64,000 nucleotides of DNA, taken from contig OY970176.1 of NCBI GenBank assembly GCA_963707955.1, forward strand, positions 1,856,001-1,920,000. Reading direction: 5' to 3'. The notes under the pieces were generated by a model. The model ran no database searches, was not told the DNA's origin, and saw only the letters and a list, made by a program, of their open reading frames with translations. This document shows positions 1-64,000 of this stretch, in pieces. The DNA comes from Candidatus Bathyarchaeota archaeon (GTDB lineage Archaea > Thermoproteota > Bathyarchaeia > Bathyarchaeales > Bathycorpusculaceae). The translations under genes were made by a program, and so were the position numbers. How positions within the stretch are numbered: position 1 is the first letter of the stretch; each line of letters starts with the position of its first letter.

Positions 1-202
1 TACATTCTTCACAGATCACGAAAACTAGTCTATCAGTGTAATTGAGGCGCGTGCGTCTGGGTTCTGGATTGATTGGGATTGGTTTTTAATATAACGAAAA
101 GTAGATAGAGTCGAAAGTGGTAAAAACCTCAAGGAGAGGCAACTGTTGGCAACCGATCTTGTCTCAAATATCTTGAAGTTTTTAAGAAAAGAGAGAATCA
201 AA

Positions 203-505
203 ATGAAACTGCGGATGATTTCTGATTCGGAATTTTGGCTTGAAGGTCCGTATGGTTTTCTGACTGCCAAGTTCCGCGTGGATAAAGGAAACCATCAAGT
301 ATTGTATGATCTTTTCTCGCCAAAATACGATGTACATTTGAAAGAAGAGGCCCTCAGAGACGTTGAAAAACTAGATCTAATCGTGGAAGAAAGAGGAAAA
401 TGGGATTATGAAAAATCTATTGAAGGTTTGTGGCTAGTTCTAGATTGTGTCAATCTTTGGGCGCAGGAAAACAGGTTCAGTGTCAAAGAAAAAGACTTAA
501 CCTAA
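203..505 (+). CDS. hypothetical protein (~100 aa)
   Basis: Open frame 146-505; ATG at 203 preferred; globular-looking composition; no family recognised. Confidence 0.55.
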   Translation: MKLRMISDSEFWLEGPYGFLTAKFRVDKGNHQVLYDLFSPKYDVHLKEEALRDVEKLDLIVEERGKWDYEKSIEGLWLVLDCVNLWAQENRFSVKEKDLT

Positions 506-569
506 TAGAACACTAGGGCGCGCGCGGAAGACCAGAAGAAGTATCAGAAGAGGCCTCACATAGAAACGG

Positions 570-680
570 TTTATTGATTCAACAGCAGCAGTCTCGCCAC
601 CTGGCGTATGAAGAATGAGGTCCAGACCCAGTTTCGGATCAAGGTGATGTGTCGCATTCATGAAACCAATCTTGTCATTG
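570..680 (-). pseudogene. internal fragment of SDH/S49-family Clp-fold serine protease
   Basis: NDKIGFMNATHHLDPKLGLDLILHTPGGETAAVESI resembles the family motif (GFMNAIHGLD..LDLILHTPGG..A.ESI); no start and no C-terminal half. Confidence 0.65.
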
Positions 681-693
681 TAGCGCGCGCATG

Positions 694-1524
694 CTAAGTT
701 TTCTGGTTCCCCGTCTTGGGGTCTTTCTTGCTTGTGTCTTTGACGATTTCTTTGAAGCCGTACATGCCGATTGGTGGCCATCCTGCTTCTGGCATCGATG
801 ATGGAACGAGCATTATTGTGTTTGTGCTGGATTGCTGTCCAATTTCGTAGAGGATGTTCATCCACCTCAGCCTTAAAGCTTCGTGGCTTGTTTCGTAGAG
901 GTTTGCAGCTTTAATCATCATCTGTGCCGCTTCAAATTCTGCCGTCGCCAATGTAACTCTTGCTCTTCTCTCACGTTCGGCCTGTGCTTGTCTTGACATG
1001 GCATCTTGAAGCACCTGAGGAATGCCGACGTCCCTGATTTCAACCGACGTCACCTTTATTCCCCAAGCCTCTGTCTTTGAATCGATTATTCCTCTAGCGA
1101 TTGACCCGACTTTCTCTCTTTCAGTAAGCACTTCATCAAAGCTTGCCTGCCCGATAACCTCTCTCAGCGTCGTCTGTGCGGCAAAGTCGGTGGCGTCTCT
1201 AAAACTCTCTGCGCCCAACACAACCTTCTGCAGGTCTACAGGTTGGAAGTACATGACGGCGTCCACAACCACAGGCACGTTATCCTTAGTCAGAGTCTGC
1301 TCGGTCTTGAAGGAAACCACCTGAAGCCTGGTTGATATGACGAAGGGCACTCGGCTTATGATTGGTGGCACGTAGATTACTCCCGGGCCTTTGAGTCCTT
1401 TGTATCTGCCCAAAGTGAGTAGTGGAGCCCTTTCCCACTCTTTCAAAACTCTAATGCCGCTCAGAAGAATTATCAGCACTATGAGGAGAACAAAAAGCTC
1501 TATCGCCAAAGTCACTGGATCCAT
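694..1524 (-). CDS. SPFH/band-7 stomatin-like protein
   Basis: N-terminal TM helix, LTKDNVPVVVDAV, AQTTLREVIG, AMSRQAQAERERRA; directly downstream of nfeD. Confidence 0.93.
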   Translation of the reverse strand: MDPVTLAIELFVLLIVLIILLSGIRVLKEWERAPLLTLGRYKGLKGPGVIYVPPIISRVPFVISTRLQVVSFKTEQTLTKDNVPVVVDAVMYFQPVDLQKVVLGAESFRDATDFAAQTTLREVIGQASFDEVLTEREKVGSIARGIIDSKTEAWGIKVTSVEIRDVGIPQVLQDAMSRQAQAERERRARVTLATAEFEAAQMMIKAANLYETSHEALRLRWMNILYEIGQQSSTNTIMLVPSSMPEAGWPPIGMYGFKEIVKDTSKKDPKTGNQKT

Positions 1525-1599
1525 TCAAAACCACCTGATCTGGAGAGAATGTTCTTCACTTATTAATTTTGTCATGCTTAAACGAAGCAGCCTGCAGCC

Positions 1600-2940
1600 C
1601 TATTTCTTGGATTCGTTTGAAGGTTCCACATCAGTTTTCTCGACTATGAGAACTAGATCCTGCAGAGATTTGACCCTTACACACTCGCCCTTCTGAATGT
1701 CACCTGAAGCTGACTTGGCTCTCCACACGAATCCTGCGACTCTCACTTCCCCGTCAGGCTTCAGATCTGTCACCGCCATTCCGGCCTTTCCAATAATCGC
1801 TTCAGGTCCAGTTAGCTTGGTCTTACGTAGTATGGGGCCTATCATCCATCTGAAGTAGAGTCCCGCGACAACCCCGAAGACCACGACCAGAAACAGTTCG
1901 AGCTCTGTCACGTTTGTGATAGGCGACGGCGAATAATTCAATCCCTGCGCCAAGTAATATATTCCAAATGCCCCGACAGCTACACCGGCTATCATGGCGA
2001 AACCGTGTCCAAGCTTGAGTTCGAGCACGATTAGAACTGCTGCAATGGCTAGAATTGCATAGCCAAGAACTGAGGCTCCGATGACTTCTGCGCCTATCAG
2101 CCCCGTGATTATTCCAAAGATCCCCGCTATAGTGAGAATGATCGTCGGATGGTAAATGTCAAGCACGATCGCCACTATTCCCAGCAGAATAAGGATTCCA
2201 TCGAGTGTGGGGTTGCTCAAGGCGCTTATGAACTGATCGTACAAGGATTCGTTGCGCGTGACCTGAGGCGCTCCTGTCAACCCAACATCATTTATTACAT
2301 CATTCAATGAACCTGCAGAACCATCCGCAACGTGGTATGCCACTGCCTCATTCGCCGAGAAAGCCTCATCCTGCTGAACCATATTATATGCAGCCGTGCT
2401 GTTTCGCCCCCATTTTTCGGCGAGGCTGATCATCAAAGAAAGCATTGCAGCCTGCGTATGGTTCTGCTCCAAATCCGTTCCCCCAACAACGATCGGAGTG
2501 CTAGGTCCGATGGCGGAGCCCGTTGCCATGAAAATCTTGTTAGTTGCCATCGCGATGTAGCTTCCAGCGGAGGCTGCTAACCCGTTAGGCACGACGAAAG
2601 TGTAGCTAGGTATGCCAGACTGATTCGCGCGAGTTATCGAGCCTATAATCGAAACCATATCGCTCAACAAACCGCCTGGAGTGTTCATCTGAAATACGAT
2701 CGCAGAAGCATCCTGCTGAATAGCATAACTAACCGCACTGTCAACGAAACCTGAAGAACCAGGATCAACAGGGACATCAAAATTGACTACTACAACTGGG
2801 CCTAATGTTCCCTCAGCATGCCCTTTCATGATTACTCCAAAAAGACAACCTACAACCTCAAGAAAAAGCAGGGCGTAAAACAGGCCGAAGCGCAGACGCG
2901 CCTTCAAGTAAGTGTAACTCCTTTTCCAAGTTTGGAACAA
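1600..2940 (-). CDS. nfeD: NfeD membrane-bound ClpP-class serine protease
   Basis: MNTPGGL, AASAGSYI, multi-TM core, C-terminal OB-fold (TDLKPDGEVRVAG..WRA). Confidence 0.92.
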   Translation of the reverse strand: MFQTWKRSYTYLKARLRFGLFYALLFLEVVGCLFGVIMKGHAEGTLGPVVVVNFDVPVDPGSSGFVDSAVSYAIQQDASAIVFQMNTPGGLLSDMVSIIGSITRANQSGIPSYTFVVPNGLAASAGSYIAMATNKIFMATGSAIGPSTPIVVGGTDLEQNHTQAAMLSLMISLAEKWGRNSTAAYNMVQQDEAFSANEAVAYHVADGSAGSLNDVINDVGLTGAPQVTRNESLYDQFISALSNPTLDGILILLGIVAIVLDIYHPTIILTIAGIFGIITGLIGAEVIGASVLGYAILAIAAVLIVLELKLGHGFAMIAGVAVGAFGIYYLAQGLNYSPSPITNVTELELFLVVVFGVVAGLYFRWMIGPILRKTKLTGPEAIIGKAGMAVTDLKPDGEVRVAGFVWRAKSASGDIQKGECVRVKSLQDLVLIVEKTDVEPSNESKK

Positions 2941-3134
2941 TCCCTTCTAGACAGCAGCAGTGTCCCTGTTCGAAAGCGCAGGCCCAAAAACGCGGAGGCT
3001 ACGTTCGGACCGAGCATATCAAGTCGCCCAATGTTTTCACCCTGCCAAAAGGGTACTGCAGATATAAAGCTTAAGGTGCACGCGCGGTGGTTGGCTGGAG
3101 TAGAGTTTCGCCCAAACCCAAAACGAACTGAATA

Positions 3135-3455
3135 TTACTCTACCTGGAAGACGTTTCCGCATTTTGTGCATTTGATGCTACGTTTCTCGGTTACTTTGAC
3201 GTAGAACAGAAGATAACCACAAGATGGGCACTTGATAGCCTGTCTCTTGTCACTTGCTGGTTCAGTTCTTGCTGCTGGCTCCGTCCTAGCCGCTGGTTCA
3301 GTTCTTGCTGCTGGCTCCGTCCTAGCCGCTGGTTCAGTTCTTGCTGCTGGCTCCGTCCTAGCCGCTGGTTCAGTTCTTGCTGCTGGCTCCGTCCTAGCAC
3401 CTGGATCCGTTCTGGCCTCTGGTTCCCATTTACTCGCTTGAACCTTTCTTGCCAA
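3135..3455 (-). CDS. small protein: TEPAAR tandem repeats plus C-terminal CxxC..CxxC zinc ribbon
   Basis: TTG start after GGGATGAG; in-frame repeats; KCPSCGYLLF...IKCTKCG. Confidence 0.7.
   Translation of the reverse strand: MARKVQASKWEPEARTDPGARTEPAARTEPAARTEPAARTEPAARTEPAARTEPAARTEPAARTEPASDKRQAIKCPSCGYLLFYVKVTEKRSIKCTKCGNVFQVE
3256..3417. repeat. 18-bp tandem repeat organised as a 36-bp A/B dimer x4 plus one degenerate unit
   Basis: GCTGGTTCAGTTCTTGCT alternating with GCTGGCTCCGTCCTAGCC over 3256-3399, then CCTGGATCCGTTCTGGCC. Confidence 0.97.
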
Positions 3456-3539
3456 TTAACTCATCCCGACTATGCGACTTCAAAACATCTGCCGCTTTTA
3501 TGTTTTCCTGATCTTTCAACCTCCGCGCTAGCGCGTTGC
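3451..3539 (-). repeat. 89-bp dispersed repeat, copy 1 (promoter/leader of the zinc-ribbon repeat gene)
   Basis: Reverse complement matches 21042-21130 with 4 mismatches (aligned by eye). Confidence 0.93.
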
Positions 3540-3607
3540 GCGCGCCATTTTTAGCTCCTCCAGCCCCGAGTATTATCTTCCACATACTGGGGTCGAAGTG
3601 TGGCCAA

Positions 3608-6130
3608 CTATGATTCATACCACAATATCTGTCTGGCTTCCAGGGGTATCGCAGCCCCACCAAAATAGGGAATGATGCGTGGCGTATAGTCTTCTGCTGA
3701 CCGACGGGCCGGGATACGGGCACGATAGAGATAGCTATTCGCTGTTCCGGCAGCCTCAGCTACCTCCATGACATGAATTTCGGATTCTCCGTTACCCTGT
3801 GGCTCGGCGAATAGCTGGACCTGCACTGCCTTCGGATCAAGCTTATCAAGATACGCTTCTACCGTCATAATATATTCGTCACCTTCTCTCTGCACACCCA
3901 GCCTTTCGAAGTGTAATTTCTGCCAATGCGTCTCCAGTAACTCTCGCCAGTGGCATAAGCGTACTGACTCATTTGCCCCGTCGGCAGAGCGCTTATGATA
4001 GTTCTTGGCAGCAGTGAGGTATAGTCTATCGACATACTCTCGCAGCATTCGGTTCGTACTGAATTGCGGGGTGAGCTCAGCCATACTCGTCCGCATGCGT
4101 GCTATCCAACCGGTGGGGATGCCTCGGCCATCACGTTCATAGAAGCACGGAATAATCTCCTCCTCGAGGAGACGATAGGTCTCTTCCGCCTCTTGAGCAT
4201 CCCAGTTAAGGTCATCACCATGCTCCTGCCCATCGCCTATAGCCCAGCCAACCTCGGCCCGGTAAGCTTCTGCCCACCACCCATCCCGCTCCGATAAGTT
4301 TAAGCCACCGTTTACCAGAACCTTCATGCCACTAGTACCGCAAGCCTCCCAAGGGCGGCGGGGTGTGTTTATCCAAAGGTCCACGCCTTGTACCAACTGC
4401 TCGGCCAGAGCCATATCGTAGTCAGAGAGGAAGACTACCTTGTCTTGCACATCGGAACGAAGCGAATACTCCCACCAAGCTCGTACCAAGGCTTTGCCTT
4501 CTTCATCGTGAGGGTGGGCTTTACCGGCAATAACGAGTTGAACAGGCCGATGAGGGTTGTTCAGTATTCTGCTTAGCCGATCGGGATCATGGAGCAATAG
4601 ATTTGGTCGTTTGTATGCGGTGAAGCGCCGGGCAAAACCCATTGTGAGAACGCTAGGGTCCAGTAGTTGGTTGGACTGCTTTATGAGTTGCACCGAGGCA
4701 CCTGCTCTCGCTAGCTGACGGCCAAGACGTGCACGTACGTAATGGATCAGTTGCTCTGCTTCTTCCATGCGTAGTTGCCACAACGACTCGTCAGTTATCT
4801 TCTTCAAATCGTCTTTAATCGTATCCATGGTATTTAGCCAACGCTCTTTCCCGCAGGCATTGGTCCAGGTCGTATCGGCCGTTGCAGAGTCCCATGACGG
4901 CATGTGAACACCGTTGGTAACGTGGGTGATTGGTACCTCGCCCTTGGGCCAGCGAGGGAATAATGGTTGGAAAATGCGCCGGTTTACCTCGCCATGAAGA
5001 CGGCTGACACCGTTGACCACTCCTGAACCCCGCATAGCCAGAAAGGCCATGTTGAGTGGTTCCTGTGAGTTGGCAGGATCCTGGCGACCTAACGCTAGAA
5101 GACCGCCCAATCCAATACCCAGTTGATCCGCATAATTTGCCAGATAACGGCTGACCAGTTCTGGTGAGAATCGATCGAAACCCGCCTCAACAGGTGTATG
5201 CGTGGTAAAGATGTTGCCCGCACGAGTTGCGGCCAAAGCCACCTTGAAAGGCTGATGTTCACTCAACATAAAGCTGCGCGCCCGCTCGACCACAGCTAGT
5301 GCCGCATGTCCCTCATTCAGGTGACATACTTCAGGTTGAATACCAATGGCATCAAGCAGTCGCCAGCCTCCGATCCCCAACACAATCTCTTGCTGCAGGC
5401 GCAGTTCCGGTCCTCCACCGTAGAGCTCGCTGGTAATCCCGCGGTCAGGGGGACTGTTGATGGGATCATTACTGTCCAGGAGATACAGCTTCACCCGTCC
5501 CACTATAGCTTTCCAGGCACGCAACCACAAGGCGCCACCGGGAAAATCTATCCTTATCCGGAGCCACTCTCCATTCTGGTCGCGTACTGGCATAACTGGA
5601 AGCTGGCCAGGGTCGTTGTAGGGGTAAAACTCGGTCTGGTCGCCACGGGCATCTACTGTTTGACGGAAATAGCCCTGCTGGTAGAGAAGACCCACTCCAA
5701 CTACTGGAACGCCCAGGTCACTGGCCGCCTTGAGATAATCACCCGCCAGAATCCCGAGACCGCCCGAGTAAATCGGCAGAGCTTCACCAAGCCCATACTC
5801 CATGCAGAAATAGGCTACTTTTAGTGTCGATTGAGAATGAGTCTGTTGAAACCAAGCCTTTTCTTCAATCGCCTCGCGATGTTCTTCCACAAGTTCATCC
5901 ATCAGTCCCCGGAAAGTGAAATCGGTCGCCAGTGCGTTAAGGCGATTCGCTTTAACTGTTTGAAGCAGAAGCCATGGGTTAGAGGTCATACTCCATAATT
6001 CTGGATCAATGTATTTCCATAGCTTGTCAGCGGCGTGATTCCATGACCAGCGAAGATCGAGGGCTAACTCGGCGAGTCCTTCTAGTCCTTCCGGCAGGGC
6101 AGGTAACAGACAATTGCTCGATACAGTCAT
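3608..6130 (-). CDS. glgP: alpha-glucan (glycogen) phosphorylase
   Basis: YSGGLGILAGD, HLNEGH, ARRFTAYKRP, AGKAHP, PLP-lysine motif EACGTSGMK. Confidence 0.96.
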   Translation of the reverse strand: MTVSSNCLLPALPEGLEGLAELALDLRWSWNHAADKLWKYIDPELWSMTSNPWLLLQTVKANRLNALATDFTFRGLMDELVEEHREAIEEKAWFQQTHSQSTLKVAYFCMEYGLGEALPIYSGGLGILAGDYLKAASDLGVPVVGVGLLYQQGYFRQTVDARGDQTEFYPYNDPGQLPVMPVRDQNGEWLRIRIDFPGGALWLRAWKAIVGRVKLYLLDSNDPINSPPDRGITSELYGGGPELRLQQEIVLGIGGWRLLDAIGIQPEVCHLNEGHAALAVVERARSFMLSEHQPFKVALAATRAGNIFTTHTPVEAGFDRFSPELVSRYLANYADQLGIGLGGLLALGRQDPANSQEPLNMAFLAMRGSGVVNGVSRLHGEVNRRIFQPLFPRWPKGEVPITHVTNGVHMPSWDSATADTTWTNACGKERWLNTMDTIKDDLKKITDESLWQLRMEEAEQLIHYVRARLGRQLARAGASVQLIKQSNQLLDPSVLTMGFARRFTAYKRPNLLLHDPDRLSRILNNPHRPVQLVIAGKAHPHDEEGKALVRAWWEYSLRSDVQDKVVFLSDYDMALAEQLVQGVDLWINTPRRPWEACGTSGMKVLVNGGLNLSERDGWWAEAYRAEVGWAIGDGQEHGDDLNWDAQEAEETYRLLEEEIIPCFYERDGRGIPTGWIARMRTSMAELTPQFSTNRMLREYVDRLYLTAAKNYHKRSADGANESVRLCHWRELLETHWQKLHFERLGVQREGDEYIMTVEAYLDKLDPKAVQVQLFAEPQGNGESEIHVMEVAEAAGTANSYLYRARIPARRSAEDYTPRIIPYFGGAAIPLEARQILWYES

Positions 6131-6153
6131 GACAGTCTCCTTACTATTTATCC

Positions 6154-7061
6154 TTACGCGCGCGCGAACTCCGCCATCAAGATCTTGATCCGTTCAGCCA
6201 TTTCTAAAGCCTTTTTGAAGGGTCGTTGCCAAAGATTTCTTCCAAATACCAGACCAGTTGCGCCTGCTTCTAAAGAGATTCTGACCTTTTCTAGGAGTTC
6301 GCCGTCTCCCATTTCTTCTCCCCCAGATATTAGCACCATCGTTTTTCCTGCGGACTTTATTACTCTTTCAAGGGCTTCCTTTGCGTTAAGCTGGAGCGTG
6401 TCGTACGGCTTAGGATACAGTCGACTTCTCTCTTTGTCATATTCGGGAATGTTTATTTTAACCATGTCAGCGCCCAGTTCGTTGGCCACTCGTGCTGCAT
6501 AGTCAACAGCGTAAACGCTATCCCTACCGCCCTTAGCTTCAATCGCCTCGCCTCTTGGATAGGCCCAAACAATAAGGGGCACGCCAAACCTTTGACTATC
6601 CTCTCTAATTTTTGCGAATTGAATGAAATCTTTATCTTGGGCCGGTGAGCCCACAAACAAGGTATATCCAACGGCGTCAGCGCCCAGTCGGACTGCATCC
6701 TCTACTGAGGCGGTTTGAGGTGAAAAGGCATGAGTATCTGGAGGGATTGATGTTTTTCCATTCAGTTTAAGAATCAAAGGGATTTCGCCAGTGAATTCCT
6801 TCATGTATTTTCAGCCAGCCCAATGTGCAAGACTATGGCTGAAAAACTTCCCTCTTTTGCCAATCTCAACTGGTAGGCAGGATCAACGCTTTCTGGATTT
6901 GCAAAAAAATCTCTCGGGCCATGCTCCAATCCATGATCAATTGGCAGAATAAGCGCCATTCCGTTACCCACTCCATGCTCATACAAGATTCGATAAAGCC
7001 TAGTCCTCTTACCAAGATTAAGGTTCAAATCTTTAAGCAAAGGTCTCTTAACTTGAACCAT
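6154..7061 (-). pseudogene. class I (DhnA-type) fructose-bisphosphate aldolase, frameshifted near 6805
   Basis: Two ORFs (6801-7061 with [11 protein letters not shown]; 6154-6804 with WAYPRG, LGADMVK, GLVFGRN); one extra A in GAA AAT AC restores the frame. Confidence 0.85.
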
Positions 7062-7470
7062 TGTCCAAACCGGCTATATTGTGTAGGTCTTCGCATTATA
7101 AGTTTGACGTCCTAGCTTCACAAATCGAACTCATGCGAAGCACATGCTCTTAAAGAAACCTCAATATCAAAGCCGATTTTTGGATTCAGAACAGAGGAGA
7201 CACTCTCAGATTGGTTAGCATGCCAGCGCGTGCGTTGAATAGGGTGGAAAAAGCCAAGCCATAACATTACTCGCAAGATGAGCAGAGACTAAACACAAAA
7301 ATGTAATTTAGCAACAGACTGGCGCGCAATAAGTAGTGTGAAATCAGACTTTGAGAGTGGAAACAATTGGCTCTAATTCTGAGAAACTAATAAATTGGTC
7401 TCTGCCGTACCTGAATGTTAAGGCGTCAGATTTGGTTACTGAAAGGGGAATACATTTTCACGGATGCCAG

Positions 7471-8715
7471 ATGGCAACCACTAATTCCGTGAAACAGCAC
7501 AAACTGAGGAAACTCATGGCGTGGTTGTCAGACAAAGAGGGAAGGGGAATGGAGTTCATCTCGCTCTACATACCTCGGGAGAAATCAATAGATGAGATAG
7601 TCGCAATGCTCAAGGAGGAGTCTGATTCTGTTGTCATGAAATCTGAGAGCGTTAGGGATCGCCTTCAAGACGCTCTCAAGATTGTAATTCAGCGCTTGAA
7701 GCTGCAGAAGGAAATTCCAGAGAATGGGCTCGCAATATTTGCCGGAACCTACGCCGCGAACGATCCGAAAAGCGAAGTTTTGAACGTTGAAGAGCTCGTC
7801 CCACCAGAGCCGATTACCGCCTGTCTTTACGAGGTTGACGACCATTTTCGGTTAGAGCCGCTGAGGGAAATGCTGAGAGACCAAAGAGTTGTGGGGCTTG
7901 TCGCCATAGATTCAAAGGAGGCTAGCTTTGGGATACTCGACGGTGAACGCCTCGAATTAATTGAAAATATCACGTCGGGGATTCCAGGAAAGTCTGGAAA
8001 GGGCGGGATGAGCCAAAGGAGGTACGAAAGAGAACGAGATATGGAACTCACACAATATTTCCACAGGGTTGCGGAGCACGCAGCAAAGGCATTTCTCGAA
8101 AACCATAAAGTCACGGTGTTGATAGTTGGAGGACCTGGTCCAACGAAAGAGGATTTCTTAAAGGGTGATTACCTTCATTATGAGCTAAAGAATGCGCTTC
8201 TTTCCATAGTTGATACGCAATCCGCCGGCAGAGAAGGGGTGAGAGAGGTGCTTGGCAAATCATCTGAGGCACTGAAGAATATGTGTGCGCCAGAGCAGAA
8301 GAGGACCGTGCAGCGCCTTCTGGCAGATGTGGGCAAGCAAGACGGTTTGGCTATTTGCGGCCTAGATTCAGTGTTGAACGCGCTTAAGAATGGTGAAGTA
8401 GAAGTTGTACTAGTGACAGATAGTACAGATATGATTGAAATTGTTGTAATGTGCAAAAGATGCGAACTGTCAAGGGCGAAGATAGTGGATAAGGAGAAGA
8501 AGGTTCAAACTGTACAGGAAATGATATCGCGCCCATGCGAGAAGTGCAACGCGGTTGAATTCGAGGTGGAGGAGAAGGACATAATAGATGTCTTAGAGGA
8601 TGTGGCTTCACAGACAGACGCAAGGGTTGAGGTGATATCTTCAGAGTCGGAAGAAAAAGCAAAGCTCACAGCTTTGGGAGGCTTTGCCGCTCTCTTGAGA
8701 TACAGACCTAGATAA
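7471..8715 (+). CDS. aRF1/eRF1 peptide-chain release factor paralog with degenerate motifs
   Basis: GRGMEFISLYIP, PENGLAIF, PPEPI, GGPGPTK, Zn-ribbon minidomain, GGFAALLRY; GGQ->GGM, NIKS->VMKS. Confidence 0.92.
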   Translation: MATTNSVKQHKLRKLMAWLSDKEGRGMEFISLYIPREKSIDEIVAMLKEESDSVVMKSESVRDRLQDALKIVIQRLKLQKEIPENGLAIFAGTYAANDPKSEVLNVEELVPPEPITACLYEVDDHFRLEPLREMLRDQRVVGLVAIDSKEASFGILDGERLELIENITSGIPGKSGKGGMSQRRYERERDMELTQYFHRVAEHAAKAFLENHKVTVLIVGGPGPTKEDFLKGDYLHYELKNALLSIVDTQSAGREGVREVLGKSSEALKNMCAPEQKRTVQRLLADVGKQDGLAICGLDSVLNALKNGEVEVVLVTDSTDMIEIVVMCKRCELSRAKIVDKEKKVQTVQEMISRPCEKCNAVEFEVEEKDIIDVLEDVASQTDARVEVISSESEEKAKLTALGGFAALLRYRPR

Positions 8716-9073
8716 AGTGGAATGAGAATCGCGAGAACCTTTTCCGGGCGTTTTATCTGGGAACATTTAACTCCGAAACGGGGTCAGAGTTTTGAGATCG
8801 ATCGATTGGAATACGAGTTTATCCGGGAGTCTGGAGAGCTCCTCGCAGGCCTTTGGTGTATGGGGCACTTGATTTAAACAGGTGAAGCGTGTTAGAAGGC
8901 GACGATGAACTCGACGAATGACGATCCAGACGAAAAGAACGAAGCGCAAGAGGAATCTGAGGCGATAGAGCAGGAGCATGAGGTGGACGCCGCTGGAGAT
9001 GTCAAGCCAGTGGAGCGCGCGCGTCAAAAGGATAAAAGTAACAAAATCACATAAATCTTGATGAAGCTGGATC

Positions 9074-10339
9074 ATGTCTAAGATAATGAAGATCAGGTCA
9101 AGGGAAATCCTTGATTCGAGGGGCAACCCAACTGTCGAAGCTGACGTGTTCACAAACGGAGGGTTGTCAAGGGTTTCTGTTCCTTCTGGTGCAAGCACAG
9201 GCGAGTACGAAGCTTTTGAGCTCAGGGATGGCGGGAGGCGTTATTTGGGGAAGGGAGTTCTGAAAGCCGTTAGTAATGTTAACAATGTTATAGCAAAGAA
9301 GATTGTCGGACGGGATTGTACAAAACAGAAAGAGGCAGACGAGTTGATGATAGATTTGGATGGAACTCCTAACAAGTCCAACTTAGGGGCTAATGCTATT
9401 CTCGCGGTCAGCATGGCAATATGCAAAGCGGGAGCTTTGGAGTCGAACTTGTCTCTTTATGAATATATTGCTGAGCTTGTGGATTCAAGAGGTGTGACTT
9501 TGCCTATTCCTCAGATGAACGTGATTAACGGTGGGATGCACGCTGGTATGAAAAATGATTTTCAAGAACACATGATAGTCCCGTTCGGAGCTAAAACTTT
9601 CTCTGACGCTCTAAGAATGTGCTCGGAAACTTATCACACTCTAAAGAAAAACCTGAAAGAAAAGTTTGGAAACTCCGCGATACAAGTTGGTGATGAAGGA
9701 GACTTCGTTCCTCCCTTGAAAAGCGTCGATGAGAGGCTCAAATTCATGTCAGAAGCGGTGGAAGAACTTGGCTACACGAAAGAATTCGCTCTAGCAATAG
9801 ACGCTGCAGCATCTGAATTCTATGGTGAGGGGCGTTATAACATCATGGGAAAAGAATACTCTTCTGCAGAATTAACGGATTTCTATTCTGAGCTGTGTGG
9901 AAAATTCAGGATAGTGTCAGTCGAGGATGGCTTGAGCGAAGACGATTGGGATGGCTGGATTAAGTTGAAATCCGAACTGGGGAAAAAAATTCAGATTGTC
10001 GGAGACGATCTTCTGGTTACGAATGTTGAGAGAATTAGAAAAGCAATTAAATTAGATGCTTGCAATGCTTTGCTACTGAAACTCAATCAGATCGGAACCG
10101 TTACCGAAGCCCTAGATGCTTTTAAATCAGCCAGAAAAGCCGGGTGGAACGTTATCGTTTCTCACAGATCAGGAAGCACTGAGGAAACTTTCTTTGCGGA
10201 TTTGGTTGTTGGCTTAGATGCGGGGCAATTCAAGTATGGCGCTCCCGCAAGAAGTGAGAGGACTTGTAACTATAACCAACTGCTCAGGATTGAAGAAGAA
10301 TTAGAGGGAAAAGCCGAGTATTCAAAGATTTTCGGGTAA
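9074..10339 (+). CDS. eno: enolase
   Basis: ILDSRGNPTVE, VPSGASTG, GDDL, KLNQIG, SHRSG, RSER. Confidence 0.96.
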   Translation: MSKIMKIRSREILDSRGNPTVEADVFTNGGLSRVSVPSGASTGEYEAFELRDGGRRYLGKGVLKAVSNVNNVIAKKIVGRDCTKQKEADELMIDLDGTPNKSNLGANAILAVSMAICKAGALESNLSLYEYIAELVDSRGVTLPIPQMNVINGGMHAGMKNDFQEHMIVPFGAKTFSDALRMCSETYHTLKKNLKEKFGNSAIQVGDEGDFVPPLKSVDERLKFMSEAVEELGYTKEFALAIDAAASEFYGEGRYNIMGKEYSSAELTDFYSELCGKFRIVSVEDGLSEDDWDGWIKLKSELGKKIQIVGDDLLVTNVERIRKAIKLDACNALLLKLNQIGTVTEALDAFKSARKAGWNVIVSHRSGSTEETFFADLVVGLDAGQFKYGAPARSERTCNYNQLLRIEEELEGKAEYSKIFG

Positions 10340-10364
10340 ACCAGATTTTGGAGATGACTTTTGA

Positions 10365-11684
10365 GTGAAAGACACAGAATTTTCTTTTGGAGACGCAATG
10401 ATCCCTCAACAGAGGATCCTCGAAACGGCAAAAATGTTAAGACCTGAGATTAGAAATATGGCGAATGCTATTTCTGGAGGCTACGAAGGTGATATGGCTT
10501 CGCTATATCTGCCTGATGATAGACTCATGTTAGGCAAAGTCAGACAAGTCATAGGCAAGAATCTGCAACTGAAGCCGGTTTACCTCGTTGTCGTGGGCAT
10601 TGGCGGCAGCAATCTAGGGACGATAGCTGTTCAGGAAGCTGTTCTTGGAAAACTGTACAATCAATTGACGGCGTCTACAAAGGTATTGTATGCCGACACA
10701 GTTGATTCAGACGGCATTAACAACATAATCACGCTGGCCAAGCCTGTATTAGAAAGAGGAGGTAACATCGCACTGAATGTGATAAGCAAGTCGGGAACTA
10801 CGACGGAAACGATAGCTAACGCCGAGGTGCTCATAGATTTATTACGACGGCACAAGAAAAATTACAAAAATTGTATTAATGTTACTTCAGATAAAGATTC
10901 AGAACTGTGGAACATTGCTGTCAGAGAAGGATTCAATGTTCTAGAAATACCGAAGAAAGTTGGCGGAAGGTATTCTGTCTTTTCGTCTGTAGGTCTGTTT
11001 CCTCTCGGATTACTGGGAATAAATATTGAACAATTATTGGATGGAGCAAGATCCATCAGAGATGCCTGTATTAATATGAATGTCGAAAAGAATCCCGCAG
11101 CGATAAGTGCAATTGTACAATATCTGCATTACAAGAGCGGAAAGAACATATATGACTTGTTTCTGTTCGCGAATGATTTGGAGTCTTTAGGCAAATGGTA
11201 TAGGCAATTAATGGCTGAAAGCCTAGGCAAAGAGTTTAACAAGAAGGGGGAAAGAGTGAACATTGGCATGACTCCAACTGTCTCAATAGGTTCGACGGAT
11301 TTGCATTCAACGGCGCAACTCTATCTTGGAGGTCCATACGATAAATTCACAACGTTCGTGAGGATCAAAAACAGTCGTTCATGTTTAAAAGTGCCAAGTG
11401 TTGAAGGCTACTCGGAGCTAGTTTCTGAGATTCATGGTAAGAGTCTGATGGATATAATGGATGCGACATTGGAAGGAACAAAGGCGGCTTTTAGGAGCGG
11501 CAAGAGACCATTCATCGAGATAACTCTGCCTGACAAATCGGAGCACTCCGTAGGCCAGTTGTTACAGTTCAAGATGATAGAAACCATGTACTTAGGACGA
11601 TTGTTAGATGTAAATCCTTTTGACCAGCCAAACGTTGAAAGCTACAAAAGGGAAACCCGAAAAATACTGGCAGAACAAAACTGA
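10365..11684 (+). CDS. pgi: glucose-6-phosphate isomerase (PGI superfamily)
   Basis: GIGGSNLG, SKSGTTTET, VGGRYSV, QLMAESLGK, DLHS, FDQPNVE. Confidence 0.94.
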   Translation: MKDTEFSFGDAMIPQQRILETAKMLRPEIRNMANAISGGYEGDMASLYLPDDRLMLGKVRQVIGKNLQLKPVYLVVVGIGGSNLGTIAVQEAVLGKLYNQLTASTKVLYADTVDSDGINNIITLAKPVLERGGNIALNVISKSGTTTETIANAEVLIDLLRRHKKNYKNCINVTSDKDSELWNIAVREGFNVLEIPKKVGGRYSVFSSVGLFPLGLLGINIEQLLDGARSIRDACINMNVEKNPAAISAIVQYLHYKSGKNIYDLFLFANDLESLGKWYRQLMAESLGKEFNKKGERVNIGMTPTVSIGSTDLHSTAQLYLGGPYDKFTTFVRIKNSRSCLKVPSVEGYSELVSEIHGKSLMDIMDATLEGTKAAFRSGKRPFIEITLPDKSEHSVGQLLQFKMIETMYLGRLLDVNPFDQPNVESYKRETRKILAEQN

Positions 11685-11749
11685 TGTCAGTAAACTCAAA
11701 GTTGGGTACTTCGCTCGGGCGAAATTTCACGAGGGAGAGTGAGGAAAAA

Positions 11750-12643
11750 TTATGTCGCTAATACTCTTGCCAGATTCAGGAAACTCAAATCCAAAGGCTT
11801 TTCTGTCTTGCATGATTCTTCGAGCCCTATGCTCTTTATTTTGCCATTCCGCAACACAACCGCCCTGCTTCCTCGTCCCTTAGATAACAGTTTAACCGCT
11901 TCATCTGCGAATAGACTGGCCAAAAGTCTGCTTCTCGCCGATGGATTGCCGCCTCTCTGAGTGTAGCCCAAAACGCTAAGCCTCACTTCTGCTCCCGTAG
12001 CTTTCTCAAGTTCACTCGCAAGCTGACGGTTGTCTCCGATTCCTTCCGCTGCAACAATTATGCCTGACCTTTTTCCTCTTTCTTTCGTTTCTCTAATAGT
12101 TCTGAAGATTTTTTCATTTTCGTATTTAACCCCCATGACTTCAACTATGAAGATTCTCTCGATGGAGACTGCTGTGTCTCGAATCTTATCGATTTCGGTT
12201 ACTGCCGTATTTACTGCTGTGTCAAATCCTATAGTTTCGTCCGTTCCGAAAACGTCGTTGTCAATTGACGCTGGAACCCCTACGATTGACGTGCCGGTTT
12301 CTTTGCTTAGTTCTAGGGCTCCTTGGAAGGAGCCGTTACCACCAATAACAATAAGGCCATCGACATTGTTTAATGCAAGGGTTTCGGCAGCTTTCTTGAT
12401 TGCTTCATTCTTTTTGAATTCTGGGCATCTTGACGTATGAAGGATGGTTCCGCCCAAGTGTAATATTCCACCAACGGAGCGGGGGGTCAACCGTCTAGAC
12501 GAGTTTGTTAGCAAGCCTTCCCAACCCCTTTCAAAGCCTATAACTTCGAAGTTTTTTGAGTGGGCAATTCGGACAACGCCTCGAATAGCTGCGTTCATGC
12601 CTGGCGCGTCTCCGCCACTTGTAACCACAGCTATAATCTTCAA
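11750..12643 (-). pseudogene. pfkA: 6-phosphofructokinase (PfkA family) with in-frame internal deletion
   Basis: TSGGDAPGMNAA, IDND, LGYTQRGG present; VEVMG runs straight into VKYE, so the MGR arginine and the following helix/strand are missing. Confidence 0.75.
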
Positions 12644-12781
12644 CCATCATTCCCTCATATCGACAAAACGCATAGGAATGTTTTAGCTTTTCTCTTCACC
12701 TTTTGAAAAGACCTACTGGCTTAGCGCCCACCAAGAGTGCGAGACAAAAAGCTTAAGAAAAGCAATACCGCAAGCTAGTTC

Positions 12782-13219
12782 ATGCCAGAGTTCTGTTTTG
12801 AAGGTACTGCCAGCTGGAAAAGCGGAACCGAATGCGATCTGACAATCAAAGGCAAGCGCTTCATTACTGTCAGTCCTCCGCCTGATTTTGGCGGAAAACA
12901 AGGATACTGCGTTCCAGAAGAGGTGTTTGCAGCTTCACTTGCATCCTGCATGAACACGATATTCCTTCTAATCGCGGGCAATTCTAAGCTGGGGCTCAAG
13001 AAATTGGAGACCAAAGCCGCTGTGAAAATGAACGCTGAAGGACTGGAAAAACTAATTTTCACTCATATACACTTCGCCATCACCGTGAAGCTAGAAAATG
13101 ACAATGAACGAGAAAGGAGAAAGGCCCACTCCATCTATGAAAAAGCCGAGAAGATATGCCCCCTGACACAATCATGGGGAGAAAAAGTCCCAATAAGCTT
13201 TGAACTAAACCTCGAGTAG
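12782..13219 (+). CDS. OsmC/Ohr family protein
   Basis: PPPDFGG, PEEVFAASLASC, AEKICP. Confidence 0.88.
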   Translation: MPEFCFEGTASWKSGTECDLTIKGKRFITVSPPPDFGGKQGYCVPEEVFAASLASCMNTIFLLIAGNSKLGLKKLETKAAVKMNAEGLEKLIFTHIHFAITVKLENDNERERRKAHSIYEKAEKICPLTQSWGEKVPISFELNLE

Positions 13220-13327
13220 CATACTTCACAGACTGAATGCCCACCAGCACCGCGCGCTTTCTACGTGACTCGTTTCAACAGACAACGCGCGTGAACGCCA
13301 ACCTTCACGCGAAACGATAATAAGTGC

Positions 13328-14571
13328 TCAATTCCCCATTGCAAGGAGTGATTTGTAAATATCTAGTGTTTGTTCGGCAACCTTTCTCCAAGTGAAATAT
13401 TCTAACACTCGTTTGCGACCGTTTTCGCCCCACGCTCTTGCTCTTTGTGGATCCTTAAGCACTTCTTTTATTGCCCAGGCTATGTCGACCGGATCTTCGC
13501 CATTAACGTGAATTCCATTTTGATCTGGACCTGAAGAAATGACTTGCTCACGGAAACCGACTACTCCATGAGCACCAACAACGATTGGCTTTGCCATTGA
13601 CATAGCCTCTAGGCTAACTATGCCGAACGGTTCGTAGACCGATGGAAAAATGCCGATGTCAGCAGCGGCATAATGCAGGATCCTTTCGTCTTCGGGCACA
13701 AACTCAAAACGACATGTTCTCCCTGATTCCAAGCCGGGCTGCCATCTCGATAATGTCTTTCTGCTCTTCGCCCTTGCCCAAGATGACAAGTTTCGTTTTC
13801 GGATAGTCCTTTAGAACCATCGGCATAGCTTGCACAAGGTTCCTAACACTCTTGACCCATGTGAGCCTGCCAACAAACAAGAGCAAATTCCAGTCCCTGG
13901 GAACACCATATCTTTCTCTTATTCCATCAACCCAGTCTTGATTGCAATTCTGTGGATTATACCGTTCTGGGTCTACTCCGTTCCAGACGACGCTGATTTT
14001 TGATTCGGTCCATCCGTGGCGAACAAGATCGTCTCTCATTGCATAGCTCACTGTGATTATCCGGTCTGCCAATTGCGCTGTGGCTCGCTCGAGATGCGAA
14101 ACCACTTCAGAGCCTCCTCCTCCGCTTCTGCCCCACTCAGTGCTGTGAACATGAAAAACTACGGGGATTTTTGTTTCGTTCTTCGTTATGATGCCTGCGA
14201 TGCTGCTTAGCCAGTCATGAACACAGACAATGTCGAACTTGTGCCCTTCTTCCTTGATCAACCTGTTGATGAACTTAGTTGCGCTTAAGACGTTGTAAAT
14301 GAAAATGTCGCTAAAGAACCGGATGTTTGTCCCCCACTTCAGCAAATCATTGGTAACGAACATTGGAAATACGTTACTTGCATCGGCGATGATTGGACGA
14401 TGAACTTCTACTCCTTCCAAAGTCTCTGATGTTCGGATTTCCAGGATTAAGAGTGAAAACAGAGACATCGTGGCCTAACTCAACATACTCGCGAGTTATG
14501 TATTCTGCATACGTGCCCAAACCACCAACTAGCTGGGGTGGATACTCTAATACAAAAAAACCGATCCTCAA
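13328..14571 (-). pseudogene. GT4 glycosyltransferase (glycogen-synthase-like), two frameshifts
   Basis: EYPP..VGGLG / HDWL, HVHSTEWGR, VGRL / PSVYEPFGIVSLEAM lie in three successive ORFs (shifts near 14435 and 13715). Confidence 0.87.
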
Positions 14572-14800
14572 CCAACTTCACCTCTCAAGTCTGTTACATC
14601 TGACGCGAAGACAGATTTTACTCTTGCTTCAGCAGCGTATCCCAATGGAACGTTAACAGCCGCAACAATTATGAAAAAGAAACGTTGAGCGCGCGCTTGA
14701 TCTAATCACGTCTCCCGCTAAAACCCCTAGCCCGCCGCTGTATGTTGGCATGTCACTCTTTGCACCGATTTCACTCACACCACACTACACTCTTTATCAG

Positions 14801-14812
14801 TAGCGCGCGCTA
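14801..14812. promoter_or_regulatory. perfect palindrome TAGCGCGCGCTA, best copy of a dispersed junction motif (function unknown)
   Basis: GCGCGCGC core also at 518, 683, 3538, 6158, 9015, 14689, 18943, 20932, 26553, 26589, 45366. Confidence 0.6.
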
Positions 14813-14922
14813 GCGTGTCTTGCCTAATTACTCTTATGGCACTTTTGCATTAGTAGGACATAGGTGGTAAAGATTTATCTCCAAAATCAACAATAGTACG
14901 GGTAGCTGTTAGAGGTGGTTCT

Positions 14923-15882
14923 TTGTCGGCCAGCACATATTCTCATGCTCCAAAGGTCGCTGTAATCGGAGCAGGATTTGTAGGATCATCGTTTGCCTAC
15001 TCTCTGATGATTCATGGAACTGTGTCAGAGATAGTGCTCATTGACGTTGATAAGAAAAGAGCTGAGGGTGAGGCTATGGATCTGAACCATGGTGTGTCCT
15101 TCGTTCAACCTGTCAGAGTCTGGGCTGGAGACTACCAAGATTGTCAAGACGCGGACATTGTTGTTATCACCGCCGGGCTGGCCCAAAAGCCGGGTGAATC
15201 CCGCTTGGACTTGGTGACAAGCAATGTTGGGATTTTTAGACAAATCATCCCAAGAATAAAGGAATACAACAGAACGGGCATCCTTCTGGTTGCCACAAAT
15301 CCTGTTGACTTGATGACTTATGCAGCCTTGAAACTCTCAGGTTTTCCGTCTAGCAGGGTGATTGGTTCTGGCACAATATTAGACACGTCACGTTTGCGGT
15401 ACCTACTAGGAGAGCACCTCAAAGTTGATCCAAGGAACGTTCACGCCTACATTATCGGCGAGCATGGAGACAGCGAAGTACCCGCTTGGAGCTTGGCAAG
15501 CATTGCAGGCACGAGGCTTAAGGATTACAGTGCAGTTCTCGGCCAAGGGCTTGATGACCTATATTTGAACAACCTGTTTGAGCAGGTGAAAAACGCGGCT
15601 TACAAGATTATTGAGCTTAAGGGAAGAACATACTACGCTATTGGGCTTGGCCTTACCAAAATCGTTGAAAGCATAATTCGCGATGAAAACGCGATACTCA
15701 CAGTTTCAAGTCTACTCCACGACTATTACGGGGTGGACGATATTTGTCTTAGCGTTCCAACAATCGTGAACAGAAACGGCGTGAGAGAAGTTTTGAAACT
15801 ACCCTTGACGGAAGAGGAAATCACCATGCTTCAGAGTTCAGCGTCGACGCTCAAGAACATCGTGAAGTCGCTGACTCTTTAA
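14923..15882 (+). CDS. ldh: L-lactate dehydrogenase (bacterial type)
   Basis: GAGFVG, TAGLAQKPGESRLDL (Gln specificity residue), ATNPVD, LDTSR, GEHGDS, TYYAIG. Confidence 0.92.
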   Translation: MSASTYSHAPKVAVIGAGFVGSSFAYSLMIHGTVSEIVLIDVDKKRAEGEAMDLNHGVSFVQPVRVWAGDYQDCQDADIVVITAGLAQKPGESRLDLVTSNVGIFRQIIPRIKEYNRTGILLVATNPVDLMTYAALKLSGFPSSRVIGSGTILDTSRLRYLLGEHLKVDPRNVHAYIIGEHGDSEVPAWSLASIAGTRLKDYSAVLGQGLDDLYLNNLFEQVKNAAYKIIELKGRTYYAIGLGLTKIVESIIRDENAILTVSSLLHDYYGVDDICLSVPTIVNRNGVREVLKLPLTEEEITMLQSSASTLKNIVKSLTL

Positions 15883-15979
15883 GTATCAATATCCTTTGCT
15901 CTTTGAACAGTTTAAAGACTTAGTAGCTTTCAGATATCTTTAAATTGCCACGGCAAACACACCTTAAGAAGGTGTTAGT

Positions 15980-16258
15980 GTGCGTCCATCTGAATTGCAA
16001 GGAAAGAGTGTCGTTGGAACGGGAGCAAAAATACTAGGATCTGTTTCAGACATTGAATTCGACCCAGCAGAATGGAAAGTGACCCATCTGCGAATAGAGT
16101 TGACTGATGAAGCAGTCAAAACGTTAGGCTACAAGAAACCATTTATGGGGCACGTGGAAATTCTGCTTTCGGTGGGTGCAGTAAAGGCTGTAGCTGATGT
16201 TGTGACTCTTACTAACACAATAGCAGAACTAAAGGATTTTATCGAACCTACAAAATGA
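15980..16258 (+). CDS. PRC-barrel domain protein
   Basis: SELQGKSVV..GAKILGSVSDIEFD...VKAVADVV. Confidence 0.8.
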   Translation: MRPSELQGKSVVGTGAKILGSVSDIEFDPAEWKVTHLRIELTDEAVKTLGYKKPFMGHVEILLSVGAVKAVADVVTLTNTIAELKDFIEPTK

Positions 16259-16439
16259 GCGCCCACACGAAAGTATCAGCGGCTGATGCAACGCGCACGC
16301 TGGCTATTTTGCAAAGGCAATTCTGGCCGTCGTTAAGCTCTTTGAACCGCCTGATAAAAAAGAAATTGTCATTCAAGCCCGCTTTGCTCATCAGGAACCG
16401 TTCTTCCGATGGTCTCAATCAGCGGTTGTCTGTAACACG

Positions 16440-16718
16440 ATGTCTTATGCTGTGAACGCGATTCTATCACCATTATTCAGGCTTGGGGAAATGATTATAC
16501 GGCACCACACCAGCACTCATAATGGGAGGGTGGAGATCTTGGTTAAGAACTTAAAAGTGGTTTGTGTTCAGACTATAAATGGTGAAAAGCATTATGTCGT
16601 TCATAGTTTTGAGGGTAATGAAAATCCAGCTGGCAGTATAGATTTTGATGAGGCTAAGATCAGAATGATCACGAAAAAAGAAGCCTCTAAGCCACTTCTT
16701 CTATTACGTGCAGAATGA
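16440..16718 (+). CDS. hypothetical small protein (start may be ~16539)
   Basis: ORF only, with a purine-rich RBS-like run near 16524. Confidence 0.35.
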   Translation: MSYAVNAILSPLFRLGEMIIRHHTSTHNGRVEILVKNLKVVCVQTINGEKHYVVHSFEGNENPAGSIDFDEAKIRMITKKEASKPLLLLRAE

Positions 16719-16834
16719 AATCATCGTAGCGTAGGCTTAAACAAAAAATGCCAAGATTCTACAATGCGTTCCTGTAGATATGCGTAGCGTGAAACTGGTT
16801 AGAGGGAGGTGAGGAGTTAACGAGTGCGAAAAAA

Positions 16835-17170
16835 GTGGCTGAAAAGACGATTAGCGCAGAGTTAGTCTCAAAAATTCTGAGAACCGTTTCCTTGACAGAG
16901 GCATTCCATTTCTTTACAGACATCGGGCAATATGACGGAAAATCTGCCACTTCACTGGCCGATTTCTCCGAGAAGCTAAAGACAGCACCATTGAAGTCGA
17001 TAGAGTTCCACTTTAAACGAGGAGACTTTGAACGGTGGACCAGGGAGACGCTGGGCGACGAGTACCTTGCAGATGGAATAGGCAGAATCGACAAATCGGT
17101 TCAGGGAGAAGCATTGAGAAAAGCCATACAAAGAACTGTTGAAAACCGCCTCTACCACCTCAAACAATAA
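16835..17170 (+). CDS. DUF5752-like protein (glycogen/trehalose-locus associated)
   Basis: AFHFFTDIG..A.SL.DF..KL....SIEFH..RGDFERW...LGD. Confidence 0.75.
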   Translation: MAEKTISAELVSKILRTVSLTEAFHFFTDIGQYDGKSATSLADFSEKLKTAPLKSIEFHFKRGDFERWTRETLGDEYLADGIGRIDKSVQGEALRKAIQRTVENRLYHLKQ

Positions 17171-17263
17171 GAACAGTGACGGTCACAAGCGCGTGCCTAG
17201 AACGCGCGAGCAACGAGCAGATTACAAATCATAGCCCATTTTCACCAAGAAAATGAGCAGCCT

Positions 17264-18640
17264 TTAGGAAGACGCAAATTCTCTCAACTCTTCAATTTTA
17301 TGGATCTCTATCGAGTTGCTGGCATGTTCCATAGTGGTTCTCACACCCTCAGTGAACAAAACAGTTTCTTCATTATCAACCATACGCATTTCATGAAGTC
17401 GATTTGCAACTGTAGATATTCTGTCTTTTTCCTCGTGGTAGTTTATCAGAACAGGGTACACGCCGAACGTGAGTTCGAGTTGTTTTTTGACTTTGATTTC
17501 ATGGGTGACAGCAATTATAGGCTGAGCAATCTTGAAGCGAGCTATCATTCGGGCCGTGTAGCCTGACCGCGTTAAAGGGACAACTTTGTGAACGGGCATA
17601 CTCAGACAAATTCTCTGGACTGCCTTGCTAACTGTGTCGGAAATGTTGATGAACGGAGTATCTTCAACGTTGCTCTTGACGGCTTTCTCTGTTTCATTCG
17701 CTATCCGGGTCATCATCTCAACGGCCTCCACAGGATACTGACCAACCGCTGTTTCGCCAGAGAGCATAACGGCGTCAGACCCGTCTAGTATGGCGTTTGC
17801 CACATCGCTAACTTCAGCCCTGGTTGGATTGGGTTGATGAATCATCGATTCAAGCATCTCTGTTGCAGTTACAACCACTTTGCCCTTCTGATTGCTTAAT
17901 TTGATGAGAGATTTCTGAACCAGAGGCACTCTTTCAGGTTCTATTTCAACTGCCAAATCGCCCCTTGCAACCATTAATCCGCTAGCGGCGTCTAAAATCT
18001 CTTCGATGTTTTGCACACCCTCAGAGTTCTCAATCTTGGCGATTATTCCGCCTTCAAAACTATTGGTCTGAGACAAGTTTTTCACGTCTTCTGCATTTCT
18101 TGTGAATGAGAGCGCAACGTATTCGACGTCATGTTTTTTTGCAAACCTTATGATCTCTAAGTCCTTCTCGGGGAAGGTTGGGACGGAAAGATGCTTGTTG
18201 GGAATGTTAACTCCTTTTCCATCTTCTATGACGCCGCTGGTCAAGGTCAGAAACCGAAGTTTTCGATCTTTCTTTTCAACCACTCGCGTTCTAGTTTTTC
18301 CATTATCGATATATACTTCGTCATCAACCTCCATTTCGTCATAGAAATCGTGATTGAAACAGACTTCTTCGCCATCGAAGCCTACTTCCAAAATGTCTCC
18401 TTTGCTGAAGACCTTTCGTTTAAATGTCCTGATTCTTATTTCTGGTCCTTTGATGTCAATTATTATGGGAATATCCGCAACTTCCCTCACTGTTTCTATA
18501 ACCGACTGGTATTGAGTGAGATTTCCATAAGCGGTATTTATCCTTACGCCGTTCATGCCCGCTTTGAACATTTTTTCAATCATTTGCCTTGAAGAACTAG
18601 CAGGACCCACAGTGCATATGATCTTTGTTTTCTTCAACAA
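17264..18640 (-). CDS. pyk: pyruvate kinase
   Basis: KTKIICTVGPAS, DIKGPEIR, AKIE, MVARGDL, ATEMLESM, PTRAEVSDVANA, MLSGETA. Confidence 0.96.
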   Translation of the reverse strand: MLKKTKIICTVGPASSSRQMIEKMFKAGMNGVRINTAYGNLTQYQSVIETVREVADIPIIIDIKGPEIRIRTFKRKVFSKGDILEVGFDGEEVCFNHDFYDEMEVDDEVYIDNGKTRTRVVEKKDRKLRFLTLTSGVIEDGKGVNIPNKHLSVPTFPEKDLEIIRFAKKHDVEYVALSFTRNAEDVKNLSQTNSFEGGIIAKIENSEGVQNIEEILDAASGLMVARGDLAVEIEPERVPLVQKSLIKLSNQKGKVVVTATEMLESMIHQPNPTRAEVSDVANAILDGSDAVMLSGETAVGQYPVEAVEMMTRIANETEKAVKSNVEDTPFINISDTVSKAVQRICLSMPVHKVVPLTRSGYTARMIARFKIAQPIIAVTHEIKVKKQLELTFGVYPVLINYHEEKDRISTVANRLHEMRMVDNEETVLFTEGVRTTMEHASNSIEIHKIEELREFASS

Positions 18641-19054
18641 AACATCTCCTCATGCATCCTAGACATAACACATTCCAAGTTAAGCTTAACGGCGAGTAAT
18701 TCAGGCTTGACCGTGAAAATTCGGTTACAGCTGTTTCCAGAAAGAAGGACAATAGTTCAGCCTGAAATAACATGGGTTTTCTCTGCTTTGACTCAATTAA
18801 GTCCAGCATATTTCGCGCGCACTCCGTCTCGGGGTTTTCAATTATTCATTTTTCTTATCAATAGTTTTGCAATGTCCGCAGTTTGGTCTTTTGGCTTTTA
18901 TGTGTTCTTGGAAAAAGGAAGAAGTTGGTTTGTGCTTCAAAAGCGCGCGCGTTTCTTTTCTATATTTGACGTGATACATAATAGAGAAGTGGGGATTCGG
19001 GCGCAGGCTTCGCCTTGCGAGTTCTTCTGAGTAATGAACAAGCTTTGAGGAATA

Positions 19055-20110
19055 TTATTCTTTATTGTCGTGTTTTCGCGGCAGTGATTCCAATCTTTTC
19101 TTAAAGGATGCCGCCGATTGGTTGTCGGCGAGTATGTATAGATAATCTCCTTTTTGCAGTTCAAAGTCAGCGGTCATGTTGTGAATTATCTCACCGTTTC
19201 GGTAAACCAGCAGTATCGGGTCGCCTCTGTCTATGTCTCCATATTTTATTCCTTCAGAAGTGATCTCGAATCCAATGACGTATTTGGATTTGAGTTTTTC
19301 AGACAGAACGATACCTGCCACTTCATTCGAAATTATCGAAGATGCTAGCATTCGCCCTATTATGTCATAAATCGGTGCAACTGTATCCGATCCCGCAGCC
19401 TTAGCACTTTCTACGAGCTCCTTATCATTTATGATGGAGACTGCTCGGATGTTCTTGTTGAGCTTTTTGGCGGTCAGAACAGCAAGCATGTTGTCTCCAT
19501 CGTCATCAAAGGTGGATATTAAGTAGGAAGCTCTTTCCACACCGGCTTTTTTGAGAGTCTCATAAATGTGGGTAGTCGGTCCCCCCACGGCCGTTATTCC
19601 TTCCTTTCTGAGCATTTCCATTTGGTCGTTGTCTTTTGCTATGACAACAAATTCTAAACCAAGCGACTTCAAGTCGTCTACGACGTATTTTCCCAGGAAT
19701 TTGTAGCCCACTACTATTACGTGGTTCTTCATTCTCCTTGCCCTTCTCATCGTCAATGTCTCAGTCCGCAGCTCGCTCTTAAGCGCAGCCGTAAATGTCC
19801 CTTGGACAAGGGAAGCTGCTGACCCTACGCTAAGTATGAAAACTACTATTAGAAGAGCCTTTTCAGAAGCTGGCATAGTGAGGATGCCAGGATTGTAGAT
19901 CCCTATGGTCGTGATCGTTGAAACAGCCCCGAGAAGTGCAGTCAACAGGTCCAGCCCCTGATAATACATGAAAACCAAAGCTCCGAAAATAAACATCGAG
20001 CACAGTATCGAAAGTTGAATCCAAACAGATTTGACAATATAAAACGGGGTGTATACCGCAAGATCTAGCAAATCTCTTGGTCTTCTCACAGCAATTTCTC
20101 TGCAAGGCAT
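19055..20110 (-). CDS. potassium channel, 2TM pore plus TrkA/RCK NAD-binding domain
   Basis: TITTIG pore segment between TM helices; HVIVVG; DDGDN..AVLTAK. Confidence 0.82.
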   Translation of the reverse strand: MPCREIAVRRPRDLLDLAVYTPFYIVKSVWIQLSILCSMFIFGALVFMYYQGLDLLTALLGAVSTITTIGIYNPGILTMPASEKALLIVVFILSVGSAASLVQGTFTAALKSELRTETLTMRRARRMKNHVIVVGYKFLGKYVVDDLKSLGLEFVVIAKDNDQMEMLRKEGITAVGGPTTHIYETLKKAGVERASYLISTFDDDGDNMLAVLTAKKLNKNIRAVSIINDKELVESAKAAGSDTVAPIYDIIGRMLASSIISNEVAGIVLSEKLKSKYVIGFEITSEGIKYGDIDRGDPILLVYRNGEIIHNMTADFELQKGDYLYILADNQSAASFKKRLESLPRKHDNKE

Positions 20111-20428
20111 GTTATTTAGTTCTGGCGCACGTCTCAGAAATGATTAGGGTGTTCCGTCCATAAGTGGATTGTGTTTAGCACGTAGTATAGCTAGGAATTC
20201 TCTTTGGGAAAGTGGCAAGGGTTCTATTTGCGCTTGGATGAAAACAAGGGAATGCGTTTAACGCTGAGATACTGCATGTGATATGTGGCAAAGAGTAAAC
20301 CATTTCTCTTTTGGTATAGTCACATTTGATGGCTTTCGTTTACGCTTGAAGTTTTCGCTTTCGATCAGATACAATTATATTCTCCATTATTTGCTGTTCG
20401 TAAGAGTGCTCAAAGAACCCGCTAAAAG

Positions 20429-20881
20429 TCAGGTTATTTGTTTTGCCTTGGGGAAGTGTCCCAGAATCTTCTTAATGAATTTGTTTTCGAAATCCAAGGC
20501 TTCCATCGTGTTTGTGACTTCCTCAATGACCTCGTCCTTCGTGTACTTAGCCAATCTTCCAGTAAACTCGTCAAGTGCGAGCCCGCAAGAATACACGTGG
20601 ATTCCATCCTTGCTCGGTGAGACTAGAACGTGCAGTCCAGACCGTTGGGCTCTTCTTACGTATTCACCTAAACTGAAAGGGAACAGCAATGTTTTCAATA
20701 TGAGTGGAACCAATGCGCCTTCGCTTGCAAAAATAGTTGTCTTCCCGTCGCGAGTTGATTCTTCTTCCTTTATTCTCAACCTCATTCCTTTCAAAGCTTC
20801 GTCACAAAAACTAGTTACTTCATCCATAGACGCATTTTCTACGAGAACTTCTCTCTCAAAGCAAACAGCCGCGTGCACCAT
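20429..20881 (-). CDS. hypothetical protein (150 aa)
   Basis: ATG at 20881 with AT-rich promoter upstream; open frame. Confidence 0.65.
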   Translation of the reverse strand: MVHAAVCFEREVLVENASMDEVTSFCDEALKGMRLRIKEEESTRDGKTTIFASEGALVPLILKTLLFPFSLGEYVRRAQRSGLHVLVSPSKDGIHVYSCGLALDEFTGRLAKYTKDEVIEEVTNTMEALDFENKFIKKILGHFPKAKQIT

Positions 20882-21041
20882 TAAACCTGCACCTGAGGAT
20901 ATAGTCTCTTCTGTCTTCCTTTTATTGTTTAGCGCGCGCTGATGGCCCGTGGTGAATTCTCCTAACGTTTCTAGGAACAAATCAGGGTGTCCACTCACGC
21001 CAGAGCATGGTCAGACAAGTTTATGTCAATTCCCCGAATAT

Positions 21042-21130
21042 GCAACGCGCTAACGCGAAGGTTGAAAGATTAAGAAAACATAAAAGCGGCAGATGTTTTG
21101 AAGTCGCATAGTCGGGATGAGTTAATTGGC
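21042..21130 (+). repeat. 89-bp dispersed repeat, copy 2 (inverted relative to 3451-3539)
   Basis: GCAACGCGCTAACGCGAAGGTTGAAAGAT...GGGATGAGTTAATTGGC. Confidence 0.93.
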
Positions 21131-21227
21131 GCACGCTTGCGTCAAAGGACTGTTCTGGATGACCTCAAGCGCGAAAACAAATTAAGCGTGTACATTGAGA
21201 TATTGCTAGCCTAGGGCGTGCAAGCGC

Positions 21228-22439
21228 ATGGTCGAGCCTTTTGTGATTATGGACCAAATCATAATTATTTTGCTTGCCGCCATTATCGCAGCCAAGATAT
21301 CGGAACGTTTTGGTTTGCCAAGCATCATTCCTCTTTTCATCATCGGCTATTTGGTTGGTCCATGGGGATTAGACATTTTTGTTCCTTTAAGTCTTGGTCT
21401 TTCTTTGAGTGCTATTGTGACTCTGGCCATACCAATCATACTTTTTGACGAGGGTATGCGGATAGACCTGAAATTGTTGAACGACTTCAGATTAACGATT
21501 TTTCTGCTGGCAACGCTTGCCGTTGTAGTTTCAACGATTGGTGTAGGTCTTGTGGCATATTTTGTATTTGGGATGCCTCTGCTCCAAGCCCTTCTCATGG
21601 GCGCTATATTGGCCGCAACGAGCCCTGCTGCGGCAATAGCTATTACTGAACAATTGAAGATCGAGCGAAAGATTTCTACTATTGTTGAAGGAGAAGCTTC
21701 TTTCAACGATGCCACGTCAATTGTCTTGTTCACCATCATTTCCGGGGCTGTTCTTGGCGCAGGTTTGTCTTTCTCTGGCGCAGTTTTTTCTTTCTTGGTG
21801 CTGTTCTTTGGGGGGCTGCTTGTTGGATCGTCGCTTTCTTTTTTGGTCATATTTTTCATCAGAAGGTTCAACATGCAAGAATACGCAGTTGCTTTGTCTT
21901 TTGTGAACTTCTTTGGTGCTTATGCTATCGCTGACGTACTACATGCTAGTGGAGCGACAGCAGTAATTGCCTCTGGTCTTGTTCTTGGAGGGACTCTTAA
22001 GAAACCCGTCTATGGCGTGACACAAGGAAAGGTCTTTGATTTCTGGTCCAACGTGTCGTTTCTCGCCAGAAGCATAATCTTTCTTGTATTGGGAGCAGGT
22101 TTTTCACTTGCAGCATTAAGTTCAGTTTGGCTTGAGGCAACGATTGTTATTCTGCTTCTTTTTCTCGTTATTCGCCCGATCTCCGTCTTTTCGGCCACCT
22201 CCTTCGAGAAGAAATTGTCGAAAAAGGAGAAGTTTTTCATCTCGTGGGTGGGAACTAGGGGGGCAGTACCAGCGGCTTTAGCCGCAAGCGCAATCGGATT
22301 GGGAATAGCAGGGGCTGACAAAATATTCAGCATAGTCATGATAGTTGTTCTTGCGTCTCTAGTCATAGTGGGCTTCTTGGGACGAAAGATGGCGAAGTTT
22401 ACGTTAACAAATCCTTCAACGAGCGAAAAACAAAAATGA
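21228..22439 (+). CDS. cation:proton antiporter (CPA1/NhaP family)
   Basis: PIILFDEG, ATSPAA, EGEASFNDA, GTRGAVPAALA; highly hydrophobic. Confidence 0.9.
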   Translation: MVEPFVIMDQIIIILLAAIIAAKISERFGLPSIIPLFIIGYLVGPWGLDIFVPLSLGLSLSAIVTLAIPIILFDEGMRIDLKLLNDFRLTIFLLATLAVVVSTIGVGLVAYFVFGMPLLQALLMGAILAATSPAAAIAITEQLKIERKISTIVEGEASFNDATSIVLFTIISGAVLGAGLSFSGAVFSFLVLFFGGLLVGSSLSFLVIFFIRRFNMQEYAVALSFVNFFGAYAIADVLHASGATAVIASGLVLGGTLKKPVYGVTQGKVFDFWSNVSFLARSIIFLVLGAGFSLAALSSVWLEATIVILLLFLVIRPISVFSATSFEKKLSKKEKFFISWVGTRGAVPAALAASAIGLGIAGADKIFSIVMIVVLASLVIVGFLGRKMAKFTLTNPSTSEKQK

Positions 22440-22529
22440 AACAACGTACTGCTGGGCTACTCACGTACCTGAGGCTTTTGCAAAAATCTCTTAAATAGAG
22501 CTTGGGGTTAAGAGGATTGTGATTCATCT

Positions 22530-23765
22530 TTGGTTGATGTATCACTAGCTCTCTTGATCAGCGCGCTGATAATAGTGATAGGCTTTCTGGGGAACTACTT
22601 TTTCAAGCGAACAGGCTTGCCTGACATGCTGTTTCTGATAATCATAGGAGTTCTCGTTGGACCTGTTTTGAAGCTGTTTGAACCATCAATTGTAATGGGC
22701 TTGGCTCCGTACATAGCTGCCCTAGCATTAGTTTTCATCTTGTTCGACGGCGGCATGAGCTTGAACATTCGCCAAGTTCTTTCACACAGCCCAAGGGCTG
22801 TTCTTCTGGCTGTTCTAGGCTTCATATTCAGCATGTTTGCAGTTGCACTTTTCATGATCGTTCTCTACAGAGTTCCGTTGTATTATGGATTGTTGTTTGG
22901 GAGCATTTACGGTGGAAGCAGCTCCATTGTCGTAGTTTCTCTGGCTTCAAAAATCCACGTCAGTGAAAAATGCTCCACAACCTTGATTCTAGAATCAGCG
23001 ACGACTGACATACTGTGCATTGTTATCTCACTATCCTTGATAGGGATAATAATAACTGGCCAAGCGAACTATCTGGCTGTCGCCACAGGCATTATTACCG
23101 AATTCGCGGTCGGAGCGGTATTTGGTTTGATTATTGGAATTGTCTGGTTGTTCCTGCTCAAGTTTGTGTCTCCAATGCCCTTTTCTTACATGCTAACGCT
23201 GGCCATTGCACTTCTCGCCTATACTCTGTCTGAGAATTTTGGTGGCAGCGGAGCTTTGAGTTCACTGCTTTTCGGCCTGATATTGGGCAACGAAAAGGAG
23301 ATCATGAAACATTTGAGGCGAAAAGAGACACGCATGGTAGCTGTTGATGCTGGTCTTAAGCGTTTTGAGTCGGAGATAGCCTTCCTGATTAGAACGTTCT
23401 TCTTCGTTTTCTTAGGAATAATTGCCACCATTTCTAGCATCAGCCTGCTTTTTCTTGGAATAATCCTGACGCTTCTGCTGCTACTTGTGAGGTTTGGCGC
23501 TGTATGGCTCACTACGATCGGAAGCGAATTGCAAAAAGAGAGATCCATCATGACGTTTGTATTGACACGTGGCCTAGCAGCAGCAGTTTTGGCAACTCTG
23601 CCAATACAGTACGGCCTACTTTACCCCGACACCTTCATCAATCTCGCCGTTGTAATAATAATGTCCACAGCCATAATCGCAACAGTAGGCATTGCGATGG
23701 CTTCACATCTACGACGCCAGCATGCTCAGGGCGCGCAGAAAGAGCAACTTGACGAAAAGCGTTGA
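22530..23765 (+). CDS. cation:proton antiporter (CPA1/NhaP family)
   Basis: ILFDGG, LILESATTD, RTFFFVFLG, TRGLAAAVLA. Confidence 0.9.
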   Translation: MVDVSLALLISALIIVIGFLGNYFFKRTGLPDMLFLIIIGVLVGPVLKLFEPSIVMGLAPYIAALALVFILFDGGMSLNIRQVLSHSPRAVLLAVLGFIFSMFAVALFMIVLYRVPLYYGLLFGSIYGGSSSIVVVSLASKIHVSEKCSTTLILESATTDILCIVISLSLIGIIITGQANYLAVATGIITEFAVGAVFGLIIGIVWLFLLKFVSPMPFSYMLTLAIALLAYTLSENFGGSGALSSLLFGLILGNEKEIMKHLRRKETRMVAVDAGLKRFESEIAFLIRTFFFVFLGIIATISSISLLFLGIILTLLLLLVRFGAVWLTTIGSELQKERSIMTFVLTRGLAAAVLATLPIQYGLLYPDTFINLAVVIIMSTAIIATVGIAMASHLRRQHAQGAQKEQLDEKR

Positions 23766-24085
23766 GCAGGTTTTGCTATTTGAAGAAAAGACGCTCAAAT
23801 CTGCTGGTAGCGCGCCAAAGAGCAGGAGACTTTTTCTTGGGAATCGCCCTTTTGTTACTTGGGGACAAGCAGAGAAACAAGTTTTAAATTGTTGGGTCTC
23901 CTTAAGGTGGTCCCTGTCATGGTGACTGTCTGAACCACTATCTTCCTCTTTGGAACTCACGTGCAGCAGGGTTACCTTGTTGATTATCTTTTCGGCAAGA
24001 CGAACGATCCTATGAAGGCGAACATTGCGACAACCAGGACAGTCTGAGGAACGCGCTAGATGTTGTTGCAACGCAAAAAATCACT

Positions 24086-25387
24086 TTACTGGGCGAGGCC
24101 TTCTTTTTTGTAGTCAGTTGTGATGCCATGGAGAGCCTTGCTTAACAGCCATAGACAAAGATAGGATAGTGCGAAGACAACGACCATGACGACCGCGATC
24201 CCAAGCAGCTCCACCCCTAGCTGATGAACAGCGGCGTACCCTCCACCAAAGAAAAGGCCATTTGGCAACGATGCAAAACCAGAAGCCGTAGAAAAAGCAC
24301 TCCTTGCAAAAAAAGCTATCATGGCGGTTCCAAACAAGCCTCCTACCATATGCCCTGGGAATAACCCTACCGGATCAGAGAACCACTTGAACCTTGAGAA
24401 CCATCTTTCCGCTGCTAGGAAAATCGGGCCACTTATGAAGCCAACGATCACGGCGACGCCTGGACCTACGAAGCCTGCTAGAGGAGTTATCACGATAAGA
24501 CCCATCAGTACTCCGTTGACTGCATAGAGCAAACCTGGGTTCTCCTTTGTCATCAAGTATCTGATGAGCATTGTTGACATTAATGCAGATGCAGCCGATA
24601 GAAATGTTGTCAACACTACTACTTCGGCTCCGTAACCAATCGTTAGCACGCTGCCAGGGTTGAACCCAAACCATCCTATCCAGAGCAACAATATAGAAAG
24701 CGTAAGCACATTTGGGTTCAAGTTAATCCGAACGCTTGGGCTTTCCTTTAACCCTTTTTTCTTCTCTTCTCTCCATACTTGATAGACAAAAGCCAGTCCT
24801 GCAGCTCCAGCTGCTCCATGAACGACTAGGCCTCCTGCAAAGTCTCTCATTCCCATAAGGTACAACCAGCCTGTCGGGTTCCATATCCAGGCCGCTGGCA
24901 AACTCCAGATAATGATGAAGTAAGGAATAGAATACAAGAAAAAAGCCTCCAACTTCACCTTCTTCAGAACTATAACGCCGACTAGCGCCAAGGTCACTGA
25001 GGCAAACGCAGCCTCAAAGATGAAGTATGTTCCGGCGGTTATACCCGTAGCGAAATACTGCGACGTCATGGACCACCAGACCCCAGTCAAGAGTCCAGCT
25101 ACGTTTGGTGTCAACCCGCCCAGAAAGACTCCACCGTAAAACGGGTTTCCTATCACTCCGCTAAATGTCGGTGCAAACGCCACGTCAAAACCCACAAATG
25201 CCATAAAAAACAATGCAGAACCACTTATCAAAATGGTCTTGAGCAAGCTCTTTGAGTGATCTTCTCCAAGCTCACCAACTTCCAAGAACCCAACAGCTAT
25301 CGTCATCAGAAAGACTAGAAGAGCTGACAACAACACCCAAAGGTTATTCGAGATGTTCGGAAGTTCCTCTGCACTCATTGTTTCCAC
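24086..25387 (-). CDS. amt: ammonium transporter (Amt)
   Basis: DFAGGLVVH, LLWIGWFGFN, second pore His in DPVGLFPGH. Confidence 0.92.
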   Translation of the reverse strand: METMSAEELPNISNNLWVLLSALLVFLMTIAVGFLEVGELGEDHSKSLLKTILISGSALFFMAFVGFDVAFAPTFSGVIGNPFYGGVFLGGLTPNVAGLLTGVWWSMTSQYFATGITAGTYFIFEAAFASVTLALVGVIVLKKVKLEAFFLYSIPYFIIIWSLPAAWIWNPTGWLYLMGMRDFAGGLVVHGAAGAAGLAFVYQVWREEKKKGLKESPSVRINLNPNVLTLSILLLWIGWFGFNPGSVLTIGYGAEVVVLTTFLSAASALMSTMLIRYLMTKENPGLLYAVNGVLMGLIVITPLAGFVGPGVAVIVGFISGPIFLAAERWFSRFKWFSDPVGLFPGHMVGGLFGTAMIAFFARSAFSTASGFASLPNGLFFGGGYAAVHQLGVELLGIAVVMVVVFALSYLCLWLLSKALHGITTDYKKEGLAQ

Positions 25388-25572
25388 ACCTGTTTTCTGC
25401 GAATGTTCGTCTTTTTTATTATTAAGTCTTATCCCACTATTTCACCAGCACGCTCAGCCCAGCGCGCGTTGTGCGAGTGAAAGTTTTGGCGGTGGCTCTG
25501 TTTAACTTTGCTTTAGCTCGATGTTCCGCGCGGGCGCTATTTTTATTAGCTTAAGAAGAACATGGTGTAGGT

Positions 25573-25965
25573 ATGCATCAGGGTTACGTTTTCCCATGCT
25601 TTGGGGAATCTCTCAAGAATTGTGTGAGAAGCAGACTGTTCACTTGTTCAGGCGAGGCTGCTCGCGAGATAGGACCAGGCTATCTGGTCTTCTTTGTTAA
25701 CGCGGATTCAGACACACTTGTGGGACCATTCACGGCCTCAGGTTCATCTAAAACAGGACCAGAGCCTGGAGCATGGACTCAAGTCATTGATCCGCACACT
25801 TTTTCTGGCAACTTCAGAGTCGAGTGGGAAGAGCTGCATGAGTTGAAGCATGCTCGGAGAAAGTTTCCTTTTTTGAAGGACCTCAACGCTTGTAAGCTCT
25901 CTCCGCTTCAAGTTGAAGATCTGATCAGTGCTTTGAAAAAGGCTCCGTTGTTCCATCAAACATGA
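25573..25965 (+). CDS. DCD/EVE-like (PUA-superfamily) domain protein
   Basis: GYVFPC..ESLKNC..SRLF...IGPGYLVFFVN.DS.TLVGPF.A pattern resembles the DCD domain. Confidence 0.6.
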   Translation: MHQGYVFPCFGESLKNCVRSRLFTCSGEAAREIGPGYLVFFVNADSDTLVGPFTASGSSKTGPEPGAWTQVIDPHTFSGNFRVEWEELHELKHARRKFPFLKDLNACKLSPLQVEDLISALKKAPLFHQT

Positions 25966-26047
25966 AATCCGCTCATAGGTGTAAACAAGCTTCAAAGTGG
26001 AGAGCTCCTTGGGCACTGAACAAGGCGCGAGCTAGCAACCAGCGGAA

Positions 26048-26395
26048 CTATAGTCTCTTCAAGAACAAGATCAGAGCGACTGTTTGATTATGCTCCTCAT
26101 CCTTCGCGGAATATAGAAGAGTGACCGTTCCATGCTCTTTTTCCGCCTGTTTGATCTTCTGCACCAGCTCTCCTTTAGCCTCTAATTCATCTTCATACTT
26201 CTTCTTGAACGCGTCCCACTTCATTGGGTCATGAGAAAACCAGTTACGCAGATCATTACTGGGCGCAATTTCCTTCAACCACAAGTCGATCTTCGCTTTT
26301 TCTTTTGACATTCCTCTAGGCCACAGTCTGTCCACAAGAACCCTGAACCCATCTTCCCTAGAGGGCTGCTCATAAATCCGCTTTATCTTTATGAT
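26048..26395 (-). CDS. DUF488 (YeaO-like) protein; start position reads ATC
   Basis: [46 protein letters not shown]; GGAGG upstream of ATC. Confidence 0.85.
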
Positions 26396-26834
26396 TCCTG
26401 ATTCCTCCGCATTGTTTTCTGAAACGCAATTTCTCTGGCAACGGCTTGCCTCAACGTGTCACTCTTCTGTTCACGTTATATGAATCTATTGTTCTGTATG
26501 GCCACAGTCACAATGGTAAAAATTCCTAGTTGATATCATATTGAATCGCGCTGCGCGCGCTCGCCTAGCCATCGTGATTCAATACTTAGCGCGCGCTTAG
26601 TCTCAGTCTTCACGGTATTATTGGATAAGATTCTAAAGCTAAAGTGTAGAAAAGGGACACGCCTATTTGGATCCAAATATCCATGGTACGTTGAAACCGA
26701 GGAGGGGAGGGATCCCTAGCCTGCTAGGAAGAGAAAGTGAGTCTACGGGTTTACGCTTAGAAGCCAGGGATGGAAGTTAGACCCTAGAGCCCGCGCGTTT
26801 TAGGTTTTGGGTGGGGAAAACATTGGAGCTAAAT

Positions 26835-27000
26835 GGACTCCGAACTTTCTTGACGCAGCGGCAATCGGCATCGGAGCAGTAATCGGTCAGGAATCCTCGT
26901 CGTGCTGGGCGTTGCTATGGGTTAAGCAGGACCGACGAGCGTGATTTCAATGGTTACCGCGGAGACGATAGTGTTGTTCAGCGTACGAAGTTTCTCAGGG
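26835..27000 (+). pseudogene. N-terminal remnant of APC-family amino acid permease
   Basis: Broken frames give DAAAIGIGAVIG / GILVVLGVAMG*AGP / VISMVTA..IVLFS. Confidence 0.55.
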
Positions 27001-27074
27001 TGAGCGGGCGCAAAAAGTATTAAACTGAACTGGCGTCAATTGTTCCTGTAAGCAAATGGCCAGAGGTCGGTTTC

Positions 27075-27921
27075 ATGGAGAATGAGGCTTTCATAAAGAA
27101 AATTCTGGTTCCTGTAGACAAGTCTGATTCAAGCCTTAGGAGCCAAGAGACAGCCGCGTTGGTAGCGAAGAAAACACATGCGTCCGTCACGGTTTTGCAT
27201 GTTGTACCCAGCGTGTCGTACGGTGAGCCACAGACAAACGCTCTGATTCTGAGCGGCTTAGACCAAGAAGGGCAGCGGATAGTCGGCGAAGCTTAGGGAA
27301 CTTTTCATGGAGGAAAAAGTGGAAGTGAAGGCAGAAGTTCTCCATGAGGAGGACGTTGCTGCGGCTATTCTTGAATTCTCAGAAGATGATTTTGACCTAA
27401 TCGTCATGGGTGCTCGTGGGGAGAACGAGAAAGGTCTGAACGCACTTGGAAGCGTAACGAAGAAAGTCATAATGCACGCAAGTTGCCCAACGATGATTGT
27501 CAAAAAGGTTTCGACTCTGTCAAACATGCTCGTTTGTGTGGACGGTTCTGACCATGCAATGAAAGCCTTGAATTATGCCTTAAGCTTGGCCGAAAAGATG
27601 GGTTCGAGAATGGCGTTGTTGAATGTCCAGGAACCACGCTTGCATAAGACCTCGCCTGACGTTGCAATGGAACTTGGCGGCCGGGTTCTCATCGAATCGT
27701 TAGGTGCGGTTGCAAAACGGAAACTTGCGGCTGAGAGGAGACTCGAGTTTGGCGTTCCATCAGATGTGATAGTTGACATGGCTGAAAAGGGGAATCATGA
27801 CTTGATCGTCCTTGGGAGCAGGGGGTTGGGAGCAGTTAAGAGGTTCTTGCTGGGAAGTGTAAGTGATGATGTCAGTTATAAAGCGAAGTGTTCGGTGTTG
27901 ATAGTTCCAGCAAAAACGTGA
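27075..27921 (+). pseudogene. tandem-domain universal stress protein, frameshifted near 27293
   Basis: KILVPVD..; DLIVMGARG, LGSV; second domain DLIVLGSRG..LLGSVS; one extra T in GCTTAGG. Confidence 0.85.
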
Positions 27922-28066
27922 AAAACGCATAACCGAAGGAATTTTATGGCTCGTGCTGTCATCTTGCAAGTGTCAGGGCCTTCTGCGAAAAATTCAAGGA
28001 GACCAAAAACTTAGTAGGCTGTACAGGAGCTTGTATGAGCTAATATCAAGTGGAGGCTGAATTGCA

Positions 28067-28846
28067 GTGTCATACGTTTTCAATATACCCTTTCGAGACA
28101 ACCTTAAGCTAAAGCATATCATCGATGATGTTAAAAAAGATGTGAAACTGCAGACTATGTGGCGATGCTCAAACGTCATGGCTATCGACCGTATGGGCTT
28201 CACTGACCACGGTCCGACACATGTTAAAATCGTATCTAACTCCGCGTTGAAACTCTTGAGAATCCTGGTTAAGAGCAAAGTCGTGCCCAGCATCGTGAAG
28301 AACTACGGAATGAAAAACGAAGATGCAGAGGTCGTTGTCGTTCTGGGTTCAATCTTTCATGACTTAGGCATGATTGTGGCAAGGGACAAACATGTCTGGT
28401 TCAGCGCTCTGTTAGCTCTGGGCTTCCTTGAGAAGTATTTGGCACCGATCTACTCTGAGGAGGAGCGCACGATAATCTGTTCAGAAGTGTTGCACGCTAT
28501 AGTGACTCACGAAGATCCGAACAGACCCTTAACTGTGGAAGCCGGCATAGTGCGAGTTGCAGACGCCTTGGACATGGAAGAGGGCAGAGCTAGAATTCCG
28601 TTTCAGGCTGGAAAAGTGGATATTCACTCGGTTTCTGCACTGTCAATCGAGAAAGTGGACATCCAAGAGGGCGAAGAGAAACCGGTGATCATAAGAATAA
28701 CGATGTCGAACTCGGCCGGCATCTTTCAAATAGATGAACTGCTTAAACCGAGAATCGAAAACTCTGGGCTGCAGAACTACATACACGTGGTAGCGGAGAT
28801 AACCTGGGAAAAAGAGAGGAGAATAATAGAAAAATTCGAGATCTGA
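28067..28846 (+). CDS. HD-domain phosphohydrolase (COG3294-like)
   Basis: DHGPTH, FHDLG, HAIVTH, VADALDM. Confidence 0.88.
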   Translation: MSYVFNIPFRDNLKLKHIIDDVKKDVKLQTMWRCSNVMAIDRMGFTDHGPTHVKIVSNSALKLLRILVKSKVVPSIVKNYGMKNEDAEVVVVLGSIFHDLGMIVARDKHVWFSALLALGFLEKYLAPIYSEEERTIICSEVLHAIVTHEDPNRPLTVEAGIVRVADALDMEEGRARIPFQAGKVDIHSVSALSIEKVDIQEGEEKPVIIRITMSNSAGIFQIDELLKPRIENSGLQNYIHVVAEITWEKERRIIEKFEI

Positions 28847-28911
28847 CCGCTGCAAAGGTTTTCCAGACGGAATAATCAGTGCGATCTTCCGATACGTAGT
28901 CTAAGGGGGAC

Positions 28912-29469
28912 ATGATCTTGAGCAAGGCGGACAAAGTCTTGAAGGAAATTGAAAGCATGACCGACAGGAAATCTCTACCCATCTTGAGGCCAGATAAGGG
29001 ACATGTATTGGCGAGAGTCATTCACGAAGTAAAGCCCAAGCGAATATTAGAGGTCGGAACACTAATCGGCTACTCAGCAATCCTGATGGCAGGAGAGCTT
29101 GAAAGCGACGCTCATCTGATCACCATTGAAATTCACGCGAATGAAGCTGAGATGGCAAGGGAGAACATAAAAAGGGCAGAGGTGTCCCCACGCATAGACG
29201 TCGTCGTAGGCGACGCAATCGAAGTTATACCAAAACTAGCTGGCAAGTTCGACATGGTCTTCATCGATGCAGAGAAGGCAGAATATCTGCACTACTTGCG
29301 ACTTGTCGAGCGAAAACTCCATCGAGGAAGTGTTGTCGTTGCGGACAACGCAGGCATCTTTGCCGATCAAATGAAGGATTACTTGGATTATGTGAGGTCT
29401 TCAGCGAGGTATCGTAGCGAATACGTGTCTTTCGGCGAAGATGGAGTTGAAGTGAGTGTCAAACTGTAA
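28912..29469 (+). CDS. SAM-dependent O-methyltransferase
   Basis: ILEVGTLIGYS, FDMVFIDAEK, VADN. Confidence 0.9.
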   Translation: MILSKADKVLKEIESMTDRKSLPILRPDKGHVLARVIHEVKPKRILEVGTLIGYSAILMAGELESDAHLITIEIHANEAEMARENIKRAEVSPRIDVVVGDAIEVIPKLAGKFDMVFIDAEKAEYLHYLRLVERKLHRGSVVVADNAGIFADQMKDYLDYVRSSARYRSEYVSFGEDGVEVSVKL

Positions 29470-29549
29470 CGACTAGCGCGCTATGCTTTTCCGTAGACCG
29501 GGAGTGATGCACCGCTGATTATTTTCGAATCGTCTAACGATTGCGCTAT

Positions 29550-30446
29550 TCATATCTGCGCAACATGCTTTTCAACCATATGATGCGGGTAATAGCTTTC
29601 TTTGGCTTTTCTAAGGCCTGGGAGGCCCAAGTCTTGCTCTCTATTTACAAATCTGAGGTTTCTGAGTTCTTTTTGGCAGAACCATTGGTTGACGACCTGA
29701 TACAGACCCTCTATTTCAGGGTTGGCTTTTTCAAAGTGGATGACAGCGGTATTATCATTTAGTAGTTCAGCCAACGTGAAGGCTTCAAGCTTATCGTCGA
29801 CGTAGACAGCTCCTCCGATAACACCAAGATACGCATAGTTGTCAAAAGCCGTCTTTATCGCCGTGTTTTCTGCCTCTAGGCCTGGAACCAAGTTGCAATT
29901 GCGAAGGCTGCACCATTGCGTTTGAAGCTGGAGGCACTCGTTGATTTCTGATGGTCCAATGCTTACGTACCTGCATACGTGTTTAGAAAGACAACGGGTG
30001 ATAAAGTTTCGTTTCGCGTGGTACTTATCGCCAGGGAGCTCAGCAAGGTCATTTGTCAAGTAAACATAGTCCCAATCATCACGATCAGGCTCAACCTTTG
30101 AGCCCTCAATGCTCAGCTGTTGTGATTCTTCAAGAGTCAGTCCATAAAGCGGCGGCAACTGAGAGTTTCCAAGGCTCATCGTCCTCAATGTCTTCACCAC
30201 GCTCGTCAACGGTTGTTTCCCCAACGGGGGTAAGAGAAAGGTCTTGCCGTCATGGAGCCTCCTCCGCTGTAGCAACACTGTTTCGTCAAGGCGCGAGAGT
30301 TGGCCTGGTTCAGAACCATTCCACACGAATAGATTCGTGAATGTGAGCTCGGATATTTGCGGCTGCATCTCCTTGAGAAGTGAGTCGAGTAATGGTTTGT
30401 CGCCTATGGTGAGGTTTCTGAAGTTCGGAAATTGTGGAAGTTGCGT
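29550..30446 (-). CDS. DUF2156 (phosphatidylglycerol lysyltransferase-like) protein; start position reads ACG
   Basis: SELTFTNLFVW, DYVY, KRN, IHFEKAN, NREQDLGLPGLRKAKESYYP; frame extends to ACG 30446 behind AGGTGA. Confidence 0.87.
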   Translation of the reverse strand, partial: TQLPQFPNFRNLTIGDKPLLDSLLKEMQPQISELTFTNLFVWNGSEPGQLSRLDETVLLQRRRLHDGKTFLLPPLGKQPLTSVVKTLRTMSLGNSQLPPLYGLTLEESQQLSIEGSKVEPDRDDWDYVYLTNDLAELPGDKYHAKRNFITRCLSKHVCRYVSIGPSEINECLQLQTQWCSLRNCNLVPGLEAENTAIKTAFDNYAYLGVIGGAVYVDDKLEAFTLAELLNDNTAVIHFEKANPEIEGLYQVVNQWFCQKELRNLRFVNREQDLGLPGLRKAKESYYPHHMVEKHVAQI

Positions 30447-30778
30447 TTAGCTCACCTACGAAAACACTCTTGAACGGTGCAGCAATTTTTCTTGCCTAGT
30501 CATTAGGCGAATCTTTCCTTAGCACTCACTCTTTAGATATATGTCATGTGCCAGTCTTTTTGCATCTATTCTAGCTCTGTCTATCAACCGAGCTTATGTC
30601 CACTCTTTCATTTTCTTTTCTTGTCATAAAATATATAAACAGTACTTTCGAGATAGGTCTCACTTGTATGAATTAGCATGAATTCAGGATCTGAAGGCGA
30701 CGGCTTAGGTTGGATTTCAGTCCTAGCAGTTAGGAATTGTGAGGGTCGCCTGAGGACGGCGTGGTCGGAGGAAAGAGA

Positions 30779-31249
30779 ATGGTGGAAAGAAAACTGAAAG
30801 TGGGCGATAATTCGAAGGACTTCAGTCTGCCAGATCAGGACGAACAAGAATTCACGCTTTCGAAGTTCAAGGGAAAGAGAGTGCTGCTTTCGTTTCATCC
30901 GGCGGCATGGACCTCTGTCTGCGCTGAGCAGATGAAGTCTCTAGAGCATAACAAGAAAATCTTTGATTCTCTCAACACAATAGCTGTTGGAGTAAGCGTG
31001 GACACCGTGCCCTCTAAAAAGGCTTGGGCAAAAAGCCTTCGCATCAAACACACGAGGCTTCTCTCAGACTTCTGGCCACACGGCAAGGTCGCAGAACTCT
31101 ACGGAATATTCAGGACCAAAGAAGGATTCTCTGAGCGCGCAAACATAATCATCGACGAAAGCCAGAAGATAGTCTTCTTCAAAATCTACAAGCTAGGACA
31201 GCTTCCTGACATCCGAGAGATAATAGACTTCTTAAAGAAGATGCCTTAG
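30779..31249 (+). CDS. peroxiredoxin (AhpE-like)
   Basis: FHPAAWTSVC (PxxxTxxC), GVSVD, LLSDFWPHG, ERA. Confidence 0.9.
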   Translation: MVERKLKVGDNSKDFSLPDQDEQEFTLSKFKGKRVLLSFHPAAWTSVCAEQMKSLEHNKKIFDSLNTIAVGVSVDTVPSKKAWAKSLRIKHTRLLSDFWPHGKVAELYGIFRTKEGFSERANIIIDESQKIVFFKIYKLGQLPDIREIIDFLKKMP

Positions 31250-31318
31250 AACTGCCTGCGCCACAAGGTCCCTTCATCGATGGAGAATGGACTGCGCCGT
31301 GGATGGAGAGCGCAAGTT

Positions 31319-32092
31319 CTAGGAGATGTACGTGACTTTTTTGTCCTCTTCTTTCCGTGTTTCCTCGGCCTGCAAAACTCTTTTTTCCTCGATCTTCTGC
31401 AGGCGTGTGACCATCTTGTCGCCCTTTGCTATCTCTTCATCTAGGCCTGCGAGGTTGGCGTCAAAACCGAGCATAGATTGCAGTGTCTCTAGGACGCTTT
31501 TGGCAGACCTCGGGTCGGGCAAGTATCCCCTGGTCTCGCCTAGAAGGCATAGAGCGTCTATTCCCTTGAAATGAGAAAGTCCTAGAATCAGGCCGGCCGT
31601 GCCGACGATGGGGCTTCCAGTCGGACTCACTTCTGCTCCGGCCTTCAGGGCTTTGTTCAGGAGTTCTTGCTCCGTGGCTGCTGCGACGACTTTCGGTTTG
31701 TCCTTGGCCTCCATTCGGTATCCGCCTATCGTTATTATCAATTTTACATCATGCTGCTTGGCGAAGTTCAGTATGCGGTCGGAAATCTCGTACTGTCCCT
31801 CAATCGTTTGGGCTTGGCTGTCGCCTGTGAAAAGGATGAGGTCGTTCTTTCCGTTCTTGTTCTTCCAGAAGTAGAATGTTCCTCGTAGAAGCCTGACGTT
31901 TCCTTTCTTGCTGACGATCACGAAATATGGAAAGTGTGGGGAGTAGAGGTAGGCGAACTTTTCGGCCTTCAACTGCTTGACTAGGTGGCGTATGGCGATT
32001 TTTCCAACGAGTCCCAGGCCTGGGAGTCCTTCGATCAGGATCGGATTCTTCAACTCGGCTTTTGCGAGTTCCTTAATGAACGTCTCTTTCAC
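31319..32092 (-). CDS. PAC2-family proteasome assembly chaperone
   Basis: LIEGLPGLGLVGKIA, CLLGETRGYLPDP; conserved position after nop10. Confidence 0.9.
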   Translation of the reverse strand: MKETFIKELAKAELKNPILIEGLPGLGLVGKIAIRHLVKQLKAEKFAYLYSPHFPYFVIVSKKGNVRLLRGTFYFWKNKNGKNDLILFTGDSQAQTIEGQYEISDRILNFAKQHDVKLIITIGGYRMEAKDKPKVVAAATEQELLNKALKAGAEVSPTGSPIVGTAGLILGLSHFKGIDALCLLGETRGYLPDPRSAKSVLETLQSMLGFDANLAGLDEEIAKGDKMVTRLQKIEEKRVLQAEETRKEEDKKVTYIS

Positions 32093-32259
32093 TTTGTTGA
32101 ACTCTCCTGTTTGAGGGCCATCCTGTACCTCAGATACTTGTCATCAGGTGAGAACTTTGGTGGGTGTGGCACTCGAACTTTGCCTCCGCAGTATGGGCAC
32201 TTGTCATTCCTCAGTGTGTAGCTTTGGCAGTTCTCGCATTTTCGCAGAAGCCAGACCAT
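32089..32259 (-). CDS. nop10: H/ACA RNP protein Nop10 (below the ORF-track cutoff)
   Basis: Own translation: MVWLLRKCENCQSYTLRNDKCPYCGGKVRVPHPPKFSPDDKYLRYR. Confidence 0.93.
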   Translation of the reverse strand: MVWLLRKCENCQSYTLRNDKCPYCGGKVRVPHPPKFSPDDKYLRYRMALKQESSTK

Positions 32260-33047
32260 CACTTATCCCTTCTAAACGTGCCCTGACCTCCGGCTTTGGA
32301 GACGTTCGAGACAACATTCTGCGCAACTTTCTGGAAGACGTCTTCAGCTTGCTTGTAATCTTCAGCCAACACCTCGATGCTGTATTTCGGTGCAGCGGTG
32401 ACGTAGAAGCGAAGCTTTGCGTTGCCAAGTTTCTCACCTTTCTTGGCGTTTGCGAAGGCTTCTTTTATTATTTTCACACCGTTCGGCTTCACGCAGCGCA
32501 GCTCAATCGTGCCCTTGACTTTGACCATGGGAATGTGTATTCTTTCTTGGACGACTTCAATGATCACCTTGGCAACGTCTTCGGGCACGCCTACTTTTGT
32601 CAGGATATCTGGGCCCTCTTTCACGGCTCTTTCGAAGCCTTCGTACAAGCCGTATTCGTCCTCCAGGGGTTTTCCTGCTTTTTCATAAATCTCCTCAAGC
32701 GGCATGCTCATTTTCTCAGCGATGTTTCGAAGCAGGGCTTCTGCCTTTCTCTCTTTTTTCCAGAACATTATCTTCTCGATTCTTTCTCTTTTGGTTACGC
32801 GTCTCAAGGACAAATCTATGTGTCCCTTTTCTGTGTCGACACGCAAAACTTTCAGCACGATCTTCTGTCCTTCACGGACGAAGTCTCGAATGTTTCGAAT
32901 CCAAGAAGAAGATATTTCAGAAACGTGCAGCAACCCCTTCTTGCCGTACTCGTCCAGCTTCACGTAGGCGCCGTAGTCGGTGACAGTTTCCACCGTGCCT
33001 ATGACTAGGTCACCGGGTTCAGGCCATTCCTGCTTCTTAAGCGCCAT
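32259..33047 (-). CDS. eif2a: translation initiation factor aIF2 alpha
   Basis: S1 domain YGAYVKLDEY, HVSEISSSW, IDLSLRRV. Confidence 0.96.
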   Translation of the reverse strand: MALKKQEWPEPGDLVIGTVETVTDYGAYVKLDEYGKKGLLHVSEISSSWIRNIRDFVREGQKIVLKVLRVDTEKGHIDLSLRRVTKRERIEKIMFWKKERKAEALLRNIAEKMSMPLEEIYEKAGKPLEDEYGLYEGFERAVKEGPDILTKVGVPEDVAKVIIEVVQERIHIPMVKVKGTIELRCVKPNGVKIIKEAFANAKKGEKLGNAKLRFYVTAAPKYSIEVLAEDYKQAEDVFQKVAQNVVSNVSKAGGQGTFRRDK

Positions 33048-33062
33048 TAGAACTCTTCATCC

Positions 33063-33260
33063 CTATTCAAAAACCGCGACTACTTCACCCTTGATTTTTG
33101 CCTTTCCACCAGAAGGCTCCGCAAGTTCGGTTCCACAAACGTTGCAGCTGACCTTGTTCACTGCATTACTGAACACCATCTGCTCGTTGCCGCATTTCAG
33201 GCATTTCACTCGGATGAAGCTGCTTCTCGGCCTCGGAATGAGTTTTTCCCACTCTGACAA
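33063..33260 (-). CDS. rps27e: 30S ribosomal protein S27e
   Basis: PRSSFIRVKC..CGNEQ..F, C..CG..LAEPSGGKA. Confidence 0.96.
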   Translation of the reverse strand: MSEWEKLIPRPRSSFIRVKCLKCGNEQMVFSNAVNKVSCNVCGTELAEPSGGKAKIKGEVVAVFE

Positions 33261-33275
33261 GATTTTCCCTCCTCA

Positions 33276-33554
33276 TCACGCGATGACTAATTTTCTTAAA
33301 CGTATGCCATCCTTGTGTCTGATGAAGCCGCAGACCTTGCACTTCAACTTCAAAGTCTGCTTCTTCGTTGTCTTAGCAAACTCTCTTTGAAGCGGATACT
33401 TTTGTCCGCCGTACCCCCTCTTTTCTCGCAGAGCATGGCGGCGTTCACCCTTCGCTAAGGGTCTGCGCTTGCCAGCCTTGTACAGAGTAACAGAGTGAGT
33501 CTGATGCTGCTTACACCTCGGACAGTATGTTCTTACTTCTTTGGGAACGTTCAC
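33276..33554 (-). CDS. rpl44e: 50S ribosomal protein L44e
   Basis: TYCPRCK.H, GYGGQ, KTTKK, CKVCG. Confidence 0.96.
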   Translation of the reverse strand: MNVPKEVRTYCPRCKQHQTHSVTLYKAGKRRPLAKGERRHALREKRGYGGQKYPLQREFAKTTKKQTLKLKCKVCGFIRHKDGIRLRKLVIA

Positions 33555-33748
33555 TATGTCACAACCGACTTTGCATAAAGGAAGCCGTACACGTTCTTAT
33601 ACTTTTTCGCGATCCCGAGTGCGTTATGTTTCATCCGAATGGTCAACGTAGCGCGCACGACAAATACCACCAAACAAATATTTGTCACACCTTGCATATT
33701 TACTCGTTGAAAATAAGTGAGTCAAAATGGGCACGATAGAGGGTCAGA

Positions 33749-34903
33749 ATGACTGAGATCCGACGGCCAACTCGGAGATACGCCGATATCCTAATGAAAT
33801 GCTTGCCCATTCTGGCGTTTGTCATCCCGCTCAGCATATTGTACTACTTAGATCCTGGTTCGTTCGACATGACATGGGAGGGAAGAACGTACTATTTATT
33901 CTTCGTGTGGCTCATGATTCTGGAAACGATTCTGAACTGGGAGAAGCTGCGGCCAAAAAGGTGGAGGTTAAGATCTGCATGGACCATTTTCTTCATCATA
34001 TCGCTCTCTATTCCAACAATCTACGTTATAGGATCCAACTATTACGGGTGGAACGGGGCCCTCTTGGGTTTTGCTGAAAGGAACATAAACTCTGATCTCA
34101 ATATTTCGCAATACATGCCGCTGTCGATTGAATACTTGGTTTTCACAGTGCTCTTTGTTGCGATCGCTTATGCAGCGTACGGAGTTGCCAGCCTTAGGAA
34201 CTATTCAATCACAGCCGTGTTTCTTGGATTAATTGGGTCAGTCTACACTATCAACAATTTGTATCCGTATGGGCTTTTCACTCCTTTCCAAATTCTTGTT
34301 CCAACAACGACAATTCTTGCAGCAGGGATTCTGAATATTATGGGGTACACCACGGCCATTGCTAACGGCACAAATCCTAAGCAAGGCTTGATGCCAGTCT
34401 TGACGGCTACGTCTTCAACTGGACAATCTGCTCAGTACGCTATAGCTTGGGCATGCTCAGGTATCGACAGTCTTCTGATCTATTCGGTCACAATCCTTCT
34501 GTTCTTAAAGAGCAGTGCTGTTCCTTGGAAACAAGGGATAGTCTACTTCATTTTCGGGGCTGTCGTCACGTACCTCATCAACGCGTTGAGGATCGCAACC
34601 ATCTTCATGATCGGAGCAGGTGGGGGCGACATCAATCCTTTTCATAATTATTACGGTCCGCTCTATTCTATATCTTGGATAATTTCCTATCCTCTGATAA
34701 TAATCGCGACTCGGGTTCTGTGGACCAGAATTGTGCCGGGAAGAGCTACTCTGAATCAAGGCCCAGGGATCTCACAGCCTGGGAGTGTGGTAAGGTCTAA
34801 GGCTATGGTCAAAACTACCCGGTTTCTACGTTTTCGGCTAAGCCTTGCTTCTTTAAGATCTTGGTGTTCTCGACTGGTAGGGAAGCCACGTCCTCGGTCT
34901 TGA
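33749..34903 (+). CDS. archaeosortase/exosortase-family protein
   Basis: Multi-TM; Cys in AWACSGI, Arg in INALRI, His in PFHNY. Confidence 0.82.
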   Translation: MTEIRRPTRRYADILMKCLPILAFVIPLSILYYLDPGSFDMTWEGRTYYLFFVWLMILETILNWEKLRPKRWRLRSAWTIFFIISLSIPTIYVIGSNYYGWNGALLGFAERNINSDLNISQYMPLSIEYLVFTVLFVAIAYAAYGVASLRNYSITAVFLGLIGSVYTINNLYPYGLFTPFQILVPTTTILAAGILNIMGYTTAIANGTNPKQGLMPVLTATSSTGQSAQYAIAWACSGIDSLLIYSVTILLFLKSSAVPWKQGIVYFIFGAVVTYLINALRIATIFMIGAGGGDINPFHNYYGPLYSISWIISYPLIIIATRVLWTRIVPGRATLNQGPGISQPGSVVRSKAMVKTTRFLRFRLSLASLRSWCSRLVGKPRPRS

Positions 34904-35363
34904 ACGGGCCGTAAGTCTTCATGTCGGCGCCGATTATTGCTGGAACGTCCTTCAAGAAGCGCATAGTAACCCTTCTGTGCTCCCCTTCGATCTTGATCTT
35001 GGGAGTGTGTCCTCTGACGATTTCTTTCGCAAAGCCTTGGACAGCTTCTGCAAGGGGTGAGAGTCTTGAATAGACCGTTTTCTCCTCAGGCGTGAGGAAG
35101 TCAGGAGCGATTTCTTCGCCTTTGGCCACTTTGCTAACTATTTTTCTGTAGCGTGTTTGAATCAGTTCATGAACCATTCGTTTTGCATTTTGCATCTCTT
35201 CCTCGAGCAGGTTTGTCTTCAAGGTTCTCTTGTCCAGCATTCGACTCTCTTCTCTTAGACTTTTCATGTACTCAGCAGCTCTAGAGAAAAACTCTTGGGG
35301 AAGCTTCTCCAACTCGATGTTCTCAAACTCAAGCTTCCAAGCCTTGTAAAGCTCGTCATACAT
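34815..35363 (-). CDS. GINS complex subunit (Gins51)
   Basis: R.RKI helix, C-terminal IIGADMKTYGPF..EDVASLP; follows priS. Confidence 0.88.
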   Translation of the reverse strand: MYDELYKAWKLEFENIELEKLPQEFFSRAAEYMKSLREESRMLDKRTLKTNLLEEEMQNAKRMVHELIQTRYRKIVSKVAKGEEIAPDFLTPEEKTVYSRLSPLAEAVQGFAKEIVRGHTPKIKIEGEHRRVTMRFLKDVPAIIGADMKTYGPFKTEDVASLPVENTKILKKQGLAENVETG

Positions 35364-36600
35364 CCTGCACCACTACCTCCGCTCTTTTCTTGCAAGCCAG
35401 CAGTAAGGCAGCTGCGCTCGGCAACTCAACCCTCTCATTCCTGTACGGGCCAAATTCTTCATCGCCTAATCGAAACTCTGGGGCCTTCGAAACGAGAACA
35501 GTAGCATCGCCTCCTCTAAAGGCTAATGCGCTCTTGAAGGGATCGAAATCGTCCAGGGCTGCGATGGGAAACTCGACTTTCTTCAGGCCAGTTTTGCCAT
35601 GCAACGTTCCCGGCAGTCTAATCAGACGATGAATGTCCGTGGTGACAACCGTGTCTACTCTTGCAGATTGGGATTTTCTAGAGTACTCAACAAGTTTTCT
35701 ATATGTCTGAGGGCCCACTCCGCTGGGAATTCCCACCGGTCTGGGTTCATCCAGGTTTTTCAAGATTGCATCCTTGTTCTTCATTATGGTTTCGGCTATG
35801 TTCTTGGTCAACCCCATTTTCTTATAATCTTCCGTCTTGGCGCTGATTACGATCTTGTATATTCCTCGGGCAATTCGTCCACGCCAACCAACATCTTTCA
35901 ACCACAAAGTTCCCTGACTCTTGTCATCTAATCCGTGCAAAGCGGCGTCAAAGCCTAGACTGCTGACATAATCGACAATTTCTTTGCGGGCCATCGCATC
36001 AAGACTCCTAACGGCTTCGCTTTCGATGTGAACGTGATACCCACGATGGCCTGAGAAGAACAAGTGGACCTCTTTTTCCGAAAAGCCGAAGTCTCTCAAA
36101 AGAACGTCCAAAAGTCTAGTCGTTTCCAGCTTTGCAGAAGCCAGGCATAATTCACACGGCCAAGTGGTGTTCTCAAACTTTTCTCCCCCGCATGACGGAC
36201 ATTTTTCCGGCAGTTCCCCTCTTCCTTTAAGCCCGCACTTGCTACAGGCCCACTCGTCATGAACCTTGTCACACGATGTGGGAATGTGGTCAGCGTCAAT
36301 GTCAAAAATCAGGTCGGCGCCGATCCAACCCTTCGCGCTCATTTCTGAAGCGTCGGGCTGCTCGTAATAAGCACTTGAATAATATACGTCTGACGGAATC
36401 GTGGAACACAGAAAGCTTTGGATTTCACTCGCAGTCTTGAAACTCCTGTGTCTGACCATGATCCTTTCTTTCGTCAAAAACACAGCGAACTCGCGCTGTT
36501 CAAACTTGTTTGCAATATGAATTTCGTCAAAGCATCCAGTATAGTACTGGAGGAAAAGTCTCTGAACAAAATCGCGTGTGAGATCAGACATTTCTCTCAT
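35356..36600 (-). CDS. priS: DNA primase small (catalytic) subunit
   Basis: QREF, DLIFDIDAD, FSGHRGYH, VTTDIHRLIRLPGTLH. Confidence 0.95.
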   Translation of the reverse strand: MREMSDLTRDFVQRLFLQYYTGCFDEIHIANKFEQREFAVFLTKERIMVRHRSFKTASEIQSFLCSTIPSDVYYSSAYYEQPDASEMSAKGWIGADLIFDIDADHIPTSCDKVHDEWACSKCGLKGRGELPEKCPSCGGEKFENTTWPCELCLASAKLETTRLLDVLLRDFGFSEKEVHLFFSGHRGYHVHIESEAVRSLDAMARKEIVDYVSSLGFDAALHGLDDKSQGTLWLKDVGWRGRIARGIYKIVISAKTEDYKKMGLTKNIAETIMKNKDAILKNLDEPRPVGIPSGVGPQTYRKLVEYSRKSQSARVDTVVTTDIHRLIRLPGTLHGKTGLKKVEFPIAALDDFDPFKSALAFRGGDATVLVSKAPEFRLGDEEFGPYRNERVELPSAAALLLACKKRAEVVVQDV

Positions 36601-36727
36601 AACAGCATTTTTGTATCGGGTATTTTAGTCTCTCTATCTCGCATAATGGCAAGAACTAAGGGACAGAGTTGTCAAAACGGTTTGGATAGAGTTCAAAAAC
36701 GTTAGATTTCGCGGATTTTCCGAACAT

Positions 36728-37372
36728 TTAGTTGGTTGCCTTCTTGACAACCATGCAGACATGGGCTTTGCCAGACATACTTGAAACGATTTTGGTGATC
36801 TCCACGAGGTTTTTCACCGAGATGATTCGGTTGATCTCTCTCGGTCTGAAGCCGTAGGAGAATATGCGCATATCAAAATCTTTAAGGATTTGTTGCCAAT
36901 CCTCGATTCGCATTAAGCGTTCATCGCCCCTGTCTCTCACTGCATAGAGAGCGCTCGGCACAGAGGCCACCATGACTTTTGCGATGCGAAGCTGCTTTTC
37001 TGCGAGCAAGCGTATTTCTTCATCACTGAAGTGTTCCAGAAAACCTTGCGAGAAACACACATCAAATGTCCCTGGCGCAAAATCAAGTTTAAAGGCATCG
37101 CGTATTGAGAATCGTGCGTGCCCATGAAACTTAGAGTTGTTTTTTCTAGCCTTTTCGACAAGTTTAATGTTATTATCTATGCCAAGGACATTAGGGATAA
37201 AACAAGAGAGGAATATAGAATGAACTCCTCTCCCACAACCAATCTCTATCGCACTGTGCTTAGCCTTCAAGCATATTTGCCATATATATGGCCAGTGATA
37301 AATCAAGCTAGCGGCAAAAGCCTGAAGGGTTGTTTCCTGTGAATAATGAGAATCCCAACTGCGCAGTTGCAT
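36728..37372 (-). CDS. class I SAM-dependent methyltransferase
   Basis: IEIGCGRG, FDVCFSQGFLEH. Confidence 0.85.
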   Translation of the reverse strand: MQLRSWDSHYSQETTLQAFAASLIYHWPYIWQICLKAKHSAIEIGCGRGVHSIFLSCFIPNVLGIDNNIKLVEKARKNNSKFHGHARFSIRDAFKLDFAPGTFDVCFSQGFLEHFSDEEIRLLAEKQLRIAKVMVASVPSALYAVRDRGDERLMRIEDWQQILKDFDMRIFSYGFRPREINRIISVKNLVEITKIVSSMSGKAHVCMVVKKATN

Positions 37373-37466
37373 TGAATCTCACTGAGCTTTATGAATGAAT
37401 GCAATTGTGATTTATTTAAGAATTGCAATTTGTTTATAAATTGACAACGCAGGCTAAAGAGTTTTT

Positions 37467-38546
37467 TCAGTTTAAAGTGTCCTCCCACACCTTGGCGGTC
37501 TTCTTCACGTCAAAGGCAAGGGCCCTTTTTCTGCACTCGTTTCTCACATCGCCACCGTAGCCCTTCTTCCAGAGAAGCACAGCAAGGTTTACCATTTCTC
37601 GGTCGTTGTTTGAAAACCAACCAGTTTTTCCGTTTGCCACAGTCTCAGAAGGTCCTTGCTTCCTATACGTTAGGACGGGAGTTCCGCATGCCATGCTTTC
37701 CACGGGTATGTAGCCAAAAGGCTCATGCTCGAAGGCGAAGAGGGTATAGAGCGCGTTCGAGTAGAGGTTTGCCAGTTCTGCGTCGGCGACTTTGCCAAGA
37801 AAGCTAATCATGTGGTGTTTTTTCAAGGGTTGTGGCATCTGCGACGTGTCGCCAAAGACTCTGATTGGCACTCCAGAATCGGCGATTGCCTTAACAGTCG
37901 ACAATTTCCCCTCTTTTCCATATGTGCCAAAGTGCGTCAAGACGTAGTCTGCAGTCGGGTTCGCAGTCTTCGGCTCGAATAGAGAGCAATCTAACGGTGG
38001 GTTTATGATGGCGTCAACAGTGATCCCCCACTTTTCGTACATTGAACCGCAAAACACCGAATTGGCAACGAAAAGCTTTGATAGATCGCGAAATCTTCTG
38101 ACTAGACGTCCCTCAAGAATCCGAAGGGTCGATCTCAGTATCTTGTAGGAATATTTGTAATGCATTGGCATTTGAGGAAATAGGTCATCAAGAGCTCTTG
38201 TCATCGGGCCTTGAGCGTAGTATGCTTGAGCTTGACTTATGATACATGACGAAGTGTTGACTGCAAGGTCTGAATGGTTAATTTCTGCCACAGGTTTCTG
38301 CGTTACTACACACCGTCCCCAGGCGTCAAGTGTGGGGAGCGAGGGAATGAATGCGAAATGCGGACCAACATCCTTTAGCAGGAAATCTTCGTTGAGCAAT
38401 TCTTTCTGTACTGCTTGATCAAAGCGTGGTGCAATGATCGTAACCTCGTGTCCTTTTCGGCGGAATTCTCTTGCCAGCAGTATGGCTGGTCTTACGGCTC
38501 CTATAGTTGTCACGAGCGGGTCCGTGATAAAACACACACTATGCAT
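37467..38546 (-). CDS. GT4 glycosyltransferase
   Basis: EPFGYIPVESMACGTPV. Confidence 0.9.
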   Translation of the reverse strand: MHSVCFITDPLVTTIGAVRPAILLAREFRRKGHEVTIIAPRFDQAVQKELLNEDFLLKDVGPHFAFIPSLPTLDAWGRCVVTQKPVAEINHSDLAVNTSSCIISQAQAYYAQGPMTRALDDLFPQMPMHYKYSYKILRSTLRILEGRLVRRFRDLSKLFVANSVFCGSMYEKWGITVDAIINPPLDCSLFEPKTANPTADYVLTHFGTYGKEGKLSTVKAIADSGVPIRVFGDTSQMPQPLKKHHMISFLGKVADAELANLYSNALYTLFAFEHEPFGYIPVESMACGTPVLTYRKQGPSETVANGKTGWFSNNDREMVNLAVLLWKKGYGGDVRNECRKRALAFDVKKTAKVWEDTLN

Positions 38547-38606
38547 GGTTTTTCTCAGTGCCCTCAAACGAGCGGTTATTGCTGGTTTGTCTCATCACTT
38601 TTTCTA

Positions 38607-39791
38607 CTAAGAGAGAGCTCTTAATTCTTCTGTCTGAGTGAGCGCTTTCAGCGCTACATTGTTGTTGTGGTCTTTGCATCTTGGAAAAACAGTCTGATCC
38701 TCGCATAGCTTCCCTAGTATTTCTAACCATTGTTCAATGTAGGTTCTCCTGTCGAATTTCAAAGCTGCTTTCACGCAGTTTGTTCTTGTCTGCGAAGGAT
38801 ACTTCTCTTTCCACAACTCTATGCTCTTTTGTACAAGTTCCCGGTCTGTGCGAACAAGCCAACCTGTGTGGGCGTTGACCACGTATTCGCTCGGGCCTTG
38901 GAAGTCATATGTGAGCACCGGAGTTCCGCATGCCATGCTCTCAAGTGGAACGTATCCGAAGGGCTCGTGAGTAAATGGGAACATGGTGAAAAGGGCGTTC
39001 GAGTAAAGGTCCACTAGCTCCTTTGTGGACACTCTTCCCAAGAACTCGACGTTAGGATGTTTCAACAGGCCTTTCGGAATGAACGGTGTCTTGGAACCGA
39101 ACGCCTTGATTTTGAGACCCAAATCTGCTACGCTCTTTAAAATGGAAAACTTCGTCTCCTTTCCAAGATAGGTCAAGACATAGTCGGAAAACGGTGTTGA
39201 AGTTGAAGGTCGGAAAGTCTGGCAGTCAATGGGTGGGTAGATTATACAGTCCGTTTTGACTCCAAAGCTGGAATACATTGAAGCGCAAAACTTCGAGTTT
39301 GCAATGACTAATGTTGAGCGTCTATCCATTCGAGAGACAAGTTTCACATCCGCATAATTAATAACCGGTCTGAGGAGATCATACATCATTCGAAGGCTAG
39401 TTGAAAGCTCTTTTTCCATGTCCTTCAGGGCCAAGGAAGGAGGCCCCTGCAAGTACCAGACTAAGGAAGGCGCGGCGATCACCTGCGAGAAATTGATCAC
39501 TGTGGAAGACTCGTTAATGGCATGCCTCGAATTCAGTCGAAGGAAAGCTTCACGAGCCCACGTCTCAAGCCAAAGCATGGAAAGACCTGAACTCTTCGCA
39601 GCAAGGCTGGCATGCAAGTTAACAGGAGTTATTCCAATGGCGCTTAGATGATCTTCGACCTCCTTTGACATCATTGGCGACATCATAGACACATTATGCC
39701 CTCTTGCGTTCAGCTCTCTAGCAAGATACGTAGCTGGGCGAATAGATCCCTCTAAATCCATCATGATGTCGCAGACAAGCGTGAAATCCAT
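38607..39791 (-). CDS. GT4 glycosyltransferase (paralog of neighbour)
   Basis: EPFGYVPLESMACGTPV. Confidence 0.9.
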   Translation of the reverse strand: MDFTLVCDIMMDLEGSIRPATYLARELNARGHNVSMMSPMMSKEVEDHLSAIGITPVNLHASLAAKSSGLSMLWLETWAREAFLRLNSRHAINESSTVINFSQVIAAPSLVWYLQGPPSLALKDMEKELSTSLRMMYDLLRPVINYADVKLVSRMDRRSTLVIANSKFCASMYSSFGVKTDCIIYPPIDCQTFRPSTSTPFSDYVLTYLGKETKFSILKSVADLGLKIKAFGSKTPFIPKGLLKHPNVEFLGRVSTKELVDLYSNALFTMFPFTHEPFGYVPLESMACGTPVLTYDFQGPSEYVVNAHTGWLVRTDRELVQKSIELWKEKYPSQTRTNCVKAALKFDRRTYIEQWLEILGKLCEDQTVFPRCKDHNNNVALKALTQTEELRALS

Positions 39792-40143
39792 CCTGCTTCA
39801 ACTGCCGAGATTAGTACAGACTAAGCTTGTCGTCTTTTTATAATACTTTCGATGAGCTGCAAAAAACCTGGCTAATCCCAATACACTGCCGTTTTAGTAA
39901 AAGCCAAGGTTACTCACGAACTAATCCCAAATGAGAATGAGGAACAATTCCAATAGACTTTTCTATTCCTTGAACATTCATACAGCAATACGCGAAAGCC
40001 TAGGAACGCAAAGGTTGAAACGCCAAGCGAAACAGCTTAGGCAACTTTCATCCAGCAAGTAGATTTTGAAAAAATCGCTCATGCAGTTTCTGCGCATTTT
40101 CAGGCTGAAGAATCTATTTAACCTTTCAATTCTGTTCTCTGCG

Positions 40144-42210
40144 TCAGCTAGGGTTGATCTGGTCTACGGTAACATAGTCTAGATACATGTCGGCTGTTCC
40201 TGGAAAACAAACAGCTCTAACTTCGAAGTCAGCGAGGGCCGCACTAGTATGAAATGGGATTGTTACGTTCGTCCACGCCGGTTCTTGGGCAAATTCTGCT
40301 GCAGAGAAATTCTTGGACAATAGAATGTTCTGCCCACTGTCCGTACAAATGTTTACGCCGAACAGTTCGCCAGTTCCGCTGATTTTTACCCTCATCGTTA
40401 TGTTGTAATCTCCGGGTGGCAGAGGAACGCGTGGACCATACCAAAACATCGGAGACTGTCCGAATGATCCGTTGTAGTACAGAACCAAGTCGCTCGTAGA
40501 ATTGGGTGATTTCATGAGCTCTCCACTGTAGAGACTAAGACTGTTGTAATCATACGTGGCATCATAAGGCAAGAGAATAGTAGCGTTGCCGCTATAGTTC
40601 CTCTTGAATAGCACAACGCCGTCGACAGACGCGAGAACGTTGAAGGTAGAATTTTCGTTCATCAACGAGAAAACTACACTGCTTGCAAGGGGGTCTGTTT
40701 TCGTGTCGACGATGAGATAGTCCACCTGACCCAGAATTGCATTAGTAAAATTCTCAACTTCAGCAGCGTGATCATTCCATATTGACGGTATCGTCGGTAT
40801 GACATACGCGTTGCTTCTGCTTGAAACTTGCGGAAAAAGCGCGTTGTCCGCTAACACTGAAGCATTTCCAGGAACATACGCTAGAAGCTGATGTACAAGA
40901 TTGTCCCGCTGAGAAACTGAGCTTACGCCTGAGGATGGGTACAAAATGGCCACAGTAGGGCTCAACGGAGACACGAACAAAAATGCTATGAAACTGAATG
41001 CCAATAATATTGCAAGACGCTTCTCCAAGTCTCTCAGGTTGTTTCCGCCGTTGCTGCCAACCGCGTATATTGCTGTTGGAGCGTATATTGCCGCTATGAA
41101 AATGAACGCTATCACGTAAGCTGGGTACTGGAAGAGAATCGTGTAATACGGTTGATAGTTGGAGAATAGACCAAGTACGAACCAAGGAACCGTGGGCAAC
41201 AAGTAACGCACTTTGAAAAAAGACATAAACGCAAGAGGTCCGAATAAGGCAATTACATAGCTCACTTTCAATGGGATATCGTAGCTGAGAGCGGCTGCCG
41301 CGTTGGCTGGATATCGAAAGAGATAGAAAGGAATCATTATGGGGTTTTGAACGCCGAGAATTCTCCAATTGCTTGCTGCATTGAACGTGGAAATGAATGT
41401 CGGGTTCACTGGGAAAAAGGCGCCTCGAACGACCACGACCACTGCGTACCAAAGAATAGCGAGTGCAATTGTGAAGAATGAAATTAAGAAAAGCGTGTCT
41501 TTGAAGTTTTTCTTCTTCAGTTCCTCCGCCAAGTGTTTTCTATACTGTAGAACCGCAAGCAGGCCGATAAAACCGACGATAAAAGCGGCGTGTTCTTCAC
41601 ACATCAGGGAGAGAAAAATAAAGAGAAAATAGGGCTTCCAGCTTTGCGTCTCGAAAAAATAGAAAACTGAGAAGAAGAACAGCGGCAAAAAGATCTCAAC
41701 ATGGAAGTCAAACCAGTTTATGCCTTGAAGCGCAGGGTAAAGCATGTAGGCCAGTACGAATGAGAGCGCAAAGACTCTGTATTTCCCAACGCGCTTCGCG
41801 AGAGCGTACAAGGGTACCGCTCCTAACGCCAGAACGAATGACTGAATCACGAGCAGCGATTGTGGAGCCGGATAGATAGCATAGAATGGCAAGACAAGAA
41901 AAACGATCGGACTGAAATGTGTCCCGAAGAAGCTGCCAGAAGGATTGACGAGTAGCTCAACCGTTGAGTAGAAGAATCCTCCGTTGTGCAAAGTTGTCCA
42001 AAATGACTGGTTGAAGATTCCGAGATCCCATGCGTAAGTCTCAAATTCGTAGTGCCTAAGTATCGTGAAGTATGATAACAAGACAGTGTATGTTAGAACG
42101 GCCAGCCCAAGAAGAAGGGCACCTACATCGACTTTGTCAAGAACCTTGCGGCCTAGCCATTTCTCAATGTTCTCAAAGCTGACCTTTTTGACAAAGCTGA
42201 ATCCATTCAT
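40144..42210 (-). CDS. DUF2079 membrane protein (probable GT-C fold) with C-terminal beta-sandwich
   Basis: WDLGIFNQ, HFSPI, NWFDFH; start uncertain (42210 or 42303). Confidence 0.8.
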   Translation of the reverse strand: MNGFSFVKKVSFENIEKWLGRKVLDKVDVGALLLGLAVLTYTVLLSYFTILRHYEFETYAWDLGIFNQSFWTTLHNGGFFYSTVELLVNPSGSFFGTHFSPIVFLVLPFYAIYPAPQSLLVIQSFVLALGAVPLYALAKRVGKYRVFALSFVLAYMLYPALQGINWFDFHVEIFLPLFFFSVFYFFETQSWKPYFLFIFLSLMCEEHAAFIVGFIGLLAVLQYRKHLAEELKKKNFKDTLFLISFFTIALAILWYAVVVVVRGAFFPVNPTFISTFNAASNWRILGVQNPIMIPFYLFRYPANAAAALSYDIPLKVSYVIALFGPLAFMSFFKVRYLLPTVPWFVLGLFSNYQPYYTILFQYPAYVIAFIFIAAIYAPTAIYAVGSNGGNNLRDLEKRLAILLAFSFIAFLFVSPLSPTVAILYPSSGVSSVSQRDNLVHQLLAYVPGNASVLADNALFPQVSSRSNAYVIPTIPSIWNDHAAEVENFTNAILGQVDYLIVDTKTDPLASSVVFSLMNENSTFNVLASVDGVVLFKRNYSGNATILLPYDATYDYNSLSLYSGELMKSPNSTSDLVLYYNGSFGQSPMFWYGPRVPLPPGDYNITMRVKISGTGELFGVNICTDSGQNILLSKNFSAAEFAQEPAWTNVTIPFHTSAALADFEVRAVCFPGTADMYLDYVTVDQINPS

Positions 42211-42554
42211 GGTCTTGCTCTCATCTTTGCTGTGCACTTCTAAAGGAGGCGGTGAAACTACTAGCACTGTCCCCCTTTTTCTCACTTTCTCTTGTCTGTT
42301 CAACGATCAAGTGGAAACAATGGACATATGCATCTGTTTGGCAGACATTGCGTATTTTGACCGAGTTTATGTGCGAGTATGATAAGTTCTTCATGCGCAT
42401 CTGCAATACGTGCTTTCTAGTCCTCCCATGGGCTTTAGTCTGAGATTGATAATCTGCTTGCTTTTGTTTACACCCATGTTACCGATGTAACAGTCTATGC
42501 TGACTCAGTTGGTAAGAATGTAAATTGTACGTTGGATTTAGAAGCGTCGGGTAT

Positions 42555-43298
42555 TCAGTATTTTCTGTTCAAAGAAAGAATGTATGAAAGAAAATCTCTT
42601 ATCTCGTTGATGCTTAGCTTTGATTTGCCCTTCTTTCTGTTAAGAAAAACGATTGGCGCTTCTCTTATCCTGAAGCCTCTTGCGTTGGCTTGCCTTATCG
42701 TCTCAATCTGTATTTCATAGGTCTGACTGTGCAAGTCGTTTATTATTCCTCTAACCAGCTTGGTGGAGTAACAGCGCATTCCGCTGGTGTAGTCAGATAT
42801 CTTGGCGTCCACTCTTAGCTTCGTGATGAGGTTTGCGACTTTGCTTATTAGCAAGCGCGCTATACTCCACTCTCGTGTACCGCCGCCTTGACAGTACCTG
42901 CTTCCAACGACGAGGTCGCATCCTTCTTGCATAGGAGCCAAGAGCTTGGGTATCTCTTGAGGGTTATGTGAGTAGTCAGCGTCCATCGTGATTATACATT
43001 TGGGAGGTTTTTTCACCGACAAGAAGATCCTAAACCCGGCAGTAATTGCAGTCCCAAGTCCTAGTTTCTTGCTCCTAACGAGAAGCAAAACGTTGCTGTA
43101 TTTCCTCTGGAGCTTTCTGACAAGGTCGGCTGTCCCGTCGGGACTCGAATCATCGATAACCAGTATTGAGACGTTCAGGCTTGAATTCTCCAGTTCAAGA
43201 ATCAGCTTTTCAATGTTGGCCGCTTCGCAATACGTCGGGAGTATTATCCCGATTTCAGAACTAACCTTGAGGTTTCCCTCTACGTGCGAAGACTCCAT
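42555..43298 (-). CDS. polyprenol/dolichol-phosphate mannose synthase-like GT2
   Basis: PTYCE, DDSSPDGT, MDADYSH, GSRY. Confidence 0.9.
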   Translation of the reverse strand: MESSHVEGNLKVSSEIGIILPTYCEAANIEKLILELENSSLNVSILVIDDSSPDGTADLVRKLQRKYSNVLLLVRSKKLGLGTAITAGFRIFLSVKKPPKCIITMDADYSHNPQEIPKLLAPMQEGCDLVVGSRYCQGGGTREWSIARLLISKVANLITKLRVDAKISDYTSGMRCYSTKLVRGIINDLHSQTYEIQIETIRQANARGFRIREAPIVFLNRKKGKSKLSINEIRDFLSYILSLNRKY

Positions 43299-43376
43299 TA
43301 GTGTCTATTCACCTTTCAAAGATAGCGTTCATTTGTCGCACTGGATATATAAGGTATGCTGCACTCTAGTCTGCTT

Positions 43377-44417
43377 TCACTGGCTCTTTCCAGCGCTCTT
43401 AAGCCTAATCCGGTAGTAAGCTAACGGGTGGCGTACTCTTCTGCACACCTCGTCTGGGTCTGTACATATGCCATGCGTTTGCAGAGTGTCACATCTCGGT
43501 GGGATGTACCGCGTTCTCGAGCCTGTTTCGCCGGCGATGTGTTCCACTTGGTAACGGGTCATTTTTTCGTTGAAGTCCGAAATGTTCTTGAAGAGGTCAA
43601 TGACGTTTTGCGAGGGCATTCCGATGTTTATGAGGAACGAGGTCAAGGCGAACCTTCCCACGTGTGAGATGTGGCGTCCAGATGAGAACGCCAAGTACAG
43701 CGCTGCTATGCATGGTGGGAATGCTGTTTGAACCATAACCTTCGGAAATTCTTCTATCTCGGCCTTGCCTATCTTCTCAGCTGAGAGCTTCATTATTCTT
43801 TCTGCCACGTTCATTATTTTCTTCGGAAACTCAGGCAGTTCCTTTACTTCTAGTCTTTCTTCTATATGCCTGCGCGCTTCTTCGCTCAACAATCTAGATG
43901 TTTCGTTTCCAGATAAGAAAACGGTTCCGTTGGACAAGACCCGGTTGACGAGCTTCCACTTCTTGTCGCGCAGATGAGTTGTGCTTCTCAGATAATCTTG
44001 AAAGTTTACTGCGAATTCGAGCGGGGACACGTTTCGTTGGCTGAGGGCCAGTTTCCATCCTAAGTCTGTTGCGATTTCGAGAATTTGATCTCTGTTTTCT
44101 TCTTTGAGGTCTTCGTATATCCGCTTTGCTTCGGCGAGAGCGTACCTTTTCTTGATGAAGGAATTTCCAGTTGCAACCGTCAGCATTATTGCAGCTGGAA
44201 AGGACAAAATTTCGATTTCTTCGTTGCGTGTCTTTCTGCCAACAAGCGTGTACAAAATGGCGTCCGCAACTCTCTCTTCGGCACGTTCGAGGACTCTTTC
44301 AAGTTCAGGGTTTGCTAGGTCCTCAATCTTCACGTTGAGTTTCTTTACATATTCCGTGGTTTCTTTGAGAAAAGGATATTTTGCCAGGTCGCTTTTTGCG
44401 AATCTTCCCGTGGTCAT
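43377..44417 (-). CDS. priL: DNA primase large subunit
   Basis: KYPF, FPPCI, H.GRF, YQVEHIAG, Fe-S cysteines, HPLAYY. Confidence 0.94.
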   Translation of the reverse strand: MTTGRFAKSDLAKYPFLKETTEYVKKLNVKIEDLANPELERVLERAEERVADAILYTLVGRKTRNEEIEILSFPAAIMLTVATGNSFIKKRYALAEAKRIYEDLKEENRDQILEIATDLGWKLALSQRNVSPLEFAVNFQDYLRSTTHLRDKKWKLVNRVLSNGTVFLSGNETSRLLSEEARRHIEERLEVKELPEFPKKIMNVAERIMKLSAEKIGKAEIEEFPKVMVQTAFPPCIAALYLAFSSGRHISHVGRFALTSFLINIGMPSQNVIDLFKNISDFNEKMTRYQVEHIAGETGSRTRYIPPRCDTLQTHGICTDPDEVCRRVRHPLAYYRIRLKSAGKSQ

Positions 44418-44436
44418 CTGCTCTTCGTTTTTCGTC

Positions 44437-45201
44437 TCATTCTGTCTCTATTCTCGGCGCTAGGAAGAACGTTAGTTTTCCTTCTTTTGCCTGCTGGAAA
44501 TCCAGCCTTATGGGCATGTCCGAAGAGAATTCGAGTGTAGCTATGTCCGACGTTGCAGATGCCGCCTTTATTATCTCTGTCAGGTAACTGAGGCTGAAGG
44601 TTGCTTTCTGCGCTTCCTTAGCTTCTAGGTCCAGCAGCATGTCGCTTCCTTTTTGCAGAGTGATAGTTGCACCCATGAGGTCGCCCGACGCGTTGAAAAC
44701 CAGTTTTTCAGGGTCTGCTTCAATCTTAACATGGTCGCTTACGAGTTGAGCGTCCTCTATCGCTTGGCTCAAGCCTTCAGTCGTAGCCTTTGCTTTCACG
44801 TTGAAGGTGATCTTCGGCGTTGGCACTTCTTCTTCTGAGGCTTCAAGCGTGGGCATCGTAAAGTTTCGCGTGTATTTTCCCGCCATTGCGATTTGTAGAC
44901 GCCCCGTTTTTTCGTCAAGAGAAAGCTCCACTGTTTCGCCCTTGCCTGCTCTTTTGAGAAGTTTCAGCAGTTCTGTTATGTTGATGCACATTTTTGTCGG
45001 CTCAGTACACACGTATTCCTCGAAGACGGTTTTGGGCCATTCGAAGTCGATCATGGCGACTCGTGAAGGATCCATCGCTCTAAGCTTCAAGCCGTCCTGG
45101 TCGAGCTTGAACGTGGCTTCGTCCACGAGGATGGAAATAGACGTGATCATGTCCCTCAGAAGTCTGGCATCAGCTACTTTGAGTTTGAACACCGAGATCA
45201 C
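44437..45201 (-). CDS. pcn: DNA sliding clamp PCNA
   Basis: LRAMDPSRVAMI, FSLSYL, FFLAPRIE. Confidence 0.96.
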   Translation of the reverse strand: MISVFKLKVADARLLRDMITSISILVDEATFKLDQDGLKLRAMDPSRVAMIDFEWPKTVFEEYVCTEPTKMCINITELLKLLKRAGKGETVELSLDEKTGRLQIAMAGKYTRNFTMPTLEASEEEVPTPKITFNVKAKATTEGLSQAIEDAQLVSDHVKIEADPEKLVFNASGDLMGATITLQKGSDMLLDLEAKEAQKATFSLSYLTEIIKAASATSDIATLEFSSDMPIRLDFQQAKEGKLTFFLAPRIETE

Positions 45202-45355
45202 CTTTGTATCGGATATGCTCGGTGGCTAATAAAAGACTTTACACACTTAAGCATGACGCTGAGCGAAAGAATCATGCGCTAGTTGCCTCATTACTAGACT
45301 CGGTTGTTGTGCCTGCAATGTTGTAGAGGATTTATTCCGAACCGCTACTTCTTTA

Positions 45356-45736
45356 TCAGACTACAGCGCGCGCGATGGGTTTCAGCAAAAGAGTTGCGTT
45401 TCTAGGTCTTGCTTGTTTTCTTTGTGTTTTCCTGTATTCTGACTATGTCAGCTAAATGTGGAGTTGATACTTCAAACAATATCGACTCTTTTTTTCCTAT
45501 TATGGTGTGAATAGTCTTTGGAATAGCGTTATGTCCTCGTCTTCTCTTAGCGTGACTGTTTTGTCAGTCAATATGATGTCTACCAGGCCTTTGAAACAGT
45601 AAGTTGTCTCTTTCTTATCCTTATGATAATGTTGAAAGGTGCTCTTGTTTTCTCTAATTATCAGGATTTTTCCACCATACTCTGCTTCTTCAGCTATCCA
45701 AAGCTCCTTGCCCCAATCTTTCAAGATCTGCCTCAA
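45356..45736 (-). pseudogene. cupin (mannose-6-P-isomerase-like) protein, frameshifted
   Basis: WGKELW..EYGGKIL, QHYH..K.ET; second frame continues PKTIHT..LFEVSTPHLADIVRI. Confidence 0.75.
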
Positions 45737-46105
45737 ATACAGCCCTCATACAGGAAATTCTATGGCTAAAGTGTCTTAAAAACTCAAACGTGCATCGATC
45801 GATGGTGTGCAGGTCGTATCAGACTAGACTATTTGTTCAAAAGCTTTGTTTTTGCTTCTTCCTTTTTCTTTGTTCCAGACTTCATCATGGATCGTCCTAA
45901 TAGAATGCCATAGTGCTCGCAAACAACTTCGGAGGAACAGCCCCATAACAAAGACTCTGAAACCCTGTCTCACTTTCTAATGGCTACTTGAGGAGCTAAG
46001 CAATTCGAGGCTCTGACCATCGTCTTTGGGCGCGCCTCAGAGAAAACTAGCTTTCTAAGCTCAGAAGCCACTATTAGAATCTTCCTCTAGCTTGAAAACC
46101 GGAGT

Positions 46106-46459
46106 TCAGCTGTATTCTCTGAATGTGTAGTTGCATTTTGTGCAGCGCAGGAACTGGGTCGAGGACTCGTCTGCGCCTCTTGTCTGCACTTGCCAGACGT
46201 ATGCCAAGTTGTTTCCGCACTTGGGGCATTCGATCCTGACGGTTGGCAACGTTCTCAGTTTCTGTTCTTCCTTTCCTATTACTGCCACAAGCTGCTGTGG
46301 TCTGTGCTGGATCACCTTCGCAACTTTTGGTTCCACTTTTTTGCTAGAAGCGTGTTTTCTATAGCCGCATTTGGGACAAGCCAACATCAATGATCTTTCC
46401 TTTCCCGTCTTCGCTTTTCTCGGTGCGAGTCGAGAACCGCATTTTGGACAAAATTCCAT
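46106..46459 (-). CDS. tfs: transcription factor S (TFS/RpoM)
   Basis: MEFCPKCG; CPKCG...QTRGADE...C..C. Confidence 0.95.
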   Translation of the reverse strand: MEFCPKCGSRLAPRKAKTGKERSLMLACPKCGYRKHASSKKVEPKVAKVIQHRPQQLVAVIGKEEQKLRTLPTVRIECPKCGNNLAYVWQVQTRGADESSTQFLRCTKCNYTFREYS

Positions 46460-46539
46460 CGAAATTTTCACCGCTGTCCGTTTCATTAGCCTTAGCAGAG
46501 TCTCTTTTAAATCTTTTCTCGTTAGAATCAATACCAAGA

Positions 46540-47127
46540 CTAAAGTCTGTTTATACCAGAGGCGATGAGATGGGCCACGCGCAGGGCCTCTGGAACGTTG
46601 CTTCGAGTGGAGGTCAGCTGCACTATCTTCCTCGCATCGTCTTCGAGAATTCCGCAGATTTCCATGAATGCCTTTTCGCCTTTTCTTCTAGTGCTCACTT
46701 CAAAAATCTCTCCCGCGTTCATAATGGCTTTCCACCGTTTCTCGGGCGATCGCAGATTCTTCAACGCCTTGCGTATGTCATCGAAGTCAGGTTTGTTCCT
46801 CGTAACCGCGATTACTGGGAGCCTTGTTTCAGCATTGAGCTTCTTCATGTCAACCACGTTGAAACCGCCAACCGTTATTCCATCGAGCATTATGACTCTT
46901 AACTGCTCGTAATGCGGAGAGTTGACTATCATTGTGGCTATTTTGTCTGTAGCGTCAAAGCCGTCGACTTCGACTTTGGTGCTCATTACTCCGTCGAGCC
47001 AGTATCCTCCGCGAAAAACGACGCCGATGACGGGGGCAGAGCCTCTTGAGTGGGGAATGAAGACTCCGTCATCGACCCCTAGAACACGAATCTCCTGTTT
47101 GATTGCACGGAATTTCTTCAGGGGCAA
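46540..47127 (-). CDS. DUF99 (endonuclease V-like) protein
   Basis: VLGVDD, VDGFDAT, DGITVGGFNVVD, PEALRVAHLIA. Confidence 0.88.
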   Translation of the reverse strand: MPLKKFRAIKQEIRVLGVDDGVFIPHSRGSAPVIGVVFRGGYWLDGVMSTKVEVDGFDATDKIATMIVNSPHYEQLRVIMLDGITVGGFNVVDMKKLNAETRLPVIAVTRNKPDFDDIRKALKNLRSPEKRWKAIMNAGEIFEVSTRRKGEKAFMEICGILEDDARKIVQLTSTRSNVPEALRVAHLIASGINRL

Positions 47128-47215
47128 AACGATTCCTCAAGAGAAGCTCGTGGAAATATGGGGAAAGGAGGCGTTATAAGCTTAGTGAAGAATACTCCTG
47201 ACTGGAGGCTGTAAC

Positions 47216-47620
47216 TTGACCAAAGGTTGTAGAGCGCTTTGTTTTGCATGGCCTCGCAGAAACCTTAACGAAGTCCTGATTGATCACGCGTTGGCGTCCC
47301 TTGGAGATTCATACGTGAATTTTGTTTACTCACTTGCCATATCCAATAGAAAGGGCAGCCTCTTGGGCACAAAGGTGAAAGGAAGCGTTCTGGCGGAGGC
47401 TCTGAGGAAGGCTGGGCTTAGAGAATCTTTGCCGTCAGGAATGTTGAGACACGGCTTGCTGATGGCGGAGAAGCATTGATAGTTTATGCTTGGCTCAGCG
47501 CTGGGTCAGCTTGGACGAAAGTGTGGCGATGATTGGGAGGAAGAGTGATCCTGTTGAGGGCCTAAGCGAGACTGCTTGCAAATATAAAAGGCAGAATCAC
47601 TTTTCCTTGAGGCTTTTGGC
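47216..47620 (+). pseudogene. archaeal mini-RNase III-like protein, multiply frameshifted
   Basis: LASLGDSYVNFVYSLA, KV...LAEAL; LADGGEALIVYAWL in another frame. Confidence 0.72.
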
Positions 47621-47881
47621 TAGCTCTTTGCCGAATTCTTTGTTTATGGTCCGCGTTTTTTCTATAGCATTCCGCAATACTTGCTCAGGCTTCATTTTGC
47701 CCTTCGTGCGCACATAGATTATTGGGTTCGAAGCTAAAGGATGCGGGATGTCATAGCCGGCCATGTCTACGCTGTCCTCCTCCAAGAGCTCTTTTTGCAG
47801 CAGGTTGCAAATCGTGTGGCCGGCGCCTTCCACTTCGATCTTGAGCTCGTTTGAGGTCTTTTTGAGCACGTTAACTTTCAT
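47597..47881 (-). CDS. rpoL: RNA polymerase subunit L (Rpo11)
   Basis: GHTICNLL, AGYDIPHPL. Confidence 0.94.
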   Translation of the reverse strand: MKVNVLKKTSNELKIEVEGAGHTICNLLQKELLEEDSVDMAGYDIPHPLASNPIIYVRTKGKMKPEQVLRNAIEKTRTINKEFGKELAKSLKEK

Positions 47882-48485
47882 TTTCCTCTTCACCCTTCCT
47901 GCGCTCGATTAATCCTTTTCCATAGTCTGCTGCGGTCTTGCGTCTCTCAAGCCGCCCACACTTTGGGCAGTGCATGCCTTGTCTTCTCTGTTCGAGTAGC
48001 GTTCCACAGTTTGAGCAGAAAGCATAGATCACGCCTAAATTTCTGTCCTTGGTCGACAGATGGTAGGTTCTGTTCTTTTCGCTGATCACCTTTGCCCTTA
48101 CGATGTCGCCGGGCTTGCACACGTCAAACATCGAATCGACGTACCTCATGTTAGCATCTGAGATGTGTAGTATGCCCATGAAACCGCTGGAAACTTCCTC
48201 GGCGTCTATTTCAAAAATGCGCATTCCTGCGGTTTCAGACTGCGCGCTTGCAACTTGCCCCACAACGGTGCTTCCTGTAATGGGCACCTTTGCCCCGTGG
48301 GTCAATTGATGAACTGTGACACGTTTGTGTGCCAGATCGATCAAGACGCGGCCGACGACTTTGGAATAGATCACTCCGTCTTTCACGAATGTTCCGGCAT
48401 CGGGAGTGAACTCTTCGATCACGCCTAGGCGTTCGCCTGGCAAGGCCAGTTGACCAGTCTTAGGTTCGGTGGACTTTGCACTCAT
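47871..48485 (-). CDS. csl4: exosome RNA-binding protein Csl4
   Basis: PGERLGVIEEF, GDIVRAKV, LGVIYAFC..C, C..CG..E.RK. Confidence 0.93.
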   Translation of the reverse strand: MSAKSTEPKTGQLALPGERLGVIEEFTPDAGTFVKDGVIYSKVVGRVLIDLAHKRVTVHQLTHGAKVPITGSTVVGQVASAQSETAGMRIFEIDAEEVSSGFMGILHISDANMRYVDSMFDVCKPGDIVRAKVISEKNRTYHLSTKDRNLGVIYAFCSNCGTLLEQRRQGMHCPKCGRLERRKTAADYGKGLIERRKGEEENES

Positions 48486-48603
48486 TGGAAATCCCTGTTC
48501 ATCGCTAAGTTGGCTCGCACGTCAGATGCTTGCGCATTGCTGAGCGTGCCGTCAACTAAACAGTTATAACTGTTCTTTCTACGCTTATCAATAAACCTTT
48601 TGA

Positions 48604-49311
48604 TTAGCGCGCATCATGAACAGGTTGCCTTCTGTGCACGACGTACAGGTCGACTAGAAACTCATGCCTCTCTTCTGTGTGGAAGCTGAACATGTGTGGG
48701 AGAGTCATTAACAAGGCATAAACAGCTTCTATTCTTCCACCGTTTTCTTCGATGAACTTTTTCATGAAAGAAGACGGGGGAACCGCGACCGCACCATCGC
48801 TGCTCTTTCTCAGTCTCTTGGCAAACGTCGAATCTCCACGGGGCCTTTTGTGAAGAGAATAGGCGACTCTTCCCAATTCTAAGGCTTTGGCTAGAAACTT
48901 TCTGTCAGCCCCTCTTTTTTGAACTCCGAAGGGCGGGTTCTCTAGAACCGTGTCAAAACATCCTCGAACAGAATCAACGTCTGCAACAACCCACTGCGTC
49001 CTCTCCTTCACACCTGTTGCCACAGCGCTTTCAAAGGCCGCTTTCACTGCAGTTTTGTCCAGATCTACGCCTACAACCTCTTTCGCGCCTAATAGAGCAG
49101 CTCCGATGGCCAGCCTGCCCGTGCCGCAACCCAGGTCCAAAACGGTCCTGTCAACGATGTCCCCGTTTGAGTAGGCAGCAATGTAAAGCATCGTTGCCGC
49201 CGTGTCAGCTGAAATGGTGTACTGCTCAAAGTTAGGTGTGGGCGCAGGGTGAGGCTTGATTTTTGAGAGCATCATCTCTAATTCTAGTTTTCGAGCAAAC
49301 CTCTTTTGCAT
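48604..49311 (-). CDS. METTL5-family RNA adenine methyltransferase
   Basis: EQY, DLGCGTG, NPPFG, YSLH. Confidence 0.9.
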
Positions 49312-50285
49312 AATTCTTCCCAGGGCAGTTCACCAACGACGACTAAGGTTTCATTCTTGGTCAAAATTGGCTTTCGGAAATTGGCGGAGTCATCAAGAGA
49401 AATTCTTGGGCAGGCCGTGTTGACGAACGCGTCGATCGTTGGAAATTCCATGAGTGCTTCTGGGGTGATTTCTCTAGCTGCTAGGAGATATGCTGTCTTC
49501 CCGTTCCCTTCAAGCTTCTCTTTGACCTGCAGAGCTTCTTCGAGCCTTCTCTGTCCAGGCTTTATCCCAAGCAGAACCCCGAAGTTCTTCGCTTCCTTTG
49601 CGTCTTCTATCATAGCCCATCGCTGCTTGAAGATTTTCTCCGCTTCTTTGTCAACAGAAAACGAAGTGTCATCGAAGGGGTCAGCAACAACTGTTGGCTT
49701 TGAGGTTGAAAGAGCCACGCCCAAAGCGTGGAATTGTCCTCCGCCGATGACGAGAAAAGCTTCAACATCCTTCGCTATCGAGATCGCGTTGCTGTAGTCG
49801 CACCCTATGACCTGGCCAGGATAGTTTAAGCGTCTGGTGTCGCCTACCATAACGGTCTTGCCTGAGCGAACGAGGGTTTCTCTGACTTCGTCGAGGGTTT
49901 GAACGTGTTGAACGGTTGTAGCCAACCCTATGTTATGCCATTTCTTCAGCAGCGGGAGAGCCTTTTCGACAGCAGAGTTTACGTTAACGGCTGCACGGGC
50001 TTCAACGTAAAGTGTTGGAACGCGTTCATACCTAACGATCTTTGAGTGTCCATAATGGATTATCAAGTCTACGCCCAAGCTTTCAGCTTCAGCTATCGCC
50101 AAATCGCACGCACCATAGCAAGGGTCTGCAGAGACTATGGGTAGCACACCGAACTTTTCGACGGTCTTTGCGATGTGTGGAGCTTCGGGTTTTAAGCCCT
50201 CCGGGAGTTGGATCAGGACGCGTTTTGCGCCGAGTTTGAGAATTTCCTGTTTGACCCTCTCCTCTTCTAGGTCAAACTGTCTCAT
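49284..50285 (-). CDS. dph2: diphthamide biosynthesis enzyme Dph2
   Basis: QLPEGLK, CYGACD, HYGH, QVIGC, TACPR. Confidence 0.95.
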
Positions 50286-50330
50286 GCGAACACACCCTAA
50301 GTCATGGGCAGGAATGAGCCGAGGTAACTC

Positions 50331-52772
50331 TTACGGTGTCCATTCCCAAGGTTGAACCGGTTTTCGCACTGCGTGCCCAAGGGCTTTTTCGTTCAGTTCA
50401 GCAAGTCGTTCTAGAATTATCTTCTGCTCTATACTTGCGACAAGCTTCCTAGTGGCTACCACTGCATCATTGTTTACCGAGATGCTGTCGATTCCGTTTC
50501 TCACGAGGAATTCTGCGAAGTCAGGCAGGTTTGATGGGCCTTCCCCGCATATGGATACGGTGGCCCCGTTCTCATGGGCAACTCTGATCAGATGCGCGAT
50601 TATTCTTTCCACGGCTGGGTCTCTCTCATCGAAGTATCCCATCTGCCCCAAACGTTCTGAGTCTCTGTCGATCATCAGTATGCCTTGGGTCATGTCGTTT
50701 GAGCCTATCGAGAACCCGTCGGCAAGTTTTGAGAATTCATCAGCCAGTATGGCGATTGAGGGTGTTTCAGCCATGAACCAGACTTTGAAGTCTTTTGATC
50801 TTTCCAAGCCTTCTTGTCGCATGATTTCAAGAACTGCCTTGGCTTCCCACAGAGTGCGCACAACTGGAAGCATGACATACACGTTTTTCAGTCCCCACTC
50901 TTTTCTGCATTTGATTATGGCCTGGCATTCAAGTCTGAACGCCTTTTCATACCATTGGCTTACGTAGCGGCTGCAGCCTCTCCAGCCCAGCATAGGATTT
51001 GCTTCAATGATCTCGTATTTCTCGCCGCCTTTCAGTTCTCTGTACTCGTTAGTCTTGAAGTCGCTGAAGCGTACCACCACTGGACGTGGCTGTATTGCCC
51101 TTGCGACTGTCGCTACTCCTTCTGCGAGTTTATCGACAAATTGTTGGCTTTTTCCGGTTTCTACAAATTGCATTGGGTGTTCTCCGATGTAGCTAGCTAG
51201 AATGAACTCTATGCGCATCAGTCCGATGCCCTCGAAGGGCAGGTCTTTGTAATCCGCAACCTTCTCCGGCACGCCTAAGTTCATGTAGATCTTGGTCGCC
51301 GTTGTTGGCACGGCTTGGAATGTGCCTGCACCGACACCAGCTTGGCCTGCAGCGGCGGTGCTCGCAGATGAAAGCTGTGCAGTTAATGTTTGAAGCGCGC
51401 CTTCGTAGACCACACCGCTTCTTGAGTCCACAGTGTACTCCTTTCCTGTGACCATTACCTGCGTGGCCTTCTCGGTTCCCACGACGCATGGGATGCCCAG
51501 TTCACGGCTCACTATAGCCGCGTGACAGGTTACTCCACCTTTGTCGGTGACTATCGCGCCTGCTAGTTTCATGAACGGCACATAGTCAGGGTTGGTCATG
51601 TCCGTGACGAGTATGTCGCCTTTCTTCATGACTTTGGCAGCTTCCTGTGGGTCCGCCACGATTTTGGCGATGCCTATGCCGTAGCCTCGTTTGCCAGCGG
51701 CGATTCCTTTGATAACGACCTTCAATTCCGGTTTCGCTTCTGCTGCCTCGCTTTTTGCTGGGGCCTCCGCCAACTTCGCGCTCCAAACTGTTTCAGGCCT
51801 TGATTGAGTCATGAACACGTTGTCCGGAAACTCGATGTCCCCGTCTATTGCAAACTCGATGTCTTGCGGTTTCCCATAATGCTTCTCGATTCGTTCCGCC
51901 AATTCTGCAAGCTTGGCTATCTCCTGATCGCTAATACAGGGCAACTGTTGCTTTTCCAAGGGCACCTCTTCATGTATAGTGTGCCCTGTCTTTGGATCCC
52001 TGACATATTGGACAGTTTTCTTGACTATTCGTCTCTCAATTATCTTCATTGACTCCTTGTGAACGACGAAGTCGTCAGGCGTGACAGACCCTGAAACAAC
52101 TGCTTCGCCTAGACCGTAGTTGCCCTCTATAACTATCTGACTTGTGTCGCCCGTTACAGGGTTCAGCGTGAAGATGACGCCTGCAGCCTTGGAATTCACC
52201 ATCTTCTGTACTCCGACGCTTATGAAGACTTTCTCATGTGCAAAACCTTTCTCGTTGCGGTAAAAGATTGCACGTGGAGTGAATAGGTTGGACCAGCATT
52301 TCACAGTGTTTAGGAGAACGTTTTTGACTCCTCTCGTGTTCAAAAACGTTTCTTGCTGCCCAGCGAAAGATGCGTCTGCCAAGTCTTCCGCTGTGGCGCT
52401 TGACCTGACAGCAACGAATGGTTCTTTAACGTTGATTTTCTTGCTTAGCTCTTCATAGGCAACTCTGATGGCGTTTTCAATCTCTTTAGGCATTGACGTT
52501 GCTTCGATTAGCTCACGGATTTTCTTTGAGGCCAACTCGTATTGCCCAGGGTCGTTTACGTCGGTTACTGTTTCGTCTATGATCTCATAGATCTTTGCGG
52601 CAATCTTCGTGTCTTCAATGAATTTCTTGTAGGCGTAGGCTGTTATGGCGAATCCGGGTGGGACAGGTATGCCTGCGCTCGTCATTTCGCCGAGGTTGGC
52701 GTTTTTTCCTCCCACGGACGGGATGTCTGTTTTTCTCAGGTTTTCAAACCATATCACTAAGTCTGTTCTCAT
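50331..52772 (-). CDS. ppsA: phosphoenolpyruvate synthase
   Basis: VGGKNANLGE, VRSSATAED, TCHAAIVSRELG, NPMLGWRG, SIGSND. Confidence 0.96.
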   Translation of the reverse strand: MRTDLVIWFENLRKTDIPSVGGKNANLGEMTSAGIPVPPGFAITAYAYKKFIEDTKIAAKIYEIIDETVTDVNDPGQYELASKKIRELIEATSMPKEIENAIRVAYEELSKKINVKEPFVAVRSSATAEDLADASFAGQQETFLNTRGVKNVLLNTVKCWSNLFTPRAIFYRNEKGFAHEKVFISVGVQKMVNSKAAGVIFTLNPVTGDTSQIVIEGNYGLGEAVVSGSVTPDDFVVHKESMKIIERRIVKKTVQYVRDPKTGHTIHEEVPLEKQQLPCISDQEIAKLAELAERIEKHYGKPQDIEFAIDGDIEFPDNVFMTQSRPETVWSAKLAEAPAKSEAAEAKPELKVVIKGIAAGKRGYGIGIAKIVADPQEAAKVMKKGDILVTDMTNPDYVPFMKLAGAIVTDKGGVTCHAAIVSRELGIPCVVGTEKATQVMVTGKEYTVDSRSGVVYEGALQTLTAQLSSASTAAAGQAGVGAGTFQAVPTTATKIYMNLGVPEKVADYKDLPFEGIGLMRIEFILASYIGEHPMQFVETGKSQQFVDKLAEGVATVARAIQPRPVVVRFSDFKTNEYRELKGGEKYEIIEANPMLGWRGCSRYVSQWYEKAFRLECQAIIKCRKEWGLKNVYVMLPVVRTLWEAKAVLEIMRQEGLERSKDFKVWFMAETPSIAILADEFSKLADGFSIGSNDMTQGILMIDRDSERLGQMGYFDERDPAVERIIAHLIRVAHENGATVSICGEGPSNLPDFAEFLVRNGIDSISVNNDAVVATRKLVASIEQKIILERLAELNEKALGHAVRKPVQPWEWTP

Positions 52773-52773
52773 T

Positions 52774-53292
52774 TCAGTCAACTGTCTTCGCCTCTTCAGT
52801 TTCAAGTTTTTCAATCACGATCCGACAGGGCATTGGAAGCTTTGCGCTTCCACGCTTAAGAGATTCCTTGGCGAGTTCAACAGCGTCCCCGTTCACGAAA
52901 ACGCTGATGATCGTCTGGTTGGGTCTGACGCGTGCGGCTGTGCCTATTGGTTTTCCGAAAGATCTGCGCATACCATCTTGAAGACGATCTGCGTGTGCGC
53001 CGAAAATCATCTTGTTCTCCCGAAGTATGGTGTGCGGGTAGGGACGAACCTGTAACTGATAATTGTTAACCAGCTTCTCCATCAACAAGCGGTTCGTCGC
53101 CACACGGGCAGCTTCTAAAGCGTTGTGACGAATCTGCGCCGCTTCGAGGGATATGAGTTTTCCCTCGTATCCAAAGCTGGATTTTGTGTCGCCCATGGTG
53201 AACTTGGTTATTTTGGGCTGGGGAAAACCCTTTATGAACTCTCTTCTCGTGTAAGCTTGTCCTTTTACGGCTCTGTAGTTTTTTGCTTTCAT
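52774..53292 (-). CDS. rpl10e: 50S ribosomal protein L10e (uL16)
   Basis: ALEAARV, LRENK, ADRLQDGMRRSFGKP. Confidence 0.96.
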   Translation of the reverse strand: MKAKNYRAVKGQAYTRREFIKGFPQPKITKFTMGDTKSSFGYEGKLISLEAAQIRHNALEAARVATNRLLMEKLVNNYQLQVRPYPHTILRENKMIFGAHADRLQDGMRRSFGKPIGTAARVRPNQTIISVFVNGDAVELAKESLKRGSAKLPMPCRIVIEKLETEEAKTVD

Positions 53293-53464
53293 GGTGGTTC
53301 CCTTTAGCATACCTTAAGCCGCTGTATTTAAACATTTAACAGTCAAAGCAGAACATACTTCTATAAATGATTGATTTGTTTTCTGGTTCACTGATACGTA
53401 TTTTGAGCCCACTTTGCCCCTGTGGTGTATTTCTCTGCCGTTCTAAAACACGACGTTGCAAACC

Positions 53465-53986
53465 TCACGGCAGTAGCCTTTTGTTCTTGAGCCATGCTTT
53501 GGCCAGCTCCTCGTAGTTTGGAAAGACTTTTTTCAGGGTTGGAATGTACATCTGCATTTCTTCCTCGCTCATGTACTGAAACTGGTATTCTCCCATGTAC
53601 GGTGAGGGCTGGCCTTCTCTTGTTACGAATTCCACGTGCATGAAAGGGTCTCCTCTCTTGATTATGATGGGATGATGGTCGTTGCTGAGGTTCACTACTT
53701 CAAGGGCTAGTCGGCCGATGAATCCGCTGTGCACCTTCGCGGCGTTCAGGAAGGACAGGCCCATTCTACCGTACTTGCTCTTTGCAGTCATGTGAGCAAC
53801 GTAGTTTGGCGGGACGAAGACTATTTCGTGGGATATCAGGTTTTTATGCTCCATGTAGTGTAGGGTTGTTTCTTCCCTGACAGTCAGAATGTAGCCGTCG
53901 CCGTCGAGTAGGTTGTAATCGTAAGGGTATACGATTTTGTAACTGTCGATGAGTTCCTTCAACTTGTCTTTGCCCAAGACACACAT
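53465..53986 (-). CDS. divergent dCTP deaminase/dUTPase-fold protein
   Basis: KSKYGRMGL, SGFIGRLALE, PYMGEYQFQ. Confidence 0.75.
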   Translation of the reverse strand: MCVLGKDKLKELIDSYKIVYPYDYNLLDGDGYILTVREETTLHYMEHKNLISHEIVFVPPNYVAHMTAKSKYGRMGLSFLNAAKVHSGFIGRLALEVVNLSNDHHPIIIKRGDPFMHVEFVTREGQPSPYMGEYQFQYMSEEEMQMYIPTLKKVFPNYEELAKAWLKNKRLLP

Positions 53987-54078
53987 TTGCTGAGATCCCC
54001 TGAGTGCTTTCCTAGCAATATTGAAGCTCTGTTGTTATATAGCTTTTTGATAGAACAGTAGAATGGGAAGAGTGACTC

Positions 54079-54678
54079 ATGAAGTGCCACTACTGTTGCA
54101 GAGACGCAGTGTTCAAGTGCGGTTTGTGCGGGAAGTTTCTCTGCGGAGAGCATGCACAACTCAGAACCGCCTGTCCCGAATGCGTAAGGAAAACTAAACT
54201 CGAATACACTATTGACAGAGCGACTTCTGAGGAGAAAAAGAACGAGATCGGAGGGTTTGTTAGAGGTTTTTGGGGAGAAGAAGAGCAGCTGACCTTTGAC
54301 CGAAAATTCAAGGTTACAGAACTGCCAGCGTACGTTGCGAGATTCAAAGACGGCGTAGTTGGCTTCATCTCTACTGCAGAGGTGGATGATGCTATCATCA
54401 TTGTAGCCTTAGGGGTCTTGCCTCAGTATCAAAGCTCAGGCTTGAGCAAAGGACTTGTTAAGAAAGTCGAAGATGGGGCTATTCGAAGAAAAAAGAAAAG
54501 GCTACTTGTTTCAACGTCGAACGATGATTTACCTGCATTGGCCTTCTACCAGTCTGTTGGCTTCCAGATTTGCGGAGTGAAGCCTAACGTCATAGCTGAG
54601 AAACACGGAAAAATTCTTATGGGCATAGGAAACCTGCCGATAAGAGACGAGTTAAGGCTTCAGAAAAGACTAGGATGA
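54079..54678 (+). CDS. zinc-finger-GNAT acetyltransferase fusion
   Basis: N-terminal CxxC/CxxC/CxxH/CxxC; PQYQSSGL, STSNDDLPALAFYQ..GF. Confidence 0.82.
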   Translation: MKCHYCCRDAVFKCGLCGKFLCGEHAQLRTACPECVRKTKLEYTIDRATSEEKKNEIGGFVRGFWGEEEQLTFDRKFKVTELPAYVARFKDGVVGFISTAEVDDAIIIVALGVLPQYQSSGLSKGLVKKVEDGAIRRKKKRLLVSTSNDDLPALAFYQSVGFQICGVKPNVIAEKHGKILMGIGNLPIRDELRLQKRLG

Positions 54679-55188
54679 TCAGTTTTCCTGAGAGAAAGTC
54701 TCAAGCAGGGTTTTCGTGATCTTCTTAGCAACGGCGTCAACTTCTGGGGATAGACCCTCTCCGAAATCGGTCTCTTTAGGTTCTATGAGTAGTAGCGCGA
54801 TCCTCGCTTTGGTTGCCTTGGAAAGGTACTCGCAAAATATGCGTAGCGGAAGCATGTGGGTTGAGAATGCAGGCGTGGCTATCAGTTTTTCGGGTTCATG
54901 AAGCTCAGAGTCACCGGGTTTTAATCCTAGAACTGCTGCGTCTATGAGGAGAATGTGTGTCGGGTTGAAGTCGATTATTTGCTCGATGTAGCTTTCCGGA
55001 ATCGTTTCACACTCGACTAGAAGGACTTTTTTCGAGACTTTTCCTTTCAGGTTCTGGACGATTTTGACCCCGATGAAGTCGTCCCTGCGTATTGGATTTC
55101 CGATTCCGGCTAGAACAAGCCTTTCAGCTCTTCCTAGCCACTTGCTCAACTCTTCTTGGACATTATACTTCACAGTTTTGTTTGGCAT
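54679..55188 (-). CDS. hycI: hydrogenase maturation protease (HycI-like)
   Basis: GIGNPIRRDD, IDAA, STHMLPL, FGEGLS. Confidence 0.92.
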   Translation of the reverse strand: MPNKTVKYNVQEELSKWLGRAERLVLAGIGNPIRRDDFIGVKIVQNLKGKVSKKVLLVECETIPESYIEQIIDFNPTHILLIDAAVLGLKPGDSELHEPEKLIATPAFSTHMLPLRIFCEYLSKATKARIALLLIEPKETDFGEGLSPEVDAVAKKITKTLLETFSQEN

Positions 55189-55234
55189 TAGAAATCGCCG
55201 CGGAAGCAGAAAATGAAGGAGTGAGAAAGGGGGT

Positions 55235-56689
55235 TTACCTTTTCACGATCTTGATTAGTTTTTTCTCGTAGTCGTAGATCTCGACCGTCAGCGGCATCTG
55301 TCCAACTGCGTAGTGTGTTGCGCATCCGAAGCACGGGTCGTAGGCTCTGAAAGCCATTTCTACCATGTTGAGTAGGCCTTGGTTCACTTCGCCACCGTGA
55401 ATCAGGCCTTTGGCTGCGTCACGGATCGACATGCAGATTGCTGGATAATTGTTGGTCGTGGCAACGATCATGTTGACGTCTTTGACCAGGGCATCCTTAT
55501 CCAACACGTAGTGGTGGTAGAGCGTACCTCTTGCTGCTTCGACGACGCCTACGCCCTCACCGGGTTCACCTGGTTTAGCGCGTATGTTCGTGCCCGTAAT
55601 CTCTGGGTCTCTTACCAGTTCTAGGGCTCGTTCAGTAGCGTAGAGCAACTCAATTAGCCGTGCCCAGTGGAAGGCCAGGGTGCCGTGCACAGGTTTGCCG
55701 CCGAGAGTCTTGTACATCTCGTCGTGCTCGGCTTGAGCCAGCGGTGTGGCCATGCCGCTCGAAGCGTTCAGTCTTGCAAGCGGGCCGACTCGGTAAACTC
55801 CGCTGTCAGGTCCGTAAACTAGACCCTTCCATCCCACCTTCTTCAAGTATGGGAACTTCGAGTAAGTCCACTCTTCCACGTGTTCGGCGACGTGAGTCAA
55901 GTAGTCTTTAGGTTCAAACTTCAGGAATTCTTTCCCATCGGGATCGACTACCCTGATTTTTCCGTCGTAGAAGTTCACTTTGTTGTTCTCGTCGACAAGG
56001 CCCATGTAGTATGTCTTCATAGTGTAGGCGTCGCTCTTGATCATGTCAACATACTTGCTGTTGCCCAGAACGATGTCGTGGAATATTTTAAGCGTCAGTT
56101 TCGCGAATTCCAGCGATGACGCGGCCATCTTTTCGATTTCCTGTCTGTTCTCTTCGGTGAGGGCCTTAGAGATTCCGCCGGGCAGTCCGCACACGGGGTG
56201 CGTCGCTTTTCCTCCGAGAATCTCTGTTATCTTTTGACCGTAGGCTCTGTGTTTGATGACTTCTTTGGCAACGTCCATGCCTGCTTTTTCAATGACGCCA
56301 AGGATGTTTCTTTTCTCAGGCGGAGCGTCGGGGCCGACTATGAAGTCTGGGCCCCCTAGGTAGTAGAAGTGGAGTGTGTGGTCGTAGATGATGTATCCAG
56401 CGTACATGAGTTCCCTGAGTTTCTTGGCTGTGGACGGTGGTTCAACGTTGAAAGCAGCGTCTAAGGCTTTAACTGAAGCGAAGTGATGGGCAACAGGGCA
56501 GACTCCGCAGATTCTGGTGGTCAAAATCGGCATGAGTTCAGCTCTTCTTCCGATGCAGAACTGCTCGAAACCTCTCAGTTCGGGAATCTTCAGGTAAGCG
56601 TTTTCTACTTCTCCTGCATCGTTGAGAAATATTGAAACGTTCCCGTGGCCCTCGAGTCTCGTGATCGGGTCGATGACTATTTCCTTCAT
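55235..56689 (-). CDS. mvhA: [NiFe]-hydrogenase group 3c large subunit
   Basis: TRLEGHG, RICGVC, RAYDPCFGCATH. Confidence 0.95.
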   Translation of the reverse strand: MKEIVIDPITRLEGHGNVSIFLNDAGEVENAYLKIPELRGFEQFCIGRRAELMPILTTRICGVCPVAHHFASVKALDAAFNVEPPSTAKKLRELMYAGYIIYDHTLHFYYLGGPDFIVGPDAPPEKRNILGVIEKAGMDVAKEVIKHRAYGQKITEILGGKATHPVCGLPGGISKALTEENRQEIEKMAASSLEFAKLTLKIFHDIVLGNSKYVDMIKSDAYTMKTYYMGLVDENNKVNFYDGKIRVVDPDGKEFLKFEPKDYLTHVAEHVEEWTYSKFPYLKKVGWKGLVYGPDSGVYRVGPLARLNASSGMATPLAQAEHDEMYKTLGGKPVHGTLAFHWARLIELLYATERALELVRDPEITGTNIRAKPGEPGEGVGVVEAARGTLYHHYVLDKDALVKDVNMIVATTNNYPAICMSIRDAAKGLIHGGEVNQGLLNMVEMAFRAYDPCFGCATHYAVGQMPLTVEIYDYEKKLIKIVKR

Positions 56690-57672
56690 TTTTTCATCAC
56701 TTTCCTTCTGAGAATCGATGATGGTAACGAGTACATGTAGAAAGTTCCCACAGGGTCTTTGACTTGGCTCATAAGCTTCTCAACTTCCTCTTCCGTGGCG
56801 TAGTGTTCCTGTTCGCCTTCCAGACCCATTATGGAGGCCAACGCACCTAGCATGGCTGACCCCTGCTCTGGCGCGTTAGGACACGGTCCGCCGCATCCTG
56901 TGCAAGGCATGTCAACCGTCAGGCATTGTGCTCCGCATCCGCTGCGGGTCGCTGGGCCCATGCATATGATCCCTTGCTCGAGCAAGCATCGTTCGGGCTC
57001 GGGAGTTTTTTCATGGACTCGGTATATCTTGGATATCTTTTTGTTTTCTTTCTTTCGCGGACATTCGTCGCACACAGACTTTAGGGGGGCAAGCACTGAG
57101 CCTTTTGGCGGTAACTCATTTTTGGCTATGGCTTCCACAGCGTTTACTATGAGTTTGACTGGAGGCGGGCATCCGGGCAAGTAATAGTCGACATCTACGG
57201 TTTGATCCAGAGTTTTGACTGTGTCATAAAACTCTGGAAGCTTCAGCACGCCTTCTTTCACTTCGGACCTTGTTTTGGGGACTACTCCTTTGGGGTTCGA
57301 GATCGACTTGCTTTCTAGATACACTTTACTGAAAATCTCTTTTCGATCGTGAAGGTTGGCAAGGCCAGGTACGCATCCTTCTTGGGCACATGAGCCGAAG
57401 GCCACGAGCGTCTTGGATTTGAGTCTCAAGAGCTTAGCCATGTGTTCTTGCTCTGCGCTCCTCACTGAACCGTTGAAGAAGCAGACGTCGATGTACTTGT
57501 CAGGCATGGCTTCGACGTCCTTGTATTTCACGTCCATAGCCACTGGCCAGAAGACTATGTCTGCAATGTTCACTACGTCTAGAATCTTCTCGTTCATGTC
57601 CAAGACTGCGATTTCGCATCCGCCGCAGCTCGCAGCCCAGTAGAGACCTATTTTCAGCTTTTCTTTAGGCAT
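56686..57672 (-). CDS. mvhG: [NiFe]-hydrogenase small subunit
   Basis: SCGGC, FGSCA, PGCPP, CMGPATRSGC. Confidence 0.94.
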   Translation of the reverse strand: MPKEKLKIGLYWAASCGGCEIAVLDMNEKILDVVNIADIVFWPVAMDVKYKDVEAMPDKYIDVCFFNGSVRSAEQEHMAKLLRLKSKTLVAFGSCAQEGCVPGLANLHDRKEIFSKVYLESKSISNPKGVVPKTRSEVKEGVLKLPEFYDTVKTLDQTVDVDYYLPGCPPPVKLIVNAVEAIAKNELPPKGSVLAPLKSVCDECPRKKENKKISKIYRVHEKTPEPERCLLEQGIICMGPATRSGCGAQCLTVDMPCTGCGGPCPNAPEQGSAMLGALASIMGLEGEQEHYATEEEVEKLMSQVKDPVGTFYMYSLPSSILRRKVMKK

Positions 57673-58561
57673 ATGCTTTTACCTCACAGACTTGTCCTAA
57701 TATCTTTGAGCAGTCAACTCGAAGCTCGTTAAACGCCAGTTCCTCAGGTGGCAATCCCATCGCTAAACCGAGCAGCTGTGGATAGTGCAGCACGGGGATG
57801 CCGTAGACTTCGTTAAACATTTTCTCGATGCGAAGCTCGTTTGTGTCGTACATTATGTGGCAGAACGGGCAGATGGTTATCAGGGCCTGGGCTTCAACCT
57901 TCTTGATGTGATTGAGTTTGTCTCTGGCAAGCTGCAACGCAATTTTGTCGTTGACACCCACGCTTGGGGCGCCGCAGCATTCCGTTTCGTCCAAGTAGTC
58001 TAGACACGTCGCGCCTGTCGCTTCAATGAGAGTTTTGAGGGTCTGCGGGTCCTCAGGATCATCGAAACCGATGTACTCCTTGGGTCTCAAGATGTGGCAA
58101 CCGTTGTGTTCGGCAACTTTGATCATCGTGAGCGGTTTAACGATAGCCTTCTTTATCTTATCCAAGCCGACATCTTCGATCAGCACCTGCATCATGTGCT
58201 TCGCGTTTACGGTTCCCTTAAACTCCAACCCAGCTTCTTTCAGGTGCTTGTTGATCTCTTCGCGAAGAGCCCTGTCTTCCTTCAGCATCTTGCTGACTTT
58301 CTTGAGCGTTCCGGCGCAGCCAGGGCACAGGGCTATTATGTTCAGGCCTTTCTGTTCGGCCATGGCCAGGTTTCTGGCTGCCAGTACGAGCATCGTCTCG
58401 TGGCTTACAGGGTCTAGCGGTAAGCCGCAACAGTTGAACTCGGGCATTTCAACAAGCTCTACTCCTAGTTTTTGCAGGACTTTGCGAGCTGAGATTTCGT
58501 AAGCTGAAACACGGTAGGGAATTGCACACCCGAGAAACATGAGGTACTTGAGCTCGGCCAT
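57665..58561 (-). CDS. hdrB: heterodisulfide reductase subunit B
   Basis: FLGC, two CCG domains, CPFC. Confidence 0.94.
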   Translation of the reverse strand: MAELKYLMFLGCAIPYRVSAYEISARKVLQKLGVELVEMPEFNCCGLPLDPVSHETMLVLAARNLAMAEQKGLNIIALCPGCAGTLKKVSKMLKEDRALREEINKHLKEAGLEFKGTVNAKHMMQVLIEDVGLDKIKKAIVKPLTMIKVAEHNGCHILRPKEYIGFDDPEDPQTLKTLIEATGATCLDYLDETECCGAPSVGVNDKIALQLARDKLNHIKKVEAQALITICPFCHIMYDTNELRIEKMFNEVYGIPVLHYPQLLGLAMGLPPEELAFNELRVDCSKILGQVCEVKAYA

Positions 58562-58562
58562 T

Positions 58563-59093
58563 CTAGTCACTCTTCTTCTCAATGCACTTCATGAGGTTCA
58601 CGTCGTGGAGCGTTTTGCGTATGCTCTCGGGGTTGCCTTTCGGCAGCGGAGGCAGTCCCAGTGTTTGTCGCTTCTTCAATCTCAGTTCTGGAATCCTGTA
58701 AGCGTAGCCTGATTCAAGTATGCTTGCGGCTTCCTCTTTGAACACTTGTGGCACCATGCCTTGTTCAGCCGCTATGTTTCTCAGCACCCGTATGACGCTC
58801 GCAACTTCAACGTCCTGTGGGCATCTGTCTGTGCACGTGAAGCATGCAGCGCACAGCCATATCGTATCGCTCTTCAGCACTCGGTCCTTGAGTCCCAGGT
58901 GTGCCATGCGGATGATCTGTCTTGGACGGTAAGTTTCGCTGAACCTTGCAACTGGGCAGTCTGACGTGCATGTTCCACACTGGAAGCAGCGCATCAGTTT
59001 TTCCCCGCCGTGCATCTTTGCAACTTCATACTTGAATTTGGGGTCGATTTCGGAGGCTTGAATTGGTTTCTGCTTCTGTTCTTGTTCCGTCAT
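58563..59093 (-). CDS. hdrC: heterodisulfide reductase subunit C
   Basis: CFQCGTCTSDCP, WLCAACFTCTDRCP. Confidence 0.94.
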   Translation of the reverse strand: MTEQEQKQKPIQASEIDPKFKYEVAKMHGGEKLMRCFQCGTCTSDCPVARFSETYRPRQIIRMAHLGLKDRVLKSDTIWLCAACFTCTDRCPQDVEVASVIRVLRNIAAEQGMVPQVFKEEAASILESGYAYRIPELRLKKRQTLGLPPLPKGNPESIRKTLHDVNLMKCIEKKSD

Positions 59094-59530
59094 TTCGCTT
59101 CATCCTCCATGTTTTTCACGGGGTTCGGCCCGATCTTCTTCAAGTCTTCCACCATGTCGCGCACGATCGTGGCAAACTTGTCTCCCTCACTCGCTGAGAC
59201 CCACTCGAGCCTCACGCGTTCCGGCTCGATTCCGAGTTCTTTCAAAGTGTTCTTCAGCAGAGTTATTCTTCTCAAAGCCTTAAAGTTTCCACTTATGTAG
59301 TGGCAGTCGGACGGCAGATGGCAGCCAGCGACGAGCACTCCGTCTGCGCCATCCTTGAAGGCCTCAAAAATGAAAGCTGGGTCGATTCTGCCGCTGCACA
59401 TGACGCGTATGATCCTGATGTTTGTTGGATACTGAATTCTGCTTACTCCTGCCAGATCCGCGCCTGCATAACTGCACCAATTGCACAGGAACCCGATTAT
59501 CTTTGGTTCAAACCCATCCTTGTCGCTCAT
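59090..59530 (-). CDS. mvhD: hydrogenase Fe-S subunit D
   Basis: CNWCSYAGAD, VMCSGR, GC...DCHY. Confidence 0.95.
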   Translation of the reverse strand: MSDKDGFEPKIIGFLCNWCSYAGADLAGVSRIQYPTNIRIIRVMCSGRIDPAFIFEAFKDGADGVLVAGCHLPSDCHYISGNFKALRRITLLKNTLKELGIEPERVRLEWVSASEGDKFATIVRDMVEDLKKIGPNPVKNMEDEAK

Positions 59531-62500
59531 CGGCACACCTCCACCAGGGCAGCTTTGACCTGGGCAAGTATCTCTTCCGTAGTGAAGTGTCCTAATAAAA
59601 TTGCTTTGGTCGGGCATGCTGTTCCACATGCGCCGCAACCCTTGCACATGGCTTCGATCACATGCGCAATTGGCTTTCCATTCTTGTCCTTCATCTCAAC
59701 GGCGCCGTATGGGCACAGATGTTCACAAACTTTGCATCCGCTGCACAGGTCTTCGTTGACCTTTGCGATGATTCCTTCTGTCTCGAGCGTTTTCTTGGAC
59801 AGTATGGTTGTTGCCCTTGCGGCAGCCGCGCATGCTTGGGCAATGCTTTCGTCAATGTACTTCGGTGAGTGAGCCATTCCGCAGAGGAAGACGCCTTCTG
59901 TGGCAAAGTCAACAGGCCTGAGCTTCATGTGGACTTCCAAGAAGAACCCGTCTTTTGTGAGAGGTACTTTCAGCATTTCGGCCACATGCTTATTGTCAAT
60001 GTTCGGAATGGTCGCTGCGCTCAAGACCACCACGTCCGGTTCGACTGTCACTTCTTCCTTGAGTACAGGCTCCCAGAAGGTCACCTTGAGCTTGCCGTTC
60101 TCATTTACCACTCTTGGTTTCCGTTCGTCTTCATAATTGACGAACAAAACGCCCTTCGTTGAGGCTTCACGGTAGTAGTCCTCTTTGAACCCGTACGCGC
60201 GGACGTCTTTGTACAGGACTAGGACCTCTGTGTCAGGACATGCTTCCTTGATTTTCAAGGCGTTCTTTATTGCCTGCCCGCAGCATATTCTTGCGCAGTT
60301 TGGTCGTTCCTTGGTTCGAGCTCCGACACATTGAATCATGACAACGTTATTGGCCTTGAATGTGCCGTCTGCCAGCTTTTCCTCCAGCTCGTGTTGTGTA
60401 AGGATTCTCGGGTCTTGACCGTAAAGGTACTCTGTTGGCAGGTACTCGGTTGCGCCTGTGGCTATTATTACGACGCCAAGGTCGACTTCTTTTTCTTTGC
60501 CTTTGTGCGGCTTGATTTTTGCCTTGTAGTTGCCAACGAACCCTGTGATATCAGTTACTTCTGCGTCGGTGTAAACGTGTATTTTCTCGTTCTGTCTGAC
60601 CGCTTTGATCAAGCTGTCCAGCTTTTCCTTGGGCTTTTCATCCGGTTCAAGCAGGTAGTGAATTGTACGCAAATGTCCACCTAACTCTTTTTCCCGTTCA
60701 ACAAGATGAACATCGAACCCTTGGTTGGCGAGTTCAGAGGCCACAGTCATGCCTGCAACGCCGCCGCCTATGACCAAGCCGACTTGTGTAACGTTTATCC
60801 GAGGCTTCTCCAGCGGCTTCAGAAGGGCTGCCTTGGCAACTATCGACCTGACCAAATCCTTGGCTTTTTGAGTTGCCTTCTCAGGCTCGTGCATGTGCAC
60901 CCAACTGCACTGGTCCCGAATGTTGGTCATCTCGAAGAGGTATGGGTTCAGCCCGGCCTCTTGGACTGTTTCTTTGAATAGGGGTTCGTGCGTGCGTGGA
61001 GTACACGAGGCGACGACAACACGGTTTAGCTTATGCTCCTGAATTTTTTCCCTCATCAACTTCTGCGTATCTTGGGAACACGTGTAGACGTTTGCTTCTG
61101 CGTAAACCACGTTGGGCAAGGTCTTGGCATAGTCCACAACTCTGGGGACGTTCACCACGCCGCCGATGTTTATGCCGCAGTGGCAAATGAAAACTCCTAT
61201 TCGCGGTTGTTCTTTGCTTACGTCTCTTTCAGGCGGGTATTCTTTTGCAGTTATCAACTTTCCTCTTTCACTTGCGATTATGCCCATGGCCTTTGATGCT
61301 GCACCGCTTGATTGGGCAACGCTTTCAGGGATGTCCTTTGGTGCTGAAAAGGCTCCGCAGACAAACACGCCTGGCCTCGACGTTTCCATAGGCTCGAAGG
61401 TCTTTGTCTCGCAGAAGCCGTACTTGTTAAGCTTTATCCCTAGGATTTCAGCGAGTTTTTGAGCATTCTTAGGAGGCCGCATTCCAACTGAAAGGACAAC
61501 CATGTCAAACTCTTCTTTCTTGGGGTCCTCATTCTCAACGTAGTGCAGAACCAGGTTTCCAGTCAACGGGTCCTCTGAGATGCTTGCCACCCTTGACCTG
61601 ACAAAGTTTATGCCCCATTCCCCTTGGGCTCGGTTATAGTAGGCGTCAAACTCCTTTCCGTAGCAGCGCATGTCCATGTAGAAGATTGTACAATCCAGTG
61701 GGAAGGCGCTGTGCTCTTTGGCGATGACGGCTTCTTTGATGCCGTACATGCAGCATGCAGCAGAACAGTAGTTGTTTCCAAGCTGAGCGTCACGAGAGCC
61801 AACACATTGCACAAAAGCAATCTTTCGGGGTATCATCCCATCGAGTGGGCGCACGATTTTTCCGCCGAACGGGCCGGAAGCGCTCAGAATGCGCTCAAAT
61901 TCTATGCTCGAAACAACGTTCAAGAAACGGCCGTAACCATACTCTTTTTTCAGTCGGGGGTCAAATTCTTCAAACCCAGGTGCCAGTATTATGGATCCAA
62001 CGTTGATTTTGAGCGTTTCAGGCTTCTGATCAAAGTCCACGGCTTTAGCGGGACACACTCTTTCGCAGAGACGACATTTGATGCAGTGATCTTGGTCGAT
62101 GCAGTATTTCAGCGGCACTGCTTGGGGAAAAGGAACATAGATGGCTTTTCTTATGCCCATGTCAACGTCAAACTCATTCGGCACCTCAGTTGGGCAATTC
62201 TGTGCACAAACGCCGCAGCCCGTGCACTTTTCAACGTTCACAAGCGTTGGATGCTTCAGTATTGTGACTTCGAAAATCCCAGCTTCACCCTTAACCTCTT
62301 GTAATTCAGAATAAGTCAAGAGTTGAATGTTCGGATGTCTGCCTGCGGTAACGAGTTTCGGCGCCAGAATGCACATCGAACAATCGTTAGTTGGAAACGT
62401 TTTGTCCAGTTGCGCCATCGTTCCGCCGATGCTTGTTGATTCGTCAAGAAGGTAGACCTTAAAACCAGAATCCGCCAGATCCAAGGATGCTTGAATACCG

Positions 62501-62547
62501 GCGACTCCGCCGCCGACTACTAGAACGGCGCCGACCTTTCCGTTCAT
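59527..62547 (-). CDS. hdrA: heterodisulfide reductase subunit A, tandem two-FAD-domain form (1006 aa)
   Basis: Two GGGVAG motifs, LDKTFPTNDCSMC, two QCVG..C..CC motifs, ferredoxin motifs. Confidence 0.94.
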   Translation of the reverse strand: MNGKVGAVLVVGGGVAGIQASLDLADSGFKVYLLDESTSIGGTMAQLDKTFPTNDCSMCILAPKLVTAGRHPNIQLLTYSELQEVKGEAGIFEVTILKHPTLVNVEKCTGCGVCAQNCPTEVPNEFDVDMGIRKAIYVPFPQAVPLKYCIDQDHCIKCRLCERVCPAKAVDFDQKPETLKINVGSIILAPGFEEFDPRLKKEYGYGRFLNVVSSIEFERILSASGPFGGKIVRPLDGMIPRKIAFVQCVGSRDAQLGNNYCSAACCMYGIKEAVIAKEHSAFPLDCTIFYMDMRCYGKEFDAYYNRAQGEWGINFVRSRVASISEDPLTGNLVLHYVENEDPKKEEFDMVVLSVGMRPPKNAQKLAEILGIKLNKYGFCETKTFEPMETSRPGVFVCGAFSAPKDIPESVAQSSGAASKAMGIIASERGKLITAKEYPPERDVSKEQPRIGVFICHCGINIGGVVNVPRVVDYAKTLPNVVYAEANVYTCSQDTQKLMREKIQEHKLNRVVVASCTPRTHEPLFKETVQEAGLNPYLFEMTNIRDQCSWVHMHEPEKATQKAKDLVRSIVAKAALLKPLEKPRINVTQVGLVIGGGVAGMTVASELANQGFDVHLVEREKELGGHLRTIHYLLEPDEKPKEKLDSLIKAVRQNEKIHVYTDAEVTDITGFVGNYKAKIKPHKGKEKEVDLGVVIIATGATEYLPTEYLYGQDPRILTQHELEEKLADGTFKANNVVMIQCVGARTKERPNCARICCGQAIKNALKIKEACPDTEVLVLYKDVRAYGFKEDYYREASTKGVLFVNYEDERKPRVVNENGKLKVTFWEPVLKEEVTVEPDVVVLSAATIPNIDNKHVAEMLKVPLTKDGFFLEVHMKLRPVDFATEGVFLCGMAHSPKYIDESIAQACAAAARATTILSKKTLETEGIIAKVNEDLCSGCKVCEHLCPYGAVEMKDKNGKPIAHVIEAMCKGCGACGTACPTKAILLGHFTTEEILAQVKAALVEVCR

Positions 62548-62752
62548 AATTTTTCATCCTTGAATGGATTCAAAAGCTTTCCATATGTAAACCCCCTTAT
62601 TAATTTGATGTCATTTCTCACGTGAAATCTACGTTGTTCTAACAGCTTCGGGCACGGTCAAAACAGGCGTGTAACATCTCTTTTCTTGATCCATATGGAC
62701 GTTAAAGTCCAAAGCTATACTCTTATTAGCATGCGGTCCAAAGTAGAACTTA

Positions 62753-63256
62753 ATGGTGATTTCATTGAGTCACTTGGACGCCAACTTCATGCATGAAGTT
62801 GCTAACACGCCCAGGGGACGAGGGGTCCTTGCGTGTATACAGTGCGGAAGATGTACAAGCAGTTGTCCCGTTTCCAAGGTTGTACAAGAACATAACCCGC
62901 GAAAGTTGATGGAAATGATCATACTGGGCCTGCGTTCCGACGTGCTCGACGGACAGTTGCCATGGTACTGTCTATCATGTTTCACCTGCCTTGACAGGTG
63001 TCCACAAGGCGGAGACGTGGGAGAGGTCATGTTTGCAATAAGGAACTTGACGGCAAGGCAAGGAAACATTCCTGAGGGCATACTTGTCCAAGCTCAAAGT
63101 CTGTATGACAATGGACGAGTCGTGACTGCAGGCAGGATGGCCGTGATTCAAAGGGAGAAGTATGGTTTGTGCAAAGAACCGGCGGTTGATGTTAAAGCCG
63201 TGCAGAAGATTCTCAAAAAGACGCGTTTTGACAAGTTGCTGAAGAAGGGTTCGTGA
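62753..63256 (+). CDS. hdrC: heterodisulfide reductase subunit C (second copy)
   Basis: CIQCGRCTSSCP, WYCLSCFTCLDRCP. Confidence 0.9.
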   Translation: MVISLSHLDANFMHEVANTPRGRGVLACIQCGRCTSSCPVSKVVQEHNPRKLMEMIILGLRSDVLDGQLPWYCLSCFTCLDRCPQGGDVGEVMFAIRNLTARQGNIPEGILVQAQSLYDNGRVVTAGRMAVIQREKYGLCKEPAVDVKAVQKILKKTRFDKLLKKGS

Positions 63257-63261
63257 TATCT

Positions 63262-64000
63262 GTGAAATATGCTTTCTTCTTGGGCTGTTTGATACCTGCT
63301 AGGCAACCGCACTACGAGAATTCAGTCCGAAAGATTCTTCCTCAACTCGGCGTGGAGCTTGTCGATATGGATGGCGCAAACTGCTGTGCTCCGTTCAGCA
63401 TTCAATCTTTGGACTACACTAGTTGGCTTGCGTTGGCCGCCAGAAACCTCTGCATAGCTGAGCAGATGGGACTTAACATCATGACACTGTGCAACGACTG
63501 CTACGAATCTCTTCTGGCAGTGAACACGCTTTTGAAAGAGAACAAGGACCTGCGAGACAGTGTGAACAAGATTCTCTCTGATGTGGGCATGGAGTTCAAA
63601 GGAAAGACAGACGTCAAAATCTTCAGCGACGTTTTGTACGAGGACGTGGGCTTAGAAAAGGTGAAGGACGCTGTCAAGAAACCATTCGATGGACTTCGAG
63701 TGGCAGTGCAGCCAGGATGCCACCTGACAAAGCCTAAACGGATACATTTTGAACAGCAGATAGGTCAACTGGCCTTGGAAAAGCTTGTGGAGGCGACCGG
63801 TGCAATATCGGTACCGTACGAGAGAAAAGAGGCTTGTTGCGGCGGCCCGCTTCGAGGCATCAACGATGAAGTTGCGCTGCAGGTGGCAAAGCAAAAACTG
63901 GATTGTATGAGGGCCGCGGGGGTTGATTGCATAACAACTGTATGTCCATTCTGCTATCTGGAACTCGACATGGGACAGATAGAGATCAAAAGGCACCTAA
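63262..64000 (+). CDS. hdrB: heterodisulfide reductase subunit B (second copy, runs off the window)
   Basis: Own translation from GTG 63262: KYAFFLGCLIP, NCCAP, QPGCH, CCGG, VCPFC; no in-frame stop seen before the end. Confidence 0.9.
   Translation, partial: MKYAFFLGCLIPARQPHYENSVRKILPQLGVELVDMDGANCCAPFSIQSLDYTSWLALAARNLCIAEQMGLNIMTLCNDCYESLLAVNTLLKENKDLRDSVNKILSDVGMEFKGKTDVKIFSDVLYEDVGLEKVKDAVKKPFDGLRVAVQPGCHLTKPKRIHFEQQIGQLALEKLVEATGAISVPYERKEACCGGPLRGINDEVALQVAKQKLDCMRAAGVDCITTVCPFCYLELDMGQIEIKRHL

What the first reader, a model, noticed from the sequence alone, without database searches (positions are those of the whole stretch)
518..45373. Dispersed (TA)GCGCGCGC(TA) palindrome marks module junctions: candidate undescribed gene-capture or shuffling signal
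Seen: by eye I count 12 loci with the 8-mer GCGCGCGC, at 518, 683, 3538, 6158, 9015, 14689, 14803, 18943, 20932, 26553, 26589 and 45366. Eleven lie in the accessory first 27 kb. All are between genes or at extreme 3' ends, and I saw none inside a gene body. Assuming about 45% GC, well under one copy is expected in 64 kb. Flanks converge on TAGCGCGCGCTA (perfect at 14801; TAG...CT at 20930 and 26587). Shorter versions occupy most remaining junctions: 7322, 13251, 13285, 17188, 18814, 23808, 24051, 25461, 29474, 33649, 46029. Copies tend to sit just after stop codons or just upstream of BRE/TATA boxes, so they delimit promoter+gene units. Inference: these are recombination scars or sites of an integron-like module-assembly mechanism. 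Alternatives are a chromatin/TF site or Z-DNA-prone (CG)n tracts that make junctions fragile. No recombinase is visible in this window.
Basis: partly seen in the sequence, partly recalled or inferred. Interest (0 to 1): 0.8.

Follow-up and report, generated by a model that had tools for sequence, protein, structure and literature searches.

The report
GC palindrome marking DNA rearrangement joints
In this uncultured archaeon the short palindrome GCGCGCGC sits almost only between genes and marks the points where DNA has been inserted, deleted or copied, which looks like the signature of an undescribed cut-and-rejoin process.

Summary
All 12 GCGCGCGC copies are at the stated places (0.74 expected). 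Genome-wide there are 419 such tracts, sharply limited to 8-10 nt, and 374 lie wholly between my crude gene calls.

The motif marks joints of the flexible genome:
- Repeats within the genome end at it: 53 of 374 sites against about 15 in controls.
- Against a close relative (93% identity), 20 of 54 structural breakpoints carry it, against about 6 expected.
- In 8 of 20 simple indels the short allele is essentially the motif.
- The window's first 27 kb, holding 11 of the 12 copies, is strain-specific DNA.

The integron-like reading fails: none of 9 long alleles is flanked at both ends, and no recombinase follows the motif's distribution. In one case whose direction is known, the motif replaces about 52 bp of coding sequence.

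My best reading, at about 0.5, is that a break-and-rejoin process writes the tract at the joint, after which it decays neutrally. The enzyme is unknown. Ku/LigD, DNA methylases, Cas1, reverse transcriptase and transposases were tested and do not explain it.

The motif is patchy across Bathyarchaeia families. Earlier notes of this scan reported the same on other Bathyarchaeia genomes. My paper searches found no description of it.

The parts
518..525 (.). GCGCGCGC tract in strain-specific DNA
   Evidence: lies in G000-only DNA relative to G001
683..690 (.). GCGCGCGC tract 3 nt beyond the stop of the Band_7 gene 694-1524(-)
3538..3545 (.). GCGCGCGC tract downstream of the glycogen phosphorylase gene 3608-6130(-)
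6158..6165 (.). GCGCGCGC tract overlapping the last codons of the DeoC-family ORF 6154-6804(-)
9015..9022 (.). GCGCGCGC tract between the eRF1 and enolase genes
14689..14696 (.). GCGCGCGC tract in the divergent spacer between the glycosyltransferase and MDH/LDH genes
   Evidence: In relatives G001, G007 and G008 the glycosyltransferase homologue lies next to a pyruvate kinase homologue instead
14801..14812 (.). Perfect 12-nt palindrome TAGCGCGCGCTA
18943..18950 (.). GCGCGCGC tract between the pyruvate kinase and TrkA-N genes
20932..20939 (.). GCGCGCGC tract at the 3' end of ORF 20283-20942(+), or inside the alternative ORF 20429-20998(-)
26553..26596 (.). Pair of GCGCGCGC tracts 36 nt apart, about 400 bp inside the right edge of the strain-specific island
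   Evidence: Colinearity with G001 starts at window 26986
1..26985 (.). Window part of a 35.8-kb strain-specific island (G000 1847200-1882985) holding 11 of the 12 tracts
   Evidence: 35,786 bp in G000 against 1,425 bp in G001; only scattered hits of 66-87% identity in relatives
29474..29483 (.). TAGCGCGCTA at the left joint of a 1.6-kb segment (29474-31080) present only in G000
   Evidence: at the same spot G007 has a perfect GCGCGCGC followed by other DNA, and G001 has GCGTGCGG
33651..33656 (.). GCGCGC standing where G001 has 532 extra bp
45366..45373 (.). GCGCGCGC tract exactly at the joint where G001 carries 2,184 extra bp and G007 an unrelated 2.1 kb

Best explanation
SHOWN. Alternating-GC tracts of 8-10 nt (core GCGCGCGC, usually preceded by A and followed by T) are the junction sequence of structural change in this Bathyarchaeia genome. 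They stand at the edges of inserted, deleted, duplicated and truncated DNA segments. They are concentrated in strain-specific DNA and almost never lie inside stretches of conserved homology.

INFERRED MECHANISM. A break-and-rejoin process writes the tract at the joint. A DNA break is trimmed, or captures a stray piece of DNA. A stereotyped self-complementary (GC)4-5 filler is then added or used to hold the two ends together, and the ends are sealed.

After that the tract has no function and decays by point mutation. It survives only where an insertion of 8-10 nt is harmless, that is, between genes and in pseudogenes. Existing tracts seem to be break-prone themselves, so events recur at the same spot and arrays of gene-tract-gene build up.

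The enzyme is unknown. Its determinant is patchily distributed among Bathyarchaeia families.
For: 1. The tract is discrete. Tract lengths in intergenic DNA are 6:262, 7:129, 8:244, 9:113, 10:46, 11:2, 12:0, while coding DNA decays monotonically. No wider conserved context exists.

2. Repeats within the genome end at the motif. 53 of 374 intergenic sites have an HSP end within 12 bp (same-spacer shuffles 15.6 +/- 3.7, maximum 25 of 200). Only 12 are spanned (controls 40.1 +/- 4.3). 51 HSP ends fall at offsets -2..+11, against about 1 per bp before the tract and 4 in the 49 bp beyond it.

3. 8 of 8 young dispersed duplicates (>=95% identity) have a tract at one or both edges.

4. Protein-fragment homology stops at the tract at 15 of 418 sites (controls 1-6). 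It crosses at 1 site (controls 15-23).

5. A case with known direction: a copy of a Cas1 pseudogene has AGCGCGCGCG in place of about 52 bp of in-frame coding sequence, with homology on both sides. A 101-aa truncated copy of a flippase gene ends exactly at a tract that the donor lacks.

6. Close relative G001 (92.9% identity over 217 kb): 20 of 54 breakpoints have a tract of 8 nt or more within 10 bp (about 10.6% expected). 72 of 80 G000 tracts in the compared region lie in G000-only DNA or at its edges.

7. Of 20 simple indels, the short allele holds a tract of 8 nt or more in 8, and of 6 nt or more in 9. The matching long allele has a tract at both ends in 0 of those 9 and at one end in 2 of 9. 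This fits deletion plus scar, not target duplication.

8. Gene pairs adjacent in both G000 and G004 carry the motif in 2 of 140 cases in G000 and 0 of 140 in G004. For spacers of 100 bp or more the figure is 2 of 40, against a genome baseline of 292 of 1195.

9. Contigs of related populations join at the tracts: 5 of 15 listed joints. They also carry GCGCGCG(C) as the letters between joined parts where G000 has other DNA.

10. Neutral decay. Internal one-mismatch variants number about 65 per position against a background that I estimated by hand at about 12 (not a computed control), with transitions in excess. That gives a ratio of one-off to perfect copies near 1, as expected for perfect-born, neutrally decaying copies. 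Inside shared blocks 5 of 8 tracts are conserved, against 4.4 expected from 92.9% identity.
Against: - No enzyme was found. The Ku/LigD end-joining operon is present in G000 but is not associated with the motif across 251 Bathyarchaeia genomes. Motif-rich families f26 and f35 have Ku in 1 of 10 and 1 of 5 genomes. Ku-rich families f24 and f34 lack the motif.
- Stereotyped fillers of fixed sequence are not known, to my recollection, from any end-joining system.
- Some cases fit a pre-existing target better. At window 29474 three strains all have a tract with different DNA beside it. A 3-kb G000 insertion relative to L067 is flanked by tracts at both ends. A 585-bp segment that is 100% identical in two places is bounded by tracts at both ends in both copies.
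- 28 to 34 of 54 breakpoints against G001 show no tract.
- The direction of the 9 motif-bearing indels was not established with an outgroup.
- Gene calls are my own crude ones (80% coverage), and BLAST ends are approximate.
Confidence: 0.5

Rival explanations
1. The tract is a pre-existing target or hot spot. A sequence-specific nuclease, integrase or recombinase cuts at GCGCGCGC, and arbitrary DNA is inserted or exchanged there (integron-like, att-like or target-site duplication). The tract is then the cause of the joints, not their product.
For: - Recurrent events at one site in three strains.
- Segments flanked by tracts at both ends: the G000 3-kb insertion relative to L067, the 78-aa gene module and the 585-bp identical duplicate.
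- The G001 2.18-kb segment has partial tracts at both joints where G000 has one perfect tract.
- An array of 24 tracts in 18 kb lies beside two tyrosine recombinase genes.
Against: - 0 of 9 long alleles have a tract at both ends and 7 of 9 have none.
- In the Cas1 and flippase cases the tract appears where the source sequence has none.
- This model does not explain how a 100-fold intergenic excess arises.
- That integrase family is not co-distributed with the motif (f26 1 of 10).
- No intact Cas1. No Y1 transposase, DDE_3 transposase or reverse transcriptase.
- The MTase-Mrr nuclease fusions are not co-distributed.
Confidence: 0.2
2. The tracts are abundant for another reason. They merely serve as strong 8-10 bp microhomology for illegitimate recombination between copies, so joints fall on them secondarily.
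For: The tract is self-complementary and GC-only, so any two copies can pair in either orientation. Several joints have a tract in both partners: 20 of 79 HSP-end events.
Against: - 59 of 79 HSP-end events have the tract in one partner only.
- Deletion between two copies predicts long alleles flanked at both ends; 0 of 9 are.
- The model does not create new copies, yet the Cas1 case shows one created.
Confidence: 0.08
3. The tract is a functional protein-binding site, such as a transcription factor, insulator, terminator or chromatin site, that punctuates transcription units. Joints coincide because only whole units survive rearrangement.
For: It is strictly intergenic, palindromic as homodimer sites are, and lies between promoter-plus-gene units.
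Against: - Equal numbers in all four spacer types, with the highest density per kb in convergent spacers, and no fixed distance to starts or stops.
- Rare in conserved spacers: 2 of 40 against 24%.
- Four times denser per intergenic kb in strain-specific DNA.
- Conserved no better than neutral: 5 of 8 against 4.4 expected.
- One-off variants are as common as perfect copies.
- Homology stops at the exact edge of the tract.
Confidence: 0.07
4. It is a HIP1-like highly iterated palindrome, kept up by a DNA-methylation or repair bias linked to a cognate methyltransferase.
For: It is an 8-nt GC-rich palindrome over-represented roughly 18-fold genome-wide. That ratio rests on my hand estimate of about 26 expected copies from base composition, not on a computed control; the observed count is. 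G000 has several N4/N6 methyltransferase genes.
Against: - HIP1 is abundant in coding DNA too (recalled; the abstract of PMC5861425, seen only in the search listing, speaks of more than one motif per gene). Here only 32 of 419 tracts are in coding DNA.
- No C5 methyltransferase in G000, and only in 2 of 10 genus members.
- The two strong MTase genes are not co-distributed with the motif.
- This model does not explain the joints.
Confidence: 0.03
5. It is an assembly or binning artefact: false joins at GC-rich palindromes.
For: The genomes compared are metagenome-assembled.
Against: - The tract is abundant in all 10 other genus genomes and in several other families from other assemblies, and in contigs of unrelated runs.
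- 8-10 nt is far below assembler word sizes (general knowledge).
- G000 is one 2.35-Mb contig.
Confidence: 0.01

Closest known systems
Filler DNA and footprints at end-joining or transposon-excision junctions (recalled general knowledge)
   Same: A few extra bases stand at the joint of a deletion or insertion. They occur with loss of flanking DNA and with capture of stray fragments. Palindromic footprints are typical of some excisions.
   Different: Known fillers vary in sequence or derive from the flanks or the element's ends. Here the same (GC)4-5 appears at unrelated joints. No transposon with such ends, no IS630-type or Y1 transposase, was found. Ku/LigD does not track the motif.
Integron attC sites and gene cassettes
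   Same: Palindromic sites separate single-gene modules in arrays. Module content differs between strains. Tyrosine recombinase genes lie near one array.
   Different: The site is 8-10 bp rather than an imperfect palindrome of about 60-140 bp (the size is recalled). Genes point both ways and include fragments. Long alleles are not flanked on both sides (0 of 9). The integrase is not co-distributed.
REP/BIME palindromic units of bacteria (PMC2884548, passages read; PMC2817692, listing only)
   Same: Short intergenic palindromes in hundreds of copies, over-represented among strain-variable intergenic loci. Palindromic units account for 12% of variable loci in E. coli (PMC2884548, Table 3).
   Different: REPs are 30-37 nt imperfect palindromes mobilised by RAYT (Y1) transposases. 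Here there are only 8-10 nt and no Y1 transposase. The tract also sits at the exact edge of unrelated segments.
HIP1 (GCGATCGC) of cyanobacteria (PMC5861425 and PMC4390886, abstracts in the search listing only)
   Same: A lineage-specific, hyper-abundant 8-nt GC-rich palindrome of unknown function.
   Different: HIP1 is frequent within genes and is linked to orphan methyltransferases. This tract is excluded from genes, is tied to joints, and has no cognate methylase found.
GC clusters of yeast mitochondrial DNA (recalled, no call)
   Same: GC-rich palindromic elements scattered in AT-richer spacers, associated with recombination and deletion endpoints, with A/T-rich target flanks.
   Different: Those are elements of about 30-50 nt forming families with internal structure. 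Here there is only an 8-10 nt alternating tract in an archaeal chromosome.
Z-DNA-forming / non-B fragile alternating purine-pyrimidine tracts (recalled; also named in earlier scan note e1-5163934)
   Same: Alternating CG sequence. Such tracts provoke breaks and deletions in bacteria and mammalian cells.
   Different: The tracts studied are much longer. Fragility explains recurrence at a tract, but not the appearance of a new perfect tract at a joint or the sharp limit at 10 nt.

Membership tests
Integron (IntI + attC cassette array) | A tyrosine recombinase of a dedicated family is present wherever the sites are | tested here: not met
   G000 has 9 Phage_integrase hits, two beside the 856-874 kb array. 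Homologues of that one occur in 82 of 251 class genomes with no relation to motif richness: f26 1 of 10, f7 9 of 12.
Integron (IntI + attC cassette array) | The recombination site is an extended imperfect palindrome with conserved boxes | tested here: not met
   Only 8-10 nt are conserved. The flank logo is flat beyond +/-2, and flank pairs are independent.
Integron (IntI + attC cassette array) | An inserted cassette is bounded by a site on both sides, and the empty site has one | tested here: not met
   0 of 9 long alleles have alternating GC of 6 nt or more at both ends; 2 of 9 have it at one end. Individual cases with both ends do exist.
REP/BIME with RAYT | A Y1 (IS200-like) transposase is present in the genome | tested here: not met
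   PF01797: 0 matches in G000.
REP/BIME with RAYT | An imperfect palindrome of 20-40 nt able to form a hairpin | tested here: not met
   A perfect palindrome of 8-10 nt without a loop; no wider conserved context.
HIP1-type highly iterated palindrome | Hyper-abundant in coding as well as non-coding DNA | tested here: not met
   32 of 419 tracts are wholly in called genes, which cover 80% of the genome.
HIP1-type highly iterated palindrome | A cognate (orphan) methyltransferase is co-distributed with the motif | tested here: not met
   No PF00145 in G000, and only in 2 of 10 genus genomes. The MTase-Mrr fusion occurs in 0 of 10 f26 and 0 of 5 f35 genomes. Other N4/N6 methyltransferases of G000 were not profiled.
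Ku/LigD non-homologous end joining as the source of the tract | Ku and LigD present in motif-rich genomes and absent from motif-poor ones | tested here: not met
   The operon is present in G000 and in most of the genus. At class level Ku occurs in 70 of 251 genomes with no association. By my own tally from the per-genome tables, using a threshold of 10 or more copies that I set by hand, about 6 of 23 motif-rich genomes have Ku.
Transposon excision footprint (TA + terminal bases, Tc1/mariner/IS630 type) | A transposon family with matching termini and its transposase in the genome | tested here: not met
   No DDE_3. No multi-copy transposase family in all-against-all blastp. The ends of the long alleles share no termini.
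Casposon / Cas1-mediated integration | An intact Cas1 integrase | tested here: not met
   G000 has only four Cas1 fragments or pseudogenes, two of them with internal stop codons.
Z-DNA / non-B fragile tract | An alternating purine-pyrimidine (CG)n tract that adopts Z-form and provokes breaks | not testable with these tools
   The sequence criterion is met. Structure formation and breakage at 8-10 nt cannot be computed here.
Transcription-factor or terminator site | Fixed position relative to transcription units and conservation between relatives | tested here: not met
   No preferred distance to starts or stops, and all spacer types carry it equally. It is depleted in conserved spacers. Conservation is neutral, 5 of 8.

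The most novel reading that the evidence does not exclude
Some Bathyarchaeia possess an undescribed DNA break-joining or gene-shuffling machinery that writes a fixed self-complementary (GC)4-5 'adapter' at every joint it makes. The genome would then carry a readable, neutrally decaying record of each insertion, deletion and duplication. The determinant is itself patchily, probably horizontally, distributed among families.
Probability: 0.4. Interest if true: 0.9.

Novelty: categorically new. Interest (0 to 1): 0.82.

Why it matters
If the tract is written at joints, it is a natural molecular tag of structural mutation. Insertions, deletions and gene-fragment captures could then be counted and roughly dated in an uncultured archaeal lineage from sequence alone, because the tracts decay at about the neutral rate.

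It also points to an unknown enzymatic activity. Candidates are stereotyped template-independent or self-templated synthesis of an alternating GC oligomer, or a nuclease or ligase with that specificity. Such an activity would interest DNA-repair biology and could serve as a tool.

Even under the rival reading (target site), it would be the shortest known site organising gene-cassette exchange, and the first such system in archaea.

In practice, the tract predicts the boundaries of flexible DNA in Bathyarchaeia genomes. Density is 0.33 per kb in strain-specific DNA against 0.05 per kb in shared DNA.

Tried and rejected
- C5 methyltransferase link: no PF00145 in G000.
- Ku/LigD as determinant: looked good within the genus but failed at class level.
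- Casposase/Cas1: only fragments present.
- MTase-Mrr_cat fusion proteins as the motif nuclease: sporadic, and not found in f26 or f35.
- Reverse transcriptase: none.
- Y1 and IS630-type transposases: none.
- The tyrosine recombinase next to the densest array: not co-distributed.
- MITE or larger element around the motif: the flank logo is flat. Similarity between flanks turned out to be homology that ends at the motif.
- Microsatellite slippage: rejected by the sharp cut-off at 10 nt.
- 'Palindrome by construction' (left and right flank bases correlated): an apparent z of 8 came from leaving out the 9-nt tracts. Within the 8-nt tracts, A..T pairs number 114 against 116.4 expected.
- The first blastx control was flawed, because queries cut at the pseudo-site force truncation. 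It was redone properly.
- A possible TAATCT microhomology at the flippase joint was judged chance.
- Polarising the window's indels with G007 failed. G007 carries a third, unrelated content at 45366, and the identities suggest mosaic relationships.
- Parts of L041 without contig cover in the laid runs are not interpreted.
- Paper searches for the motif in archaea returned nothing relevant.

Full report
**1. The observation**

The window holds exactly 12 GCGCGCGC at the stated coordinates. Dinucleotide-preserving shuffles expect 0.74, and none of 100 reached 12. The flanks are as described.

Ten sites lie between ORFs. Site 6158 overlaps the last codons of a DeoC-family ORF. Site 20932 lies at the end of one ORF or inside an overlapping alternative one.

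Of the 11 'shorter versions', 8 hold GCGCGC. The 6-mer is also found inside nine long ORFs, so only the tracts of 8 nt or more are specific.

**2. It is a genome-wide, discrete motif**

The window lies in a single 2,346,764-bp contig of 47.9% GC. The genome has 464 overlapping GCGCGCGC, which make 419 maximal tracts of length 8 (231), 9 (130), 10 (56) and 11 (2), and none longer. Other 8-mers of four G and four C have a median of 14 copies.

With my own crude gene caller (2,306 genes, 80% coverage), 374 of the 419 tracts are wholly intergenic, 13 partly and 32 in coding DNA.

In intergenic DNA the length spectrum of alternating G/C peaks at 8 and stops at 10 (262, 129, 244, 113, 46, 2, 0 for lengths 6-12). 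In coding DNA it decays monotonically. This is a discrete element, not a microsatellite.

The base before the core is A in 72% of tracts and the base after it is T in 70%. Beyond +/-2 the logo is flat. The two flank bases are independent of each other.

The tract occurs equally in all four kinds of spacer (97, 97, 91, 89) and is densest per kb in convergent ones. It shows no preferred distance to start or stop codons. That argues against a promoter or terminator element.

**3. Homology stops at the tract**

In a self-comparison of the genome, 53 of 374 intergenic tracts have a repeat boundary within 12 bp. Random positions in the same spacers give 15.6 +/- 3.7 (maximum 25 of 200). Only 12 tracts are spanned by a repeat, against 40.1 +/- 4.3.

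Repeat ends pile up at the tract itself: 51 at offsets -2..+11. About one per bp falls before the tract, and only 4 in the 49 bp beyond it.

In 59 of 79 such events only one of the two copies has the tract. All 8 young dispersed duplicates (95% identity or more) have a tract at one or both edges. The ninth young repeat is an ordinary 5,984-bp tandem duplication without a tract.

The duplicated pieces are ordinary cellular genes such as GNAT, TBP, Alba, a small AsnC-type protein and glycosyltransferases. They are not transposases.

At the protein level, fragments homologous to the interior of another G000 protein end within 12 nt of a tract at 15 of 418 sites (controls 4, 4, 6, 1, 2). They cross a tract at 1 site (controls 16, 20, 17, 23, 15). 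A first version of this control was flawed.

A region at 856-874 kb reads gene-tract-gene-tract, with 24 tracts in 18 kb. It includes fragments of Cas1 and EF-1A genes.

**4. Comparison with relatives**

The tract is abundant in all 10 other genomes of the genus (7-92 copies of AGCGCGCGCT) and rare in most neighbouring genera.

A distant congener, G004, has a median protein identity of 68% to G000. None of 13 tract-bearing spacers in 400 kb of it has conserved gene adjacency with G000, against 135 of 345 spacers without a tract. Conversely, 140 gene pairs are adjacent in both genomes. They carry the tract in 0 cases in G004 and 2 in G000. For G000 spacers of 100 bp or more the figure is 2 of 40, against a genome baseline of 292 of 1195. 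The two exceptions are spacers that have grown from about 100 bp to 460 and 1,070 bp.

Two genomes, G001 and G007, proved to be close relatives. They are colinear with window 27-64 kb at 85-97% identity (G001) and 84-94% (G007). The first 27 kb has only scattered hits of 66-87% identity.

All three structural differences between G000 and G001 that I inspected in detail in the shared part of the window fall on a tract:
- At 45366-45373, G001 has 2,184 extra bp, with AGCGCGC and AGCGGCCGC at its two joints and an internal CGCGCGCGC. G007 has an unrelated 2.1 kb there.
- At 29474-29483, G000 has 1.6 extra kb behind TAGCGCGCTA. G007 has a perfect GCGCGCGC followed by different DNA. G001 has GCGTGCGG.
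- At 33651-33656, G001 has 532 extra bp where G000 has GCGCGC.

Other gaps between the aligned blocks, such as the one between window 36396 and 42579, were not examined in detail.

Over the whole of G001 contig 1 (392 kb; 217 kb aligned at 92.9% identity) there are 54 breakpoints. Of these, 20 have a tract of 8 nt or more within 10 bp of at least one of the four ends. The control rate for single intergenic ends is 2.75%, which gives about 10.6% per event. Of the 80 G000 tracts in the compared region, 59 lie in G000-only DNA, 13 at block edges and 8 inside shared blocks.

Density is 0.334 per kb in G000-only DNA and 0.051 per kb in shared DNA. Per intergenic kb it is 1.37 against 0.35.

Contigs of related populations from other metagenomes were laid on the dense array. 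In 5 of 15 listed joints the joint falls inside a G000 tract. Several joints carry GCGCGCG(C) as the letters between the two sides where G000 has other sequence. These are contigs aligned at 88% or more, so they may come from other species or paralogues, and 50 further joints were not shown.

**5. Scar or site?**

Three observations favour a tract that is written at the joint.

(a) A copy of a Cas1 pseudogene is homologous to its source on both sides of the tract, but has AGCGCGCGCG where the source has about 52 bp of in-frame Cas1 coding sequence. The direction of change is therefore known.

(b) Truncated gene copies end at a tract that the full-length donor lacks, as in the flippase case.

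(c) There are 20 simple indels between G000 and G001. In 8 the short allele holds a tract of 8 nt or more, and in 9 a tract of 6 nt or more. The matching long allele has alternating GC at both ends in 0 of those 9, and at one end in 2 of 9. Insertion into a target with duplication, or deletion between two copies, would leave both ends flanked. Deletion with a filler would not.

The tracts also behave as neutral DNA. One-mismatch variants at internal positions number about 65 per position, against a background that I estimated by hand at about 12 (not a computed control). Transitions exceed transversions. The resulting ratio of one-off to perfect copies is near 1, as a birth-and-decay process predicts (8/7). 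Inside shared blocks 5 of 8 tracts are conserved, where 0.929^8 predicts 4.4.

Other observations favour a role for existing tracts. Events recur at one tract in three strains. A 3-kb insertion in G000 relative to locus L067 is flanked by tracts on both sides, with a CGCGCG at the empty site. A 585-bp identical duplicate is bounded by tracts in both copies.

I read this as scars that are themselves break-prone, but a site-specific system cannot be excluded.

**6. The search for the enzyme, all negative**

- G000 has a complete bacterial-type end-joining operon: LigD primase-polymerase, Ku, ligase fused to a phosphoesterase, and DUF72. It is shared by most of the genus.
- In a sample of 251 Bathyarchaeia genomes the motif is abundant in several separate families: f35 5 of 5, f26 9 of 10, parts of f1, f36, f27 and f29.
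- Ku is common in families without the motif (f24, f34) and nearly absent from f26 and f35. Ku/LigD is therefore not the determinant.
- No C5 methyltransferase.
- Only Cas1 fragments.
- No reverse transcriptase, and no Y1 or IS630-type transposase.
- Two methyltransferase-Mrr nuclease fusions and the tyrosine recombinase beside the densest array are not co-distributed with the motif.

**7. What is known**

Full-text searches for the motif with archaea or Bathyarchaeia terms returned nothing relevant. The nearest described things are:
- REP/BIME units. In PMC2884548, of which I read passages, they make up 12% of variable loci in E. coli.
- HIP1 of cyanobacteria (abstracts seen in the search listing only).
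- Integron attC sites, yeast mitochondrial GC clusters, non-B fragile tracts and junction fillers or footprints (all four recalled).

Each fails at least one defining feature; see the membership table.

Earlier notes of this scan on other Bathyarchaeia genomes (e1-2318562, e1-5163934) describe the same kind of tract at variable-DNA joints. I read them after reaching my reading. They are AI notes, not independent proof, but they show that the phenomenon is not peculiar to this genome.

**8. Verdict**

The integron analogy is not.

The most likely mechanism is a break-and-rejoin process that leaves a stereotyped (GC)4-5 at the joint (confidence about 0.5). A target-site system is the main rival (0.2).

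Main weaknesses:
- No enzyme was found.
- Direction is known for only a few events.
- The gene calls are crude.
- The comparisons are BLAST-based and cover about 0.8 Mb of relatives.

Noticed in passing
G000:C1:123069-123278, 532695-532912, 626569-626778 and about 20 more (outside the window): A dispersed intergenic repeat family of about 210 bp with some 23 copies. It is not associated with the GC tract (only 1 of the 40 listed segments has a tract within 30 bp). It may relate to the modular intergenic repeat of soil Bathyarchaeia in earlier scan note e1-5086393.
   Followed up: no
L066:9178-13005 (G000:C1:957178-961005): A complete bacterial-type NHEJ operon in an archaeon: LigD primase-polymerase, Ku, ATP-dependent ligase fused to the LigD 3'-phosphoesterase, and DUF72. 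Ku is found in 70 of 251 sampled Bathyarchaeia genomes.
   Followed up: yes
G000:C1:957247-957985: The LigD primase-polymerase match is split over two reading frames near residue 214. G004 shows a similar split. This is either a real frameshift or a long-read assembly error.
   Followed up: no
G000:C1:2258379-2259146, 862528-862974, 227778-228074, 2026633-2026785; also L041 region and 806801-806866: Cas1 survives only as scattered fragments and pseudogenes, several bounded by GC tracts. One 66-bp piece lies exactly between two tracts. Most genus members also have only fragments.
   Followed up: partly
G000:C1:2096997-2108976: A tandem duplication of 5,984 bp at 99.95% identity, including a methylmalonyl-CoA mutase gene, with no GC tract at its edges. 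A second, ordinary duplication mechanism therefore operates too.
   Followed up: no
L080:1099-2472(-) and L081:1435-2613(+): Two paralogous N4/N6 DNA methyltransferases fused to a C-terminal Mrr-type restriction nuclease domain. The first lies next to an IS240-like DDE transposase gene (L080:2878-3867).
   Followed up: partly
window 7351-18640: The strain-specific island carries what looks like a second set of central-metabolism genes (eRF1, enolase, PGI, PFK, MDH/LDH, pyruvate kinase). The pyruvate kinase has a paralogue of 60% identity or more at G000 115240-116649. Relatives have only homologues of 66-78% identity, located elsewhere.
   Followed up: partly
G000:C1:2012439-2015975 and 1928969-1946227 (outside the window): Insertions of 3.5 kb and 17 kb relative to G001 whose two ends overlap by 17 nt (direct repeats; the first looks like a tRNA 3' end). 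These are classical site-specific integrations without GC tracts.
   Followed up: no

What the first reader, a model, noticed from the sequence alone, without database searches (positions are those of the whole stretch)
7471..8715. Full-length aRF1 paralog with GGM instead of GGQ and rewritten stop-recognition motifs: candidate ribosome hibernation or decoy factor
Seen: an intact 414-aa three-domain aRF1 with the Zn minidomain. The catalytic loop reads GKSGKGGMSQRRYER (ATG at 8008-8010, two substitutions from CAG, so not a single-base error). NIKS is VMKS (7633-7644), the GT loop is GRGME, and YxCxxxF is YEVDDHF. Established: GGQ is universally required for peptidyl-tRNA hydrolysis, and NIKS/YxCxxxF decode stops. 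aeRF1-family offshoots that lack these motifs (Pelota, bacterial Balon) act in ribosome rescue or hibernation. Inference: a non-hydrolytic A-site binder, probably still delivered by aEF1A. Its position among carbon-storage and stress genes fits a dormancy or termination-modulating role. It remains open-framed while neighbours decay.
Basis: partly seen in the sequence, partly recalled or inferred. Interest (0 to 1): 0.78.

Follow-up and report, generated by a model that had tools for sequence, protein, structure and literature searches.

The report
Mobile release-factor paralog, altered catalytic loop
This archaeon carries, besides its normal protein-release factor, an intact second copy that can no longer read stop codons and has swapped the supposedly universal catalytic glutamine, and this gene turns out to be a whole family that moves between soil archaea.

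Summary
Window 7471-8715 (+) encodes an intact 414-aa three-domain aRF1-family protein with GGM, VMKS, YEVDDHF and a four-Cys Zn ribbon. The genome also holds a canonical NIKS/YxCxxxF/GGQ aRF1 and a Pelota.

It belongs to a family: 96 of 331 other genomes of the same Bathyarchaeia family carry it, but 0 of 10 in its own genus.

- **Decoding motifs:** lost family-wide; the NIKS region is the fastest-evolving part.
- **Catalytic loop:** K-GG-x-SQRR is invariant with synonymous variation. Only x varies: Q 41, S 51, E 4, A 1, M 1 of 98.
- **Selection:** dN/dS is 0.23-0.35, so it is not a pseudogene.
- **Mobility:** paralog dS is 0.14-0.19 where the canonical aRF1 is saturated, and its neighbours differ between genomes. 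The "carbon-storage context" argument therefore fails.
- **Origin:** trees place it beside Thaumarchaeota-type aRF1, but an AU test does not reject a local origin.
- **Parallel case:** GGW/GGM/GGF followed by SQ is the usual loop in Aenigmatarchaeota-type aRF1s that keep their decoding motifs. "Non-hydrolytic" is therefore not a safe inference.

Best reading (0.42): an accessory, stop-codon-independent A-site factor for stalled ribosomes that still works at the peptidyl-transferase centre. Hibernation or decoy roles remain unsupported rivals.

The parts
7471..8715 (+). CDS of the aRF1 paralog (414 aa plus TAA stop)
   Evidence: TIGR03676 scores 378.4 bits (cut-off 234.7), and Pfam finds eRF1_1, eRF1_2 and eRF1_3.
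7471..7875 (+). N domain (aa 1-135): eRF1_1 fold with the decoding motifs lost
   Evidence: Pfam eRF1_1 covers aa 18-135. This is the fastest-evolving part of the family, with the NIKS region at 29.5 inferred changes per column against a mean of 14.7.
7633..7644 (+). VMKS in place of NIKS
   Evidence: Canonical copies read NIKS; the paralogs show no conserved motif here.
7828..7848 (+). YEVDDHF in place of YxCxxxF (Cys replaced by Val)
   Evidence: The Y..vD.HF pattern is common across the paralog family.
7876..8286 (+). M domain (aa 136-272)
   Evidence: Pfam eRF1_2 covers aa 141-270.
7987..8031 (+). Catalytic-loop segment GKSGKGGMSQRRYER (aa 173-187)
   Evidence: K177, G178, G179, S181, Q182, R183, R184 and E186 are invariant in 98 paralogs while their codons vary synonymously.
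8008..8010 (+). ATG codon for M180, the position of the canonical catalytic Gln
   Evidence: Family states are Q 41, S 51, E 4, A 1 and M 1 of 98.
8287..8712 (+). C domain (aa 273-414) with the C-terminal AALLRY motif
   Evidence: Pfam eRF1_3 covers aa 275-412. L409 and R410 are invariant in the family.
8452..8547 (+). Zn-ribbon insert, CxxC...CxxC (C328, C331, C356, C359)
   Evidence: All four Cys are invariant in 98 paralogs.
7323..7470 (+). Conserved upstream block that travels with the gene. I presume it is promoter plus leader, with an AATAAATT box about 85 nt before the ATG.
   Evidence: Alignment A1 of 9 loci; blastn edges. No Rfam match.
7236..7330 (+). Low-copy interspersed repeat of about 95 nt, ending in GGCGCGC and abutting the left edge of the cassette
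   Evidence: The own genome has 3 further partial copies, and two same-genus genomes (G003, G007) have 2 each.

Best explanation
The gene encodes an accessory, horizontally mobile member of the classical aRF1 clade. It no longer reads stop codons but still inserts a release-factor-type loop into the peptidyl-transferase centre (PTC). I read it as a stop-codon-independent A-site factor for stalled or aberrant ribosomes.

**Shown**
- The three-domain aRF1 fold is intact.
- The decoding motifs are lost across the family.
- The K-GG-x-SQRR loop, the Zn ribbon and the C-terminal LR motif are invariant, with synonymous codon variation.
- The gene is under purifying selection.
- It coexists with a canonical aRF1 and a Pelota.
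- It has recently been exchanged between genera.

**Inferred**
- It enters the A site, presumably carried by the single aEF1A.
- Its N domain accepts the A site irrespective of codon.
- Its M-domain loop reaches the PTC.
- Most likely it still promotes peptidyl-tRNA hydrolysis. This could work through the backbone amide at position x, or through the invariant Gln two residues downstream (GG-x-S-Q). Under this reading the side chain at x (Q, S, E, A, M, W) is tolerated rather than essential.
For: **Family and fold.** TIGR03676 scores 378.4 bits against a cut-off of 234.7. The best structural match is aRF1 4af1 with TM 0.71. The paralogs form one clade with SH-aLRT 100.

**Decoding lost.** The NIKS region shows 29.5 changes per column against a family mean of 14.7. 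No paralog among 98 keeps NIKS or the Cys of YxCxxxF.

**Loop kept.**
- Positions 181-190 show 1.0 change per column.
- K177, G178, G179, S181, Q182, R183, R184 and E186 are invariant in 98 of 98 while their codons vary. For example, Q182 is CAA in 71 and CAG in 27.
- Ser at x is written with 5 different codons.
- Burroughs & Aravind (PMC6514570, passages seen) use fixed loop length and conservation to mark active families. [quoted passage not shown]

**Q is probably ancestral.** 41 of 98 members keep GGQ. In the trees with Thaumarchaeota-type relatives, the lineages nearest the base of the paralog clade are GGQ.

**Parallel case.**
- Among 113 clusters of Aenigmatarchaeota-type aRF1, 100 are non-Q: W 69, M 23, F 8.
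- 93 of those 100 have Q at +2.
- All 100 have YxCxxxF, and 85 have NIK[SDN].

**Selection.** dN/dS is 0.23-0.35 in the window's subclade.

**Accessory status.** A canonical aRF1 is present in all 10 holder genomes checked (5 of 5 in each). Pelota is present in the own genome.

**Chemistry.**
- The main-chain amide plays the crucial role in the bacterial system (PMC3467058, passage).
- The Gln side chain has a packing role (PMC5799190, introduction read).
Against: - There is no biochemical or expression evidence of any kind.
- In canonical factors GGQ is reported as universally conserved (PMC2613156 and PMC5799190, passages). From memory, not checked here, Gln substitutions are lethal in vivo in yeast and E. 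coli.
- Glu and Trp at x are radical changes.
- In the window's own subclade x is among the fastest sites: 28 inferred changes, about rank 9 of 414. That fits loss of constraint as well as tolerance.
- Q at +2 also occurs together with GGQ in ordinary aRF1s, and 7 of the 100 non-Q Aenigmatarchaeota-type proteins lack it. The "shifted glutamine" idea therefore rests on two lineages.
- I could not test whether the Aenigmatarchaeota proteins are the only aRF1 in their genomes.
- A Pelota is already present, so a rescue role would be partly redundant.
- The gene is patchy: 96 of 331 genomes in the family. A few copies are broken.
Confidence: 0.42

Rival explanations
1. Non-hydrolytic A-site binder. 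The factor occupies the A site and PTC without releasing the peptide. It would then promote subunit splitting like Pelota, or silence or protect ribosomes like Balon.
For: - The window's copy and 57 of 98 family members lack the Gln at x.
- x changes fast in the window's subclade.
- The decoding motifs are lost, as in Pelota.
- Burroughs & Aravind propose non-catalytic A-site roles for aeRF-1 relatives without the Gln (PMC6514570, passage).
Against: - Pelota and the inactive baeRF families have poorly conserved, length-variable loops (PMC6514570 and PMC2613156, passages). Here the loop is fixed in length and is the most conserved segment.
- The Rv2629/Balon model scores 40.8 bits against a cut-off of 320, and Pelota 73 against 177.65.
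- Balon chains match the model at TM 0.39-0.44, against 0.71 for aRF1.
- 41 of 98 members keep GGQ.
- No hibernation-factor neighbour, and no conserved neighbour of any kind, was found.
Confidence: 0.25
2. Conflict-related rescue factor. It would be an accessory, mobile release-factor homolog that frees ribosomes damaged or jammed by toxins, antibiotics or viruses. The analogy is bacterial PrfH, to which it is not related by descent.
For: - Recent transfer between genera: paralog dS is 0.14-0.19 where the canonical aRF1 is saturated.
- Patchy distribution: 96 of 331 in the family and 0 of 10 in the own genus.
- The N domain evolves fast and x turns over fast.
- dN/dS is 0.23-0.35, against about 0.04 for the canonical copy.
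- From the abstract of PMC12829566 (listing), PrfH is a release-factor homolog that rescues damaged ribosomes.
Against: - There are no defence, toxin or RNA-repair neighbours. The neighbours are ordinary housekeeping genes and vary between loci.
- No close relative was found on viral contigs.
- Fast evolution may simply reflect relaxed constraint.
Confidence: 0.18
3. A terminator with altered specificity. It would still read a particular codon or context through a remodelled N domain.
For: The eRF1_1 fold is kept. The Y..vD.HF pattern is fairly conserved. Ciliate eRF1 paralogues with variant NIKS motifs exist (PMC2613156, passage).
Against: The NIKS loop region is the most variable part of the protein and carries no family consensus. 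No PylS was found (best 26.9 bits against a cut-off of 178). The canonical aRF1 is present.
Confidence: 0.07
4. A functionless passenger on its way to decay.
For: - The gene is patchy.
- Some copies are broken: G411 has TGA and TAA, G447:C280 has TAG, and L048 and L050 are split.
- dN/dS is raised compared with the canonical copy.
Against: - dN/dS is well below 1 in all 15 pairs computed.
- 42 columns are invariant across 98 species-level copies that fall to 52% identity.
- The loop and the Zn-ribbon Cys are kept with synonymous variation.
- 98 full-length open copies were recovered.
Confidence: 0.08

Closest known systems
Classical archaeal aRF1 (e.g. PDB 4af1; TIGR03676)
   Same: Same three domains, the Zn-ribbon insert, the GG loop followed by an Arg-rich helix, and the C-terminal LRY motif. 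It scores above the family cut-off.
   Different: NIKS and the Cys of YxCxxxF are lost. Gln at the GGQ position is replaced in 57 of 98 members. It is accessory, patchy and horizontally mobile, and evolves about six times faster (dN/dS 0.25 against 0.04).
Second aRF1 copies in other archaea (Methanosarcina aRF1-2)
   Same: An extra aRF1 gene beside the main one. PMC12626013 (passage) reports two copies in 4.3% of sampled archaeal genomes.
   Different: That paper treats the copies as duplications linked to genome size and does not discuss motif loss in the passage I read. I did not examine Methanosarcina aRF1-2 here. Its Table S9 (a supplement, not seen) may list Bathyarchaeia.
Pelota / Dom34
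   Same: An aeRF1-superfamily A-site factor without stop-codon reading, delivered by aEF1A in archaea (PMC3467058, passages).
   Different: Pelota has an Sm-like N domain and a truncated, unconserved M-domain tip. This protein keeps the eRF1_1 fold and a strictly conserved loop, and the genome has its own Pelota.
Balon / Rv2629-family hibernation factors and baeRF families
   Same: Distant aeRF1 relatives proposed or shown to sit in the A site without releasing peptide.
   Different: They are bacterial. The model score is far below cut-off (40.8 against 320). The structural match is weaker (TM 0.39-0.44). There is no hibernation-factor neighbour.
aVLRF-1 / acVLRF-1 (Vms1-like release factors)
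   Same: They carry the same GG-x-S-Q loop motif as given by Burroughs & Aravind (PMC6514570, passage).
   Different: aVLRF-1 lacks the C-terminal domain and has an N-terminal coiled coil. acVLRF-1 lacks the N domain. The NCBIfam acVLRF1 model scores 38 bits against a cut-off of 125. The Pfam acVLRF1 hit is no better than for the canonical aRF1 (44 against 38 bits).
Aenigmatarchaeota-type aRF1 with GGW/GGM/GGF-SQ
   Same: The same non-Gln residues (M, W) at x, followed by SQ.
   Different: Those proteins keep NIKS-like and YxCxxxF motifs and are only about 30-35% identical. They are an independent lineage.

Membership tests
Classical aRF1/eRF1 (class-1 release factor) | Three-domain architecture eRF1_1 / eRF1_2 / eRF1_3 and an HMM score above the curated cut-off | tested here: met
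   Pfam E-values are 1.6e-12, 1.2e-34 and 3.7e-16. TIGR03676 scores 378.4 against 234.7. The fold matches 4af1 at TM 0.71.
Classical aRF1/eRF1 (class-1 release factor) | NIKS decoding motif | tested here: not met
   The window reads VMKS. There is no consensus in 98 paralogs, and this is the most variable region.
Classical aRF1/eRF1 (class-1 release factor) | YxCxxxF decoding motif | tested here: not met
   The window reads YEVDDHF, with Cys replaced by Val.
Classical aRF1/eRF1 (class-1 release factor) | GGQ catalytic tripeptide | tested here: not met
   The window reads GGM (ATG 8008-8010). GGQ is kept in 41 of 98 family members.
Classical aRF1/eRF1 (class-1 release factor) | Stop-codon-dependent peptide release | not testable with these tools
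   This needs a reconstituted release assay.
Pelota / Dom34 | Sm-like N domain, truncated unconserved M-domain tip, and a family HMM score above cut-off | tested here: not met
   TIGR00111 scores 73 bits against 177.65. The eRF1_1 N domain is present and the loop is conserved. The real Pelota lies elsewhere in the genome.
Balon / Rv2629-family ribosome hibernation factor | Family HMM score above cut-off and a Balon-like structure | tested here: not met
   NF052289 scores 40.8 bits against 320. Balon chains match at TM 0.39-0.44, below aRF1 and eRF1.
aVLRF-1 / acVLRF-1 | GGxSQ loop motif | tested here: met
   GG-x-S-Q is present in 98 of 98 paralogs. The motif is as stated in PMC6514570.
aVLRF-1 / acVLRF-1 | Domain architecture: aVLRF-1 has no C-terminal domain and has an N-terminal coiled coil; acVLRF-1 has no N domain. 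Also a family HMM score above cut-off. | tested here: not met
   The full N, M and C domains are present. NF041024 scores 38 bits against 125. PF18859 also hits the canonical aRF1 (38.2 bits), so it does not discriminate.

The most novel reading that the evidence does not exclude
GGQ is not the only working release loop in archaea. In this reading a GG-x-SQ configuration does the job, with the catalytic role taken by the backbone at x or by the Gln two residues downstream, and x free to be W, M, F, S, E or A.

The Bathyarchaeia paralog family would then have caught the transition in progress: GGQ-SQ, then GGS-SQ, then GGE/A/M/W-SQ. Aenigmatarchaeota-type aRF1s would show the end state in a factor that still reads stop codons.

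The window's protein would therefore be an active, codon-independent peptidyl-tRNA hydrolase carried on a mobile gene cassette.
Probability: 0.3. Interest if true: 0.85.

Novelty: new variant of a known kind. Interest (0 to 1): 0.72.

Why it matters
GGQ is treated as the one universal feature of peptide release. Two results here make that rule directly testable.

- A large natural family keeps the whole loop but lets the Gln position run through Q, S, E, A, M and W.
- A second archaeal lineage has the same substitutions in factors that retain stop-codon motifs.

Together these supply a ready-made mutational series for asking what the Gln side chain really does.

The family also points to an unrecognised accessory player in archaeal ribosome rescue or quality control. 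How peptidyl-tRNA is released from stalled archaeal ribosomes is poorly known. Finally, it shows that a core translation factor can behave as a horizontally mobile accessory gene.

Tried and rejected
- **Carbon-storage or stress context as a clue.** Rejected. Glucan phosphorylase, aldolase, enolase, PGI and PFK flank the gene only in this window.
- **Pyrrolysine link.** No PylS was found.
- **A dedicated GTPase partner.** Only one full aEF1A is present.
- **Complex prediction of aEF1A with the paralog's M and C domains.** No verdict (score 0.02). This is neither for nor against binding.
- **Expression.** No RNA holder was listed.
- **Viral carriage.** No close relative was found on viral contigs with the protein alone. 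With the alignment, 22 loci came back at 21-42% identity, some with giant-virus record names. I did not analyse these further.
- **Intein-bearing versions of the paralog.** None was found among 63 longer proteins. All intein-bearing hits I parsed are the NIKS type.
- **Pfam acVLRF1 and baeRF_family10 hits as evidence for a VLRF relationship.** Rejected, because the canonical aRF1 scores about the same.
- **x as the most variable site of the whole family.** Rejected. It shows 8 changes against a column mean of 14.7, and is fast only in the window's subclade.
- **Passage through a TAG codon at x.** No evidence was found. The route Q(CAG) to E(GAG) to A(GCG) to S(TCG) is fully populated by observed states.
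- **Single-sequence AlphaFold model.** Unusable, with pLDDT 37.
- **Upstream leader and flanks.** Rfam, tRNA and promoter/terminator scans gave nothing useful.
- **Papers not held.** PMC2175178, PMC60236 and PMC3923520. Statements about Gln mutants in vitro therefore rest on secondary passages, one reference title and recall.
Full report
**1.

- Window 7471-8715 (+) is an open 414-codon frame ending in TAA.
- It reads GRGME (aa 24-28), VMKS (7633-7644), YEVDDHF (7828-7848) and GKSGKGGMSQRRYER, with M180 encoded by ATG at 8008-8010. A CxxC...CxxC insert lies at aa 328-359.
- Pfam finds eRF1 domains 1, 2 and 3.
- The NCBIfam aRF1 model scores 378.4 bits against a cut-off of 234.7. Pelota (73 against 177.65), the Rv2629/Balon family (40.8 against 320) and acVLRF1 (38 against 125) all stay far below their cut-offs.
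- An AlphaFold2 model built on a 60-row alignment has mean pLDDT 84.7, with the loop at 169-180 and a helix starting at S181.
- Its best PDB match is archaeal aRF1 4af1 (E 1.9e-39, TM 0.71). Balon chains reach TM 0.39-0.44 and Pelota less.

**2. It is an extra copy**

- The single-contig genome (2.35 Mb) also holds a canonical aRF1 at 1017561-1018781 (547.2 bits) that reads NIKS, YRCDARF and GGQ.
- It holds a Pelota (274.7 bits), one full aEF1A, and no PylS above cut-off.

**3. It is a family, and a patchy one**

- A search of the 5.8-billion-protein collection listed 120 clusters at 82-93% identity.
- 32 species-level genomes whose record titles mostly read Bathyarchaeia or Bathyarchaeota carry full-length copies at 62-93% identity.
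- None of the 10 other species of the window's own genus has it.
- In its family, 96 of 331 other genomes have it. It is concentrated in one genus (76 of 120) and occurs in 10 of 70 genera (this count includes the window's own).
- In an even sample of the class, 30 of 400 other genomes have it. All 30 lie in two families (28 of 103 and 2 of 18), with none in the others.
- All 10 holder genomes I checked also have a canonical aRF1 (5 of 5 in each).
- A few copies are broken: G411 has TGA and TAA, G447:C280 has TAG, and L048 and L050 are split. Some of these breaks may be assembly errors.

**4. What is conserved and what is not**

I collected 98 distinct full-length paralogs (52-93% identical to the window's) and 12 canonical Bathyarchaeia aRF1s. 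Rows shorter than 380 aa were left out. The paralogs form one clade with SH-aLRT 100.

- No paralog has NIKS or the Cys of YxCxxxF.
- The NIKS region is the most variable stretch, at 29.5 inferred changes per column against a mean of 14.7.
- Positions 181-190 show only 1.0 change per column.
- K177, G178, G179, S181, Q182, R183, R184 and E186 are invariant while their codons vary. For example, Q182 is CAA in 71 and CAG in 27.
- The four Zn-ribbon Cys and the C-terminal LR are also invariant.
- Only position 180 inside the loop varies: S 51, Q 41, E 4, A 1, M 1.
- Ser at 180 is written with five codons: TCA 30, TCG 17, TCC 2, TCT 1, AGT 1. That indicates selection for Ser in those lineages.
- On the family tree the state at 180 changes at least 9 times. 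At least 3 changes of the Q label are forced by well-supported branches.
- Over the whole family, position 180 is not unusually variable: 8 changes against a mean of 14.7.
- In the window's young subclade it is. The 121 clusters (query included) read Q 46, S 36, E 16, W 13, M 9, A 1. That gives 28 inferred changes, about rank 9 of 414 columns, against a mean of 6.7. Recombination among close relatives may inflate this count.

**5. Selection**

- Pairwise Nei-Gojobori dN/dS between the window's gene and 11 close relatives, plus 4 further pairs, is 0.23-0.35 overall.
- All three domains are below 1, with the C domain reaching 0.68 in one pair that has very low dS.
- For the canonical aRF1, the one pair with measurable dS gives dN/dS of about 0.04: dN 0.064 and dS 1.46.
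- The gene is therefore constrained but evolves much faster than the housekeeping copy. It is not a pseudogene.

**6. The gene moves**

- For five holder genomes from three other genera, the canonical aRF1 is 71-89% identical in protein to the window's. Its synonymous sites are near or at saturation (pS 0.64-0.84).
- For the same five genomes the paralog is 88-93% identical, with dS of 0.14-0.19.
- DNA homology to other loci runs only from about window 7278-7382 to about 8711-8927, at 85-94% identity, with unrelated flanks.
- Neighbouring genes differ in nearly all of 32 loci. Only one group of six loci shares a context, and that context differs from the window's.
- The conserved block includes about 150 nt upstream of the ATG. 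The downstream edge varies from locus to locus.
- Immediately to the left (7236-7330) lies a low-copy repeat of about 95 nt that ends in GGCGCGC.
- I found no tRNA gene nearby and no close relative on viral contigs. I did not search for an integrase. The transfer mechanism is unknown.
- The glycolysis and glycogen neighbourhood of the window is thus incidental.

**7. Origin**

- The closest proteins outside the family are not Bathyarchaeia aRF1s (38-43% identity). They are aRF1s at 46-54% identity, some with NCBI names reading Thaumarchaeota or Nitrososphaerales.
- In trees under LG+G4 (101 rows) and LG+C20 PMSF (44 rows), the paralogs group with these with SH-aLRT 100, apart from the canonical Bathyarchaeia clade.
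- An AU test does not reject the alternative in which paralogs and Bathyarchaeia canonical copies form one clade (p 0.214).
- A foreign origin is therefore favoured but not shown.
- With these relatives as outgroup, the lineages nearest the base of the paralog clade are GGQ. Q is then ancestral and S derived.

**8. A side result that bears on function**

- Many archaeal aRF1s carry an intein inserted exactly between the Q of GGQ and the following Ser: GGQ|C...HN|S.
- More to the point, one group of aRF1s, some named Aenigmatarchaeota by NCBI, usually lacks the Gln. Of 113 clusters shorter than 450 aa, 63 read GGW-SQ, 22 GGM-SQ, 8 GGF-SQ, 6 GGW-SA, 1 GGM-SS and 13 GGQ.
- All 100 non-Q proteins have YxCxxxF, and 85 have NIK[S/D/N]. 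The other 15 read NIKL, NIKA or NVK[S/D].
- Intein-bearing versions exist as well, including GGM|C...HN|SQRRYDR.
- So the GGM-SQ loop of the window's protein is normal in factors that look fully able to read stop codons.
- I could not test whether those are the only aRF1s in their genomes. One Aenigmatarchaeota-named protein in the same list reads GGQ-SA.
- In six literature searches I found no paper describing either the Bathyarchaeia family or the non-Gln aRF1s.
- PMC12626013 (passage read) reports two aRF1 copies in 4.3% of archaeal genomes without discussing motifs. Its Table S9 is a supplement that I could not see.

**9. How it most likely works**

The pattern is a decoding head let go, a PTC loop held fixed in length and sequence, and the Zn ribbon and C-terminal motif kept. 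This is not what inactive relatives show. Pelota and most baeRF families have unconserved, length-variable loops (PMC6514570 and PMC2613156, passages).

Three papers bear on the chemistry:
- The catalytic group is the backbone amide of the Gln residue (PMC6742477 and PMC3467058, passages).
- The Gln side chain has a packing role (PMC5799190, introduction).
- A cited title states that mutating the Gln of human eRF1 does not abolish activity (reference list of PMC2613156; the paper itself was not seen).

[quoted passage not shown] However, Q at +2 also occurs with GGQ in ordinary aRF1s.

I therefore favour a stop-codon-independent A-site factor that still acts at the PTC, probably releasing peptide from stalled ribosomes (0.42). 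The rivals are:
- a non-hydrolytic binder (0.25);
- a conflict-linked rescue factor (0.18), suggested by mobility and fast evolution but without supporting neighbours;
- an altered-specificity terminator (0.07);
- a decaying passenger (0.08).

Delivery by aEF1A is inferred from the conserved C domain only. The complex prediction gave no verdict.

**10. Verdict**

The finding is real. It is a new variant of a known kind: a mobile, decoding-defective aRF1 lineage with a conserved but Gln-variable release loop.

Noticed in passing
Proteins P0201, P0333-P0451, P0139, P0145, P0159, P0167 and others: aRF1s with intact NIKS-like and YxCxxxF motifs, some named Aenigmatarchaeota by NCBI, mostly lack the Gln of GGQ. 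Of 113 clusters, 63 read GGW-SQ, 22 GGM-SQ, 8 GGF-SQ, 6 GGW-SA, 1 GGM-SS and 13 GGQ. I could not establish whether they are the sole release factor in their genomes.
   Followed up: partly
Proteins P0122, P0123, P0130, P0164, P0170, P0274-P0332: Many archaeal aRF1s carry an intein inserted exactly after GGQ (GGQ|C...HN|S). A second insertion site lies near the YxCxxxF motif (query position about 118/119). Some proteins hold two inserts and reach 1452 aa. Source names include Thaumarchaeota, Nitrososphaerales, Nanohaloarchaeota, Pacearchaeota and Nanoarchaeota.
   Followed up: partly
window 7236-7330; also G000:C1:1672472-1672548, 1535457-1535548 and 1830380-1830402; L151, L153 (G003); L152, L155 (G007): A low-copy interspersed repeat of about 95 nt ending in TTTAGCAAC..CTGGCGCGC abuts the left edge of the mobile aRF1 cassette. 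In L020 the right edge of homology also falls at a CGCGCGCGC run. This may mark a recombination site.
   Followed up: partly
window 6154-7061 (-): The DeoC/LacD-family class I aldolase gene is split into an 86-aa and a 216-aa ORF that overlap by 4 nt at 6801-6804. This is either a frameshift or a sequencing error next to a short A run. It is the only decaying neighbour I saw.
   Followed up: no
window 5600-10400 against same-genus genomes: Apart from the short repeat, none of this 4.8 kb stretch (aldolase, paralog, enolase) matches the DNA of the 10 other species of the genus. The whole surrounding segment may be divergent or itself acquired.
   Followed up: no
G000:C1:674556-675137 (L007 1399-2094): A 231-aa protein with only a weak eRF1_3-like C-terminal match (Pfam 22.1 bits, below cut-off; 30.1 bits to the Pelota model). 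It may be a fourth, very distant member of the superfamily.
   Followed up: no
G000:C1:865861-866115 (L149): An isolated fragment resembling the C-terminal ~87 residues of aEF1A, with one TAA inside.
   Followed up: no
P0161 (NCBI WP_455278356.1, labelled [Eubacterium] cellulosolvens): An aRF1-family protein reading GGE-SARRFER, without NIKS or YxCxxxF. It is filed under a bacterial name, so it is probably an archaeal sequence in a bacterial record and another divergent aRF1 paralog.
   Followed up: no
Genomes G434, G447, G451, G452, G458, G480, G382, G483, G500: Nine genomes hold two copies of the paralog. In the pairs I read (L063/L132, L071/L124, L106/L107, L133/L138, L087/L110, L023/L035), both copies share the same state at x.
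   Followed up: partly
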